NCBI RefSeq assembly: GCF_000169335.1 | Contig: NZ_AAXW01000021.1 | Location: forward strand, 35,175-67,174 | Length of the DNA: 32,000 bases | Source: Crocosphaera chwakensis CCY0110 | GTDB taxonomy: Bacteria > Cyanobacteriota > Cyanobacteriia > Cyanobacteriales > Microcystaceae | Direction of reading: 5' to 3' | Shown: positions 1 to 32,000 of the stretch, in pieces | Layout of the letters: every line of letters starts with the position of its first letter | Position numbering within the stretch: position 1 is the first letter of the stretch | Notes under the pieces: generated by a model | Told to the model about the DNA's origin: nothing | Database searches by the model: none | Seen by the model: only the letters and a program-made list of their open reading frames with translations | Position numbers and translations under genes: made by a program

Positions 1-547
1 TCATCACCGAACTATTAACCGAACCCCCTTGTAGTACATATTCAAACACTTGACCGGAACGACCACAAAAAAGAGAATTGGCCTCAACTCTTTGCAAACG
101 GTCGAGCATTTGCCAGGGTGGGGTTTCGGGGGTTAACTCATCGCTGGCACTAACGGTGCTACCATGAATTAACAAACAATCTAATTCCAAGAAACCAAAA
201 TGACAGTTGCGTAACCATTGTACCGTTTCACGAGATACAGAGTCCCAAAGAAGTTGTACGGTTTCCATTCCAAAGCGATCAATTAATTCTGTGGGTTCTG
301 CTGTTGAACCGACAGCGTGTAAAGCAAAGCATTGTTCCTCCCACCAACCGACACAGACTTGGGGTTGTAATTCTCCAGGTAAAGGGTTTTGAATTCGTCT
401 GATTACTTTTTCGCTATTGGGGTTGGCTGCTATGACATCCCCTAAAATATACAATGCTTCTACTGGAATGCGTTGGCGTTTGATATCTGCCAATATTGCT
501 GAGTAAGCTGCGATATTTCCTTCAATTCCACTTAAAATTGCCCACAT
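1..547 (-). CDS. Metallophosphoesterase-family paralogue, partial (3' end outside window), with degenerate metal-ligand motifs
   Basis: Not in the ORF track because there is no stop in the window. The reverse strand is open from ATG 547-545 down to position 1: MWAILSGIEGNIAAYSAILADIKRQRIPVEALYILGDV...LLIHGS...FCGRSG. It is collinear with ORF 582-1397 (VISDIHGNYAALDAVLLDI, LGDLVGYG, FAHGSP, FCGHTH), but DIHGN is replaced by GIEGN and GHTH by GRSG. Confidence 0.6.
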   Translation of the reverse strand, partial: MWAILSGIEGNIAAYSAILADIKRQRIPVEALYILGDVIAANPNSEKVIRRIQNPLPGELQPQVCVGWWEEQCFALHAVGSTAEPTELIDRFGMETVQLLWDSVSRETVQWLRNCHFGFLELDCLLIHGSTVSASDELTPETPPWQMLDRLQRVEANSLFCGRSGQVFEYVLQGGSVNSSVM

Positions 548-581
548 TGATTTTCTATTCTTTATATTTAAGTAATTTAAG

Positions 582-1397
582 TTACCTTTCGCAAACATGA
601 GTCGGATCGTCCGCTTTTTCGGCAAATTCTAAACCCCTAGCCAAACGCCAAGCAAAAATCGGTGGTAAACCAGCATCTAAAATGGCAGCACAGGTTATTT
701 TATAGTCATACTCCACTTCTCGTAAGTTTACCTCTTGTGTCTCCGTATCATAGATAACATAGGTAGCATTAGGACGACCATGACGGGGTTCCCCAACCGA
801 ACCAACATTGATAATACGTTTGAGAGGAGTATTAAAACTAACAGTAGGTTGTTCCTTTTTATTAGGTTGATGAACGCTTACCTGTAATTGTCCAGCATCT
901 AGGGTGCGAACGTAGGGAACATGGGTATGTCCACAAAATAATATCTCTGCATCACTGGAAAGGACTCTTTCTAAAGCAGTAAAAGCATCCATTTCCGGTA
1001 ACAAATATTCGTGGTTGCTATGAGGACTCCCATGTGCGAAACAGAGATTCCCTTCTTTATAAGTCTGGGGGAGTTGGGCTAAATATTCCCGAACTTCTGG
1101 ATTAACGTGCTTATTTGTCCATTCGTGGGCGATTACCCCTCTTTTTTCTGCTAACAGAGAAGGATAACTACATTCACAGGAGTTGAGTCCTTCCACAATA
1201 TCGTCATCCCAACAACCCTGTACAGTGGGAATGTCTAAAGAGCGAATTTGTGCGGTAACAGCATTGGGAAAAGGACCATAACCCACTAGATCCCCAAGAC
1301 AATAGATTTTTTCGGCTTTTTGTTGGTCGATATCCAGTAAAACTGCATCTAAAGCTGCATAATTACCATGAATATCGGATATTACTGCTATTTTCAT
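582..1397 (-). CDS. Metallophosphoesterase (calcineurin-like phosphoesterase superfamily)
   Basis: 271-aa ORF with canonical motifs: SDIHGN near the N-terminus, LGDLVGYG, FAHGSP and CGHTH. Its start overlaps the upstream ORF's stop by 4 nt (1394-1397), which suggests an operon. Confidence 0.85.
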   Translation of the reverse strand: MKIAVISDIHGNYAALDAVLLDIDQQKAEKIYCLGDLVGYGPFPNAVTAQIRSLDIPTVQGCWDDDIVEGLNSCECSYPSLLAEKRGVIAHEWTNKHVNPEVREYLAQLPQTYKEGNLCFAHGSPHSNHEYLLPEMDAFTALERVLSSDAEILFCGHTHVPYVRTLDAGQLQVSVHQPNKKEQPTVSFNTPLKRIINVGSVGEPRHGRPNATYVIYDTETQEVNLREVEYDYKITCAAILDAGLPPIFAWRLARGLEFAEKADDPTHVCER

Positions 1398-2161
1398 ACT
1401 GCCTCTACTTCTAATTCAGTTGCTAAAGCTTCTTTTACTTGTTGTTGATAATAATTAATAGCATCTTCGGGAACACAGCAATCTTGGACAGTCTGAACAA
1501 TTTCAGCTTTATCTAAATTACTACCCACTATTTCAAAACCACTAAAACGATCTGGTCTACCATCTAACCAACGGGGTAAATTTAAGGGTTTGAATTCTAA
1601 TTCTGCTTTCCCTGATGTAAAGTCACCATAATAAATTTGTCCGTCTGCTAAATCAAAGATTCCCTTGGCCCGAACTACCTCACCGTAAGCACCTTGGGTA
1701 AGTTCCAGCCAAAAAGTAGCTAAACTATCAAAATCTAGGATTTCTCCCGTCAAAACGCCCCGATGAATCTGTAAAGCTGTGGTTTGATTAGTGATGTTAG
1801 TTCCTGGAATAATTTCATCTGCCCAACTCTTTAATTCTGTACTGTCTGTATCATCTGGAATCATAGCGACTCGATGGGAATTAACAGTTTGCAGTAACGG
1901 TTCAATTCCTGCTAAATCTAAATACCAGGGAATTTCAACATAAGTGATGGTGTCAGTTAATGCTGCTTCTTCTCCTGTCTGATAAAACTTCAATTGAGGA
2001 TATTTACTTTGGAGATAAATTGCATCAATGGGGATAGAATCAGTTTCAGGGCTGAAATAGCCTACCGATGTATTGGTTTGGGGGATTTGTTGGTGAATCC
2101 ACTGGGTTTTGCCCGCACCTGGGGGACTAGCGACAGCAATAATCATAGAAGGATATTTCAA
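1394..2161 (-). CDS. P-loop NTPase with a CobW/COG0523-like C-terminal region; candidate metallochaperone
   Basis: Walker A motif SPPGAGKT near the N-terminus. The C-terminal part (VVRAKGIFDLADG...) resembles the CobW C-domain. No CxCC motif was seen. The track start at 2161 is TTG; ATG at 2146 (MIIAVASPPGAGKT) is the more likely start. A Fur-box-like palindrome abuts the 5' end. Confidence 0.55.
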   Translation of the reverse strand: MKYPSMIIAVASPPGAGKTQWIHQQIPQTNTSVGYFSPETDSIPIDAIYLQSKYPQLKFYQTGEEAALTDTITYVEIPWYLDLAGIEPLLQTVNSHRVAMIPDDTDSTELKSWADEIIPGTNITNQTTALQIHRGVLTGEILDFDSLATFWLELTQGAYGEVVRAKGIFDLADGQIYYGDFTSGKAELEFKPLNLPRWLDGRPDRFSGFEIVGSNLDKAEIVQTVQDCCVPEDAINYYQQQVKEALATELEVEAV

Positions 2162-2177
2162 TAATGATAATCATTAT
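2161..2177. promoter_or_regulatory. Fur-family (probably Zur) operator
   Basis: ATAATGAT-A-ATCATTAT is a perfect 8-1-8 palindrome. It matches the core of the classical Fur-box 19-mer GATAATGATAATCATTATC. It sits directly 5' of the NTPase/phosphoesterase operon. Confidence 0.6.
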
Positions 2178-2230
2178 AGCCAAAAATTTAAAGTCTGTTG
2201 CAAGGAAAATTTTGAGGATTTAAAGGATCT

Positions 2231-3247
<1,017 letters not shown>

Positions 3248-3253
3248 TCATCA

Positions 3254-3295
3254 AAATGATAATCACTATTATACAACGAGAATGATTATTATTAT
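3254..3295. promoter_or_regulatory. Two tandem Fur/Zur-box-like operators upstream of hemB
   Basis: AAAATGATAATCACTATT (3254-3271) and GAGAATGATTATTATTAT (3278-3295) lie in the hemB / PEP-CTERM intergenic region. The segment is near-identical to the znuA upstream region at 11465-11508. Confidence 0.6.
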
Positions 3296-3298
3296 TTA

Positions 3299-4123
3299 TT
3301 ATTTGACACGACGAGTTAAAGAAATTCCCCCTAAAATACCTAACCCAATCAATGAAAATAGACCACTTGGCTCAGGAACAGGAGCATAGTTAAACTGACT
3401 ATTGAAAGTCACAGATTCTCCTGCATTTAGGTTAAAATCCCATTGAAAAGCGAAGGCATTATCACTCGGAGGAATCGGAAAAGGAACATTCAGAGGGGGA
3501 TTATCGGGTAACGTTGTGGGACCATCAAGATCATTAAAAAACTTATTGTAAAGCGTCACAAAATCAGCAATTTCATAGTGAGATGGAGTGGGACTGACTT
3601 GGGTAAGAATTGATAGGGGTTTTGTCGCGCTATTCAGAATAATTGTCCCAAAATCTAATGCGATCGCCTGATCCTTTTGATTTGCCTGGTCAAACTTAAT
3701 ATCAAAATCACTGTAGTCAAAAAGGTGAAAATCTAGATTTTGCCCGGAAAGATTAGTTAAAGTAACAGATTTATCAATAAAAGAGCGGCTACTCCCTAAA
3801 TCTCCTCCCAATAACTCATAATTCACTACAGCTTGTAACTCCGTTCCTGTATAAGTCAATTCCAGTTGATTGCCTGTTGGTTGAGTCACCGTTGGGGTTC
3901 CCAATCCGTCAAAAAAGGGAGATTCGTTTCCTGTTGGTCCAATTCGATAGTAATAATTGGAAAGAAACACATTATCAGGACTTCCATCCACATACCAAAT
4001 AGTAATTCCGTTTCTATCATCCACCCTAATTTCACTGTTATTATCCGTCAAATCAAACGAAGCCGCTTGAGCGGAGACAAGGGGGAGTGTTAACAGCAAA
4101 AGCGATATTATGGGCGTTTTCAT
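3299..4123 (-). CDS. PEP-CTERM sorting-domain secreted protein
   Basis: N-terminal signal peptide (MKTPIISLLLLTLPLVSAQA). The C-terminus is VPEPSGLFSLIGLGILGGISLTRRVK, that is PEP motif, TM helix and basic tail. Confidence 0.8.
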   Translation of the reverse strand: MKTPIISLLLLTLPLVSAQAASFDLTDNNSEIRVDDRNGITIWYVDGSPDNVFLSNYYYRIGPTGNESPFFDGLGTPTVTQPTGNQLELTYTGTELQAVVNYELLGGDLGSSRSFIDKSVTLTNLSGQNLDFHLFDYSDFDIKFDQANQKDQAIALDFGTIILNSATKPLSILTQVSPTPSHYEIADFVTLYNKFFNDLDGPTTLPDNPPLNVPFPIPPSDNAFAFQWDFNLNAGESVTFNSQFNYAPVPEPSGLFSLIGLGILGGISLTRRVK

Positions 4124-4176
4124 CTGATTTTTACCTCTAATGACTTTAATAAGATTAAGTTGATAGACACAATTAA

Positions 4177-4220
4177 AATAATAATGATTATCATTTTAAT
4201 TGTGTGATAATCATTATTAT
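4177..4220. promoter_or_regulatory. Two Fur/Zur-box-like operators upstream of the PEP-CTERM gene
   Basis: AATGAT-T-ATCATT is a perfect palindrome (4183-4195). GTGATAATCATTAT lies at 4204-4217. Confidence 0.55.
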
Positions 4221-4240
4221 TTTTTTAGAAAGTCAAATTA

Positions 4241-4345
4241 CCTGACTATATAGACCTAGCGATATTTGAGATCCCCGCTGTTCATCACCCTGAGCCAAAT
4301 CCCCATCAATTAAGAACTTTTGTCCAACATCAGCATGATGAATGA
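4241..4345 (+). pseudogene. Decayed 5' fragment of a paralogue of the flavoprotein gene at 11524
   Basis: CCTGACTATATAGACCTAGCGAT matches 11533-11555 (CCTAATTATATAGACCTAGCAAT). GAGATCCCCGCTGTTCATCACCCTGAGCCAAATCCCCATCAATTAAGAACTTTTGTCCAACATCAGCATGATGAA matches 11706-11785. About 150 nt between the two matches is missing, and in-frame stops are present. Confidence 0.6.
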
Positions 4346-4363
4346 TTAGTTTTAATTGCTCAA

Positions 4364-6115
4364 TTAGAATGTAAACGTGGTACGAATTGTACCAATCACT
4401 AACGCTTCATTTCGATCATCAAAATCAGGCTCAGTAATAACAATAATGCCAGGGGTAATTACAATGTTGTCATTAATAGGATATTGATAAATGGCTTCAA
4501 TATGAAAAGAACTATCTTGATCCGTTCTTCTTACATCGTCAGGAAAATTAATATCGGCTTTAGAAACCCACGGCTCCATACCCACAATAATAGCTCCCGT
4601 ATCCCCTTCTTTAAACGCATCAGGAAAGGCTAAGGTTGCCGCCCAATTCCAAATATCTAACTTACCTCGTTGAATCACATCAAACTCGTCACCAGCATCA
4701 ATAGCATTTAGGGTTCTCGTGCTAGTAAAACCGCCCCAACCTCCTAATACAAACCGATCAAAAATACGCCAAGTAAATTCCACCCCGTAGGAGTTATTAA
4801 CCGTATTTACAGACTCTTCAAATTCTTCTTCGACAAAGGTTTGAAAATTGGAGCGAAGAGTCCCTGTTCCCGAATCTAAATTATTGTAACCATGAACATA
4901 GGTAAACGCGACTTTTAATCGGTCACTGGGCTCATAGGCAAATTGTCCTATTAACCCATAAGGACCATTAAACATCCCTGCACCCAAAGAGGGGTCATTA
5001 CCATCAGTTGCTAAATAACCCCCACTCCACTCAAACACCTCAAACAAACGACCCTGAAAGCCAATTCCTGGACCTTCACCCATATAATAAAGAGGATTAC
5101 GACTACCAAAGGCAGAAATCGCCCCAAAAGCTCCGTCACCGTCCAAAAAGTTGACTGTTGGTACAAAGTCATCAAACGCACCCCCAACCGGTTCAACAAA
5201 CATCCTGATATTTTCAGCCAGGTCAAACTCGTAAATAATCAGTTCTACGGCGAGATCACTGTCGTCAGGTTGCGAAAAGCCTAATTCTCCTTCAAACGTC
5301 CCTGTGATGTCAGAATAGGCGGGTACAGTGCCTGTTGCGAGACGGGTATAGAGCAAATCATTACCATCAAAGGTGGTATTTAATTCCAGTCGTCCCCTGT
5401 AACCGAAGTTAGTAATTTTGTTAATTTCTTCAGTTCCTCCGTTTCTTTCTCCACTGGTAATACCCGTTAAACCGACCACAAACTCTCCAGTTAACTTAGT
5501 CGTGGTTGAAAATTGATGATCTTCAAGATAAGCGACCCGTTCCTCTAAATTGCTCAACCTTGCGCCCAAAGCGATCAATTCTTGTTCAAATTCCTGTGCC
5601 AACCGTTTCAATTTTTCGATGTCTTCCCGTAAAACGGCAACATTTTCCTGGATTAATCGTTCCATGGTATTGAGACAGGCATTTAAGCCGGCAGCGAATT
5701 CGTAACGGGATAACGCCCTATTGCCTCGGAAGGTACGGTCAGGATATCCCACAATACAGCCATAGCGTTCTACAAGACTGCGTAAAGCTTCATAAGCCCA
5801 GTCAGTGGGTGATATGTCTTGTAACTCAGACACACTGGTTACTTGACTCATGGAGCGTTGCTGACGACTACCAGGGTTCAAAAAGCCATCCCGAGATTGT
5901 CTTAGATGAAAATCTCGATCAATTTTCGGTAACTGAGGCAAGGGGGATGTTTCTTCTTTTTCTAAAGACACTGTACCCTGACGACGCAAAAAGTCACCAC
6001 GAGACTCTTTTAAAGACAAGTCTTGAGTAGGTAAAGCTTGACTGGGAGACGTAGAAAACAGAATCATTCCTAAAACTAGGATTACATTATTAAAGAAAAA
6101 ACAGCGATTAATCAT
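4364..6115 (-). CDS. Outer-membrane porin with SLH domain, coiled coil and OprB-like beta-barrel
   Basis: Signal peptide, then an SLH motif (DISPTDWAYEALRSLVERYGCIVGYPDRTFRGNRALSRYEFAAGLNACL), then a coiled-coil segment. A long Gly/aromatic-rich beta-barrel region ends in ...TIRTTFTF, with the terminal Phe typical of OMPs. Confidence 0.85.
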   Translation of the reverse strand: MINRCFFFNNVILVLGMILFSTSPSQALPTQDLSLKESRGDFLRRQGTVSLEKEETSPLPQLPKIDRDFHLRQSRDGFLNPGSRQQRSMSQVTSVSELQDISPTDWAYEALRSLVERYGCIVGYPDRTFRGNRALSRYEFAAGLNACLNTMERLIQENVAVLREDIEKLKRLAQEFEQELIALGARLSNLEERVAYLEDHQFSTTTKLTGEFVVGLTGITSGERNGGTEEINKITNFGYRGRLELNTTFDGNDLLYTRLATGTVPAYSDITGTFEGELGFSQPDDSDLAVELIIYEFDLAENIRMFVEPVGGAFDDFVPTVNFLDGDGAFGAISAFGSRNPLYYMGEGPGIGFQGRLFEVFEWSGGYLATDGNDPSLGAGMFNGPYGLIGQFAYEPSDRLKVAFTYVHGYNNLDSGTGTLRSNFQTFVEEEFEESVNTVNNSYGVEFTWRIFDRFVLGGWGGFTSTRTLNAIDAGDEFDVIQRGKLDIWNWAATLAFPDAFKEGDTGAIIVGMEPWVSKADINFPDDVRRTDQDSSFHIEAIYQYPINDNIVITPGIIVITEPDFDDRNEALVIGTIRTTFTF

Positions 6116-6135
6116 TCAATTCCTCACACTGACTC

Positions 6136-6157
6136 AAAAATGATAATGATTCTCATT
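6136..6157. promoter_or_regulatory. Fur/Zur-box-like operator upstream of the porin gene
   Basis: AAAAATGATAATGATTCTCATT lies 21 nt upstream of the porin start. It overlaps the stop codon of the zur-like gene. Confidence 0.5.
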
Positions 6158-6500
6158 GTACTTGATTGTCTTGACATTGAGGGCATCGCCCAAAAAATTC
6201 TAAAGTATGATAGTAGACTTGGAAGTGATAAGTCTGCTCTAATCGTTCTTCTAAGTCATGGACAGGACACTCATTAATCACGAAAGATTGACCACAACTA
6301 ACACAATTTATGTGGTGATGATCGTGAGAAATTAAACTGTAAAGTGCTTCCCCACTGGTTAAAATTCGTGCTTTCACAGTTCCTTGAGTTTTTAAAGCTT
6401 CCAAGGCACGGTAAACTGTTGCTAGTCCTAAAGGCTGATCTCGATCTTTGAGTTCTGCATATAAGTTCTGGGCGGAAATAGCATAATTTAACGACTTGAG
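6153..6500 (-). pseudogene. zur: Fur-family (Zur-like) repressor, 3' portion, separated from its 5' end by an IS element
   Basis: The frame reads ...LKSLNYAISAQNLYAELKDRDQPLGLATVYRALEALKTQGTVKARILTSGEALYSLISHDHHHINCVSCGQSF...CPQCQ. This gives a winged-helix part plus HxHH and CxxC metal motifs. The frame stays open upstream of the track Met (6404) to about 6518, but no start codon or N-terminus lies there. The junction position is uncertain by about 15 nt. Confidence 0.75.
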
Positions 6501-6522
6501 TACCTGAACTTCAGTGCGTCAG

Positions 6523-6551
6523 TCCCTAGTCTCAGCGTAGCGGACTAGGGA
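6523..6551 (+). repeat. Subterminal hairpin of the IS (tnpA-proximal end)
   Basis: TCCCTAGTC-N11-GACTAGGGA is a perfect 9-bp stem. Confidence 0.6.
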
Positions 6552-6598
6552 AGGAAAGCACGACAATTTGAGGACTCAATGTCCGAAAAATTGTCAAA

Positions 6599-7009
6599 TT
6601 AACTTTTCGGAGCATCTTGGTTCTTGATATATTCTTTTAACTTTTCAATAGGTGCGCCACCAGAAGAAGTGACATAATAAGACTTAGACCAAAAAGAAAC
6701 TTTGTCTTTATAAAACTTAGTTACTTGTTCAGGAAAGTCTTTTTTCATGACTCTAGCTGTCGAACTTTTAAGACACCCTGCAACTGTAGAAATAGAGTTT
6801 TTAGGATGGAAATCTAATAAGATATGGACATGATCCATTTCACCCGAAAACTCTAGTAACTCACAATCCATTTTGCGAGATACTTGCCAAATCATTTCTC
6901 TTAATCGCTCTAGCATTAGGGCGGTTATTACTTTGCGTCTATAGTGAGTAACAAAAACAAAGTGTAACCGCACACTAAAAACACTATGTGACCCTTTTCT
7001 TGGTTTCAT
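6599..7009 (-). CDS. tnpA: IS200/IS605-family Y1 (HUH) transposase TnpA
   Basis: 136 aa. The HUH motif is in MDHVHILLDF, and the catalytic-Tyr region is SKSYYVTSSGGAP. Size and sequence are typical of the family. Confidence 0.9.
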   Translation of the reverse strand: MKPRKGSHSVFSVRLHFVFVTHYRRKVITALMLERLREMIWQVSRKMDCELLEFSGEMDHVHILLDFHPKNSISTVAGCLKSSTARVMKKDFPEQVTKFYKDKVSFWSKSYYVTSSGGAPIEKLKEYIKNQDAPKS

Positions 7010-7070
7010 CTTGACACCCTACAGGTAATTAGACTAAAATCATCATATCAGTTCTGTTGAGGTCGGCAAC

Positions 7071-8334
7071 ATGGCTACTAAAAGAATCACGTTTAGACTT
7101 TACCCAAATAAAGAACAAAATGAGAAACTTCATTATTGGAGACGTTTACACAAAGATTTATACAATGCTTGTGTAGTTAATCGAAAAACTCAATACAAAA
7201 AGTTTGGTAAATCCATTAATTACTTTGACCAACAAAACTCATTACCTGAGTTTAAAAAAGATTGGCCAGAATACAAAGACCTTGGTAGCCATGCCCTTCA
7301 AGCAACTGTAAAACGGGTTGATTTTGCTTTCCAACGTTTTTTCAAGATTAAATCAGGTTATCCGAAACTAAAGTCTTCAAGAAGATATAAAGGGTGGACT
7401 TATCCTGATAAAGCTGGTTGGGAAAATAGACAGTAATGGACATCATGGAAAGTTGACACTTTCTAATTTTGGAACAATAAAGATGAGGGGTAAAGCAAGA
7501 GATTGGGGAACACCAAATACTTGCACTATCATCTTTAAACAAGGAAAATGGTACGCTTCTGTTACTGTTAGTTGTGATCCAAAACGAGAAACAGGTAAAG
7601 AGGCTTGTGGTATCGATTTTGGGACTCATCATGCACTTGCTTTTGACGATGGCACTGTTATTGATAATCCTAGATTTCTCAAACAATCACAGGATAAAAT
7701 CAACAAAACAGCAAAGAAATCTAGAAAGAAACGTGCAGGAAAAAAGGGAGTAAAAGGGTCTAGAAGATGGAAAAAAGCTGTTAGAAAAATCGGTAAGATT
7801 CAATCTTTAGTTGGTCGTCAAAGACAAAACTGGCATCATCAAGTTTCCACACAAATAGTTAGCTGTAATAGCTTGGTGGCAACTGAGAAATTAAACCTAA
7901 AAGGAATGACCAAAAAAGCTAAAAGAGGTAGCAAAAGAAAACGTCAAAAGACTGGATTAAATCGGTCAATTCTTGACGTTGGAATTGGTAACTTAAAATC
8001 ATTAATAAAAAGCAAAGTTACCGAAGCAGGTGGGTTTTACATTGAGGTTCCTACTCGAAAAGTTAAGCCATCTCAGACTTGTCCTAATTGTGGTCATCAA
8101 AAGAAAAAGACATTAGCAGAACGCCAGCACAACTGCGAAAAGTGCCTTTATAGTTGCGACAGAGATGTTGCATCAGCCCAGGTGTGTTTAAACTGGGCAA
8201 GGGGGCAGGAACTGTCCTCTTTAGACGTAGAGTCGCCTAGCTCTACTTTATGCGGAAGCATGAGGCAACTAGGGGCGAAAAAGCACAACAATGCAAAGAA
8301 GCGTCAGAAACATCTAGCTCAACAAAGTGGCTAG
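7071..8334 (+). pseudogene. tnpB: TnpB (RuvC-like RNA-guided nuclease family), interrupted by a 1-nt frameshift near 7419-7425
   Basis: ORFs 7071-7436 and 7453-8334 are collinear halves of one gene. Switching frame at TGGGAAAATA gives ...YPDKAGW/KIDSNGHHGKLTLSNFGTIKMRGKA.... RuvC residues are in GIDFGTHH, VATEKLNLKGM and CDRDVASA. The Zn finger is CPNCG...CEKC. Confidence 0.8.
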
Positions 8335-8337
8335 ATG
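8150..8337 (+). ncRNA. Possible TnpB-associated omega/right-end RNA region
   Basis: Assigned by analogy only. In IS200/IS605 elements the guide-RNA scaffold overlaps the tnpB 3' end and runs to the right end. Hairpins are visible here, for example 8311-8337. The 5' boundary is not determined. Confidence 0.3.
8311..8337 (+). repeat. Subterminal hairpin of the IS (tnpB-proximal end)
   Basis: CATCTAGC-N11-GCTAGATG is a perfect 8-bp stem. It ends where the zur reading frame resumes. Confidence 0.6.
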
Positions 8338-8382
8338 TAGTTCATTAATTTGCGCTTGAGAACGAGTATATTTAGCTTTCAT
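8338..8382 (-). pseudogene. zur: Fur-family (Zur-like) repressor, 5' portion (first ~15 codons)
   Basis: The reverse strand from ATG 8382-8380 reads MKAKYTRSQAQINEL and then runs into the IS end. TRSQ..I..L is a typical Fur/Zur N-terminus. A Fur-box-like site lies about 100 nt upstream. Confidence 0.65.
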
Positions 8383-8484
8383 GATATTTTTACTTTCTAA
8401 GCAACGTGAGTTAGAAACTTTGGTAGTAACTAAAGGAACAATAGCTAGTAACTTGAGGCTAATTTTATTTATTAGGATTCTGTA

Positions 8485-8506
8485 GAATAATAATCATTAT
8501 CATTAT
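8485..8506. promoter_or_regulatory. Fur/Zur-box-like operator upstream of zur (autoregulation site)
   Basis: GAATAATAATCATTATCATTAT lies between the zur start (8382) and znuB. Confidence 0.5.
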
Positions 8507-8512
8507 ATCCCG

Positions 8513-8535
8513 TTTGGGTTTGGGGTTTGGGGTTT
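8513..8535 (+). repeat. Short heptamer tandem repeat (TTTGGGG-like, about 3 units)
   Basis: TTTGGGTTTGGGGTTTGGGGTTT. It resembles cyanobacterial STRR-type heptamer repeats. Confidence 0.5.
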
Positions 8536-8776
8536 GAGTAGTAAGTATGCTCTTCTACACTGTTAAAATATTTGCGGTCTCGCTGTTCGAGTGCAGAGCA
8601 ACGCTGTCCCCGCTAAACCTATCTGAAATGACAAGCCTCAAACCCTTATAAATTTAGGTAGTGTATCATAAGTAGTGAAAATTTAATTTTTGCCTAAGTT
8701 TCTATTAAAATAAGGGGAAGGAGTGCAGGCTATCCGTCTATATGGTAGGGTTATTCAAGAGCAATAATAGAATCAT

Positions 8777-9592
8777 TTAACCCTGCTGACACCATAAAGC
8801 CACTGCCAAAAACCCAAACAACTGAACCAAAACAATACTAGGACCACTCGGTAGATCGATCGCACCAGAAATAACCATTCCCATTACCCCACTAAACGCA
8901 CCCATACCAGCAGCAGTGGCTAAAAATGGTACAAACTGCTGACAAATTAATCTGGCAGTTGCAGCAGGAATAACTAAAAAACCATTAACCAATAAAATAC
9001 CAACGGCACGAATCGTTAGGGCGATCGTAATGGCTAAAAGCACGATAAAAAAATAACGATGGCTGCGAACGGGTACACCTTTTACTAAAGCTAAATCGCT
9101 ATTAAGGGTAAGTAATATTTGCTCTGGTAAACTAATAAGAATCCAGGCTATCGTTACAGCTAAAATTAATAATAATAAAATCAAATCGGTATTGCTAATA
9201 GCTAAAATATCCCCAAATAAAATCGATAATAAATTACCCCGATATCCCTTTAAATAACTAAAACCAATGGTGCCTAAAGCGATGGAACCTGATAAGGAAA
9301 TACACAATACTGTATCGCTACCGAGATCAGTTCTGTCAATCAAATAAATAACTCCTAAACCAAAAGCAACGGTAAAACCCATTAACGTCCAAGTGGCAGG
9401 AAGTTCTAATAACGCAGCTAAAACCACTCCCAACATTGCCGAATGTCCCACGGTATCGCCGAATAGAGAAAGACGACGCAGGATTAAAAAGCTACCCAAA
9501 ATTCCCCCTAAAATACCAAGCAGTACGCCACCCAGTATCGCCCGTTGCATAAAGGGTAGACTAAAAAGACTCAGGAAGTTTACTAGGTTCAT
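8777..9592 (-). CDS. znuB: Zinc ABC transporter permease (ABC-3 family)
   Basis: 271 aa and multi-pass hydrophobic, with a typical ZnuB/MntB-type N-terminus (...FMQRAILGGVLLGILGGILGSFLILRRLSLFGD..GHS). It lies in an operon with the ATPase and SBP genes. Confidence 0.85.
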   Translation of the reverse strand: MNLVNFLSLFSLPFMQRAILGGVLLGILGGILGSFLILRRLSLFGDTVGHSAMLGVVLAALLELPATWTLMGFTVAFGLGVIYLIDRTDLGSDTVLCISLSGSIALGTIGFSYLKGYRGNLLSILFGDILAISNTDLILLLLILAVTIAWILISLPEQILLTLNSDLALVKGVPVRSHRYFFIVLLAITIALTIRAVGILLVNGFLVIPAATARLICQQFVPFLATAAGMGAFSGVMGMVISGAIDLPSGPSIVLVQLFGFLAVALWCQQG

Positions 9593-10349
9593 GATGATGA
9601 CAAGTAGGACTAATTAAAGCACCGTATACGTGCAAGAGATTTTCGGGGGTGAGAGTGGTTTGAGGGGAACCTTGATAAAGTAAGCGACGGTTTAAACACA
9701 TTACCGAGTCACAATAGCGACTAACTAAATCTAAATCGTGGGAAACTTCCAAAATCGTCCAATTTTGTTCTTGTTTGAGATTATTGAGTAAAGCAGCAAA
9801 TTCCATCTCTCCCGTAGCATCTACCCCTGCTAACGCTTCATCGAGAATTAAAAGACGACGAGGAACCACTAAACAATAAGCTAATAAAACTCGCTTTAAT
9901 TCTCCTCCACTAAGAGTGCCGATTTTTTGATTTGCTTGTTTGGTTAGATGAACTTGTTCTAACGCTTGATGGATAATCTCTCGTTTTCGTTGGCGATCGC
10001 ACCACCAATGTTGGCTATTTAAGCCTAAACCCACTAACTCCGATACGATTAAGGGGAAAGTGCGTTCAAAGGGAAACTTTTGGGGAATATAGCCAATTTC
10101 CTGTTTTAATCGCTTTGAACGTTTACCATTCCCATCAAACAAGGTAATTTCCCCTGACTGCGCTTCAACTAAACCTAAAATAGATTTAATTAAGGTACTT
10201 TTCCCTGCACCATTTGGACCAATAATGGCTGTATGAGTCCCTGGCAATAATTCAAAAGAAACATTATCGACTGCTAGATATTCCCCACGCATTACCGATA
10301 AATCTTTCACTTTAATGATGGGTTGGGTAATAGATAGGTTTTGGTACAT
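9561..10349 (-). CDS. znuC: Zinc ABC transporter ATP-binding protein
   Basis: Walker A is GPNGAGKST, the signature is LSGGELKR and Walker B is LLILDEA. It overlaps znuB by 32 nt. Confidence 0.88.
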   Translation of the reverse strand: MYQNLSITQPIIKVKDLSVMRGEYLAVDNVSFELLPGTHTAIIGPNGAGKSTLIKSILGLVEAQSGEITLFDGNGKRSKRLKQEIGYIPQKFPFERTFPLIVSELVGLGLNSQHWWCDRQRKREIIHQALEQVHLTKQANQKIGTLSGGELKRVLLAYCLVVPRRLLILDEALAGVDATGEMEFAALLNNLKQEQNWTILEVSHDLDLVSRYCDSVMCLNRRLLYQGSPQTTLTPENLLHVYGALISPTCHHHEPSKLPESF

Positions 10350-10403
10350 TCAATTTACTAATTTGATTCAAAAGAGCCGCAAAACAAGAAAAGCTATCAC
10401 TTA

Positions 10404-11438
10404 TTAAGTATTTTGACAGGCTCTTGACAATGCCTCCAAATTACTCCGCATTACTTGAAAATAATATTGGGGATCGGTTTCCCCTGCCTCAAGAGGGTTA
10501 ATCGCTTCAAGAGATAGATTTAAGTCACTGGATATTTGCTCAATGCGCTTGTCTTCAATTCCTGGTTCAGTTAATAAAGCTTTAACAGAATGTTCCTCAG
10601 TTATTTGTTTTATTCGTTGGATATCTTGGGGAGTCATGCTCTCTTCAGGAATTTCTACTATTGCTTCTTGTTCGAGTCCGTAGCGTTGCGCTAGATAGGG
10701 AAAAGCATCGTGAAAAGTAATAAAGTTACAACCTTGAACGGGGGCTAATTTTTCTTTAAATTCATTATCTAGCTGTTGTAGTTGTTCAATATAAGCTTGA
10801 GCATTGCTACGATAGCTATCTGCATTACTGGGGTCAATTTCAATTAACCTATCTCTAATATTAGCGACCTGTTGTTGCGCTAAAACAGGATCTAACCAGA
10901 CGTGAGGATTTCCTTCTGGATGGTGATGTCCGTGTCCATGTTCATCATGTTTGTGTTCGTCATGTCCATGTTCATCATGTTTGTGTTCATCATGTCCATG
11001 TTCCCCTTCCATTGCTTCTATTCCTTCACTAGCATCAATTTGTTGAAGTTCAGAATTACCTGCATTGGCAACTAAATCTGATAGAAACGCTTCCATCCCC
11101 AAACCATTTTCTACTAAAACATCTGCTTGTGCTAACAGTTTTGCATCGTCTGGGGTAGCTTGATAGTCGTGAACTTCTGCACCAGGGGAAATCAAAATAT
11201 CGACTTGTCCGGTATCTCCAACTACAGCTTTAGTAAACAAATGAACCGGTAAGAAAGTAGTAACAATCTTGGGACCTGAACTTGTTTCGGGTGTGGAATC
11301 AGAACTGCTTGGAGGTGTGGGTTCTGTTCCACAAGCGAGCGCCATTAAACCAGTGACAGCAGTAATTACAAAGCGTTGTAAAGATGCCTTGGGACGAAGA
11401 CGATCGAGTACATAGAGAGATTCAGCAGTAAAACTCAT
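10404..11438 (-). CDS. znuA: Zinc-binding periplasmic lipoprotein (TroA/ZnuA family) with His-rich loop
   Basis: Lipobox LMALAC. The His/Asp/Glu-rich loop is EGEHGHDEHKHDEHGHDEHKHDEHGHGHHHPEGNPHVW, followed by a family-typical HDAFPY segment. Confidence 0.88.
   Translation of the reverse strand: MSFTAESLYVLDRLRPKASLQRFVITAVTGLMALACGTEPTPPSSSDSTPETSSGPKIVTTFLPVHLFTKAVVGDTGQVDILISPGAEVHDYQATPDDAKLLAQADVLVENGLGMEAFLSDLVANAGNSELQQIDASEGIEAMEGEHGHDEHKHDEHGHDEHKHDEHGHGHHHPEGNPHVWLDPVLAQQQVANIRDRLIEIDPSNADSYRSNAQAYIEQLQQLDNEFKEKLAPVQGCNFITFHDAFPYLAQRYGLEQEAIVEIPEESMTPQDIQRIKQITEEHSVKALLTEPGIEDKRIEQISSDLNLSLEAINPLEAGETDPQYYFQVMRSNLEALSRACQNT
10934..11004. repeat. 30-bp tandem repeat (about 2.3 units) encoding the ZnuA His-rich loop
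   Basis: GTCCATGTTCATCATGTTTGTGTTC(G/A)TCAT occurs at 10934-10963 and 10964-10993. A partial third unit starts at 10994. Confidence 0.85.
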
Positions 11439-11464
11439 GATGTTTAGTGGAGAACTGGTTCATT

Positions 11465-11508
11465 AAAATGATAACCATTATTATACAATGAGAATGATTA
11501 TCGTTAAT
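11465..11508. promoter_or_regulatory. Two Fur/Zur-box-like operators in the divergent znuA / flavoprotein intergenic region
   Basis: AAAATGATAACCATTATT (11465-11482) and GAGAATGATTATCGTTAAT (11490-11508). The segment is homologous to 3254-3295. Confidence 0.6.
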
Positions 11509-11523
11509 TTTAATTAATCCGCA

Positions 11524-12735
11524 GTGGCACTACCTAATTATATAGACCTAGCAATTGTTGGGGCAGGAGTTCAGGCTCTAACGTTAACCACCCATCTCTT
11601 ACAAAAACGTGCAAAGTATTATCATAAATTTTTAGCTTTTGATCCCAGTCAAACTTGGCTGAGTCAATGGCAGCAACAATTTGCAGCTCAACAAATTCCT
11701 TGTTTAAGATCCCCTGCGGTTCATCACCCAGATCCTAATCCCCATCAATTAAGAACCTTTGCTGAACATCGGCATCATGAACTGTTCCCTCCCTATGATA
11801 GACCAGGTACGAAGCTATTTCATGATTTTTGTGATGAAGTTATTCGTCGCTGGAAGTTAGAAGATAAAGTTTATCGGGGCAAAGTCGTAGACATTTTACC
11901 CATTAAACGTGCTTTGCATCCTCGGTTTCAATTGGTTTTAGATACGGAAGAAACCATTATGACTCGTAGAGTGGTATTGGCTACGGGAAGTGGGAAAATG
12001 CAGTTTCCTGACTGGGTAGAGAAGATTCCGCTCAATTATCCTTCAGAGACATTGTGTCATTCTCAACAGGTAAATCTCAACCAACTTAAGTTAACAGGAG
12101 AAAGGATATTAATTGTTGGTGGTGGTTTAAGTAGCGGACATTTAGCTAAAGGTGCAATAAATTTAGGTGCAACTGTTACTTTGATGACGAGAAAGCAGTT
12201 ACAAGAAAAAATTTTTGATGCTGATCCTGGTTGGTTAGGGCCAAAATATCTTAAAGACTTTCACGCTGAAACTGATTGGTATGTTCGTTATCAGCAAATA
12301 CAGCAAGCACGTAATGGTGGTTCAATGACTCCTGAAATGATGCTGCAATTAAGAAAGGCATCTCATGAAGGTAAAATACAAATTGAAGAATGCTGTCAAG
12401 TTAGAGAGGCACATTGGCAAAATAATCTTTGGCAGGTTGGTTGTCACGATGGAAACAAGCATCAGTTTGATCGTATTTGGTTAGCTACTGGTACAACATT
12501 CAACACAAAAGAGCATCCCCTATTGCAAAACGTACTGGAGACTTATCCGACAGAAATCGTTAACGGTTTGCCGGTACTAGATGAACATTTACGTCTGCCT
12601 AAGTCCAACTTTTTTATTATGGGTGGTTTAACTGCTTTACAAATTGGCCCTGTTGCTAGAAATATTCATGGTGGGAAAATGGCTTGTCGACGTATTGTAC
12701 CAGCCATTATTAAACCTAGTTTGGCCATTGGATGA
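11524..12735 (+). CDS. FAD/NAD(P)-binding oxidoreductase with two Rossmann motifs
   Basis: GTG start. The N-terminal motif is DLAIVGAGVQALT (GxGxxA) and the second dinucleotide motif is ILIVGGGLSSGHLA. It is divergent from znuA and shares the operator region. Confidence 0.75.
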   Translation: MALPNYIDLAIVGAGVQALTLTTHLLQKRAKYYHKFLAFDPSQTWLSQWQQQFAAQQIPCLRSPAVHHPDPNPHQLRTFAEHRHHELFPPYDRPGTKLFHDFCDEVIRRWKLEDKVYRGKVVDILPIKRALHPRFQLVLDTEETIMTRRVVLATGSGKMQFPDWVEKIPLNYPSETLCHSQQVNLNQLKLTGERILIVGGGLSSGHLAKGAINLGATVTLMTRKQLQEKIFDADPGWLGPKYLKDFHAETDWYVRYQQIQQARNGGSMTPEMMLQLRKASHEGKIQIEECCQVREAHWQNNLWQVGCHDGNKHQFDRIWLATGTTFNTKEHPLLQNVLETYPTEIVNGLPVLDEHLRLPKSNFFIMGGLTALQIGPVARNIHGGKMACRRIVPAIIKPSLAIG

Positions 12736-12860
12736 TTTTTTCCTTGAAGATGCGATTCTGAGTCTAGTCCACTCCACTCTTCAATATAGACTCCCCCATA
12801 GAGTTATTCGATTTGATCTATAAATAACAGATTCTGAGAAGCTGAAACTTCTCTCATTTT

Positions 12861-13094
12861 CTATTGATATTCTAACCCATCGTCTTTTGTCCAAATTCCT
12901 TGAGTTTTTTCTAACAAAGCCTCAAAATCTTCTGATGTAGCTTCATTTTCTTCTTTAGTAACTTCAATATTAATTGTCAATTTAGTTCCTTTCTTAAAAG
13001 GTAAATTCTCAAGAACAATTTGCTGAGATTCATCTAAAGTTAGTTGAGTTTGATAAGAAGTCATTTTTTCTAATTTATAAGGATATTTAAACAA
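12861..13094 (-). CDS. Small hypothetical protein (possibly an orphan antitoxin-like protein)
   Basis: 77-aa ORF; the internal ATG at 13064 (MTSYQTQLTLDESQQIVLENLPFKKG...) is an alternative start. It has an acidic C-terminal half. I recognise no motif with certainty. Confidence 0.35.
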   Translation of the reverse strand: MFKYPYKLEKMTSYQTQLTLDESQQIVLENLPFKKGTKLTINIEVTKEENEATSEDFEALLEKTQGIWTKDDGLEYQ

Positions 13095-13257
13095 TATTTG
13101 AGAATCAGTCCAGTTAAACTTCCAATCCTAATTTGTTTTGCTTAATTTGTTCCTCCTTCTTATTATAGCCCATCATTAGGTTTTGATTCTGTTCCAACAA
13201 ACCTACCAATTTTCTTTTCAACAAATAGCTTAACAAAGCAATAATCGGTTACTCATG

Positions 13258-13265
13258 GCTAGCGC
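13258..13265 (+). promoter_or_regulatory. Island motif GCTAGCGC, copy 1
   Basis: Exact 8-mer, intergenic, 32 nt before ATG 13298. Confidence 0.6.
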
Positions 13266-13297
13266 CGATAAGGTGAAAGCTATAGAGGTAACATTAT

Positions 13298-16200
13298 ATG
13301 AACACCGAACAGATGTCTTTATTCGGGTTGGTAGAATCCACTGCACCGACCCAGAAACCAAAGAAAGCCTCTCATAAAAGACGAAAACCTACGAAGCCTT
13401 CCTCTCATAAAAGTTCTTCACTCACCCAAGGTTCATTATTCAGTGGTCTATCTTTGGGTAGTCCAGTGATTGGGACAGGAACCTTACTAACTGTAGCCGA
13501 GAAGCTGCTTTCTTACCTGTCGATTAATCAGAAAATAACCTCAAGTCTCCTCAAACAAACCATGAACGAAGCTTTTGGCGGTACAGATAGCCAAGGGCGT
13601 TGGAACTGGAAACAAGCCTATAATGCTGTGGAATTATCCTTAGTCTTGTGGGTGAGAAAATACCACGGAACGCTCGCTGAACACCCAATGGTAGCCGTCA
13701 AAGAACTTATTGAGTTACAAACCCTATTACCGACTCATACTCTACGCTCTGAAGAATCGGTAAAACTTCAACAGTTCAGTACCCCTTTACCTTTAGCGTA
13801 TTTAGTGGGTGAAGCTGCTCAAATCACCTCTAAAGATGTAGTGTTAGAGCCAAGTGCAGGAACCGGCCTACTCGCTATTTGGCCTGAGATTAAAGGGGCA
13901 TCGCTGATTCTCAATGAAATTAGCGAAGATCGAATCGAATGCCTAAAGCAAGGCTTTTCACACAAAGTCTATAACTACAATGCAGAGCAAATCGACAATC
14001 TGCTCCCAACTCAGCATAAACCGACTGTCGTAGTTATGAACCCACCGTTTACCACCCATCTCCATAGCAAGAAGAAGGGGTGTAGTGCAGCTTTAGCTCA
14101 CATTCGTTCAGCATTGCACAGATTAAGTGCAGGAGGACGATTAGTTACACTAAGTTCTGATTCGTTCTCACCCAATAGCACAACATGGGGCGACGCGATC
14201 GCAGCGTTACCCGGTAAAGTCGTTTTCAGTGTTGGTATCGAAGGTAAGACCTACTACAAACATGGCACAACTATTGATACCAGACTTACGGTAATTGATA
14301 AAGTTGACGAGGCAGACTCTTACATTGTCGACAAATGCTTAAATCTCGATGAAATCGCTGACTTGATTGACACTAAAATCCCACCTCGACAAAAGGTTAA
14401 GAAGCATCAGTCATCAGTCGTAGTTCCTATCACAAAACCTAGCAAAAAGACTAAGAAAGTCAAAGAAGATACAAGGCCACAAGCAAAAGTATCTTTCGAT
14501 GATGTCATTACCGTTGATTACAACGTTATTGATTGGCGAGATGAGGGTGAGTACCTCAACGATGATGGGATCTATGAGCGTTATATGCCTCAAACCATCA
14601 ATATCAAAGCAGCTAAAGTTCATCCAACTAAACTCGTTGAATCAGCCGCAATGGCAGCGATCGCACCACCCACACCAACCTACAAACCTAAGCTACCAAA
14701 GGCGGTGATTGAGCAAGGCTTACTCTCTGATGCTCAATTAGAAAGTGTCATTTATGCAGGGAATAGCCATGAGCAATTCTTACCTGATTGGTTTATGTAT
14801 GATGCTGACCACGACACTTTAGAACGAGTCCCTGAAGGAACCAAAGAAGCTAAGCATTACCGCAAAGCATGGTTTAACGGAGACGGTACAGGGGTAGGAA
14901 AAGGACGCCAGTGTGCCGGGATTATCCTCGATAATTGGCTAAAAGGTCGCAGGAAAGCGGTGTGGATTTCCAAGAGTAACGCTTTACTTGAAGATGCTCG
15001 GAGAGACTGGAAAGCCCTTGGTGGTGATCCTGCTCAGGTAGTACCTCTATCCAAGTTCAAGCAAGGAGATCCCGTTGTTCTCAACGAAGGAATCCTCTTC
15101 TTGACCTATGCCACATTGAGAAGTCCCGCAAAAGCAAACAAATGTTCTCGTGTTGAGCAAATTATAGAGTGGCTTGGCGAAGACAGTGATAACGTTATTG
15201 TCTTTGATGAGTCTCATGCTATGGCCAATGCGGTAGCAGAATACGGCGAACGAGGTCTCAAAGCAGCCTCTCAACAGGGATTGGCAGGGTTACGTCTTCA
15301 ACGAGTCTTAGCCAATGCGAGGTTTGTCTTTGTATCAGCTACAGGCGCCAGTAAGTTAGAGAATCTTAGTTACTTAGAACGGTTAGGGCTCTGGAACTCA
15401 GAGATTTTGCCCTTTATCAACCGAGAAGATTTCTTATCCCAAGTAGCCGAGGGTGGGATTGCTGCTTTAGAAGTAGTAGCCCGCGACCTTAAGGCTATGG
15501 GTCTCTACTTAGCTCGTAGTGTGAGTTTTGATGGTGTTGAGTACGAAATCATTGAACACGAACTCAACGAGGCTCAAGTGGCGATGTACAACCGGTATGC
15601 CGACGCTTACCAGATTATCTATCAGAACATTGAGAAAGCCCTTGAGCTTACGGGAATCAGCAGCAAGTTCGGTAGTACAAATGGCAGGGCAAAATCCTCC
15701 GTCTATTCTCGGTTTGAAAGCACTAAACAACGATTCTTCGGTCATCTGATTACCTCGATTAAATGTCCGACTCTACTCAAACAGATAGAAGCGGATATGA
15801 AAGAGGGGAAAGCAGCCGTGATTCAACTGATTTCAACCGATGAAGCCCTTTTGAACAGACGACTAGACGAAATTCCAGTCAGTCAATGGAATGATATCAA
15901 CGTTGATATTACTCCACGAGAATACCTCTTTGATTATCTGATCAACGGATTCCCAATACATCAATATGAGAGCTTCACAGATGATAACGGCAATGAGCGT
16001 AGTCAACTTATGACCGATTCACTGGATAATCCTATACCCTGTCAAGAAGCATTACGTCAAAGGGATGCTCTCATCGAAGAACTCTCCTTGTTACCACCTT
16101 TGCCATCAGCATTAGACCAAATCATTAACCATTTTGGGTATGAAGCGGTGGCTGAAGTGACAGGACGCTCAAAGCGAATCATCCGAGTCACGAAAGAGGG

Positions 16201-17743
16201 TAGCGATCGCATGATGGTCGATAAACGGTCGAGCTCTGCAAACTTAGCAGAATCCCAGTTGTTCATGGATGACGAGAAGCAGATTCTTGTCTTCTCCCAG
16301 GCAGGAGGAACAGGTAGGTCGTACCACGCCAATAGAAGTTGCCAGAATCAACGCCCACGGGTGCATTATCTCTTAGAAGGCGGCTGGCAAGCTGATGTCG
16401 CTATACAGGGACTTGGGAGAACCAACCGCAGTAACCAAGCTCAACCTCCCTTATATCGTGTGATTTGCACCGACATCAAAGGGGAGAAACGCTTCACCAG
16501 CACTATCGCCAGACGGTTAGCTAGTTTAGGAGCGTTGACCAAAGGTGAACGCAAAACAGGCAATCAGGGACTCTTCCGAGAAGAGGATAACCTAGAGTCT
16601 GTTTATGCTAAACAGGCGTTACGGACATTGTACTTCAGCCTCTATAAAGGACTAGTTGAAGGTATGACTTTAGCGGAATTCGAGAGAATTTCAGGGTTAA
16701 ATCTCCTAACCAAAGAAGGAGATTTCAAAGCTGAACTTCCTCCCATGAAAACCTTCCTCAATCGAGTCTTAGCGATGCGGTTAGAGGATCAAGAAATCCT
16801 GTTTACCACGTTGGAGATGTGCATTAGTTCTGCCATTGAGAAAGCTAAGGAAGCAGGGATCTATGAAATGGGTGTCGAGACTATCAAAGCTGAAAAGCTA
16901 GAAGTGGTAAACCGACAACAACTCTATCAAGACCCTGTGACTGGAGGAACCAGTTACGCGGTTGAAATCCAGAAAACTGAACTGAATCGGATACTCAGCT
17001 TAGACGAGGCCATTAGATTAGGCAGTTATAGTGACACCTTCTTCGCTAAGAACCAAATGTCAAATCAAGTAGCAGTTGTCACTTCAACCACCAGCGTAGT
17101 TAACAAAGATGGTATTAGCGAACCGAGATTCAGCTTAACTCGTCCTTGTAACACTACCAAAATGAGACGTTGGGAATTCGACAACTCCTTATGGACTAAG
17201 GTTGATGCTGAAACATTCAAACAAGGGTGGGAACAACAGATTGCCCAAGAACCTGAATTCATCGAATCCACTTTCTACCTGATTACGGGTGTCCTCTTAC
17301 CGATTTGGAAAAGGCTTGACAATAACCAGATGCGAATATACCGCATTCACACCGAAGATGGTGAGCGGTTACTAGGTCGTGCTGTCAGCGAAAGCGCCAT
17401 GACTTACATTGCCAGAAGCTTTGAATTGAGCCATGAACGGACAATCGAGGATATCTACGAATCGGTGATGAACCAGGGAACAAAAGAATCCCTAACTGAG
17501 AAACTAGAGCTAAGAAAAGTGTTAGTCCGAGGGGATTACCGGCTAGAAATTGTAGGACATAACTCGACCATTGAATTGCAATGGCTCAAACAATTGGGAG
17601 TTCAAAGCGAATACGTTAGCCATAAACTCCGTGCCTTTGTACCTCTAGAAAACGCTATTGCCGTTCTCAAAACTATTCAAGAATCCTATCAAAGAAGCGA
17701 TCCGCAAAGCGGATCTCGCCAAAGGCGAGCGCGCTTTTCTTGA
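13298..17743 (+). CDS. Fusion protein: N6-adenine-type DNA methyltransferase domain plus strawberry-notch (Sno)-like DExH helicase
   Basis: 1481 aa with a basic, Ser-rich N-terminus. MTase motif I is VLEPSAGTG (aa ~182) and motif IV is NPPF (aa 248, nt 14039-14050). Helicase motif I is GDGTGVGKGRQ (aa ~528), motif II is FDESH (nt 15206-15217) and the motif VI-like segment is QAGGTGRSYHA / QGLGRTNRSNQ. Confidence 0.85.
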   Translation: MNTEQMSLFGLVESTAPTQKPKKASHKRRKPTKPSSHKSSSLTQGSLFSGLSLGSPVIGTGTLLTVAEKLLSYLSINQKITSSLLKQTMNEAFGGTDSQGRWNWKQAYNAVELSLVLWVRKYHGTLAEHPMVAVKELIELQTLLPTHTLRSEESVKLQQFSTPLPLAYLVGEAAQITSKDVVLEPSAGTGLLAIWPEIKGASLILNEISEDRIECLKQGFSHKVYNYNAEQIDNLLPTQHKPTVVVMNPPFTTHLHSKKKGCSAALAHIRSALHRLSAGGRLVTLSSDSFSPNSTTWGDAIAALPGKVVFSVGIEGKTYYKHGTTIDTRLTVIDKVDEADSYIVDKCLNLDEIADLIDTKIPPRQKVKKHQSSVVVPITKPSKKTKKVKEDTRPQAKVSFDDVITVDYNVIDWRDEGEYLNDDGIYERYMPQTINIKAAKVHPTKLVESAAMAAIAPPTPTYKPKLPKAVIEQGLLSDAQLESVIYAGNSHEQFLPDWFMYDADHDTLERVPEGTKEAKHYRKAWFNGDGTGVGKGRQCAGIILDNWLKGRRKAVWISKSNALLEDARRDWKALGGDPAQVVPLSKFKQGDPVVLNEGILFLTYATLRSPAKANKCSRVEQIIEWLGEDSDNVIVFDESHAMANAVAEYGERGLKAASQQGLAGLRLQRVLANARFVFVSATGASKLENLSYLERLGLWNSEILPFINREDFLSQVAEGGIAALEVVARDLKAMGLYLARSVSFDGVEYEIIEHELNEAQVAMYNRYADAYQIIYQNIEKALELTGISSKFGSTNGRAKSSVYSRFESTKQRFFGHLITSIKCPTLLKQIEADMKEGKAAVIQLISTDEALLNRRLDEIPVSQWNDINVDITPREYLFDYLINGFPIHQYESFTDDNGNERSQLMTDSLDNPIPCQEALRQRDALIEELSLLPPLPSALDQIINHFGYEAVAEVTGRSKRIIRVTKEGSDRMMVDKRSSSANLAESQLFMDDEKQILVFSQAGGTGRSYHANRSCQNQRPRVHYLLEGGWQADVAIQGLGRTNRSNQAQPPLYRVICTDIKGEKRFTSTIARRLASLGALTKGERKTGNQGLFREEDNLESVYAKQALRTLYFSLYKGLVEGMTLAEFERISGLNLLTKEGDFKAELPPMKTFLNRVLAMRLEDQEILFTTLEMCISSAIEKAKEAGIYEMGVETIKAEKLEVVNRQQLYQDPVTGGTSYAVEIQKTELNRILSLDEAIRLGSYSDTFFAKNQMSNQVAVVTSTTSVVNKDGISEPRFSLTRPCNTTKMRRWEFDNSLWTKVDAETFKQGWEQQIAQEPEFIESTFYLITGVLLPIWKRLDNNQMRIYRIHTEDGERLLGRAVSESAMTYIARSFELSHERTIEDIYESVMNQGTKESLTEKLELRKVLVRGDYRLEIVGHNSTIELQWLKQLGVQSEYVSHKLRAFVPLENAIAVLKTIQESYQRSDPQSGSRQRRARFS

Positions 17744-17749
17744 TAGCTA

Positions 17750-17789
17750 AGAACAGGCTACTTCGGTAGTCCCTGTTCTCTTTCTTTTT
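17750..17789 (+). terminator. Intrinsic terminator after the MTase-helicase gene
   Basis: The stem is GAACAGGCTAC-TTCG-GTAGTCCCTGTTC, followed by TCTTTCTTTTT. GCTAGCGC follows immediately. Confidence 0.7.
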
Positions 17790-17797
17790 GCTAGCGC
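17790..17797 (+). promoter_or_regulatory. Island motif GCTAGCGC, copy 2
   Basis: Exact 8-mer. It abuts the terminator T-tract and lies 36 nt before ATG 17834. Confidence 0.6.
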
Positions 17798-17833
17798 AAA
17801 GCTGTTTCAGAAAATCTAGTTTACCCAAAAATC

Positions 17834-19009
17834 ATGGATATATCTTGCATTCCCACCGGGCTAATCAAAGCCTTAAGCCTAGCTAATAAAGTGATTCCTC
17901 ATAACCCAACCCACCTAATCCTACTCAATGTAATCCTCAAAGCTGAACCCGAAATCCTCAAAGTAGAGGCATTTAATGGGCAGATAGCAATGAGTTGGAC
18001 AGTGAGAGATGCTAATATCAACACCCCTGGCGAAGTGGCGGTAAATTGCAAAGATTTCCTCACCCTACTTAACACGCTTAAAGACGAGGTAGCGATTACA
18101 CTGTCCGCTGACGAAGAATATCTTCACTTGAAAAGTCAACAAGGAAAGGAGGCAAAATTTGCTAAAGGGGATATCGAAGAAATGCCTTGGATTGACTCCC
18201 TGACAGAAGAAGAAATCGAACAAGTCTCCATAGAAGCTGATGATCTAATCCAAGCAGTTGAAGAAACCAAATATGCTGTAGCAACCGAGATGGCCAAGGC
18301 TATTTTATGCGGTGTCTGTCTGAACTTCGATACCGACGAAGAAAACACGGTAGAATTTGCGGCGACGGATGGGCATCGATTAGCTAGAACAAGGGTATTG
18401 TACGAGCCTTCGGAGAATAATCCAGAAAATAAACTCGTCATGCCAACCGAAACCCTTACCTTAACAGCTTACGCGCTGAAACAGATGGAAACGAGTGAAG
18501 AAATTGCAGAGATGGTTACAATCAGCTTTGATGAAAATAAAATTCAAGTGGATTTTTCAGAAGGGTTTATCCGAAGTCGTAAATTAGACGGGAAGTACCC
18601 AGACTACGAAATGTTGATCAACGGTGATGATTTTAGCCTGGACTGTACCTTTAACCGCAAGCAACTCCTTGAGGCTCTGAAGTTCATTGATACGTTCGCA
18701 GTTGGTAAAGATTCCTTATGTTTCATCGATTTCGACCCAGAAGAGAAGAAATGCACCCTTCGCTCAAAGGAAAACACGACGGGGAGTGCCGAAGATACAT
18801 TAGAAGTAGAAGATATCAATGGGCAAGCACAGTCTTTAGGCTTTAACTCTAACTACCTGAAACAGTGCCTCAAAGCGATGCCCGGAGATACTGTAACTAT
18901 GGAAATCACGGAAACAACGGGCGATCAACCAGGTCCAGTGTTCATATCGCCCTTAGAGGAATACAAAACCTTTGGGTTAGTCATGCCAATCCAAATTAAC
19001 GAAAGCTAG
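17834..19009 (+). CDS. dnaN: DNA polymerase III beta sliding clamp homologue (island-encoded)
   Basis: 391 aa. The N-terminus is L.KAL..A.KVIP.....ILLNVILKAE...L.VEAFNGQIAM. The protein also contains ATDGHRLA, GKYPDYEMLI and GFNSNYL..CLKAM, ending ...PVFISP....GLVMPI. This is the diagnostic DnaN pattern. Confidence 0.85.
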   Translation: MDISCIPTGLIKALSLANKVIPHNPTHLILLNVILKAEPEILKVEAFNGQIAMSWTVRDANINTPGEVAVNCKDFLTLLNTLKDEVAITLSADEEYLHLKSQQGKEAKFAKGDIEEMPWIDSLTEEEIEQVSIEADDLIQAVEETKYAVATEMAKAILCGVCLNFDTDEENTVEFAATDGHRLARTRVLYEPSENNPENKLVMPTETLTLTAYALKQMETSEEIAEMVTISFDENKIQVDFSEGFIRSRKLDGKYPDYEMLINGDDFSLDCTFNRKQLLEALKFIDTFAVGKDSLCFIDFDPEEKKCTLRSKENTTGSAEDTLEVEDINGQAQSLGFNSNYLKQCLKAMPGDTVTMEITETTGDQPGPVFISPLEEYKTFGLVMPIQINES

Positions 19010-19018
19010 AAATAATAC

Positions 19019-19040
19019 GCTACTCCTTTGCAGGGGTAGC
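19019..19040 (+). repeat. Hairpin GCTACTCC-N6-GGGGTAGC, homologous to the stem of terminator 19432-19468
   Basis: It lies 10 nt after the dnaN-like stop, with no T-tract. The same stem sequence recurs after the next ORF. Confidence 0.5.
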
Positions 19041-19061
19041 TTCGCCACTCAGGAGAAAAAA

Positions 19062-19412
19062 ATGTTCGACAATTTAAGCGAAAAACAGTGCGACCTGATA
19101 ATATCGGGTATAGTGTCTATTGCCATATTGACATTGATTACTGTAAGCACCATAAAGGCGAATGAACGAGAAAAACGGCTTAAAAATGAATCCTATATGA
19201 TAGATCTGCCAGAAAAAACGTTGCTGATTAACGGACTGCAAAAAGAAGAAATTGATCAGTTAAACAGCGATGCTTTGTTAGGTTTAGGACCGACGGGGAT
19301 AATTATATCATGTGGTTCACAAGAATTCCGATTCGGACGAGCTACAGACTACTATCTCCAAAAAGTTCCATCCAATTATCAGATACCAAACAATGTAATC
19401 GATTGTCGTTGA
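19062..19412 (+). CDS. Hypothetical membrane-anchored protein
   Basis: 116 aa. An AGGAG SD lies about 8 nt upstream, and there is an N-terminal TM helix (IISGIVSIAILTLITVSTI). Confidence 0.55.
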   Translation: MFDNLSEKQCDLIISGIVSIAILTLITVSTIKANEREKRLKNESYMIDLPEKTLLINGLQKEEIDQLNSDALLGLGPTGIIISCGSQEFRFGRATDYYLQKVPSNYQIPNNVIDCR

Positions 19413-19431
19413 TCTTCGTTACATCGAGCGT

Positions 19432-19468
19432 AGCTACTCCTTCGAGGGGTAGCTCTTTTTTTTTCTTT
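19432..19468 (+). terminator. Intrinsic terminator
   Basis: AGCTACTCC-TTCGA-GGGGTAGCT followed by a T9 tract. Confidence 0.7.
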
Positions 19469-19540
19469 TATAATGTTAATGTCTTTTTCACTTAACCCAT
19501 ATAAATTATACATAATCTTATCTATTTCGCTCTCTAGAAA
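19458..19540 (-). pseudogene. Remnant of the C-terminal tail of a restriction-modification methylase-type gene
   Basis: The reverse strand reads FLESEIDKIMYNLYGLSEKDINIIKEKK after an in-frame stop. EID..VY.LYGLSE..I.IIE is the widely conserved C-terminal tail of type I/IIG RM methyltransferase subunits. Confidence 0.5.
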
Positions 19541-19573
19541 TTAAGCAACAGCTTCTACTAAAATATTCATTGC

Positions 19574-19921
19574 TTACTGCTGATAACCTAAAGTAAATAA
19601 GACAATACTTTCCAGTTGATTAATAGTGTTTAAACTTAATTTTCCCAATTTACGGCGTAAACGAGTTTTATCTAAGACTCTTAATTGATGACATAAAGCA
19701 ACTGAATCTTGATTTAAACCCCCTTCATTTTGAGGAATGAATAAACAACTAGGTAAAGAACTTCGTCTTAAATTAGTAGTTAAAGGAATGCTAATAATGG
19801 TTGTTGTAAATTGAGAGATGGTATTCTCTTGAAAGATAATTACTGGACGTATTCCTGCTTGTTCAGATCCTTGTGTGGGGTCAAGAGTAGCGACCCAAAT
19901 TTCTCCTCGTTCAATCTTCAT
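19574..19921 (-). CDS. mazF: MazF/PemK-family endoribonuclease toxin
   Basis: 115 aa. It starts MKIERGEIWVATLDPTQGSEQAGIRPVIIFQ, the PemK signature. It overlaps the upstream antitoxin gene by 4 nt (ATGA). Confidence 0.85.
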   Translation of the reverse strand: MKIERGEIWVATLDPTQGSEQAGIRPVIIFQENTISQFTTTIISIPLTTNLRRSSLPSCLFIPQNEGGLNQDSVALCHQLRVLDKTRLRRKLGKLSLNTINQLESIVLFTLGYQQ

Positions 19922-20151
19922 CGTTGATCTTCTTGGTTTAATAAGTCAGCATATTCATTGATTCCTGCTTCAGCAAGTTGACGGTCTTCTTCAGCAAATT
20001 CTTGATAAAGTTTGGCTATATTATCTATATTCTTTAGAGGTTTAGTTAAATTTTCTCTGAATTTTAGAAAGGTAATGAAATCAGCAACTTGGTTAAGTTG
20101 TTCTTGGTTTAGGTGATTAAGTTGTTGGTTTATTTGTTCTTGAGTAGCCAT
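19918..20151 (-). CDS. Cognate antitoxin (family not assigned)
   Basis: 77-aa acidic protein, translationally coupled to and upstream of the mazF-like gene. Confidence 0.65.
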   Translation of the reverse strand: MATQEQINQQLNHLNQEQLNQVADFITFLKFRENLTKPLKNIDNIAKLYQEFAEEDRQLAEAGINEYADLLNQEDQR

Positions 20152-20185
20152 GATTTTTAGTGAGTGAAATTAAATGAGAGTTAAT

Positions 20186-20326
20186 TTATTTCCGTTGGTT
20201 GGTTTCTTCAATTATAGCAATCTCCTCCTCACTCAACCCATATAATTGATACACTATTTCATCTATTTCTCTCTCTAAGTCCCTAGTATCTGCATTGGGG
20301 TTTTGACGTTTTATTGCTCGTATTTC
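20186..20326 (-). pseudogene. Second remnant of an RM-methylase C-terminal tail
   Basis: The reverse strand reads EIRAIKRQNPNADTRDLEREIDEIVYQLYGLSEEEIAIIEETNQRK*, preceded by an in-frame stop at 20327-20329. The nucleotide stretch 20233-20280 is about 75% identical to 19497-19545. Confidence 0.55.
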
Positions 20327-20352
20327 TTATATTCTAGGGCTTTATAGCTTAT

Positions 20353-20387
20353 CGAGACAAGCAAATGCTCGTCTCTTTCTTTTTTTT
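20353..20387 (+). terminator. Intrinsic-terminator-like hairpin plus T-tract
   Basis: GAGACAAGC-AAAT-GCTCGTCTC followed by TTTCTTTTTTTT. No + strand gene ends directly upstream, so it may be orphaned by the mazEF/RM-remnant insertion. Confidence 0.5.
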
Positions 20388-20393
20388 CGCCAT

Positions 20394-20401
20394 GCTAGCG
20401 C
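20394..20401 (+). promoter_or_regulatory. Island motif GCTAGCGC, copy 3
   Basis: Exact 8-mer, 6 nt after the T-tract and 36 nt before ATG 20438. Confidence 0.6.
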
Positions 20402-20437
20402 ATCTTGACTGAAACTATCAATCAACCTTCAGTTAAT

Positions 20438-20647
20438 ATGCACTTCACTGGCAAAAGTCTTAGCAAAGAACACATCGAATTGGCAGGGATTGACCTGCCT
20501 CATATATCAGATTGTCTTCTCAAAGAAATCCGTTCAGAAATCAGAGCAAAACTAAAACGAGCCTCGATAACCAACGAAGAAGACTTCCAGGAAATTGTCA
20601 CGGCAACGGTAGCAGAAATAATGCCCCTGTGGGTTTACGAGGACTAA
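20438..20647 (+). CDS. Small hypothetical protein
   Basis: The track ORF starts at TTG 20405, only 4 nt after the motif. The internal ATG at 20438 restores the common motif-to-start spacing. 69 aa. Confidence 0.5.
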   Translation: MHFTGKSLSKEHIELAGIDLPHISDCLLKEIRSEIRAKLKRASITNEEDFQEIVTATVAEIMPLWVYED

Positions 20648-20695
20648 GCTCGAAGCTAGCTCGATATTATTGCAGAATTTTACTCAGTAACGCTT

Positions 20696-21136
20696 ATGAG
20701 ATACTTAATACCAACTATCCTCTCTTTTTGGATAGGAGCGATAATAACTCTTCTTATCGGAGTTATTACCAAGGCAATATTTGATTACACCCTTTTATGG
20801 TTCGACTTTATACTCCTTGGTGGCATTTTAGCCTCGACTATGTTAACTGCCTACCTGCTTTACTTCGACAATCCAGTAGCCTCTCAACTCAATGCTGTTA
20901 GTAAAATTATGGTAGATCACGGCTTTAACTACTCAGATTGGTGCAAGGTTGAAAAACAAATAAAAGAACGCAATCTTATCGACGCGATTGTAGCCTTGCC
21001 TCATTCGGATTCATCAAAGCTCCAAAATAATAGGGCGCAAATCACATTGTTATTAAGCCAAAACTATTCAGATTTTCAGTTTACTCTCACTTTTCCAACG
21101 AAAGTGGCTCTTCTTCGATTAAAACGAAAAACCTAG
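20696..21136 (+). CDS. Hypothetical membrane protein (2 predicted TM helices)
   Basis: 146 aa with hydrophobic segments IPTILSFWIGAIITLLIGVI and WFDFILLGGILASTMLTAYLLYF. Confidence 0.55.
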   Translation: MRYLIPTILSFWIGAIITLLIGVITKAIFDYTLLWFDFILLGGILASTMLTAYLLYFDNPVASQLNAVSKIMVDHGFNYSDWCKVEKQIKERNLIDAIVALPHSDSSKLQNNRAQITLLLSQNYSDFQFTLTFPTKVALLRLKRKT

Positions 21137-21147
21137 CCAGTAATATA

Positions 21148-21172
21148 AGCACCTTCACGGTGCTATTTTTTT
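21148..21172 (+). terminator. Intrinsic terminator
   Basis: AGCACC-TTCAC-GGTGCT followed by ATTTTTTT. Confidence 0.7.
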
Positions 21173-21195
21173 GTTAAAGTCAGAATAAAAACTTT

Positions 21196-21771
21196 ATGGA
21201 AAATAGCTTAATTCTAGAAATCAACGAAGAAAACGCCTACGTCAAAATCACAGAAAGTTATTCAGCAGCCTACATCAATGTGAATCGACACACCATACGA
21301 CTGAATCTCTCTACTGCTGATTTTGAAGTAGGGGCTATAGTCAGAAGGGCTGGCCCTAATTCAACAATTATCGGGAGTTCAAAGATCGATTTCTTCTTAG
21401 CAGATAGTGGGGCTTTACTCGTCGGGAATGGCGGCGATAACAATTTGCAAGTAGCGGGGAATGGAGCCGAAAATTGCATCATTCTCGGTGGAACGGGGAA
21501 CGACACCATCAAAGCACTCTCCACAGCAAAAACGACTGTGCCTTCCTGTGTTCTTAGCGGGGGTGAAGGCAGTGATACTTTTTTCGCAGTTGGCATGAAA
21601 ATATTAGTGACAGATTTCGAGAAAGGCGATCGCATTTCCATTGGAGACCCCAATGTACGGCAATTTCTCAACGACCAGGGTTTAATAATCAAGACTGAAC
21701 AAACCGAGGCATTAATTTTAGAACGATTCGAGCCTCTTACTTTTGTGGAAGGAACCTATTTAGGTTTCTAG
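21196..21771 (+). CDS. RTX-like (hemolysin-type calcium-binding repeat) protein, paralogue 1
   Basis: GGxGxDxUx-type nonapeptides: GNGGDNNLQ, GGTGNDTIK and GGEGSDTFF. The C-terminal motif is VTDFEKGDRISIG. Confidence 0.65.
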   Translation: MENSLILEINEENAYVKITESYSAAYINVNRHTIRLNLSTADFEVGAIVRRAGPNSTIIGSSKIDFFLADSGALLVGNGGDNNLQVAGNGAENCIILGGTGNDTIKALSTAKTTVPSCVLSGGEGSDTFFAVGMKILVTDFEKGDRISIGDPNVRQFLNDQGLIIKTEQTEALILERFEPLTFVEGTYLGF

Positions 21772-21779
21772 GTTGTAGG

Positions 21780-21787
21780 GCTAGCGC
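21780..21787 (+). promoter_or_regulatory. Island motif GCTAGCGC, copy 4
   Basis: Exact 8-mer, 8 nt after stop 21771 and 47 nt before ATG 21835. Confidence 0.55.
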
Positions 21788-21834
21788 CATTTATTTTGAG
21801 AGATTCTCTCACACAAAATAACCTACAAAACAGT

Positions 21835-22407
21835 ATGAATTTACAAATTACAAGCCTCAATGAAGGTGTGTTTACCCCAGTTTTAGGTACTTGGGAGACG
21901 ATTGAAGTTGATGCCAGAGGGCTGACGAGCTACTACGAGTTCGGCAACGCCAATGTCGGGGTTCAGACACGCGTTCCTAACGCCGGTCGTTTCTCCTACT
22001 TAGGAGGGAGTAACGCCAGAGACATCTTATCGGGACAAGAGGGTTCGTGGATTCTCGGTCGTGATGGCGATGATGTCCTCACTACTTATTCGGCACCTGA
22101 TGATAGTCCAATTCGTTCTGCCTTATACGGTGGAGATGGCAACGACCAAATGACCGCACTGTTCACCGATGCTGTGTTTACTGGAGGTACTGGCTCAGAC
22201 CAGTTCAGAGTCTTAAACGCCGATGTTGTCATTACTGACTTCGCCGACAACGAAGATAGCCTCTGGGTATTGGGTAGTAACCAAGTATCACAGATTCAAA
22301 CTGATTTCGGGTTAGTCCTGGATAATGGAGCTTCCCAGATTCAACTATTAGGAGTTACCGATTACCTTACTCAAGTACAGAGTGGCGGTAGCAGCGTATT
22401 TGTCTAA
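21835..22407 (+). CDS. RTX-like calcium-binding repeat protein, paralogue 2
   Basis: Repeats GRDGDDVLT, GGDGNDQMT and GGTGSDQFR, plus ITDFADNEDSLWVLG. The track start TTG 21796 is less likely than ATG 21835. Confidence 0.65.
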   Translation: MNLQITSLNEGVFTPVLGTWETIEVDARGLTSYYEFGNANVGVQTRVPNAGRFSYLGGSNARDILSGQEGSWILGRDGDDVLTTYSAPDDSPIRSALYGGDGNDQMTALFTDAVFTGGTGSDQFRVLNADVVITDFADNEDSLWVLGSNQVSQIQTDFGLVLDNGASQIQLLGVTDYLTQVQSGGSSVFV

Positions 22408-22424
22408 GATAGCTTAGCTACCAA

Positions 22425-22460
22425 AGGCTTTTACCTTCTCAGGTAAAAGCCTCTGTCTTT
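22425..22460 (+). terminator. Terminator-like hairpin (weak T-tract)
   Basis: AGGCTTTTACC-TTCTCA-GGTAAAAGCCT followed by CTGTCTTT. Confidence 0.5.
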
Positions 22461-22497
22461 AGAGAATAAACTACAAGTAATTTGAGGAGAAAAAGTC

Positions 22498-22788
22498 ATG
22501 AACACCCAAGGCTGCTTAGTACCTGCTCTATTTATGCTTTTAGGGTTTGGCTGGCTTATTCTAAATGACTTGGCTAAAGATCAAACGGTCTTACTTGTGA
22601 GTATCGAACAGTATCCAGACCAAACCTTCACGCTATCCGAGTATTCTCTAGATCAATTAGAGGAAAAAGGTTCATTAAAGATTAAGTGTGGCAAAACGAT
22701 ATTCAATGTCAAAGCCAACGAGGTATCGAAGATTAAGGGAGACTTTGAACTGACTGAAAACGAAGTAACTTCATGCGATCGCTTTTAG
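22498..22788 (+). CDS. Small hypothetical protein with N-terminal signal/TM segment
   Basis: 96 aa. A GAGGAG SD lies upstream, and the hydrophobic segment is LVPALFMLLGFGWLIL. Confidence 0.55.
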   Translation: MNTQGCLVPALFMLLGFGWLILNDLAKDQTVLLVSIEQYPDQTFTLSEYSLDQLEEKGSLKIKCGKTIFNVKANEVSKIKGDFELTENEVTSCDRF

Positions 22789-22807
22789 AAGTTAAGGAGG
22801 TAATCTT

Positions 22808-23011
22808 ATGCCCCACACCTTATGGCAAAGCCACAACTGGCAAAATGCTTCAATTGAAGCAGTTATCACTGCATTATTCGATGTCCCTGAGTTTATTGAC
22901 CCATGCGATATGGCGAAGATTCAACAATATCACCCTACGGCAATTCGAGAATATCAGAAGATATTTTATCGAGGGGACATTCCTGATTATGCGGCGAAGC
23001 CAAAACAGTAG
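22808..23011 (+). CDS. Small hypothetical protein
   Basis: 67 aa. A strong AAGGAGG SD lies 7 nt upstream of the ATG. Preferred over the overlapping 22773-23090 ORF. Confidence 0.55.
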   Translation: MPHTLWQSHNWQNASIEAVITALFDVPEFIDPCDMAKIQQYHPTAIREYQKIFYRGDIPDYAAKPKQ

Positions 23012-23020
23012 AAGACGAGA

Positions 23021-23050
23021 GGACAGGGTTCTACCTTGTCTTTTTTTCTT
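23021..23050 (+). terminator. Intrinsic terminator
   Basis: GGACAGGG-TTCTA-CCTTGTC followed by a T7 tract. A second small hairpin, GTCTACG-GTT-CGTAGAC, follows at 23051-23067. Confidence 0.65.
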
Positions 23051-23075
23051 GTCTACGGTTCGTAGACACTCTCGT

Positions 23076-23083
23076 GCTAGCGC
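23076..23083 (+). promoter_or_regulatory. Island motif GCTAGCGC, copy 5
   Basis: Exact 8-mer, 44 nt before ATG 23128. Confidence 0.55.
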
Positions 23084-23127
23084 AAATTAATTACGACAAT
23101 TCTTCGTAAAATAATCATGTCATATCA

Positions 23128-23340
23128 ATGGATCAATCGCTTACTTTATTTCGCTGTTTTTTTTCCTGTGTGATAGGAATCTCTATAGTAAAAGATGTGA
23201 CAACAAATCAATTCGGAGACATTGCAGCACACATAGCGATAATTATCTTTGCCTTTTCTTGGTGGGCACTTCACGTCCTGATAACGATTCCACTGTGCCA
23301 AAAACTGATTAGGAAGCATTCTGCTCCTAACGAAAAGTAA
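23128..23340 (+). CDS. Small hydrophobic membrane protein
   Basis: 70 aa with two hydrophobic stretches. Confidence 0.5.
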   Translation: MDQSLTLFRCFFSCVIGISIVKDVTTNQFGDIAAHIAIIIFAFSWWALHVLITIPLCQKLIRKHSAPNEK

Positions 23341-23347
23341 TGCCACA

Positions 23348-23379
23348 AAAGAGATATTATAAAATATCTCTTTTTTTTC
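23348..23379 (+). terminator. Intrinsic terminator
   Basis: AAAGAGATATT-ATAA-AATATCTCTTT running into a T-tract. Confidence 0.75.
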
Positions 23380-23406
23380 TAGCTGCTTCGATAAAATAGG
23401 CGTAAT

Positions 23407-23414
23407 GCTAGCGC
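23407..23414 (+). promoter_or_regulatory. Island motif GCTAGCGC, copy 6
   Basis: Exact 8-mer, 36 nt before ATG 23451. Confidence 0.6.
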
Positions 23415-23450
23415 AATTCCTGATGATTGACCTTTAGGGAGCAAGCATCG

Positions 23451-23813
23451 ATGCCAACAGTTAATCTCAAAAACTTCATCATTATTTCTCTTGCAGATAC
23501 TGCAAGACGAGCCGGATTCGGCGATATGCCGGCTACGACAGATTATCAAAAGAAGAAACAGTCCCTTCAGGAACGTAACATATTAAAACGCTTACTAGAG
23601 ATGGTTAAAAATCGTAAGCCAAGCAAGATAGTTGAGGTAAACGACCTTTATCTATCCCCGCAATTTACCATGTTAATTGCGGATGTTTATAGTCAGATAG
23701 AAGGATACAGCAACGATGTCTATTTCTGTCAGAACCTCGCTGAATGCGAAAACCGACTTTCCTTTAATGGAGACATAGAGGCTCTATATAAACAGGTTCT
23801 AATCCACCTGTAA
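23451..23813 (+). CDS. Hypothetical protein
   Basis: 120 aa from ATG 23451. The track start TTG 23427 lies 12 nt after the motif. A GGGAG SD-like sequence lies 12 nt upstream of the ATG. Confidence 0.5.
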   Translation: MPTVNLKNFIIISLADTARRAGFGDMPATTDYQKKKQSLQERNILKRLLEMVKNRKPSKIVEVNDLYLSPQFTMLIADVYSQIEGYSNDVYFCQNLAECENRLSFNGDIEALYKQVLIHL

Positions 23814-23840
23814 ACCTTACTAGACATGGATTTGCACTAC

Positions 23841-23886
23841 CCGCAGCAACTACTATTTTGGTTATAAATTATAGCCCCTGCTGCGG
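23841..23886 (+). repeat. 46-nt inverted-repeat element, copy A
   Basis: CCGCAGCA-N30-TGCTGCGG, 27 nt after stop 23813. Confidence 0.8.
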
Positions 23887-23949
23887 ATCGATAACTGGTG
23901 TTTTCTACTCTTACATTTATTATAATGTTCTCAAGCATTATTTTGAATT

Positions 23950-24783
23950 ATGAAACTATGGACTATTATTAAACGCTTTTTACATCTAGAACCCTGCAAG
24001 GTTCTAGATGATAAGGAAGATACTTCGTATTTAGCTCTGTACCATCGAGGAGTAACCCTCTTTGAATCAGAAAGCTACAAAGAAGCCCTTGAGATTTTCA
24101 ACACCCTTCTTGAAACTTATCCTAACGAAGAAAGAATCTGGTTTAGCAAAGCCCTTACCCTTTACGAATTAGAAAACTACGAAGAAAGCATACTTGCTTA
24201 CGATGCCTTGCTGAACATCAACCCCATCCACGAAGAAGCATGGAACAACAGGGGATATGCGTTATCTCTTCTAAGACGCTATCGAGAAGCTATCCTATCT
24301 TACAATAAAGCGCTAGAGATTAATCCCAATTGTGACAAGGCTTTATTCAATATGGCATTAGCTTACCATCACTTATCTAATTACCAAAAGGCTGTCAATT
24401 GCTATAGTCGTTATGTTGAGATGATTCCAGATGTAGGAGCAGCTTGGAACAATAGAGGTTATGATCTTCTTCGACTAAAGCGGTATCATGAGGCTATTTT
24501 ATCTTACAACAAAGCCATTGAATTAATACCCAATTCCCATGAACCGTTTCTGAATAAAGCCTTGGCTCTACATTTTCTAGGTAAGCACGAAGAAGCCTTA
24601 CTCTTTTGCGATAAAGGTCTAGCAATATGTCCTAACTACGCCCAAGCTTGGTACAATCGAGGCATCTTTCTACATCATCTGAATCGACATAAAGAAGCTG
24701 TTTTTTCGTACAATAAAGCGTTAGCACTAGAGCCAGAAAACGAAGATGCTCAAATAAACAGAGACATCGACTATACTCTGTAA
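23950..24783 (+). CDS. Tetratricopeptide-repeat (TPR) protein
   Basis: 277 aa. About seven 34-aa repeats show the W..G/A..Y..A...Y..AL...P pattern, for example EAWNNRGYALSLLRRYREAILSYNKALEINPN. Confidence 0.8.
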   Translation: MKLWTIIKRFLHLEPCKVLDDKEDTSYLALYHRGVTLFESESYKEALEIFNTLLETYPNEERIWFSKALTLYELENYEESILAYDALLNINPIHEEAWNNRGYALSLLRRYREAILSYNKALEINPNCDKALFNMALAYHHLSNYQKAVNCYSRYVEMIPDVGAAWNNRGYDLLRLKRYHEAILSYNKAIELIPNSHEPFLNKALALHFLGKHEEALLFCDKGLAICPNYAQAWYNRGIFLHHLNRHKEAVFSYNKALALEPENEDAQINRDIDYTL

Positions 24784-24810
24784 CCATTATCCTATCTGGG
24801 TTTTACCCAC

Positions 24811-24856
24811 CCGCAGCAACTGCTATTTCGGCTATAGTTTACGGACTCTGCTGCGG
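24811..24856 (+). repeat. 46-nt inverted-repeat element, copy B
   Basis: CCGCAGCA-N30-TGCTGCGG, 27 nt after stop 24783. The flanks are homologous to copy A. The variant motif ACTAGCGT follows at 24864-24871. Confidence 0.8.
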
Positions 24857-24900
24857 ATCACCAACTAGCGTTTATTAAGGGGCTGTTTATCATTATAGAA

Positions 24901-25229
24901 ATGCCCCAACAACTTAGCCTATTGCAAGATCCAGAAATCCCAGAAATCATAGACGTCTTATTAAATCGAGAAGACTGCGTTTTGGCCGTCAGCATATCTG
25001 CAGGAAAAGACAGTCAGGCTATGCTTAACTGGCTGGCAGATCAACGAAAACGCCGAGGATGGCGTTGTCAAGTCCTAGCGATTCATGCAGATTAGCTGAC
25101 CTCAATGATTTGACCAATGCGATCGCTTACAATAAAAAGGTCTATGGCGAACTCGTAGAACTTGAAAAAGAGTCGGGCTGGACATTTCAGCAAAACCGAG
25201 CATTAAGGTCACTCACTGATATTAAATAA
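24901..25229 (+). pseudogene. PAPS-reductase-like (PP-loop ATPase) gene with an internal deletion and frameshift
   Basis: The N-terminal 64 aa contain the PP-loop SISAGKDS and end at TAG 25093-25095. A different frame (25098-25229) reads DLNDLTNAIAYNKKVYGELVELEKESGWTFQQNRALRSLTDIK*, which looks like a C-terminal remnant. The central part of the family fold is missing. Confidence 0.55.
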
Positions 25230-25241
25230 GAAGGAACCATA

Positions 25242-25679
25242 ATGACACTAATCCAATTATCAAAACGAGTATTTTACATAGCAGCGAACTTGGCAACTAT
25301 ATCAAGCTTGCTAATTTGCGTACTCATCCTTAGTTGCGACGTAGCATTTATAATAGCGACTCCAATTATCAATGGCATTGATGCAATGATTGGAATAGAA
25401 CAGCCATCAGAGAGTTTATGGCAGGTTATCTGCTCTCAGAATTATTTGCCGCCGTTAGAGGGACTGGATTTATTTATGGGAGTGGTAGAAGACAAAGTAG
25501 TAAGCGATATGTTGCATATAAGAGGGATTAGTAATGTCTCACTTGCTATCTCAGGAGAGATTTTCTTCGTAACTAAAGGGTGTTTTCATTTGCTATTAGC
25601 CGCCTTGTGTTGGGCTTCGATTGGACTTTATGGTTTCGGTTTTATCTGGTTAGTAGATAGGTTTGATCATTCTCCTTAA
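25242..25679 (+). CDS. Hypothetical multi-pass membrane protein
   Basis: 145 aa. An AAGGAA SD lies upstream, and there are several hydrophobic helices. Confidence 0.55.
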   Translation: MTLIQLSKRVFYIAANLATISSLLICVLILSCDVAFIIATPIINGIDAMIGIEQPSESLWQVICSQNYLPPLEGLDLFMGVVEDKVVSDMLHIRGISNVSLAISGEIFFVTKGCFHLLLAALCWASIGLYGFGFIWLVDRFDHSP

Positions 25680-25702
25680 CAACCTTGCAAAGCCATTCGA
25701 TT

Positions 25703-25725
25703 AAGACCTACGGGTCTTTTTTTTT
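25703..25725 (+). terminator. Intrinsic terminator
   Basis: AAGACC-TACG-GGTCTT followed by a T-tract. GCTAGCGC follows immediately. Confidence 0.75.
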
Positions 25726-25733
25726 GCTAGCGC
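25726..25733 (+). promoter_or_regulatory. Island motif GCTAGCGC, copy 7
   Basis: Exact 8-mer. It abuts the terminator T-tract and lies 34 nt before ATG 25768. Confidence 0.6.
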
Positions 25734-25767
25734 AGAACCCTTAGATGTTAATCAAGAGGTAGTCTCG

Positions 25768-26220
25768 ATGAACTATCAAGAAAGGTTGCAAAAAATCATA
25801 ACTGAGCTAGAGAATGATGTACGATGCGATCGCATGGGCAAACGCCCTCTACATTTTGCTATTGCATTAAAAGACGTCATAGAAAGACGAGCAGATTTTG
25901 CCGTTTTAACCTATTTACCAAAGGAGTTCAATTTAGTAAACGGCTTTTCTCTCGCCGAGACAATTCTTTTCGTGAGAAATTACTACGGCGAGATGTCGTC
26001 ACATTTTGCTTTGAAAACAAGATTCAGGGACTGGAAATGGCTATTTTCCCTGCGTTTCGACGTAATGAGCTATGGATTTATCCGTGATACTGTCTGGAGC
26101 AGTATCATCGCTCTTATCATCGATGATGACCGGTTTACATTCTCTGATCTAGAGAAGGGACTGTTGCGGGTTTCTGTCCAGTGTGATGATTCCGACACTA
26201 ATTTCTCTATAAATAGCTAG
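25768..26220 (+). CDS. Hypothetical protein
   Basis: 150 aa. An AGAGG SD lies 8 nt upstream. Preferred over the overlapping 25824-26087 ORF. Confidence 0.55.
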   Translation: MNYQERLQKIITELENDVRCDRMGKRPLHFAIALKDVIERRADFAVLTYLPKEFNLVNGFSLAETILFVRNYYGEMSSHFALKTRFRDWKWLFSLRFDVMSYGFIRDTVWSSIIALIIDDDRFTFSDLEKGLLRVSVQCDDSDTNFSINS

Positions 26221-26296
26221 AACTAACCCTTGTCGCTAGAGCGTGTTCTCTTGACTACAATTTCTAAGAATAAACAAGGAACCCCCAAAGTCGAAC

Positions 26297-26395
26297 ATGG
26301 GCTGCGTTTGGCCAGTTATATTAGTAATGCTAATTTTCTGGGCGATCGCATTTATTTTCAAAGGAAGATTAAGAAGAATGGAAGAGACGGGTTAA
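26297..26395 (+). CDS. Candidate 32-aa single-TM micro-protein (alternative to track ORF 26230-26451)
   Basis: MGCVWPVILVMLIFWAIAFIFKGRLRRMEETG is a hydrophobic helix with a basic tail. A degenerate motif GCTAGaGCG (26235-26243) lies 53 nt upstream. The coding frame in this interval is unresolved. Confidence 0.25.
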   Translation: MGCVWPVILVMLIFWAIAFIFKGRLRRMEETG

Positions 26396-26524
26396 GGTGT
26401 TTTTCGATGAACTTTTATGAAAAAAGTTTGATGGCACTCACAATGCTCTAAGTCACCGAAATCTCATCGGCAGAAGAAAGACATTGAGCGATCAGCTTCT
26501 TTTAGGTTGGTAAGAATATCTATC

Positions 26525-26532
26525 GCTAGCGC
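26525..26532 (+). promoter_or_regulatory. Island motif GCTAGCGC, copy 8
   Basis: Exact 8-mer within the palindromic CGCTAGCG, 46 nt before ATG 26579. Confidence 0.55.
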
Positions 26533-26578
26533 TCGTTAGGGGGAATAAATTGCCAAACGAGTAAAGGACTGTAAACAA

Positions 26579-26989
26579 ATGCCTAGAGAAGTTATCCATG
26601 ACGTAGATCGCCCCGACATCAACGGCGTTAAGCCCAAGATGCAAGACATCGCAGATAGTCTACTTGGAGCACTCCCAAAACTTCCCTTTTCATCCTTGAA
26701 ATGTAACGACAACTTAATGTCGTCAATTCACCTGAAAGCAAGTTTTGATGACCGAGCAGAGTGGTCAAATGGGATTTTTGAGAACTCGCTGTACTTCATG
26801 TTTAGTATCCATCCCAAGAAAGGAGAACGATACTACCAAGAGGGCGCACCGGTTAGCGTCGAAATCAACAACAAATCCTACAAAATTCCTACAAAGTTCA
26901 GAAAATACACGGGAACCCCTGAGAAGGCGATCGCCAAAATTGTTACTTGGATTGATAAAGCACAATCGGAGATAGAGCAACAAAGATAA
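26579..26989 (+). CDS. Hypothetical protein
   Basis: 136 aa. An AAAGGA SD-like sequence lies upstream. Overlapping ORFs in other frames are judged spurious. Confidence 0.55.
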   Translation: MPREVIHDVDRPDINGVKPKMQDIADSLLGALPKLPFSSLKCNDNLMSSIHLKASFDDRAEWSNGIFENSLYFMFSIHPKKGERYYQEGAPVSVEINNKSYKIPTKFRKYTGTPEKAIAKIVTWIDKAQSEIEQQR

Positions 26990-27042
26990 CACTTCCTAGA
27001 GAGAACGACCTTTATACCAGCAGGATGATAGCAGAGTCTATC

Positions 27043-27050
27043 GCTAGCGC
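27043..27050 (+). promoter_or_regulatory. Island motif GCTAGCGC, copy 9
   Basis: Exact 8-mer, followed by GGATT as in copy 10, 38 nt before ATG 27089. Confidence 0.6.
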
Positions 27051-27088
27051 GGATTCTATTAGAAAACAAAATTCGAGGAACATTCACA

Positions 27089-27277
27089 ATGAACACTAAT
27101 ACAGAATATTTCTATGACAGTTTCGCTCAACCTTTTGAATGGGACGAACACGGCGCTATGGCAGTCTATCGAGAAACTGATATCGCTTTTGAAGAAGCAC
27201 TAGAAAGCTGGTGTGAATCAGATGAAACAACAGAACCCACCGATCTCGATAAAGAAATAGCCCACCCACCATTTTAA
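27089..27277 (+). CDS. Small acidic hypothetical protein
   Basis: 62 aa, rich in Asp and Glu. A GAGGA SD lies 10 nt upstream. Confidence 0.55.
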   Translation: MNTNTEYFYDSFAQPFEWDEHGAMAVYRETDIAFEEALESWCESDETTEPTDLDKEIAHPPF

Positions 27278-27285
27278 GGCAAAAA

Positions 27286-27314
27286 AGGAAGAGAAACGCC
27301 TCTTCCTTTTTTTT
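27286..27314 (+). terminator. Intrinsic terminator
   Basis: AGGAAGAG-AAACGC-CTCTTCCT followed by T8. Confidence 0.8.
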
Positions 27315-27315
27315 A

Positions 27316-27323
27316 GCTAGCGC
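27316..27323 (+). promoter_or_regulatory. Island motif GCTAGCGC, copy 10
   Basis: Exact 8-mer, 1 nt after the T-tract and 42 nt before ATG 27366 (nrdB). Confidence 0.6.
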
Positions 27324-27365
27324 GGATTAAAAGAACAATTAGTAAAAATTTTACTCATAAAACTA

Positions 27366-28409
27366 ATGACCTTCACCGAAATAAAACCAAGTCCAATCTT
27401 CAACCCTACCGGAAAGGACAACAAAGAAAATAGACACCTCTGGGGCGGTGACACCACCAACGTCATCAACCTTAATGAAACCCGTTACGGATGGGCCCGG
27501 TCTATTTATCAAACTATGAGGGAATCCTTCTGGGTCCCTCAGCGAACCGACCTGTCCCAAGATAAATTAGATTACGCTAACCTCATTCCAGGTGAACGTA
27601 GAGCGTTGAAGGGTATTCTAAGTTACCTCAATTTCCTAGACTCGGTACAAGTCGCAAACATCCCCGAACTCAGCCGGTATATCACAGCGCCGGAAGCTAG
27701 GATGTGCCTTGCCGAGCAAACATCACAAGAAGCGATGCACGGGGAGACTTATCAGTACATTACTGAGAGCATAATCCCAGAAAATGAGCAGCATGAAGTT
27801 TACGACTTCTGGAAGCAGGATCTTTTACTCCATGAGAGATGTGAATTTATCGCCGGTTATTACCAAAACCTTGCTAATAACCCCACCGGAGAAAACTATT
27901 ATATGGCGCTGATTGGAGACTATCTCCTAGAAGGATTGCTATTCTATCAAGGCTTCTTGTTCTTCTACAATCTTGCCTCCAGTCAACGGCTTGCGGGCTG
28001 TGCCAAACTCATCAAGCAAATCAACATGGATGAATTGACTCATGTGAGCTTATACCAAAAGCTTATCACAGAGGCTACGACAAAGTTCTCCTATTCTGAG
28101 GATGAAATCACAGAGTTATTCCATACAACGGTTGAACGGGAGATTGAGTGGACTAACCACATCTTCGATGGACAAATTCTAGGGGTTAGCAAAGCAAGTA
28201 CCGAAGCTTATACGAAGTATTTAGCTAACTTACGCCTAAAAGCGATCGGTATCCCTGCCATTTACCCCAAAATAGAGAATCCTTATGCCCATTTAGACTG
28301 GGCTGATTTCAAAGGAATCGGCAAATCAAAGGCTGCTTTCTTTGAAACAGAGGTCACAGGTTACGCCCAACCTACTGCCGTCAAGGGGTGGGACAAACTC
28401 AGGGTATGA
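27366..28409 (+). CDS. nrdB: Ribonucleotide reductase class I small (R2) subunit
   Basis: 347 aa. The di-metal ligand pattern is LNFLDSV (Asp), EAMHGETY (E-x-x-H, with the radical Tyr 4 residues later), LLEGLLFY (Glu) and MDELTHV (E-x-x-H). Confidence 0.88.
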   Translation: MTFTEIKPSPIFNPTGKDNKENRHLWGGDTTNVINLNETRYGWARSIYQTMRESFWVPQRTDLSQDKLDYANLIPGERRALKGILSYLNFLDSVQVANIPELSRYITAPEARMCLAEQTSQEAMHGETYQYITESIIPENEQHEVYDFWKQDLLLHERCEFIAGYYQNLANNPTGENYYMALIGDYLLEGLLFYQGFLFFYNLASSQRLAGCAKLIKQINMDELTHVSLYQKLITEATTKFSYSEDEITELFHTTVEREIEWTNHIFDGQILGVSKASTEAYTKYLANLRLKAIGIPAIYPKIENPYAHLDWADFKGIGKSKAAFFETEVTGYAQPTAVKGWDKLRV

Positions 28410-28424
28410 CTGGCTTTGAGCCTT

Positions 28425-28470
28425 CCGCAGCAAGTCCAATATTTACTATAGATAATTGAGGTTGCTGCGG
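28425..28470 (+). repeat. 46-nt inverted-repeat element, copy C
   Basis: CCGCAGCA(A)-N-(T)TGCTGCGG, 15 nt after the nrdB stop. Confidence 0.8.
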
Positions 28471-28524
28471 ATCTTTTAGGAATTAGCGTCCATTGTATTC
28501 GACGTTTATTGATGGACGAAAGTA

Positions 28525-28590
28525 ATGGCTCAAGTTGAATGGCTAGAAACCATACTCTCGGAGTTAGCCACTGTGATATCAAAAAATTAG
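28525..28590 (+). CDS. Candidate 21-aa micro-ORF (or cassette remnant)
   Basis: MAQVEWLETILSELATVISKN*. The degenerate motif TTAGCGTC (28483-28490) lies 34 nt upstream, which is the canonical spacing. A 19-bp perfect hairpin follows directly. Confidence 0.2.
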   Translation: MAQVEWLETILSELATVISKN

Positions 28591-28591
28591 C

Positions 28592-28639
28592 AATAGGCAT
28601 CATAAAGAGAGGCTCGGTCTTCTCTTTATGATGCCTATT
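28592..28639 (+). other. Long perfect hairpin (19-bp stem, 10-nt loop) without a T-tract
   Basis: AATAGGCATCATAAAGAGA-GGCTCGGTCT-TCTCTTTATGATGCCTATT. It occupies the position taken by intrinsic terminators in front of modules E to G. Confidence 0.6.
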
Positions 28640-28773
28640 CATCGTCGAAATCTAACACAAAAAAATAGCTAAGTTTACGGCATTATAAATCAAGCTCTAT
28701 TCCACTCTGGATAAGGATTATAACCTTCCGCAGCAGTGACTATTTTTCTTATATAAAATCGTGGTTGCTGCGG
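28638..28773 (+). repeat. 136-nt island module, copy D (leader plus 46-nt hairpin at 28728-28773)
   Basis: TTCATCGTCGAAATCTAACAC...CTGGATAAGGATTATAACCTT followed by CCGCAGCA-N30-TGCTGCGG. The degenerate motif GCTAGTGC lies 18 nt later (28792-28799). The downstream ORF has decayed. Confidence 0.8.
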
Positions 28774-28906
28774 GTAAACTTCGGGCTGTAGGCTAGTGCT
28801 TAGAATGAAGATGCTTACACCCAATAGTAGAACAAATGGGCTAACGAATATCGTGATCTCCATTTAAAAATACTAAAAACTCTTCCCTAAGATAAACCTC
28901 CCAAAA

Positions 28907-28933
28907 AGAGAAGACATAGCTTCTCTTTTTTTT
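28907..28933 (+). terminator. Intrinsic terminator
   Basis: AGAGAAG-ACATAG-CTTCTCT followed by T8. It is near-identical to terminator 30143-30169 apart from loop differences. Confidence 0.75.
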
Positions 28934-28938
28934 ACCGA

Positions 28939-29074
28939 ATCATCGTCGAAATCTAGCACGAAAAAATGGCTAAGTTTACGGCATTATAAATCAAGCTCTA
29001 TTCTAGTCTGGATAAGGATTGTAACCATCCGCAGCCATAGCTATTTTTCTTATAGATAATAGAGGTTGCTGCGG
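28939..29074 (+). repeat. 136-nt island module, copy E (hairpin at 29029-29074)
   Basis: Same leader as copy D. The hairpin is CCGCAGCC-N30-TGCTGCGG, with one arm mismatch. GCTAGCGC follows 17 nt later. Confidence 0.8.
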
Positions 29075-29091
29075 ATGATAATCAATTTTCC

Positions 29092-29099
29092 GCTAGCGC
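29092..29099 (+). promoter_or_regulatory. Island motif GCTAGCGC, copy 11
   Basis: Exact 8-mer, 17 nt after hairpin E and 33 nt before ATG 29133. Confidence 0.6.
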
Positions 29100-29132
29100 A
29101 ATTAAATATGATGTTCCAAACCTACAGCACAA

Positions 29133-29366
29133 ATGAACAACTACGAAAAACTTCGAGATTTAGTCGGTAATTGCAATCGCCTAGAAGAACAATTCTTCAA
29201 CCGTCTAATTCAGGATGATGTGCCTCTAGAACTCAAACAAATTTGGAATAAGTGGTCGGCGGCGCAAGCCGCGCATCGAGATTTTCAAGGACAGATGCTA
29301 GGGACGAATCTCCACGTAAATGAAAATCAAAAAGAGACGAATAAATATACTACTAATTTACTTTAA
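29133..29366 (+). CDS. Small hypothetical protein, paralogue 1 of a duplicated cassette gene
   Basis: 77 aa, MNNYEKLRDLVGNCNRLEEQFFNRLIQDDVPLELKQIWNKWSAA.... It is about 80% identical over the first ~57 residues (hand alignment) to ORF 29907-30119. Confidence 0.6.
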   Translation: MNNYEKLRDLVGNCNRLEEQFFNRLIQDDVPLELKQIWNKWSAAQAAHRDFQGQMLGTNLHVNENQKETNKYTTNLL

Positions 29367-29413
29367 ACTAGCGTTTATTCATCATGAAAAAAATCGCCGT
29401 TTAAATTAGAAAT

Positions 29414-29668
29414 ATGAATGAAACTGCCATTCCCGAACGTTATCAACCTCTGGGCGAAATTATATCCCGAAAATACATGGGTGCTTTACGTTATTTAGTG
29501 ATCAAACCCATCTATTTTGAAGATAAACCATTCAATTCAATGAGTACCGTTGTGATCGCTTCGTCTCCTGATGAGGCGATTAGGAAAACATTCTTTCATC
29601 GATATACATGGGCGTACAGTACCGAGAATGTACCCCACACAACTGCAACTGAAATCGGCAATGCTTAA
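29414..29668 (+). CDS. Small hypothetical protein
   Basis: 84 aa. The variant motif AACTAGCGTTTATT (29366-29379, core ACTAGCGT at 29367-29374) lies 39 nt upstream. The same 14-mer precedes ORF 24901. Confidence 0.5.
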   Translation: MNETAIPERYQPLGEIISRKYMGALRYLVIKPIYFEDKPFNSMSTVVIASSPDEAIRKTFFHRYTWAYSTENVPHTTATEIGNA

Positions 29669-29682
29669 TTCAATAATCTAAT

Positions 29683-29708
29683 CCTAGCAAACGCTAGGTT
29701 TTTTTTTT
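29683..29708 (+). terminator. Intrinsic terminator
   Basis: CCTAGC-AAAC-GCTAGG followed by T10. Confidence 0.75.
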
Positions 29709-29713
29709 GCAAA

Positions 29714-29849
29714 ATCATCGTCGAAATCCAGCACGAAAAACTGGCTAAGTTTAGGGCATTATGAAACAGCCTCTATCTCTGTCTGGATAAGGATTATAAC
29801 CTTCCGCAGCAGTGACTATTTTTCTTATACAAAATTGTGGTTGCTGCGG
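29714..29849 (+). repeat. 136-nt island module, copy F (hairpin at 29804-29849)
   Basis: ATCATCGTCGAAATCCAGCACGAAAAACTGGCTAAGTTTAGGGC... followed by CCGCAGCA-N30-TGCTGCGG. Confidence 0.8.
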
Positions 29850-29866
29850 ATGATAATCGATTTTCC

Positions 29867-29874
29867 GCTAGCGC
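29867..29874 (+). promoter_or_regulatory. Island motif GCTAGCGC, copy 12
   Basis: Exact 8-mer, 17 nt after hairpin F and 32 nt before ATG 29907. Confidence 0.6.
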
Positions 29875-29906
29875 ATCTGAGGATGATATTCAAAACCATA
29901 ACGCAC

Positions 29907-30119
29907 ATGAGCAACTACGAAAAACTTCGAGATTTAGTCAGTGAGTGCAATCGTCTAGAGGAAAATTTCTTCGACCGTCTAATTCAAGAAGACGTACCCC
30001 TAGAACTGAAAATGATTTGGAACGAGTGGTCGGCGGCGCGAACTAAGCATAGAACCTTTCAAGGACAAATGCTTGGGTTCAACATCCTAGACACCGAAAC
30101 TCACAACGAAGACGAATAA
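29907..30119 (+). CDS. Small hypothetical protein, paralogue 2 of the duplicated cassette gene
   Basis: 70 aa from ATG 29907 (MSNYEKLRDLVSECNRLEENFF...). The track ORF start at 29835 would read through hairpin F and the motif, so it is rejected. Confidence 0.6.
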   Translation: MSNYEKLRDLVSECNRLEENFFDRLIQEDVPLELKMIWNEWSAARTKHRTFQGQMLGFNILDTETHNEDE

Positions 30120-30142
30120 TAAAGAGATATTCTTTTAGAAAT

Positions 30143-30169
30143 GAGAAGCTATGTCTTCTCTTTTTTTTT
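30143..30169 (+). terminator. Intrinsic terminator
   Basis: GAGAAG-CTATGT-CTTCTC followed by T9. Confidence 0.75.
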
Positions 30170-30174
30170 GCAAA

Positions 30175-30310
30175 ATCATCGTCGAAATCCAGCACGAAAA
30201 AATGGCTAAGTTCAGGGCATTACAAACCAAGCTCTATTCTAGTCTGGATGAGGGTTATAACCTTCCGCAGCAATTACTATTTTTCTTATATAAAATCGTG
30301 GTTGCTGCGG
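30175..30310 (+). repeat. 136-nt island module, copy G (hairpin at 30265-30310)
   Basis: Same leader plus CCGCAGCA-N30-TGCTGCGG, directly upstream of nrdA. Confidence 0.8.
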
Positions 30311-30329
30311 GTAAAAATTGATTTAAAAA

Positions 30330-30337
30330 GCTAGCGC
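30330..30337 (+). promoter_or_regulatory. Island motif GCTAGCGC, copy 13
   Basis: Exact 8-mer, 19 nt after hairpin G and 33 nt before ATG 30371 (nrdA). Confidence 0.6.
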
Positions 30338-30370
30338 TCTCCAAACTGAAAATCTACCAATTTAAACCCT

Positions 30371-32000
30371 ATGTCACCAACGGTAATTAAACGAGATGGC
30401 TCAGTTGCAAATCTCGACTTAAACGAAATTCGAGATGCGATCGCCTATGCCATCGAAGGCTACCCACTCAATTCTCTTGAATTAGAGTCAAGGGTGAATC
30501 TCCAACTCAATCAACCTCGGACCACTAGGTTTATCCAAGAAACGTTAGTCAATACGGCAGTGCAATTAGCCACACCGAAAGACCCCGAATGGCTCAACGT
30601 TGCCGGGCGACTTCATATCTGGAATTGGACTCATGAAGTCATTGCTAAACGAGGTTACGGCTATGGCCACTACGATGTGTTTTCCGATACCAATCTGTTT
30701 TCTAAGTACACCAGTCAACTGAAGATTTACAGCCAAAGGGACTTACAAGAAGCAGTAAGCTGGATCGAACCAGAGTTAGACAAAGTATTTGACCATGCAG
30801 GAGCAACTCTGCTGACACAACGGTATTTGAGCGACGATGAACTAATTCAAGAAGTCTTCTTAGTGACCGCTTTGGTATTAGCGATTCCAGAGCGAATGGA
30901 CGAGAGAATGTCTTATGCCAGGGCTTTCTACATGGCGATCGCACACCGTAAAATCTCTCTAGCCACACCTATCCTAGCCAACCTTCGCTTTGAGGGGGGT
31001 TCTGGAACCAGTTGCTTTATCTTATCAGTAGAGGACTCCATTGAGTCTATCTTTGACAATGTGAAGAACACCGCACGGATTTCTCAAGAAGGGGGTGGCG
31101 TTGGTATCAACCTCAGCAGAATCAGAGCCGTCGGCAGTTGGGTTCGCAGTAAACCCAATGTTAGTGGTGGGTTGATGTCCTGGATTCGGATTTTGAATGA
31201 TACGGCGATCGCAGTAAATCAAGGAGGTAGAAGAGCGGGCGCCGTAACCGTTGCCGCTGATATCTGGCACTTAGACATACCCGAATTCCTTGAAATGCGC
31301 TCTGAAGCGGGCGACCAACGCCGCAAAGCTTACGATGTGTTCCCTCAAGTGGTGGTAACAGACAACTTCATGCGTCGGGTTGAACAGGGAGCTACTTGGA
31401 CTTTAGTTGACCCTTACGAAGTGAAACAGGTTCTCGGAATCGACTTACCCAATCTCTGGGGAACCGAATTCGATGATGCCTACGAGCAAATCGAAGAAGC
31501 GGCTTCCATGGGAGACCTTACCCTGGCCCAAACAGTCAATGCTCGGAACTTGTTCATTGACATCCTAGAAACTCAGGTGGAAACTGGCTTACCTTACATT
31601 GCGTTTAAAGATGCACTCAACCGAGCCAATCCAAATAAACACATTGGGATTATTCCCTCTGTCAATCTCTGCTGCGAGAGTTTCTCCGTAGTCGTTCCTG
31701 GAAAACTTGCTCACAGTTGTAACTTAGCTTCGGTAAACCTTGCCCAAGTTGAAGACGACGAATTACCTGAGATTTGTCAGTTAGCGGTGAGACTACTAGA
31801 CAATACCATTGATGTCACCACCGCACCGATTGGAGAAGCAAGGAATCACAACCGTGAGTTACGGACTATTGGAGTAGGCGTCTTAGGCTTAGCCGATTAC
31901 TTAGCAAAGCGAGGACTCCGATATCAAGACAAGCGCGAAATCCGCGAACTATTCAAGGAATTCTCATACCAGTGCTTGATGGGGTCTGTACTTCTCGCCA
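30371..32000 (+). CDS. nrdA: Ribonucleotide reductase class I large (R1) subunit, partial (continues past window end)
   Basis: Not in the ORF track because there is no stop in the window. The frame is open from ATG 30371. It starts MSPTVIKRDGSVANLDLNEIRDAIAYAIEG (ATP-cone-like VxKRDG start). It also contains ...ATPILANLR...SCFIL..., GGGVGINLSRIR, the active-site loop VNLCCES and CNLASVNL. Confidence 0.88.
   Translation, partial: MSPTVIKRDGSVANLDLNEIRDAIAYAIEGYPLNSLELESRVNLQLNQPRTTRFIQETLVNTAVQLATPKDPEWLNVAGRLHIWNWTHEVIAKRGYGYGHYDVFSDTNLFSKYTSQLKIYSQRDLQEAVSWIEPELDKVFDHAGATLLTQRYLSDDELIQEVFLVTALVLAIPERMDERMSYARAFYMAIAHRKISLATPILANLRFEGGSGTSCFILSVEDSIESIFDNVKNTARISQEGGGVGINLSRIRAVGSWVRSKPNVSGGLMSWIRILNDTAIAVNQGGRRAGAVTVAADIWHLDIPEFLEMRSEAGDQRRKAYDVFPQVVVTDNFMRRVEQGATWTLVDPYEVKQVLGIDLPNLWGTEFDDAYEQIEEAASMGDLTLAQTVNARNLFIDILETQVETGLPYIAFKDALNRANPNKHIGIIPSVNLCCESFSVVVPGKLAHSCNLASVNLAQVEDDELPEICQLAVRLLDNTIDVTTAPIGEARNHNRELRTIGVGVLGLADYLAKRGLRYQDKREIRELFKEFSYQCLMGSVLLA

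Follow-up and report, generated by a model that had tools for sequence, protein, structure and literature searches.

The window analysed here, a stretch of 32,000 nt from Crocosphaera chwakensis CCY0110, comprises a chromosomal part of 13 kb and 19 kb of a plasmid-like island that continues beyond the window. The island carries a DarB/strawberry-notch-type methylase-helicase gene, dnaN, nrdAB and toxin-antitoxin genes, and this gene set resembles that of cyanobacterial conjugative plasmids. A methylase and a strawberry-notch/SNF2-type helicase are joined in one protein of 1481 aa (13298..17743, + strand; Pfam AAA_34, Helicase_C_4 and MTS), which is 100% identical to a Crocosphaera chwakensis protein, followed by the element-encoded sliding clamp DnaN (17834..19009, +). 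The small subunit of ribonucleotide reductase (nrdB) is encoded at 27366..28409 (+), and the large subunit (nrdA) at 30371..32000 (+), running past the window end. The role of the methylase and helicase domain pair has been considered before, and such methylases are thought to act broadly in anti-restriction (PMC5512222). No transfer genes, relaxase or oriT were found within the window, beyond which the island extends, and the window holds no recombinase or integrase gene.

The methylase-helicase is the sole protein common to all related contigs anchored on the helicase. What Planktothrix and Nostocales plasmids have in common with them is limited to a free-standing methyltransferase, a homologue of the N-terminal domain of the helicase; all these elements have this methylase domain among their backbone genes, whether fused or free. 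The backbone typical of cyanobacterial conjugative plasmids, with methylase(-helicase), dnaN, clamp loader and family-A polymerase, is present in Planktothrix p1 and pANACY.02 together with a relaxase, VirB10 and VirD4, and 363 of the 712 plasmids with a helicase homologue are typed conjugative. Related elements encode their own sliding clamp or clamp-loader subunits, related cyanobacterial plasmids encode ParB-family proteins, and in one relative (L013) a family-A polymerase adjoins the helicase gene. Gene content differs sharply among close relatives, exactly at the units bounded by the box described below.

A scan of the whole window showed 13 exact copies of GCTAGCGC (the box), all 13 on the + strand and all 13 within the 22% of the island that is non-coding. 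Dinucleotide-preserving shuffles (n = 100) gave a mean of 0.38 copies and a maximum of 2. The reverse complement had 0 copies in the window, and the box itself had 0 copies in the 13-kb chromosomal part and 0 in the coding sequence of the window. These counts bear out the initial annotation, which had reported 13 intergenic + strand copies between 13258 and 30337 and none in either orientation in the host part or inside coding sequences. It had also put each copy 32-47 nt upstream of a start codon, which is correct for the gap from the last base of the box to the ATG; measured from the first base, the distance is 40-55 nt. The box is an asymmetric 8-mer of 75% G+C, present once per promoter, and several operons of the element carry this one short site in their promoter regions.

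The first copy (13258..13265) precedes the methylase-helicase gene (ATG 13298, gap 32 nt) and the second (17790..17797) precedes dnaN (ATG 17834, gap 36), where it adjoins a terminator T-run. Further copies stand before a 69-aa ORF (20394..20401, ATG 20438, gap 36, terminator T-run 6 nt upstream), a 190-aa ORF (21780..21787, ATG 21835, gap 47), a possible 70-aa ORF (23076..23083, ATG 23128, gap 44), a 120-aa ORF (23407..23414, ATG 23451, gap 36), a 150-aa ORF (25726..25733, ATG 25768, gap 34, adjoining a terminator T-run), a 136-aa ORF (26525..26532, ATG 26579, gap 46) and an acidic 62-aa ORF (27043..27050, ATG 27089, gap 38). The box of nrdB (27316..27323, ATG 27366, gap 42) has a terminator T-run 1 nt upstream. 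The last three copies follow a hairpin repeat at 17, 17 and 19 nt, respectively, and belong to a 77-aa ORF (29092..29099, ATG 29133, gap 33), its 70-aa paralogue (29867..29874, ATG 29907, gap 32) and nrdA (30330..30337, ATG 30371, gap 33). Internal ATGs had been preferred to TTG-extended starts in the initial annotation; an independent gene caller, run on a Logan contig that carries this DNA, likewise uses 20438, 21835 and 23451, and the start at 29907 is supported by the paralogue pair 29133/29907. One of the 13 start codons did not fare as well, as ORF 23128-23340 is absent from the independent call.

Degenerate copies were also present on the + strand. The one-mismatch box GCTAGCTC (20655..20662), missing from the earlier list, lies 33 nt before the ATG of a 146-aa membrane ORF (20696) and contains the single instance of GCTAGC in the window beyond the 13 exact boxes. 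The two-mismatch box ACTAGCGT occurs before a PAPS-reductase-like fragment (24864..24871, ATG 24901, gap 29, hairpin repeat upstream) and before an 84-aa ORF (29367..29374, ATG 29414, gap 39). The one-mismatch box GCTAGAGC (26235..26242) has no convincing gene downstream, and the one-mismatch box GCTAGTGC (28792..28799) follows a hairpin repeat in an empty unit with no gene downstream. The copies ACTGGTGT (23894) and TTAGCGTC (28483) have three mismatches each, and are credible only because the hairpin repeat that precedes them also precedes true copies. The 13 exact and 3-5 degenerate copies stand ahead of about 16 of the 22 + strand genes of the island; five + strand genes, at 19062, 21196, 22498, 22808 and 25242, are without a box.

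Terminator T-runs or hairpins lie immediately upstream of boxes. The intrinsic terminator of the helicase gene (17756..17789, +), whose stem shows compensatory changes in relatives, abuts the dnaN box, and another intrinsic terminator (25703..25725, +) abuts the box at 25726. Terminator-like hairpins with T-runs, as read from the sequence, end 6 nt before the box at 20394 (20354..20387, +) and directly against that at 27316 (27285..27315, +). All four had been described in this arrangement before. In addition, a hairpin repeat of the form CCGCAGCA-N30-TGCTGCGG, with an 8-bp stem and a 30-nt loop, has 7 copies in the island (strand not assigned): at 23841..23886, followed by the weak box ACTGGTGT; at 24811..24856; at 28425..28470 and 28728..28773, both in empty units; at 29029..29074, with one mismatch in the stem; at 29804..29849; and at 30265..30310. 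Tandem duplicated units and empty units are found together at 28.4-30.3 kb. Roughly half of the boxes lack a neighbouring hairpin, and the stems of the box-adjacent hairpins contain neither -35 nor -10 sequences. The distance from upstream terminator to box varies (0-30 nt) whereas that from box to ATG is constrained, indicating that the box belongs to the downstream gene.

The exact box was found at the same position before the helicase and dnaN genes of relatives with protein identity down to 43-55% and G+C contents of 40-54%, while the bases flanking it have diverged. When dnaN upstream regions were compared at 97, 65, 44 and 43% protein identity, the box was kept; a T-run plus GCTAGCGCAAAG is invariant across five dnaN loci (97-43% protein identity), and the terminator stem at this locus shows compensatory changes among the relatives. 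The gene most consistently preceded by the box across elements is the helicase gene, with the exact word in L013, L040, L043 and L045 (elements of 43-54% G+C) and the variant GCTAACGC at the box position in L046, where variants of the form GCTA[T/A]CGC keep the position and orientation of the box. GCTA[A/T/C]CGC takes the box position in a metagenomic relative and in the Planktothrix agardhii plasmid p1. In the latter, GCTANCGC occurs 9 times on the + strand and once on the - strand, and five of these sites lie 33-42 nt before annotated starts, that of dnaN among them. Further plasmids have near-palindromic words of the form GCGC-N3/4-GCGC, placed equally far upstream of ssb, the helicase gene and other genes. 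These words may be kin to GCTANCGC, as position, gene type and one hybrid site suggest, and their presence at the same position points to recognition of double-stranded DNA by a protein.

Judged from these sequences, the box, together with its variants GCTANCGC, is a signal that the family of cyanobacterial conjugative-type elements shares, and is not private to the island. The finding of the same or a related word before genes of related conjugative elements makes it very probably a shared promoter control site. The initial annotation had called the box island-specific, which holds within the window but not beyond it, since related elements carry the same or a related box. It had also made its proposal depend on conservation in homologous elements, and this conservation proved to be strong. 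The box was not described in the literature searched; in kind, we regard it as a plasmid regulon box.

In 16 of 19 non-redundant sites, the first base of a -10-like hexamer, xAnnnT and frequently GAnAAT, lies 11-15 nt downstream of the box, a result matched by 3 of 3000 shuffles after correction for the scan; the spacer between the two is 10-14 nt in most sites. With the search interval fixed beforehand, the hexamer was found again in 13 of 17 boxes from other elements, a number reached by 35 of 5000 shuffles. The signal is weak, as most hexamers lack the first T of TAnnnT, and xAnnnT at about -18 to -30 from the ATG is seen in up to 60% of box-less plasmid genes versus 81% of box genes. No -10-like signal was found upstream of the box, and matches to the sigma-70-type consensus promoter were not enriched in the island. 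A TTGACA-like -35 hexamer was absent 17±1 bp upstream of the -10, a region that the box fills. The arrangement thus appears to be that of a specific box in fixed orientation, at a fixed short distance upstream of a -10 and with no -35 hexamer, suggesting that the box lies upstream of the transcription start, in the -35 region. This speaks against the earlier placement of the motif at the transcript 5' end or in the 5' UTR. The accompanying remark that there is no room for a standard promoter is right for the DNA on the upstream side of the motif; the remaining promoter sequence, however, appears to lie on its downstream side.

With slightly better than even confidence, we propose that GCTAGCGC serves element-specific promoters as their upstream recognition box, in the -35 region, where a dedicated regulator binds it. 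Each island gene or short operon would be a transcription unit of its own, in which the terminator or conserved hairpin of the preceding gene is followed by the box and, 10-14 nt later, by the weak -10-like hexamer. Transcription is predicted to begin some 23-27 nt downstream of the box, with leaders of about 10-25 nt ahead of the ATG; at four boxes (13258, 25726, L040 7920 and L043 14408) the predicted start would fall in or just before a clear Shine-Dalgarno sequence, a point against the proposal. A sequence-specific factor of the element family would bind the box on double-stranded DNA and switch the establishment and replication genes jointly, namely the methylase-helicase gene, dnaN, nrdAB and many small ORFs. 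This factor could be an activator or a sigma-like specificity factor that recruits host RNA polymerase. Positive control seems somewhat favoured over simple repression, because the orientation is the same in all elements examined and the box stands in place of the -35 hexamer. The box varies between elements while the -10 stays sigma-70-like, which suggests that the reader probably co-evolves with the element and is not a host sigma.

The search for a regulator gave no candidate: the small island proteins have no Pfam, PHROG or PDB sequence match to DNA-binding families, and neither the 19 kb of island nor the related contigs showed a recognisable cognate DNA-binding protein. Two observations count against such a regulator: helicase aside, no protein is common to all helicase-anchored relatives, and a lone asymmetric 8-mer is unusual for a dimeric protein.

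The box was compared with known systems. On the Bacillus pumilus plasmid p576, TTATCCC is present in 13 intergenic copies ahead of four establishment-gene promoters, that of an anti-restriction gene included, and the plasmid-encoded Reg576 gives coordinated expression after transfer through these sites (PMC6294495). The p576 sites are paired, occur in both orientations and flank a canonical -35/-10, and their reader Reg576 is a ribbon-helix-helix repressor (PMC6294495). Like the Reg576 operators, the box is a short exact intergenic word before establishment genes; unlike them, it is a single asymmetric 8-mer per promoter, in one orientation, at the -35 position and with a putative reader only. 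It is neither a symmetric site nor an adjacent repeat in either orientation, as sites of the KorB/KorA, Reg576 or omega type are. The OB and OA sites of KorB and KorA in IncP RK2 are palindromes of 12-13 bp, and the CUP elements of IncN pKM101 are hundreds of bp long. The box shares with them that one sequence is repeated before many operons and, on the reading proposed here, that replication, maintenance and leading-region genes fall in one regulon, but differs as an asymmetric 8-mer at a fixed distance and orientation to start codons. Activator boxes replace the -35 in T4 middle promoters, where the MotA box lies about 12 bp upstream of the -10, in the pho boxes of PhoB and in NtcA-dependent cyanobacterial promoters, the NtcA sites being palindromic and centred further upstream. 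The promoters proposed here resemble these in having a box in fixed orientation, a spacer of about 10-14 bp, a putative sigma-70-type -10 and no -35 hexamer, but the box sequence differs and no MotA, AsiA, PhoB or NtcA homologue is implicated. T4 late promoters consist of TATAAATA, an A+T-rich word at -10 that is read by gp55, activated by the sliding clamp and used by dozens of genes. The island likewise has a single near-invariant 8-bp word on many genes and encodes a sliding clamp; its box, however, is G+C-rich and apparently lies at about -30. A promoter of the T4 late type would need an A+T-rich 8-mer at -13 to -6, read by a gp55-like minimal sigma; the box is 75% G+C, and Pfam and PHROG scans gave no gp55 or gp33 homologues.

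Four roles had been offered in the initial annotation, among which the promoter box or operator fits best, whereas RNA processing and a signal on single-stranded DNA are less parsimonious. The best placed of the alternatives, though still unlikely, is that the 8-mer alone is the whole promoter for non-canonical machinery. This could be an RNA polymerase encoded by the element, or a minimal sigma of the T4 gp55 kind, which reads a single 8-bp element without a -35. The transcription start would then lie from a few to about 12 nt downstream of the box, and the leaders of 20-40 nt would keep the Shine-Dalgarno sequences that the -35-box model clips. An exact, orientation-fixed word with terminators directly upstream would agree with this, and the sliding clamp or clamp-loader subunits of the elements recall T4 late transcription, which is clamp-activated. 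At 11-12 nt from the box, A or G is common, but on non-redundant sites the column with the frequent A falls short of significance (698 of 5000 shuffles reach it). Moreover, elements that must melt are not G+C-rich as the box is, neither the window nor any related locus showed a gene for a sigma-like protein or an RNA polymerase, and the replicated downstream -10-like hexamer better suits host polymerase. Unlikely to much the same degree is a role of the box in RNA, as GCUAGCGC in long read-through transcripts, where it would be a processing site, or a protein site that defines 5' ends, stabilises downstream mRNA or enhances translation, with the upstream hairpins as 3' stabilisers. Strict strand specificity, the fixed ATG distance, the order of hairpin, motif and gene, and the many box genes without a good Shine-Dalgarno sequence are consistent with it. 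However, the first box (13258) has no upstream island gene to transcribe it, and several boxes stand behind strong terminators, their structure maintained by compensatory changes, past which transcripts would regularly have to read. A site 32-47 nt before the AUG is also beyond the ribosome footprint, near-palindromic relatives at the same position suggest double-stranded DNA recognition, and an Rfam search gave no match. Less likely again is a private transcription system of cyanobacterial conjugative elements in which the box, rather than being an ordinary operator, would alone determine specificity. The reader of the box might be the strawberry-notch/SNF2 methylase-helicase, as a sequence-targeted activator or epigenetic switch, or an unrecognised minimal sigma together with the element's sliding clamp, as in T4 late transcription. 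Such a system would give the element a host-independent, all-or-none gene expression programme on entering a new cell.

The remaining explanations are weaker. It is improbable that the box is the target of the element's adenine methyltransferase (the helicase N-terminal domain or its stand-alone homologue), with promoters switched by a methylation state that is absent on entry into a new cell and acquired later. One-strand methylases typically have asymmetric target words of 6-8 bp, all these elements have the methylase domain in their backbone, either fused or free, and the box is most consistent before the helicase gene; yet no helicase segment is more alike among box carriers than among box-less elements, box carriers are not one clade, and the broad anti-restriction role ascribed to such methylases (PMC5512222) does not favour it. 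It is very improbable that the box is read from single-stranded DNA as the element enters by conjugation, where it would be a priming site or, with the adjacent hairpins, make up a single-strand promoter. All boxes lie on one strand of a unidirectional gene block, as in plasmid leading regions (PMC11541004), and hairpins frequently precede them, but the strand bias is a trivial result of gene orientation, about half of the boxes lack a nearby hairpin, the stems lack -35 and -10 sequences, unlike Frpo, the window has no relaxase or oriT, and a priming site has no need of a fixed distance to the start codon. The least probable explanation makes the box the crossover core of a cassette-type recombination that shuffles modules of box, gene and terminator. 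Sharp differences in gene content between close relatives at box-bounded units, and the tandem duplicated and empty units, would be accounted for; against this, there are no conserved flanking arms and no inverse-core partner (reverse complement 0 copies), the window has no recombinase gene, and a box that deeply diverged relatives retain upstream of orthologous genes behaves as a regulatory site does.

If the box is indeed a -35-region recognition site, GCTANCGC at about 35-50 nt before the ATG would be a compact code common to cyanobacterial conjugative plasmids and integrated elements, in a family spanning Chroococcales, Oscillatoriales and Nostocales. The code would mark the genes of establishment and replication, for the anti-restriction methylase-helicase, clamp, clamp loader, ssb and ribonucleotide reductase. 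It could be used in annotation to delimit elements in genomes, to correct start codons and to pick out small ORFs of the same programme, which would be candidate anti-defence genes. The regulator could be identified via phylogenetic profiling or pull-down, and the establishment of cyanobacterial plasmids in new hosts would become directly testable. An 8-bp orthogonal promoter element with its cognate factor would also be useful in engineering, as regulated promoters are scarce in cyanobacteria.

Some known repeats and sites were ruled out. An integron attC site does not agree with 0 copies of the reverse complement and the absence of an integrase from the window. Frpo/ssi is a long imperfect hairpin whose stem recreates -35 and -10 boxes (PMC11541004); the island hairpins are terminators or the repeat with 8-bp stem and 30-nt loop, with no -35/-10 in the stems. 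A HIP1-like or Chi/KOPS-like repeat, which would occur genome-wide and also inside genes, was rejected for this window, as neither coding sequence nor the chromosomal 13 kb has a copy. Cyanobacterial genomes carry HIP1 (GCGATCGC; PMC4390886, PMC5861425), like the box a G+C-rich, strongly over-represented octamer; HIP1, however, is a palindrome and occurs in chromosomal part and island alike, while the box is asymmetric, exclusively intergenic, gene-oriented and confined to the element within the window. In the same window HIP1 has 15 copies versus 0.08 expected, mostly inside genes.

The asymmetric 8-mer GCTAGCGC (the box) was counted 13 times in the window, between 13258 and 30337, always on the + strand as the initial annotation had claimed, while shuffled windows preserving dinucleotide composition gave a mean of 0.38 copies and a maximum of 2. 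All 13 copies fell inside the non-coding 22% of the island, which agreed with their reported intergenic placement, and the chromosomal 13 kb held no box and the window no reverse complement of it, again as described. The gap between the last base of the box and the chosen ATG was 32-47 nt. For 20438, 21835 and 23451, the internal ATG starts proposed earlier were also used by the independent gene call of a Logan contig, a separate assembly of the same DNA. The GCTAGC hexamer was present 14 times in 32 kb, namely in the 13 boxes and in GCTAGCTC at 20655, a site 33 nt upstream of ATG 20696 that had been overlooked. Five + strand island genes had no box before them. The flanks of the 13 boxes had the 8-mer alone in common, save for three copies within a longer repeat, so the boxes are not mere duplicated promoters. 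GCTAGC is also the NheI site, with 4.6 copies expected by chance in 32 kb and none found outside the 14 boxes, a hint that it is avoided elsewhere, perhaps owing to a host restriction system.

The position of the box within the promoter was then examined. No -10-like signal was seen 5' of the box, where in several cases there was just a terminator. On the downstream side, 16 of 19 non-redundant sites had an xAnnnT hexamer (typically GAAAAT, GACAAT, GATAAT or GATATT) beginning 11-15 nt past the box, and only 3 of 3000 shuffles scored as high when corrected for scanning all offsets. In other elements, with the offset range fixed in advance, the hexamer followed 13 of 17 boxes (35 of 5000 shuffles as high), and its profile peaked at the same offset as in the window. 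Given the downstream hexamer, the box spans roughly -33 to -24, which is the place of the -35 element, and the sequence thus predicts that transcription begins about 23-27 nt past the box, with leaders about 10-25 nt long. Part of the -10-like signal is generic, because, in the same plasmids, up to 60% of box-less genes had xAnnnT roughly -18 to -30 relative to the ATG, compared with 81% of box genes. The predicted start clips the Shine-Dalgarno sequence in four genes having clear ones. A conserved single A, 12 nt after the box, was frequent but not significant as a start site; an extended -10 reading was rejected as the preceding T was not conserved, and a sigma-54-type promoter as there was no GG at -24 and this sigma factor is not known from cyanobacteria.

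The box was also found in related loci, both plasmids and metagenomic relatives. Before dnaN, a T-run plus GCTAGCGCAAAG was invariant in five loci, with DnaN proteins 97, 65, 44 and 43% identical to that of the window; the remaining spacer had diverged, and the pairing of the preceding terminator stem was kept through compensatory changes. The exact box preceded the helicase gene, 29-34 nt from the true ATG, in locus L013 (68% identity), L040/L041, L043 and L045. The helicases of L040/L041 and L043 were 54-55% identical to that of the window, at a G+C of 54% and 49%, and L040 and L043 had four boxes each, every one lying on the gene strand and 18-39 nt upstream of a start. In L046, GCTA[T/A]CGC was found five times on the + strand, four of them at 36-43 nt before starts, the helicase gene included. 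In plasmid p1 of Planktothrix agardhii, nine copies of GCTANCGC lay on one strand and a single copy on the opposite strand, and five of these copies were 33-42 nt before annotated starts, including that of dnaN. Separately, L046 at 12721-12800 showed a variant box, GCTAACGC, and then, ahead of the next gene, a hairpin resembling a terminator (gap 71 nt), a unit that might represent either an attenuator or a small RNA.

In Nostocales plasmids, L034, L045 and pP742402, GCGC-N3/4-GCGC near-palindromes preceded ssb, the helicase gene and further genes by 30-43 nt. The sites were at 31491, 32430, 32526 and 33946 in L050, at 36364, 37357 and 37846 in L051, at 1518 in L034, at 8802 in L045 and at 18504 in L032. 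L050 held six such sites in 41 kb, against about 0.1 expected by a hand estimate from base composition. One near-palindrome before ssb, GCGCTATCGCGC, includes GCTATCGC. The near-palindromes are possibly a sister variant of the GCTANCGC box. In alphaproteobacterial loci (L003, L005-L007) the copies were merely single ones, scattered over either strand without forming a gene-oriented set, and the box was absent from the Gloeothece verrucosa locus and from L011, a helicase relative in IMG/VR. A scan of IMG/VR for TTTTGCTAGCGCAAAG gave 18 contigs with one copy apiece, all taken as chance.

The most economical reading of these sequences is that the box is a double-stranded DNA site, bound by a dedicated regulator where each promoter would have its -35 element; nearly every gene would then be its own terminated transcription unit under common control. 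Between elements the box differs, having either G or one of A/T/C as its fifth base or else GCGC arms, while a sigma-70-like -10 is retained, which argues for an element-encoded reader co-evolving with its sites and not for a host sigma factor. The box had a single orientation throughout, at all sites of all elements examined. Such constancy of an asymmetric site is unexpected for a purely steric repressor and favours an activator or sigma-like specificity factor, to which we lean. Repression is nevertheless a serious option, given that near-palindromic relatives exist and that plasmid repressors such as Reg576 of p576 set a precedent (PMC6294495).

Other explanations account for less. A self-sufficient promoter, read by a non-canonical polymerase or a minimal sigma, explains less than a regulator site, and so does an RNA-level element, which would require routine read-through of conserved terminators. 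A methylation switch found no support in co-variation with the methylase, and the fixed distance to start codons would be left unexplained if the box were a single-strand signal or a recombination core. Analogies with attC, HIP1 and Chi were rejected on sequence grounds.

Candidates for the reader were sought in the island and its relatives. The small island ORFs gave no DNA-binding-family match in Pfam, PHROG and PDB sequence searches. When the loci were compared all against all, only backbone replication and partition genes were in common, and the helicase was the sole protein common to all helicase-anchored relatives. No segment of the helicase, its methylase and C-terminal regions included, co-varied with box presence, and in the helicase tree box carriers fell into two clades with one non-carrier nested among them.

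Chromosomal genes, including hemB, a porin gene, znuABC and an IS200/IS605 pair, occupy 1-12,700; the pair, at 6599-8334, consists of a Y1 transposase and a TnpB/Cas12f-like protein. The island codes for the 1481-aa adenine-methylase and strawberry-notch/SNF2 helicase, a divergent DnaN, a TPR protein, NrdB, NrdA and many small ORFs without family match, with a MazF pair encoded on the other strand. The helicase was 100% identical to a Crocosphaera chwakensis protein encoded on an 80-kb contig. The methylase-SNF2 pair is a DarB-like module, assigned by Iyer et al. to anti-restriction during phage or conjugative-element entry (PMC5512222). A helicase homologue was found on 712 plasmids, of which 363 are typed as conjugative. 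The backbone of the island's element family, comprising dnaN, dnaX, holA, a family-A polymerase and a free-standing methylase-domain homologue, is present in cyanobacterial plasmids that encode a relaxase and type IV secretion, and in L013 a family-A polymerase gene is directly 5' of the helicase gene. Because of these common backbone genes, the island is read from its sequence as an element of the cyanobacterial conjugative-plasmid type that has integrated here, or as what remains of one. The window contains no transfer genes, and phage and plasmid collections gave no near-identical DNA. Island NrdA (30371-32000) was 57-60% identical to chromosomal NrdA of Microcystis, Geminocystis, Crocosphaera and Xenococcaceae and is thus a long-separated extra copy; the nrdA search matched only chromosomal cyanobacterial homologues and returned no full-length identical protein. 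HIP1 (GCGATCGC) was present 15 times in the window (2979-31212) versus 0.08 expected, 12 times in the island and mostly inside genes, so the island is compositionally at home in a cyanobacterium and not a recent import from another phylum.

Repeated regulatory words before plasmid establishment genes are known. The literature searched held no description of this box, of its family-wide distribution in cyanobacterial conjugative-type elements or of its geometry, meaning one asymmetric 8-mer in fixed orientation in the -35 position. A search for the 8-mer gave cloning primers only, and cyanobacterial methylation papers had nothing on GCTAGC. The box defines a regulon and a putative regulator that can now be sought.

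Some boxes accompany a repeat of about 130 nt, present in seven copies (23800-23950, 24770-24900, 28384-28520, 28687-28830, 28988-29135, 29763-29909 and 30224-30373). Every copy has an invariant hairpin, CCGCAGCA-N30-TGCTGCGG, with a loop reading CTATTTTTCTTATAnAAAT, and an exact or decayed box 7-19 nt after it. Behind two of the units (28384-28990) there is no gene, and Logan contigs of the same DNA break at these repeats. The hairpin showed no covariation and no Rfam match, and it perhaps substitutes for a terminator or stabilises RNA 3' ends. Tandem paralogues at 29133-29366 and 29907-30119 encode small helical proteins of 77 and 70 aa without family matches, both beginning M-N/S-NYEKLRDLV and each with its own hairpin repeat and box. 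At 24901-25229, a 64-aa ORF matching only the start of PAPS-reductase/PP-loop enzymes is followed by an out-of-frame 56-aa ORF, probably a decayed gene with a decayed box still upstream.

Downstream of dnaN, the MazF/antitoxin pair lies on the - strand (19574-20151), and L008, with a DnaN 97% identical to that of the window, has HicA/HicB there (5412-5848), so that the toxin-antitoxin cassette was swapped at one position. Neighbouring genes at 21196-21771 and 21835-22407 encode two acidic proteins, each about 190 aa long and not recognised by Pfam, with GGxGxD-like repeats (GGTGNDT, GGEGSDTF, GGDGNDQ, GGTGSDQF) that recall calcium-binding RTX motifs. The box-preceded 62-aa protein at 27089-27277 had no sequence match and is very acidic (17 D+E, 2 K+R, pI 4.1), a composition as in DNA-mimic anti-restriction proteins.

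Follow-up and report, generated by a model that had tools for sequence, protein, structure and literature searches.

A palindromic intergenic element with invariant arms, restricted to one replicon family of Cyanothece-like cyanobacteria, is most likely a shared regulatory site

The palindrome CCGCAGCA-N30-TGCTGCGG, with up to two mismatches allowed, was found exactly seven times in the window (the whole stretch of 32,000 nt that was analysed), against 0.00 matches expected from 100 dinucleotide-preserving shuffles. No single CCGCAGCA or TGCTGCGG arm was found elsewhere in the window. Copy 1 (23841..23886, + strand) starts 27 nt past the stop codon of the ORF at 23427-23813, and 63 nt separate its end from the ATG of a TPR gene. 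Copy 2 (24811..24856, +) starts 27 nt past the stop of this TPR gene and is followed by ACTAGCGT at 24864-24871, with the next ATG at 24901. Copy 3 (28425..28470, +), 15 nt past the stop of the ribonucleotide reductase (RNR) small-subunit gene, is followed by ATTAGCGT at 28482-28489. The remaining four lie each within a longer repeated unit: copy 4 (28728..28773, +) in unit 28625-28821 with GCTAGTGC downstream at 28792-28799, copy 5 (29029..29074, +) in unit 28926-29122 with GCTAGCGC at 29092 and an ATG at 29133, copy 6 (29804..29849, +) in unit 29701-29897 with GCTAGCGC at 29867 and an ATG at 29907, and copy 7 (30265..30310, +) in unit 30162-30358 with GCTAGCGC at 30330, upstream of the RNR large-subunit gene (ATG at 30371).

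The original prediction had described seven intergenic copies, three of them 15–27 nt after a stop codon, with CTATTT and a TATA core in the interior and no T-tract, and all of this was borne out; the terminator scan flagged none of the seven. As it had also stated, no copy was found in the first 13 kb of the window, a part that is chromosomal, and the arms are invariant in every copy but the one at 29029 (copy 5), where A8 is replaced by C without compensation. Its claim of a GCTAGCGC-like motif 7–19 nt after each copy stood for six of the seven (three exact, three with one or two mismatches), but nothing recognisable follows copy 1.

The palindromes always occur in gene arrays running in one direction, in which most genes have a strand-specific GCTAGCGC upstream. 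Thirteen exact GCTAGCGC motifs were located in the window against 0.38 expected, all on the + strand and spanning 13258..30337: besides those after copies 5 to 7, they lie at 13258, 17790, 20394, 21780, 23076, 23407, 25726, 26525, 27043 and 27316. They are mostly situated 33–46 nt 5' of a start codon, and several directly abut the T-run of a terminator. The motif is strand-specific in the relatives as well (n = 10 in L067, 8 in L075, 6 in L071 and 4 in L077). A GCTAGCGC-like motif was present 8–26 nt downstream in 24 of 31 copies, and the next downstream feature in the direction of the element was a co-oriented ORF start in 29 out of 40 cases. Across the replicon family the copies are intergenic, though one extends into the final codons of a gene. 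Most aim at the next gene. About one quarter point the opposite way, and these copies directed away from their neighbouring genes lie 3–7 nt from a terminator T-run, an arrangement seen at no fewer than seven different terminators (at least seven).

The element is a directional unit of about 60 nt, in which a 13-nt flank (GGnTTTGAGnnnT) precedes the palindrome on one side only. In copy 3 this flank is GGCTTTGAGCCTT (28412..28424, +), containing a −35-like TTGAGC; the flanks of the other copies start at 23828, 24798, 28715, 29016, 29791 and 30252, and the motif is kept as GCTTTGAAGCAC in the distant relative L071. At each of the 41 sites, a covariance model favoured one strand by about 20 bits (copy 1: 59.1 bits on the + strand, 42.3 on the − strand). 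Conservation reaches at least 90% at A15 and T18 but not at positions 32 and 29, their mirror partners. The longer repeated unit, intergenic and of about 197 nt, has its reference copy at 28926..29122 (+) and consists of a terminator hairpin with T-run, a conserved leader of about 95 nt, the palindrome and GCTAGCGC, in this order. The units in the window are 72–84% identical, and the alignment took in another 11 units from BG0011 and ATCC 51142. Both the directionality and the anatomy of the palindromic element are well established.

In total, 41 palindrome sites were located in the 186 kb examined, comprising the linear chromosome of ATCC 51142, BG0011, SU3, two metagenomic relatives and this window. 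In a scan of genomes from 185,579 species, BG0011 and SU3 were the only carriers, and the palindrome was not found in IMG/VR or in JGI metagenomes. The element is restricted to one conjugative replicon family, of the linear-chromosome type, in Cyanothece-like cyanobacteria. The generic chromosomal REP-like repeat that had been considered does not agree with this distribution. Beside its relaxase gene, the replicon encodes a protein predicted to be a single-chain, QDE-1-like two-barrel polymerase (model pLDDT 85.8; best PDB matches QDE-1 with E = 3e-12, RDR2 and a phage RNAP).

Orthologous copies differed at 1 of 160 arm positions, 61 of 300 interior positions and 305 of 1212 flank positions (Fisher p = 2e-11), so the arms are some 30-fold more conserved than the interior. 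They are unchanged even in a relative with only 69% identity in the neighbouring polymerase. This sequence comparison shows that the arms are under purifying selection. Copies 1 and 2 both align with one single copy of BG0011, and copy 3 has orthologues at 11060 in L067 and 2234 in L058. A comparison of three genomes turned up no empty orthologous site; the positions of the copies are stable between genomes. The interior is a decayed full palindrome: the pairs C13-G34, T16-A31, T19-A28 and T23-A24 hardly vary, and in BG0011 some copies come close to a perfect palindrome over 46 bp. All copies in the window measure exactly 46 nt, but versions of 47, 48, 49 and 51 nt also occur in the relatives. 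Orthologous interiors contained no gap columns where about three were expected from the indel rate of the flanks, so that the constant length argues only weakly for the spacing constraint originally suggested.

A structured element, as first proposed, should leave compensatory changes, and these did not exceed the shuffled controls. No compensatory pairs were present in 15 full units, the arms never changing in a compensatory way within the clade, and covariation was at chance level (78.2% of cells paired against 78.5% in shuffles; score 0.066 against 0.072). Pairing at variable positions results from column composition. The palindrome had no match in Rfam.

Since the arms remain unchanged while their surroundings drift, the element is most likely a shared regulatory site and not an ordinary terminator, a REP element or a structured RNA. 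The reading preferred here, with a probability of roughly 0.35, is that of a σ70-type promoter whose −10 box and start site would be bracketed by invariant operator half-sites. A −10-like hexamer occupies palindrome positions 14–19, beginning 13 nt after the start of the palindrome in all copies of the window: AATATT in copy 3 (28438..28443, +), TATTTT in copies 1 and 4 to 7, and TATTTC in copy 2. Its A2 and T6 are kept in 32 of 40 copies, and the variants (TATTTT, TATATT, AATATT, GATAAT, TATAAT) are those of −10 boxes. A weak −35-like TTGnnn or TTnnnA lies 16–18 bp upstream, and the conserved T25-A26 sits 7 nt 3' of the hexamer. Reversed copies maintain the hexamer in their own direction, with TGTTTT on the opposite strand. 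Units 4 to 7 follow a canonical terminator, so that a promoter is needed there. Of the arrangements initially envisaged, dimer half-sites around a −10-like box fit best, but the box is not TATAAAAT; this would be the start-site region, the best-placed −10-like hexamer being CTATTTT at positions 14–19.

Several observations fit the promoter less well. Only a weak −35-like hexamer is present (3/6 in the copies of the repeated units), which some orthologues have lost (TTTGAG to TTAGAG), and a generic promoter scan did not pick the palindrome sites. Since the palindrome is AT-rich, −10-like hexamers appear on the opposite strand of many copies, and the promoter likeness could be partly a by-product. 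The centres of the half-sites are separated by 38 bp, or about 3.6 helical turns, which is unusual for a simple dimer, and the existence of interiors of 31–33 nt argues against a rigid dimer but would be tolerable for a hairpin. The adjacency of reversed copies to terminator T-runs is left unexplained by the promoter model.

Somewhat less probable is a long GC-clamped intercistronic stem-loop in the sense transcript, whose invariant base would be recognised by a specific RNA-binding protein or nuclease and which would punctuate the array by forming 3' ends or backing up termination, by processing, or by protecting the ends of mRNAs. As RNA, every copy in the window folds well (z −2.3 to −6.8). 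In gene orientation, inner-stem G.T exceeds A.C by 45:15 over both orientation classes (30:12 with the flank upstream, 15:3 in reversed elements), an excess not predicted by a purely double-stranded site, although these counts are not independent because the copies represent few independent lineages, and the copies following a stop codon have the opposite bias. In 24 of 30 copies the sense strand gives the more stable hairpin of the two, and G+T amounts to 0.58 in the interiors against 0.45–0.50 on the background sense strand, where there is no excess. A change in interior length (31–33 nt) between constant arms is harmless to a hairpin, and copies 1 to 3 occupy, between stop codon and GCTAGCGC, the place of terminator hairpins in other intergenic regions. 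In L071 the hairpin is kept with changed inner arm pairs (CCGCAG-GAGA...TCTC-CTGCGG), but such a symmetric change is equally expected of a dimer operator. The G.T bias thus speaks for the RNA stem-loop listed among the first candidates, and the lack of covariation and of an Rfam match against it, as do the missing U-tract, the one third or so of inner-stem cells that are unpaired and the uncompensated arm mismatches in copy 5, at 1927 in L064 and at 14889 in L077. Neither the one-sided flank nor the asymmetric conservation of A15 and T18 is explained by an RNA hairpin. A hairpin formed in single-stranded DNA during transfer or lagging-strand synthesis and recognised by an enzyme of the replicon is unlikely; it might serve for priming, act as a single-stranded promoter, or load or block the QDE-1-like polymerase. 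The replicon to which the element is confined carries T4SS-like genes besides a relaxase, a NikA-like protein and the two-barrel polymerase, and all gene arrays containing the element face the putative oriT, matching the reported layout of leading regions, which are transcribed from the transferred strand (PMC11541004). Tolerance of interior length together with an invariant stem base is compatible with hairpin recognition. Plasmid priming signals such as ssiA and ssiB of RSF1010 are hairpins with sequence-specific stems. The gene-sense strand pairs better, yet it is the non-transferred strand under an oriT position and transfer polarity deduced from gene order only. Covariation is again lacking, and the variable spacing of 8–26 nt indicates that palindrome and GCTAGCGC do not form one composite site. 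The single-stranded promoter suggested at the outset is unlikely in the form known from Frpo, on account of this strand preference and of stem length: Frpo folds hold both −35 and −10 in the stem, for which the 23-bp stem is too short.

Dispersed sites for a ParB/KorB-like partition or nucleoid protein, with the AT-rich centre as a bend, are improbable; these would be centromere-like, with secondary effects on transcription. The sites are invariant, palindromic, dispersed and replicon-specific, ParA and ParB genes lie 3.3 kb past the five-copy cluster of ATCC 51142, and in relatives an actin-like ParM homologue adjoins the transfer genes. Dispersed centromere or operator palindromes are known from N15 and IncP plasmids. 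However, the known parS and KorB sites are contiguous palindromes of 13–16 bp, whereas here 8-bp arms are split by 30 bp, and a segregation site predicts neither directionality, nor a one-sided flank, nor a tight association with gene starts. Least probable of all is a relic of a miniature mobile or REP-like element without present function beyond that of any hairpin. The many contexts and both orientations, the preference for terminator T-runs, the overlap with the end of one gene, the copies on both sides of the TPR gene where BG0011 has a single one, and the IS200/IS605 and IS607-like genes in the same loci would suit such an origin. Against it stand the lack of empty orthologous sites and of target-site duplications at the copies, IS end hairpins unrelated to the palindrome, and its absence outside the one replicon family; no RAYT gene was found in the sampled loci. 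The REP/BIME-like candidate thus agrees in form but not in these features or in copy number. Moreover, the arms of a selfish relic should decay along with its interior.

In the preferred promoter reading, the flank would supply the weak −35-like TTGnnn and the left half of the palindrome the −10-like cTATnTT (positions 14–19), with transcription starting near A26 within the conserved central TTATA. We infer promoter activity, this start site and the existence and identity of a binding factor from sequence. The invariant 8-bp arms would then cover about −25 to −18 and +14 to +21, placed symmetrically around the −10 and start site, as two operator half-sites for a putative replicon-encoded factor. 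The AT-rich centre clamped by GC arms may favour cruciform extrusion, and the reversed copies (about one quarter) may give rise to antisense or divergent transcripts. Factor binding, or extrusion, would switch the promoters of the array together, in the manner of IncP plasmids, whose global repressors control dispersed palindromic operators.

A search of the window for CCGCAGCA-N30-TGCTGCGG with two or fewer mismatches found exactly seven sites, at 23841, 24811, 28425, 28728, 29029 (one mismatch), 29804 and 30265, all on the + strand, against 0.00 in dinucleotide-preserving shuffles. Lone arms (CCGCAGCA or TGCTGCGG without its partner) occur nowhere in the window. The copies are intergenic, three of them beginning 27, 27 and 15 nt past a stop codon; all 41 sites now known are intergenic as well, at most overlapping the last codons of a gene. 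None of the seven window copies is followed by a T-run, and a terminator scan called the neighbouring canonical terminators and none of the palindromes (0/7). The seven copies, their positions, their intergenic placement and the lack of a T-tract, all part of the original prediction, were borne out by the pattern search and the scan. The fixed length of 46 nt held for every window copy, but palindromes of 47, 48, 49 and 51 nt are present in relatives, and a motif resembling the 8-mer GCTAGCGC, said to follow each copy, was found after six of the seven. The earlier description was correct but incomplete, as it missed an inner palindrome, a one-sided flank and a longer repeated unit. Numbered 1–46 with the flank upstream, the interior is itself a decayed palindrome in which C13-G34, T16-A31, T19-A28 and T23-A24 are nearly invariant, and some copies in strain BG0011 are almost perfect 46-bp palindromes.

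The flank consists of a 13-nt motif, GGnTTTGAGnnnT, upstream of all window copies and on one side only, and reads GGnTTTGAG. Copies 4–7 sit in a repeated unit of ~197 nt composed of a terminator hairpin with T-run, a conserved leader of ~95 nt, the palindrome and GCTAGCGC. This 8-mer has 13 exact sites in the window (0.38 expected by chance), all on the + strand within 13258–30337 and all past 13.2 kb. It lies mostly 33–46 nt before start codons, and several of the window sites directly touch the T-run of the preceding gene's terminator. The same strand-specific pattern was seen in ATCC 51142, with 10 and 8 sites in two loci (L067 and L075), and in the more distant relatives L071 and L077, with 6 and 4 sites. 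No consistent partner hexamer (−10 or −35) was found downstream of GCTAGCGC, and it was therefore rejected as a −35 or −10 box of the host RNA polymerase; it looks like a replicon-specific gene-start signal, either a promoter or a 5′-end motif. In L071, whose ribonucleotide reductase (RNR) small subunit is 60% identical, the six GCTAGCGC are all on one strand and the only palindrome has changed arms, GCTTTGAAGCAC|CCGCAGGAGA-N31-TCTCCTGCGG. Since this distant relative keeps the 8-mer and has one altered palindrome, the 8-mer is older and wider than the palindrome, which, on this distribution, expanded within the ATCC 51142/BG0011 clade.

Orthologous copies were compared between the window, BG0011 and ATCC 51142. 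Differences amounted to 1/160 in the arms, 61/300 in the interior and 305/1212 in the flanking intergenic DNA (arms versus interior, p = 2e-11). Identical arms were also found in a relative in which the neighbouring polymerase gene is only 69% identical, with interiors of 32 and 33 nt. The sole arm change is that of the one distant relative, and it is symmetric. The palindrome is a real, non-random and selectively maintained element. The original prediction had read the constant length as a sign of a structural or protein-spacing constraint, and the idea of a structured element was to fall if there were neither covariation nor a transcript feature at the site. Compensatory arm changes were sought and none was found within the clade: RNAalifold on 15 full units gave no pair with both sides changed, and among 37 distinct copies the proportion of paired cells (78.2%) and the covariation score (0.066) were those of shuffled copies (78.5% and 0.072). 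The constant features are thus conserved as sequence, and a purely structural element was abandoned. Rfam yielded nothing relevant for the palindrome at E ≤ 1, leaving it with neither compensatory pairs nor a curated family. A structured RNA of ~150 nt formed by leader and palindrome was likewise rejected, there being no covarying pairs. An upstream mini-hairpin, GGCT-TTG-AGCC and variants, seemed by eye to covary, yet held only in a subset of copies, and was set aside.

The arms-plus-core pattern was sought in 185,579 species, each represented by one genome. Apart from two chance matches, it was present only in BG0011, with 15 strict copies spread over four small contigs, and on a single contig of ‘unicellular cyanobacterium SU3’. 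A covariance model built from the 37 distinct copies and run on 186 kb of sequence of one replicon family recovered the 41 known sites and no others, each scoring ~20 bits higher on one strand. IMG/VR returned 56 matches, all of them isolated chance palindromes from GC-rich DNA that lack the AT-rich interior, and the JGI metagenomes returned none. A phage and plasmid megablast of the module gave no match, and literature searches yielded nothing relevant on the motif or on two-barrel polymerases of conjugative elements. The covariance-model and public searches proposed earlier thereby confine the palindrome to one replicon family.

The first 13 kb of the window are ordinary chromosome, with a zinc-uptake cluster, hemB, a porin and an IS200/IS605 copy, and neither the pattern nor the covariance model located a palindrome there. 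An AT-rich palindromic box, TAAAATAATAATGATTATCATT and variants, recurs at 4174–4195, 6136–6157, 8483–8504 and 11484–11505, by the ZnuA, ABC-3, CobW-like and hemB genes; these boxes look like Zur/Fur-type operators of a chromosomal zinc regulon. The IS200/IS605-family element (~6400–8500; Y1 tnpA 6599–7009 on the − strand, tnpB 7453–8334 on the + strand) lies between two of them and has an end hairpin, TCCCTAGTC/GACTAGGGA, unrelated to the palindrome. Two pairs of direct repeats of 80–84% identity, ~8 kb apart (3181–3303 and 11393–11515; 4273–4342 and 11712–11781), suggest paralogous gene starts or upstream regions.

From ~13.25 kb onwards the + strand carries almost every ORF of substantial size; among their products are a Sno-type methylase-helicase, DnaN, many small unknown proteins, a TPR protein and the small and large RNR subunits. 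The closest RNR small subunit (93% identity) is found on CP000807, a record of 429,701 bp from Crocosphaera subtropica (Cyanothece) ATCC 51142, which is the linear chromosome of that strain (PMC4674748). There, a syntenic stretch of 21 kb carries six palindromes and ten GCTAGCGC, all on one strand, and runs on into ParA and ParB. The syntenic region of BG0011 is 77–92% identical to the window, and more palindromes were found on three other small contigs of that strain, encoding a topoisomerase, DUF5895, TerD, HNH, IS elements and a membrane-protein array. About 85 kb from the syntenic region of CP000807, five more palindromes lie beside genes for a relaxase, a NikA-like protein and T4SS-like components, from which it follows that the replicon carries a conjugation module. 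In the two regions sampled, the GCTAGCGC arrays share one physical strand and are directed to the relaxase-proximal region, the putative oriT. The coverage of CP000807 was ~45 kb of 430 kb, so that its palindromes number at least 11. A link with the replication origin was rejected, as the mapped origin of the linear chromosome, at 373.5 kb, is far from both copy-bearing regions.

At 23808–24873 a TPR gene (23950–24783) lies between palindrome copies 1 and 2. Each of these, taken with the ~30 nt before it that contain a stop codon, aligns to one and the same BG0011 copy; in ATCC 51142 the gene is absent at this place. The region is a gene gain with a duplication of ~110 nt at the palindrome. 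As the duplication reaches ~30 nt past the palindrome into the end of the upstream gene, it resembles ordinary recombination. The placement of the TPR gene had raised the idea of an attC-like cassette site. An attC site has the core sites R″ and R′ (RYYYAAC ... GTTRRRY), a variable sequence with a conserved fold, and an integron integrase nearby; here the arms CCGCAGCA and TGCTGCGG are invariant, no such core sites were found and an integron integrase is absent from the annotated loci, and the idea was rejected. At 24901–25229 lie two ORFs of 64 and 56 aa that weakly match a PP-loop ATPase and represent either end of one 301-aa BG0011 ORF. Most of that ORF is missing from the window, where an internal deletion seems to have disrupted the gene. 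Two tandem paralogous small genes (29117–29335 and 29891–30109; 77 and 70 aa, 77% DNA identity), each with its own ~197-nt upstream unit, could be regulators; a related two-repeat protein is encoded upstream of the RNR small-subunit gene in L071. The RNR large-subunit gene was called as two ORFs in both ATCC 51142 (L067 13498–15948, ~286 and 444 aa) and the distant relative (L071 3220–5685, 287 and 424 aa). The two parts are ~255–330 nt apart, and their recurrence in both genomes suggests a conserved intron or other intervening sequence and not an error; the window ends before this point.

The palindrome is directional. A15 and T18 are at least 90% conserved and their mirror partners are not, and in 32 of 40 copies a hexamer with A2 and T6 occupies positions 14–19 in the element's own orientation (TATTTT, TATATT, AATATT, GATAAT or TATAAT), with a conserved T25-A26 seven bases 3′ of it. 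Upstream by 16–18 bp, in the flank, there is a weak −35-like hexamer, TTGnnn or TTnnnA: about a third of the copies have TTGAGC, TTGAGG or TTGAAG (4–5/6 matches to a −35 box), and those in the repeated unit have TTATAA or ATTATA (3/6 only). As a sequence match, the features of a −10 box are all present, namely A2, T6, a fixed place and a candidate purine start ~7 nt on, with the caveat that the AT-rich palindrome gives −10-like strings on both strands. A generic promoter scan did not call the palindrome sites. Copies that are reversed with respect to the neighbouring genes still have the −10-like hexamer when read in their own direction, and TGTTTT on the gene-direction strand. The start of a co-oriented ORF is the next downstream feature in 29 of 40 copies, within 150 nt in 19, and some promoter is needed at units 4–7 because these follow a canonical terminator. 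Given the inferred geometry, the two arms, which are symmetric as well as conserved, would occupy about −25 to −18 and +14 to +21, around the −10 box and the start site.

We therefore prefer, tentatively and at a probability of roughly 0.35, a DNA-level cassette, a putative σ70-type promoter whose −10 box and start would lie between two invariant half-sites, to which a factor encoded by the replicon would bind. Once bound, the factor would switch a set of array genes together, and cruciform extrusion may contribute. An AT-rich centre between GC-rich outer arms is the arrangement that favours extrusion, and the −10 and start would lie in the extruding region as in supercoil-dependent cruciform promoters; but cruciform control needs no particular arm sequence and here the arm sequence itself is invariant.

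A hairpin in the sense transcript, recognised at its base, is somewhat less probable than the promoter cassette. Mismatches of the inner stem, read in gene orientation, are G.T over A.C by 30:12 when the flank is upstream and by 15:3 when the element is reversed. In a strand-bias test, copies oriented by gene direction gave 40:14, and the 37:44 obtained when they were oriented by their interior was misleading. The sense RNA hairpin is the more stable in 24 of 30 copies, interiors have a sense-strand G+T of 0.58 versus a background of 0.45–0.50 (no excess), and changes of interior length are tolerated in relatives. These observations point to a fold of the gene-sense strand, be it RNA or the lagging-strand template. 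They are weakened in three ways: the copies stem from few founders, those after stop codons have the opposite mismatch bias, and in the shuffle control column composition alone accounts for the stem pairing. A single-stranded DNA signal used in transfer or replication we consider unlikely, and a partition or architectural site more unlikely still. Least probable is a functionless relic of a miniature element, which is hard to square with arms conserved ~30 times better than the interior.

Mobility was part of the original prediction too, which had listed a REP/BIME-like or miniature mobile element. The REP/BIME sequences of enterobacteria and pseudomonads are associated with RAYT transposases, some having roles in mRNA stability and protein binding. 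Like them, the palindrome is short, intergenic and imperfect, has a sequence-conserved stem, occurs in both orientations and often lies past genes or terminators. Unlike them, it numbers tens of copies on one replicon and not hundreds genome-wide, lacks a GTAG-type 5′ tetranucleotide, is twice the usual length with an AT-rich interior of 30 nt, and is tied to a gene-start motif; no RAYT was found in the sampled part of the replicon, where the Y1 transposases seen belong to ordinary IS200/IS605 elements with a tnpB partner and unrelated end hairpins. Among the three genomes there is no empty orthologous site, every site being filled, and no target duplication was found at the palindrome ends; the copies are thus old, positionally stable and not recently mobile, and the mobile-element idea, MITEs included, did not hold. 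A link to the window's IS200/IS605 copy or to tnpB/IS607-like genes of BG0011 was rejected, with end hairpins unrelated, no lone arms and nearby IS elements having their own ends. On one BG0011 contig (unitig_122, L057, oriented 2215–3977) two palindromes 171 nt apart lie just upstream of an apparent truncated IS607-type tnpA, judged by eye (MKLSDYAKKAGISYRTAWKWWKQG...), and then tnpB; this IS seems to have landed beside the palindromes rather than using them as ends.

Among known systems the palindrome is most like the dispersed operators of plasmid global regulators, from which it differs by its split half-sites and directionality. The KorA (O_A) and KorB (O_B) operators of RK2/IncP are invariant palindromic sites in many intergenic and promoter regions of one conjugative replicon, some overlapping a −10 box, and tie many operons to one regulator. 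The arms here are likewise invariant, replicon-specific and placed over a −10-like box. O_A and O_B, however, are contiguous palindromes of 12–13 bp, whereas here two 8-bp arms stand 30 bp apart in a directional element with its flank on one side, and the regulator is only putative. The promoters of the phage N4 virion RNA polymerase are sequence-specific hairpin stems upstream of genes, read by a private polymerase. A non-canonical polymerase is encoded on the palindrome's replicon as well, but N4 hairpins form on the template strand, with a stem of 5–7 bp and a loop of 3 nt, and their distance to +1 is fixed; the palindrome has a longer stem, a larger loop, a favoured sense strand and a variable distance to the next motif. 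Frpo sequences are long folds of the transferred strand with −35, −10 and UP elements in the stem (PMC11541004). A conjugative replicon, one-direction arrays towards a putative oriT and a hairpin 5′ of genes are shared with Frpo/ssi systems (PMC11541004). In contrast to Frpo, the stem is at most 23 bp, the −35-like motif is outside it and the better hairpin is on what is taken to be the non-transferred strand. The palindrome is not an intrinsic terminator, being devoid of a U-tract right after the hairpin, nor an attC site, a MITE, an Rfam family or a Frpo-type fold.

The polymerase in question is cce_4975, a 1198-aa ‘hypothetical’ protein which, like its BG0011 orthologue, is encoded outside the window beside relaxase and NikA-like genes (L075 10001–13597 of CP000807; L060, on BG0011 unitig_62; homologues in the relatives' loci L077 and L079). 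This position is kept in relatives at 69% and 64% identity. The family is large, cyanobacterial and without Pfam annotation, is widespread on cyanobacterial plasmids and chromosomes, and has the invariant motifs DFDGD, RxPxxNSN and FKGRKG. The predicted structure (mean pLDDT 85.8) matched QDE-1 (E = 3e-12), plant RDR2 and a phage single-chain RNA polymerase in Foldseek, and more weakly the large subunits of multisubunit RNA polymerases; on this model, cce_4975 represents a single-chain two-barrel polymerase family.

Palindrome and GCTAGCGC might then be cis-signals of a private expression system of the conjugative replicon, the QDE-1-like polymerase initiating at GCTAGCGC, a reading we hold to be improbable. 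The polymerase may be delivered to the recipient in the manner of conjugative primases, and would initiate on the incoming strand before each gene of a one-direction leading array of ~100 kb, with the hairpins as loading, blocking or priming sites. A private polymerase would naturally explain why the replicon has an 8-mer of its own before most genes and why the hairpins are invariant. No evidence was found for a direct link between the polymerase and either palindrome or 8-mer, and the locus of a 51% identical homologue has no GCTAGCGC at all. The replicon would, if this reading is true, be the first example of a conjugative element that brings a non-canonical RNA polymerase and a promoter code of its own.

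Should the arms be an operator, they would define a so far unrecognised regulon on the ATCC 51142 linear chromosome and its relatives that comprises genes for replication and nucleotide supply, including RNR. The palindrome would then serve both as a 46-bp probe for its regulator and as a small, controllable promoter for use in a diazotrophic model cyanobacterium. Its context is less expected and more interesting than the palindrome alone: transfer genes, one-direction arrays that point to the putative oriT, a QDE-1-like polymerase, and an 8-mer that stands before most genes on one strand and is also conserved outside the palindrome-bearing clade. This linear chromosome has mostly been seen as a metabolic accessory; together these features suggest that the ‘chromosome’ is a conjugative element of very large size, or once was one, and that its signals for gene expression are unusual.

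What the first reader, a model, noticed from the sequence alone, without database searches (positions are those of the whole stretch)
28410..30370. The nrdB-nrdA spacer has expanded to about 2 kb through four 136-nt modules and duplicated small-ORF cassettes
**Observation.** nrdB (ends 28409) and nrdA (starts 30371) are normally adjacent genes, but here they are 1961 nt apart. The gap is built from a repeating unit:
1. A terminator or long hairpin.
2. A 136-nt module, made of a ~90-nt conserved leader (ATCATCGTCGAAATCYAGCACGAAAAAATGGCTAAGTTTACGGCATTATAAATCAAGCTCTATTCTAGTCTGGATAAGGATTATAACCTT) plus the 46-nt hairpin.
3. A 17-19 nt spacer.
4. GCTAGCGC.
5. About 33 nt, then the ATG.

**Copies.** Modules lie at 28638, 28939, 29714 and 30175, and all are 136 nt long.
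- Two drive paralogous ORFs (29133-29366 and 29907-30119, about 80% identical over ~57 aa).
- One (D) precedes a decayed 3' remnant of a third paralogue, with a degenerate motif.
- The last (G) directly precedes nrdA.

The same long upstream module is therefore shared by an essential-type enzyme gene and by a rapidly duplicating unknown small gene. That pattern fits a shared cis-regulatory leader (protein- or ligand-responsive 5' UTR, or promoter) or a recombination-prone cassette system. I do not recognise the leader as any known riboswitch or sRNA.
Basis: seen in the sequence. Interest (0 to 1): 0.7.

Follow-up and report, generated by a model that had tools for sequence, protein, structure and literature searches.

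The report
Shuffling gene cassettes between nrdB and nrdA
The 2-kb gap between two ribonucleotide-reductase genes is a fast-rearranging array of small gene cassettes, each bounded by the same terminator, hairpin and 8-base "gene-start box", on a plasmid-like gene cluster (the one next to parAB on the linear chromosome of Cyanothece ATCC 51142); what reads the signals is unknown.

Summary
Four 136-nt modules lie exactly where stated, each with a terminator upstream and a GCTAGCGC box downstream. Two drive paralogous small ORFs that are under purifying selection.

The module is not a self-contained unit. Two of its parts are signals used across the whole gene cluster:
- A 46-nt hairpin, CCGCAGCA...TGCTGCGG, occurs 7 times in the window, always on the + strand.
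- A box, RCTAGCGY, occurs 15 times, always on the + strand, 29-48 nt upstream of start codons.

The window comes from Crocosphaera chwakensis CCY0110. The same cluster (Sbno-type methylase-helicase, dnaN, small ORFs, nrdB, nrdA) lies next to parAB on the linear chromosome of Cyanothece ATCC 51142, and it is also in Cyanothece BG0011. The three spacers hold different cassette sets and orders. Synteny breaks sit at module or hairpin edges, and the modules show concerted evolution. A distant relative (NrdB 60% identical) keeps the box and one hairpin with a compensated stem, but has no modules.

Best reading: portable expression and insulation signals that also serve as recombination substrates. 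The nearest analogue is the PeSL cassettes of T4-type phages, but there is no sigma-70 consensus promoter and no phage context.

Not supported:
- a known RNA family (no Rfam match);
- an NrdR box;
- integron attC core sites;
- MITE features.

The function of the box is unresolved.

The parts
27366..28409 (+). nrdB (class I ribonucleotide reductase small subunit), left anchor of the array
   Evidence: Pfam PF00268, E 1e-61. 97% aa identity to BG0011 and 93% to ATCC 51142.
28412..28472 (+). Hairpin unit hp0 (46-nt hairpin 28425-28470 plus a small upstream stem GGC..GCC), 16 nt after the nrdB stop
   Evidence: Synteny with BG0011 and with 51142 ends a few nt (BG0011) to about 20 nt (51142) past its 3' edge.
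28482..28590 (+). Degenerate box ATTAGCGT (28482-28489), then 35 nt, then a 21-codon micro-ORF (28525-28590). Possibly a decayed cassette; BG0011 has a perfect box plus a 68-aa ORF at this position
   Evidence: Read from the sequence; BG0011 L002 8068-8315.
28604..28627 (+). Stem-loop preceding module A, with a weak T-run
   Evidence: family D4.
28638..28773 (+). Module A: 90-nt leader plus hairpin 28728-28773
   Evidence: Orthologous to BG0011 L002 9997-10139 and to 51142 L004 12866-13002, which lie at a different position in those arrays.
28792..28900 (+). Mutated box GCTAGTGC (28792-28799) plus an internally deleted remnant of the third paralogue (psi-P3)
28904..28933 (+). Intrinsic-terminator-like stem-loop plus T8
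28939..29074 (+). Module B (hairpin 29029-29074)
29092..29099 (+). Gene-start box GCTAGCGC for P1
29133..29366 (+). Small ORF P1 (77 aa), predicted helical hairpin, lineage-restricted
   Evidence: Homologues found only in CCY0110 and BG0011 among 5.8e9 proteins. dN/dS 0.27-0.30. AlphaFold2 pLDDT 72.5, two helices. No PDB fold match and no Pfam hit.
29367..29374 (+). Variant box ACTAGCGT, 39 nt upstream of orf84
   Evidence: The same variant lies after hairpins at window 24864, L002 5434 and L004 11118.
29414..29668 (+). orf84 (84 aa, unknown function), conserved in BG0011
   Evidence: dN/dS 0.31. No Pfam hit.
29683..29708 (+). Intrinsic-terminator-like stem-loop plus T10
29714..29849 (+). Module C (hairpin 29804-29849)
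29867..29874 (+). Gene-start box for P2
29907..30119 (+). Small ORF P2 (70 aa), paralogue of P1
   Evidence: dN/dS 0.05 against the BG0011 orthologue.
30143..30169 (+). Intrinsic-terminator-like stem-loop plus T9
30175..30310 (+). Module D (hairpin 30265-30310)
   Evidence: Synteny with BG0011 ends 1 nt after the hairpin.
30330..30337 (+). Gene-start box for nrdA
   Evidence: A box lies at the same relative position in 51142 (L004 13456) and in L008 (3180).
30371..32000 (+). nrdA (class Ia large subunit; runs off the window end)
   Evidence: Pfam ATP-cone, lgN and lgC domains.
23826..23896 (+). Hairpin unit upstream of the TPR gene insertion
24796..24871 (+). Hairpin unit downstream of the TPR gene, plus variant box ACTAGCGT (24864-24871)
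13258..27323 (+). Ten further exact GCTAGCGC boxes at 13258, 17790, 20394, 21780, 23076, 23407, 25726, 26525, 27043 and 27316. Each is 32-47 nt upstream of an ORF start, and several directly abut the T-run of the preceding terminator

Best explanation
The nrdB-nrdA spacer is a hyperplastic cassette array. It sits in a plasmid-like gene cluster that, in ATCC 51142, lies on the 430-kb linear chromosome next to parAB.

Each transcription unit of the cluster is built in the same order:
1. a stem-loop, either an ordinary intrinsic terminator or a conserved 46-nt hairpin unit;
2. the 8-nt gene-start box RCTAGCGY;
3. about 35 nt of spacer;
4. the start codon.

The 136-nt module is a Crocosphaera-lineage elaboration: terminator, 90-nt leader, hairpin unit and box. 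It was copied together with a small accessory gene.

Because the modules are long, similar, co-oriented repeats, unequal or ectopic homologous recombination and gene conversion between them duplicates, deletes, reorders and replaces the cassettes they flank. The last module always remains in front of nrdA.

Shown here: the anatomy, the cluster-wide distribution of the signals, their conservation, cassette variation between three genomes, mosaic (converted) modules, and purifying selection on the small ORFs.

Inferred, not shown: that the box is the promoter or transcript-start determinant read by a dedicated, still unidentified factor; that the stem-loops insulate the units; and that the recombination is homologous rather than site-specific.
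For: Anatomy and excess over chance.

The box:
- Counts are 15 in the window, 11 in BG0011 (L002), 11 in ATCC 51142 (L004) and 6 in the distant relative L008. All 43 are on the coding strand.
- About 38 of the 43 lie 29-48 nt upstream of an ORF start.
- There is none in the 13 kb of ordinary chromosomal genes in the window, and none past the ORF before parA in L004.
- Only the 8-mer is conserved; the flanks are not.
- All 8 modules followed by an intact gene have a perfect box. Of 5 modules followed by a pseudogene or no gene, 1 box is perfect, 2 are mutated and 2 are absent.

The hairpin unit:
- Twenty copies were found in four genomes. The outer helix is 94.5% paired.
- The distant copy has the stem CCGCAGGAGA/TCTCCTGCGG, a compensatory change.
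- There are 17 further pair types against 12.5 +/- 1.7 in shuffles (6 of 500 shuffles reach 17).

Cassette variation between genomes:
- Window: hp0, micro-ORF, module A, psi-P3, module B, P1, orf84, module C, P2, module D, nrdA.
- BG0011: hp0, orf68, module 1, P1, orf84, module 2, P2, module 3, junk, module 4, P3, then the contig ends.
- ATCC 51142: hp0, psi-PAPS-reductase, orf168, module 1, P2, module 2, junk, module 3, psi-P3, module 4, nrdA.

Other rearrangements at these signals:
- The PAPS-reductase and orf136-nrdB blocks are in swapped order in 51142.
- The TPR gene insertion is flanked by two diverged hairpin units.
- Other indels end within 4-14 nt of a box.

Concerted evolution:
- The 51142 module S_3 has a leader 92% identical to its orthologue B_4, but its hairpin is 100% identical to the neighbouring module S_4.
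- Leaders within the window are 83-90% identical to each other, against 76-84% to their orthologues.

The small ORFs have dN/dS of 0.05-0.30.

Analogy: PeSL cassettes in T4-type phages combine a promoter and a stem-loop, lie upstream of ORFans, and mediate indels by recombination (PMC2839356; PMC4122927).
Against: - No sigma-70-type -35/-10 match on the + strand inside the leader. Promoter-like hits overall are not above shuffles. Boxes that abut terminator T-runs have no -10-like hexamer upstream.
- No transcript data were available, so promoter, processing-site and operator roles for the box cannot be separated.
- In two cases a sigma-70-like promoter lies upstream of the box: window 13218-13245 and TGTTATAAT in L008. 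That would place the box inside the 5' UTR.
- Between orthologous copies the leader is 76-84% identical, not clearly above neutral expectation (nrdB synonymous difference 0.30). The leader itself may carry little function.
- Breakpoints at repeat edges are expected under both homologous and site-specific recombination, so they do not discriminate between the two.
- Only four genomes or contigs carry the system, and many copies are orthologues, so the counts are not independent.
Confidence: 0.6

Rival explanations
1. Site-specific cassette system. The 46-nt hairpin unit would be a recombination site, analogous to an integron attC, folded from one DNA strand. A dedicated recombinase encoded elsewhere on the replicon would recognise it and excise and insert ORF-plus-hairpin cassettes.
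For: - Hairpin units follow ORF stop codons by 16-28 nt and all share one orientation.
- Synteny breaks lie a few nt after hairpin 3' ends.
- Cassette order is permuted between genomes, as expected from excision and re-insertion.
- The stem is kept by a compensatory change in the distant relative, and the loop sequence CTAT(T/A)TT..TTATA is conserved, as expected for a protein-recognised site.
Against: - No integrase or recombinase gene in the 19 kb of the cluster in the window or in the 21 kb of L004.
- No attC core sites (RYYYAAC/GTTRRRY).
- The TPR insertion junction lies inside the 3' end of an ORF, about 55 nt upstream of the hairpin, within a longer shared stretch. That fits homology-driven exchange.
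- The mosaic, converted modules fit homologous recombination.
Confidence: 0.12
2. RNA-level element. The leader and hairpin would form a structured 5' UTR or intercistronic RNA, for example an RNase III or RNase E processing and stabilising hairpin, or a protein-binding attenuator. The box would be an RNA motif or processing site that defines mRNA 5' ends about 35 nt before each start codon.
For: - The hairpin folds stably (z about -2.8 to -2.9 for whole modules) and has about 19 potential pairs.
- The box keeps a fixed distance to the start codon rather than to any promoter-like hexamers.
- Possible sigma-70-like promoters lie upstream of the box at window 13218 and in L008.
- Hairpins sit between co-oriented genes, as the RNase III sites of T7 early mRNA do (established knowledge).
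Against: - No Rfam family, even at permissive E-values.
- RNAalifold finds only the hairpin, with one compensatory pair in the leader.
- The inner half of the hairpin is only 66% paired, while its loop sequence is invariant.
- Most boxes follow strong terminators, so read-through transcripts available for processing would be scarce.
Confidence: 0.15
3. The box is an operator of the 'stoperator' type. A replicon-encoded repressor would bind the asymmetric 8-mer in every intergenic space and, together with the terminators, keep the cluster silent until induced. On this reading the modules are simply duplicated intergenic DNA that carries the operator.
For: The layout matches mycobacteriophage L5 stoperators: many copies, asymmetric, a single orientation relative to transcription, and intergenic (established knowledge; layout). 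GCTAGC is a palindrome, which suits a dimeric DNA-binding protein.
Against: - The tight 29-48 nt spacing to start codons is not needed for a roadblock.
- No recognisable repressor among the cluster ORFs.
- The box is invariant, whereas L5 stoperators vary around a consensus.
Confidence: 0.1
4. Functionless recent duplication or a MITE-like selfish repeat. The modules would be junk that happens to sit upstream of genes.
For: - The leader is not clearly more conserved than synonymous sites between orthologues.
- Several modules precede pseudogenes or nothing.
- The system was found in only a handful of genomes.
Against: - No terminal inverted repeats or target-site duplications.
- Strict single orientation, and restriction to one gene cluster.
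- The array has been retained in three genomes whose nrdB genes differ at 30% of synonymous sites.
- The hairpin and the box are conserved at 60% NrdB identity.
- Box integrity tracks gene integrity.
Confidence: 0.05

Closest known systems
PeSL (promoter-early stem-loop) mobile regulatory cassettes of T4-type phages (Arbiol et al. 2010, PMC2839356; Comeau et al. 2014, PMC4122927)
   Same: - Repeated composite intergenic motifs that combine a stem-loop (terminator or attenuator) with the expression signal of the next gene.
- Concentrated in hyperplastic regions and upstream of small ORFans.
- Also found next to nrd genes.
- Indels, replacements and reorderings between close relatives have their junctions at the motifs.
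   Different: - No sigma-70 consensus -35/-10; the invariant signal is the 8-mer GCTAGCGC.
- The conserved stem-loop is a 46-nt hairpin with a conserved loop sequence, not a G/C-tract stem.
- The host replicon is a cyanobacterial linear-chromosome or plasmid-like cluster with parAB, not a lytic phage.
- Mini-circles have not been tested.
Integron gene cassettes and attC sites
   Same: A co-oriented array of small ORFs, each followed by an imperfect-palindrome hairpin site; cassette content and order vary between strains.
   Different: No RYYYAAC/GTTRRRY core sites and no intI in the available sequence. Each cassette carries its own terminator and start box. The junction evidence favours homology-driven exchange.
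T4 late promoters (the 8-bp TATAAATA box read by gp55 with gp33 and the sliding clamp)
   Same: A single short invariant box with no -35 element, a few tens of nt upstream of many co-oriented genes. The cluster also encodes its own sliding clamp (dnaN).
   Different: The sequence is unrelated and G+C-rich. No gp55- or gp33-like gene was seen. The TSS is not mapped, so this is an analogy only.
Mycobacteriophage L5 'stoperators'
   Same: Many copies of an asymmetric short site in intergenic spaces, all in one orientation relative to transcription.
   Different: The box here has fixed spacing to start codons and is invariant. No repressor has been identified.

Membership tests
PeSL regulatory cassettes | Repeated composite intergenic motif enriched in variable regions, upstream of ORFans | tested here: met
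PeSL regulatory cassettes | Contains a sigma-70 consensus promoter (-35/-10, with an AT-rich upstream region) | tested here: not met
   No + strand match of at least 9 of 12 positions in any leader. There are only weak -10-like hexamers (CATTAT/CATAAT in the leader, GATAAT after the hairpin) with variable spacing.
PeSL regulatory cassettes | Stem-loop that acts as a terminator or attenuator | tested here: inconclusive
   Stem-loops with T-runs and the 46-nt hairpin are present and fold stably. Termination activity cannot be tested with these tools.
PeSL regulatory cassettes | Indel, replacement or reordering junctions between close relatives coincide with the motifs | tested here: met
PeSL regulatory cassettes | Resides in a T4-type phage genome | tested here: not met
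   The cluster lies on the ATCC 51142 linear chromosome next to parA and parB. There are no virion genes in the 19 kb (window) plus 21 kb (L004) examined.
Integron attC cassettes | R''/R' core sites RYYYAAC...GTTRRRY at the ends of the hairpin | tested here: not met
   The hairpin arms are CCGCAGCA/TGCTGCGG in 19 of 20 copies.
Integron attC cassettes | Adjacent tyrosine-recombinase integrase (intI) and an attI site | tested here: not met
   No recombinase domain in the window ORFs or in the L004 gene table. The rest of the replicon was not seen.
Known cis-regulatory RNA or riboswitch (Rfam) | Match to a curated covariance model at its gathering score | tested here: not met
   0 hits over the window. 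Only sub-threshold noise in 28380-30400.
NrdR regulon | 16-bp NrdR box (acaCwAtATaTwGtgt) upstream of the nrd genes | tested here: not met
   0 matches with up to 3 mismatches in the whole window.
MITE or small mobile repeat | Terminal inverted repeats at the module ends, target-site duplication, both orientations, dispersed distribution | tested here: not met
   The module ends are not inverted repeats. All copies are on the + strand and confined to one cluster.
Stoperator-type operator | Many asymmetric intergenic sites in one orientation relative to transcription | tested here: met
   43 of 43 boxes are on the coding strand and intergenic.
Stoperator-type operator | Bound by the element's repressor, blocking elongation | not testable with these tools
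   Requires binding and expression assays.

The most novel reading that the evidence does not exclude
The cluster uses a private transcription grammar: terminator or hairpin, then the GCTAGCGC start box. A dedicated, still unidentified replicon-encoded factor (a sigma-like protein, an activator, or a clamp-coupled system) would read it, giving stop-start expression of each cassette. The conserved 46-nt hairpin unit would additionally be a recognised recombination site. Together these would form a non-integron gene-cassette capture and expression system on a cyanobacterial linear chromosome.
Probability: 0.15. Interest if true: 0.8.

Novelty: new variant of a known kind. Interest (0 to 1): 0.55.

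Why it matters
- It gives a concrete, sequence-defined example, outside phages, of repeated regulatory modules that drive gene-cassette turnover. The array sits between two subunit genes of the cluster's own ribonucleotide reductase.
- It reveals a strictly conserved 8-nt gene-start box that defines a regulon of about 15 transcription units. In the model diazotroph Cyanothece ATCC 51142 this cluster lies on the enigmatic linear chromosome. Neither the box nor the hairpin matches a curated RNA family or a known operator.
- ATCC 51142 is culturable and has public transcriptomes, so the role of the box (promoter, processing site or operator) can be tested directly.
- The small helical paralogues and the other ORFans in the array are candidates for accessory or anti-defence functions carried by the replicon.

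Tried and rejected
- **DNA similarity to known phages and plasmids.** blastn of the spacer found no match in either collection.
- **Hairpin pattern scans.** There were 0 hits in viral contigs and 0 in metagenome contigs.
- **NrdB-based locus searches.** Viral contigs gave nothing. Metagenome contigs gave only a 29% relative, L003.
- **Exact look-ups of window proteins.**
  - NrdB was found only on one Logan contig, which ends at the repeats.
  - P1 and P0001 are not on record, so the CCY0110 contig could not be extended past the window.
- **NrdA homologue search.** It returned only chromosomal cyanobacterial NrdA at 56-60% identity. This shows divergence but gave no context.
- **Rfam.** No match at gathering or permissive thresholds.
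- **NrdR box.** Absent.
- **Covariance model of the hairpin unit.** It found no extra diverged copies in the window. The weak hit at 22409 is an unrelated terminator-like hairpin.
- **Covariation on 13 within-lineage hairpins.** Not significant. It became modest only after adding the 51142 copies and the distant copy.
- **Mini-ORF or coding reading of the leader.**
  - ATG GCT AAG.. is present in only 2 of 8 copies.
  - Indels break the reading frames.
- **Antisense sRNA reading.** The T-runs are strong only on the + strand, so this was rejected.
- **DGR template/variable repeat reading.**
  - Differences between copies are not restricted to adenines.
  - No reverse transcriptase was seen.
- **Structure of P1.** A two-helix hairpin with no PDB match, which is uninformative.
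- **Literature.** Nothing relevant on GCTAGCGC. The published oriC of the linear chromosome is at 373.5 kb, far from this cluster (PMC4674748).

Full report
**1. Observation**

- nrdB (27366-28409, PF00268) and nrdA (from 30371; ATP-cone, lgN and lgC domains) are 1961 nt apart.
- The repeat finder reports four direct copies of about 197 nt, at 28625, 28926, 29701 and 30162. Their 136-nt cores start at 28638, 28939, 29714 and 30175, and the alignment has 81% mean column identity.
- Each core is preceded by a stem-loop with a T-run.
- Each core is followed after 17-19 nt by GCTAGCGC (GCTAGTGC in the first copy), then 32-33 nt, then an ATG.
- Modules B and C precede the paralogous ORFs 29133-29366 and 29907-30119. 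Module A precedes a decayed third paralogue, and module D precedes nrdA.
- The paralogues evolve under purifying selection (dN/dS 0.05-0.30), so they are real genes.

**2. The module is a composite of cluster-wide signals**

The hairpin CCGCAGC-N-GCTGCGG occurs seven times in the window, always 46 nt long and always on the + strand, against 0 expected. Besides the four module copies, one lies 16 nt after the nrdB stop (28425-28470) and two flank the TPR gene (23841 and 24811).

GCTAGCGC occurs 13 times against 0.38 expected, all on the + strand and all beyond 13258. With the variant ACTAGCGT there are 15 boxes, each 29-48 nt upstream of an ORF start. Several boxes directly abut the T-run of the preceding terminator. 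Only the 8-mer itself is conserved; its flanks are not.

The first 13 kb of the window holds ordinary chromosomal genes and has no box: hemB, an OprB porin, an IS200/IS605 element and znuABC. From 13.3 kb onward there is a one-strand array:
- a strawberry-notch-type methyltransferase-helicase;
- dnaN;
- a mazEF-type module on the opposite strand;
- many small unknown ORFs;
- a TPR gene;
- nrdB and nrdA.

**3. Source and relatives**

The small paralogues match only proteins of Crocosphaera chwakensis CCY0110 (100% identity, an 80.5-kb contig) and Cyanothece sp. BG0011, among 5.8 billion clusters. The window is therefore from CCY0110.

| Relative | Locus | NrdB identity |
|---|---|---|
| Cyanothece sp. 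BG0011, unitig_139 | L002 | 97% |
| Crocosphaera subtropica (Cyanothece) ATCC 51142, linear chromosome CP000807.1, 103.7-124.8 kb | L004 | 93% |
| Metagenome contigs (Logan) | L008-L013 | 60% |

- In ATCC 51142 the same array ends with an ORF followed by parA and parB. The cluster is therefore part of a plasmid-like maintenance region, not an obvious prophage.
- The methylase-helicase is 48% identical to proteins of conjugative alphaproteobacterial plasmids.
- NrdB is 40% identical to that of Microcystis phage Ma-LMM01.
- NrdA is only 56-60% identical to chromosomal cyanobacterial NrdA.
- Nothing similar was found in the phage, plasmid, viral-contig or metagenome collections.

**4. Conservation of the signals**

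All boxes in all loci are on the coding strand: 11 in L002, 11 in L004 and 6 in L008.

In L008, despite 40% NrdB divergence, each unit still reads terminator, T-run, GCTAGCGC, then 31-38 nt, then ATG. This includes nrdB and nrdA.

L008 has no modules. Its nrdB-nrdA spacer holds two other boxed genes, of 178 aa and 119 aa (the latter with a YAcAr domain). It does have one hairpin unit, scoring 27.9 bits with the covariance model. That copy keeps the loop motif and has the stem CCGCAGGAGA/TCTCCTGCGG, a compensatory change.

Counted over 20 hairpins:
- the outer 10-bp helix is 94.5% paired, with three pairs changed on both sides;
- there are 17 further pair types, against 12.5 +/- 1.7 in shuffles (6 of 500 shuffles reach 17);
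- the inner half is only 66% paired, while the loop sequence CTAT(T/A)TT..TTATA is invariant. This suggests sequence-specific recognition as well as structure.

RNAalifold on the modules supports only this hairpin. Whole modules fold with z of about -2.8 to -2.9.

**5. The array is plastic**

blastn synteny maps and direct reading give three different arrays.
- CCY0110 (window): hp0, micro-ORF, module A, psi-P3, module B, P1, orf84, module C, P2, module D, nrdA.
- BG0011: hp0, box, orf68, module 1, P1, orf84, module 2, P2, module 3, non-coding junk, module 4, P3, then the contig ends.
- ATCC 51142: hp0, variant box, a 3' fragment of the PAPS-reductase-like gene (66% identity over 47 aa), orf168, module 1, P2, module 2, junk, module 3, psi-P3, module 4, nrdA.

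The same cassettes thus occur in different orders and subsets. Synteny with BG0011 stops 5 nt after the first hairpin and 1 nt after the module-D hairpin.

Further rearrangements at these signals:
- In 51142 the PAPS-reductase cassette and the orf136-nrdB block are in swapped order relative to BG0011, between two hairpin units.
- The TPR gene is an insertion relative to BG0011, flanked by two diverged hairpin units. Its junction lies inside the shared 3' end of an ORF.
- Other indels end within 4-14 nt of a box: window 23068-23392 and the right end of 25205-26521.

The modules are mosaic.
- The leader of 51142 module 3 is 92% identical to its BG0011 orthologue, but its hairpin is 100% identical to the neighbouring module 4.
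- Leaders within the window are closer to each other (83-90%) than to their orthologues (76-84%).
- This is the signature of gene conversion and unequal crossing-over between the repeats.

**6. Mechanism**

The best-supported reading is that each unit of the cluster carries portable expression and insulation signals: a stem-loop plus the gene-start box. The modules are a lineage-specific elaboration, duplicated together with a small accessory gene, and they act as substrates for homologous recombination that shuffles the cassettes. One module always remains in front of nrdA.

Box integrity tracks gene integrity.
- All 8 modules followed by an intact gene have a perfect box.
- Of 5 modules followed by a pseudogene or nothing, 1 box is perfect, 2 are mutated and 2 are absent.
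- These copies are partly orthologous, so the counts are not independent.

What reads the box is unknown.
- A -10-only promoter read by a dedicated factor (a T4-late-like layout) fits the fixed 29-48 nt spacing to start codons.
- An RNA processing or 5'-UTR motif is suggested by sigma-70-like hexamers upstream of the box at 13218-13245 and by TGTTATAAT in L008.
- A stoperator-like operator fits the strict orientation.
- No sigma-70 consensus is present in the leader.

**7. Comparison with known systems**

- **PeSL cassettes.** The closest analogue is the PeSL cassettes of T4-type phages (PMC2839356, PMC4122927). These are composite promoter and stem-loop repeats upstream of ORFans, and they mediate modular shuffling. 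This system fails two PeSL features, the sigma-70 consensus promoter and the phage context, so it works like PeSLs but is not a member of that family.
- **Integron attC.** Membership fails: there are no core sites and no integrase in the available sequence.
- **Other families tested.** There is no Rfam family, no NrdR box, and no MITE features.

**8. Verdict**

It is a new variant of a known kind of system: recombinogenic regulatory cassettes. It carries two conserved, uncharacterised signals, and it lies in the gene cluster that, in a model cyanobacterium, sits next to parAB on the linear chromosome. Interest is moderate, at 0.55, because the mechanism of the box is open but can be tested directly.

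Noticed in passing
window about 31230 (nrdA); L004 14346-14568; L008 4071-4293: nrdA of ATCC 51142 and of the distant relative L008 is interrupted by a group I intron (Rfam RF00028, 82 and 86 bits). The window's nrdA is intron-less at the same site: L004 13498-14359 and 14620-15389 align to window 30371-31232 and 31229-31998.
   Followed up: partly
window 19574-20151 (- strand); L002 611-1047; L004 4602-5725: The same slot of the cluster holds a different toxin-antitoxin pair in each genome. CCY0110 has a MazF/PemK toxin, BG0011 has a HicA/HicB-like pair, and 51142 has a PIN/VapC toxin with an HTH partner. The adjacent antitoxin-like ORF 19918-20151 is 96% conserved with BG0011.
   Followed up: partly
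window 24903-25229; L002 5471-6376; L004 11194-11340: A PAPS-reductase/PP-loop gene is intact in BG0011 (301 aa). In the window it is internally deleted. In 51142 only a 3' fragment survives, relocated to just after nrdB.
   Followed up: yes
window 23888-24755: The 277-aa TPR gene is an insertion relative to BG0011. It brought its own hairpin unit, and the junction lies inside the 3' end of the upstream ORF.
   Followed up: yes
window 3181-3303 and 11393-11515; also 4170-4198, 6137-6164, 8483-8507: hemB and znuA share an upstream region of about 120 nt at 80-82% identity. It contains TATAAT flanked by ATAATCATT/AATGATTATCATT palindromes that look like Fur/Zur boxes. Similar AT-rich palindromes recur nearby. 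Together with the CobW_C protein and znuABC, this looks like a zinc (Zur) regulon island.
   Followed up: partly
window 6599-8334: An IS200/IS605 element: tnpA (Y1 transposase, 6599-7009, - strand) and a tnpB split into two ORFs (7071-7436 and 7453-8334), so it is probably frameshifted.
   Followed up: no
window 18381-18859 versus L002 353/354: The BG0011 copy of the cluster's dnaN lacks 479 nt that are present in the window and in 51142, so it is probably a pseudogene there.
   Followed up: no
window 28800-28900; L002 10166-10290; L004 13020-13250: The third paralogue (P3) appears to be dead in all three genomes. There is no ATG in BG0011 or 51142 (ATA in 51142), there is a TGG-to-TGA change in 51142, and there is an internal deletion in the window. 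Its module is nevertheless retained.
   Followed up: partly
window 21196-21771 and 21835-22407: Two adjacent paralogous ORFs of about 190 aa carry GGDGND-like (RTX or calcium-binding-like) motifs, but Pfam gives no hit.
   Followed up: no
window 28525-28590: A 21-codon micro-ORF lies 35 nt downstream of a degenerate box (ATTAGCGT). BG0011 carries a boxed 68-aa ORF at this position.
   Followed up: no
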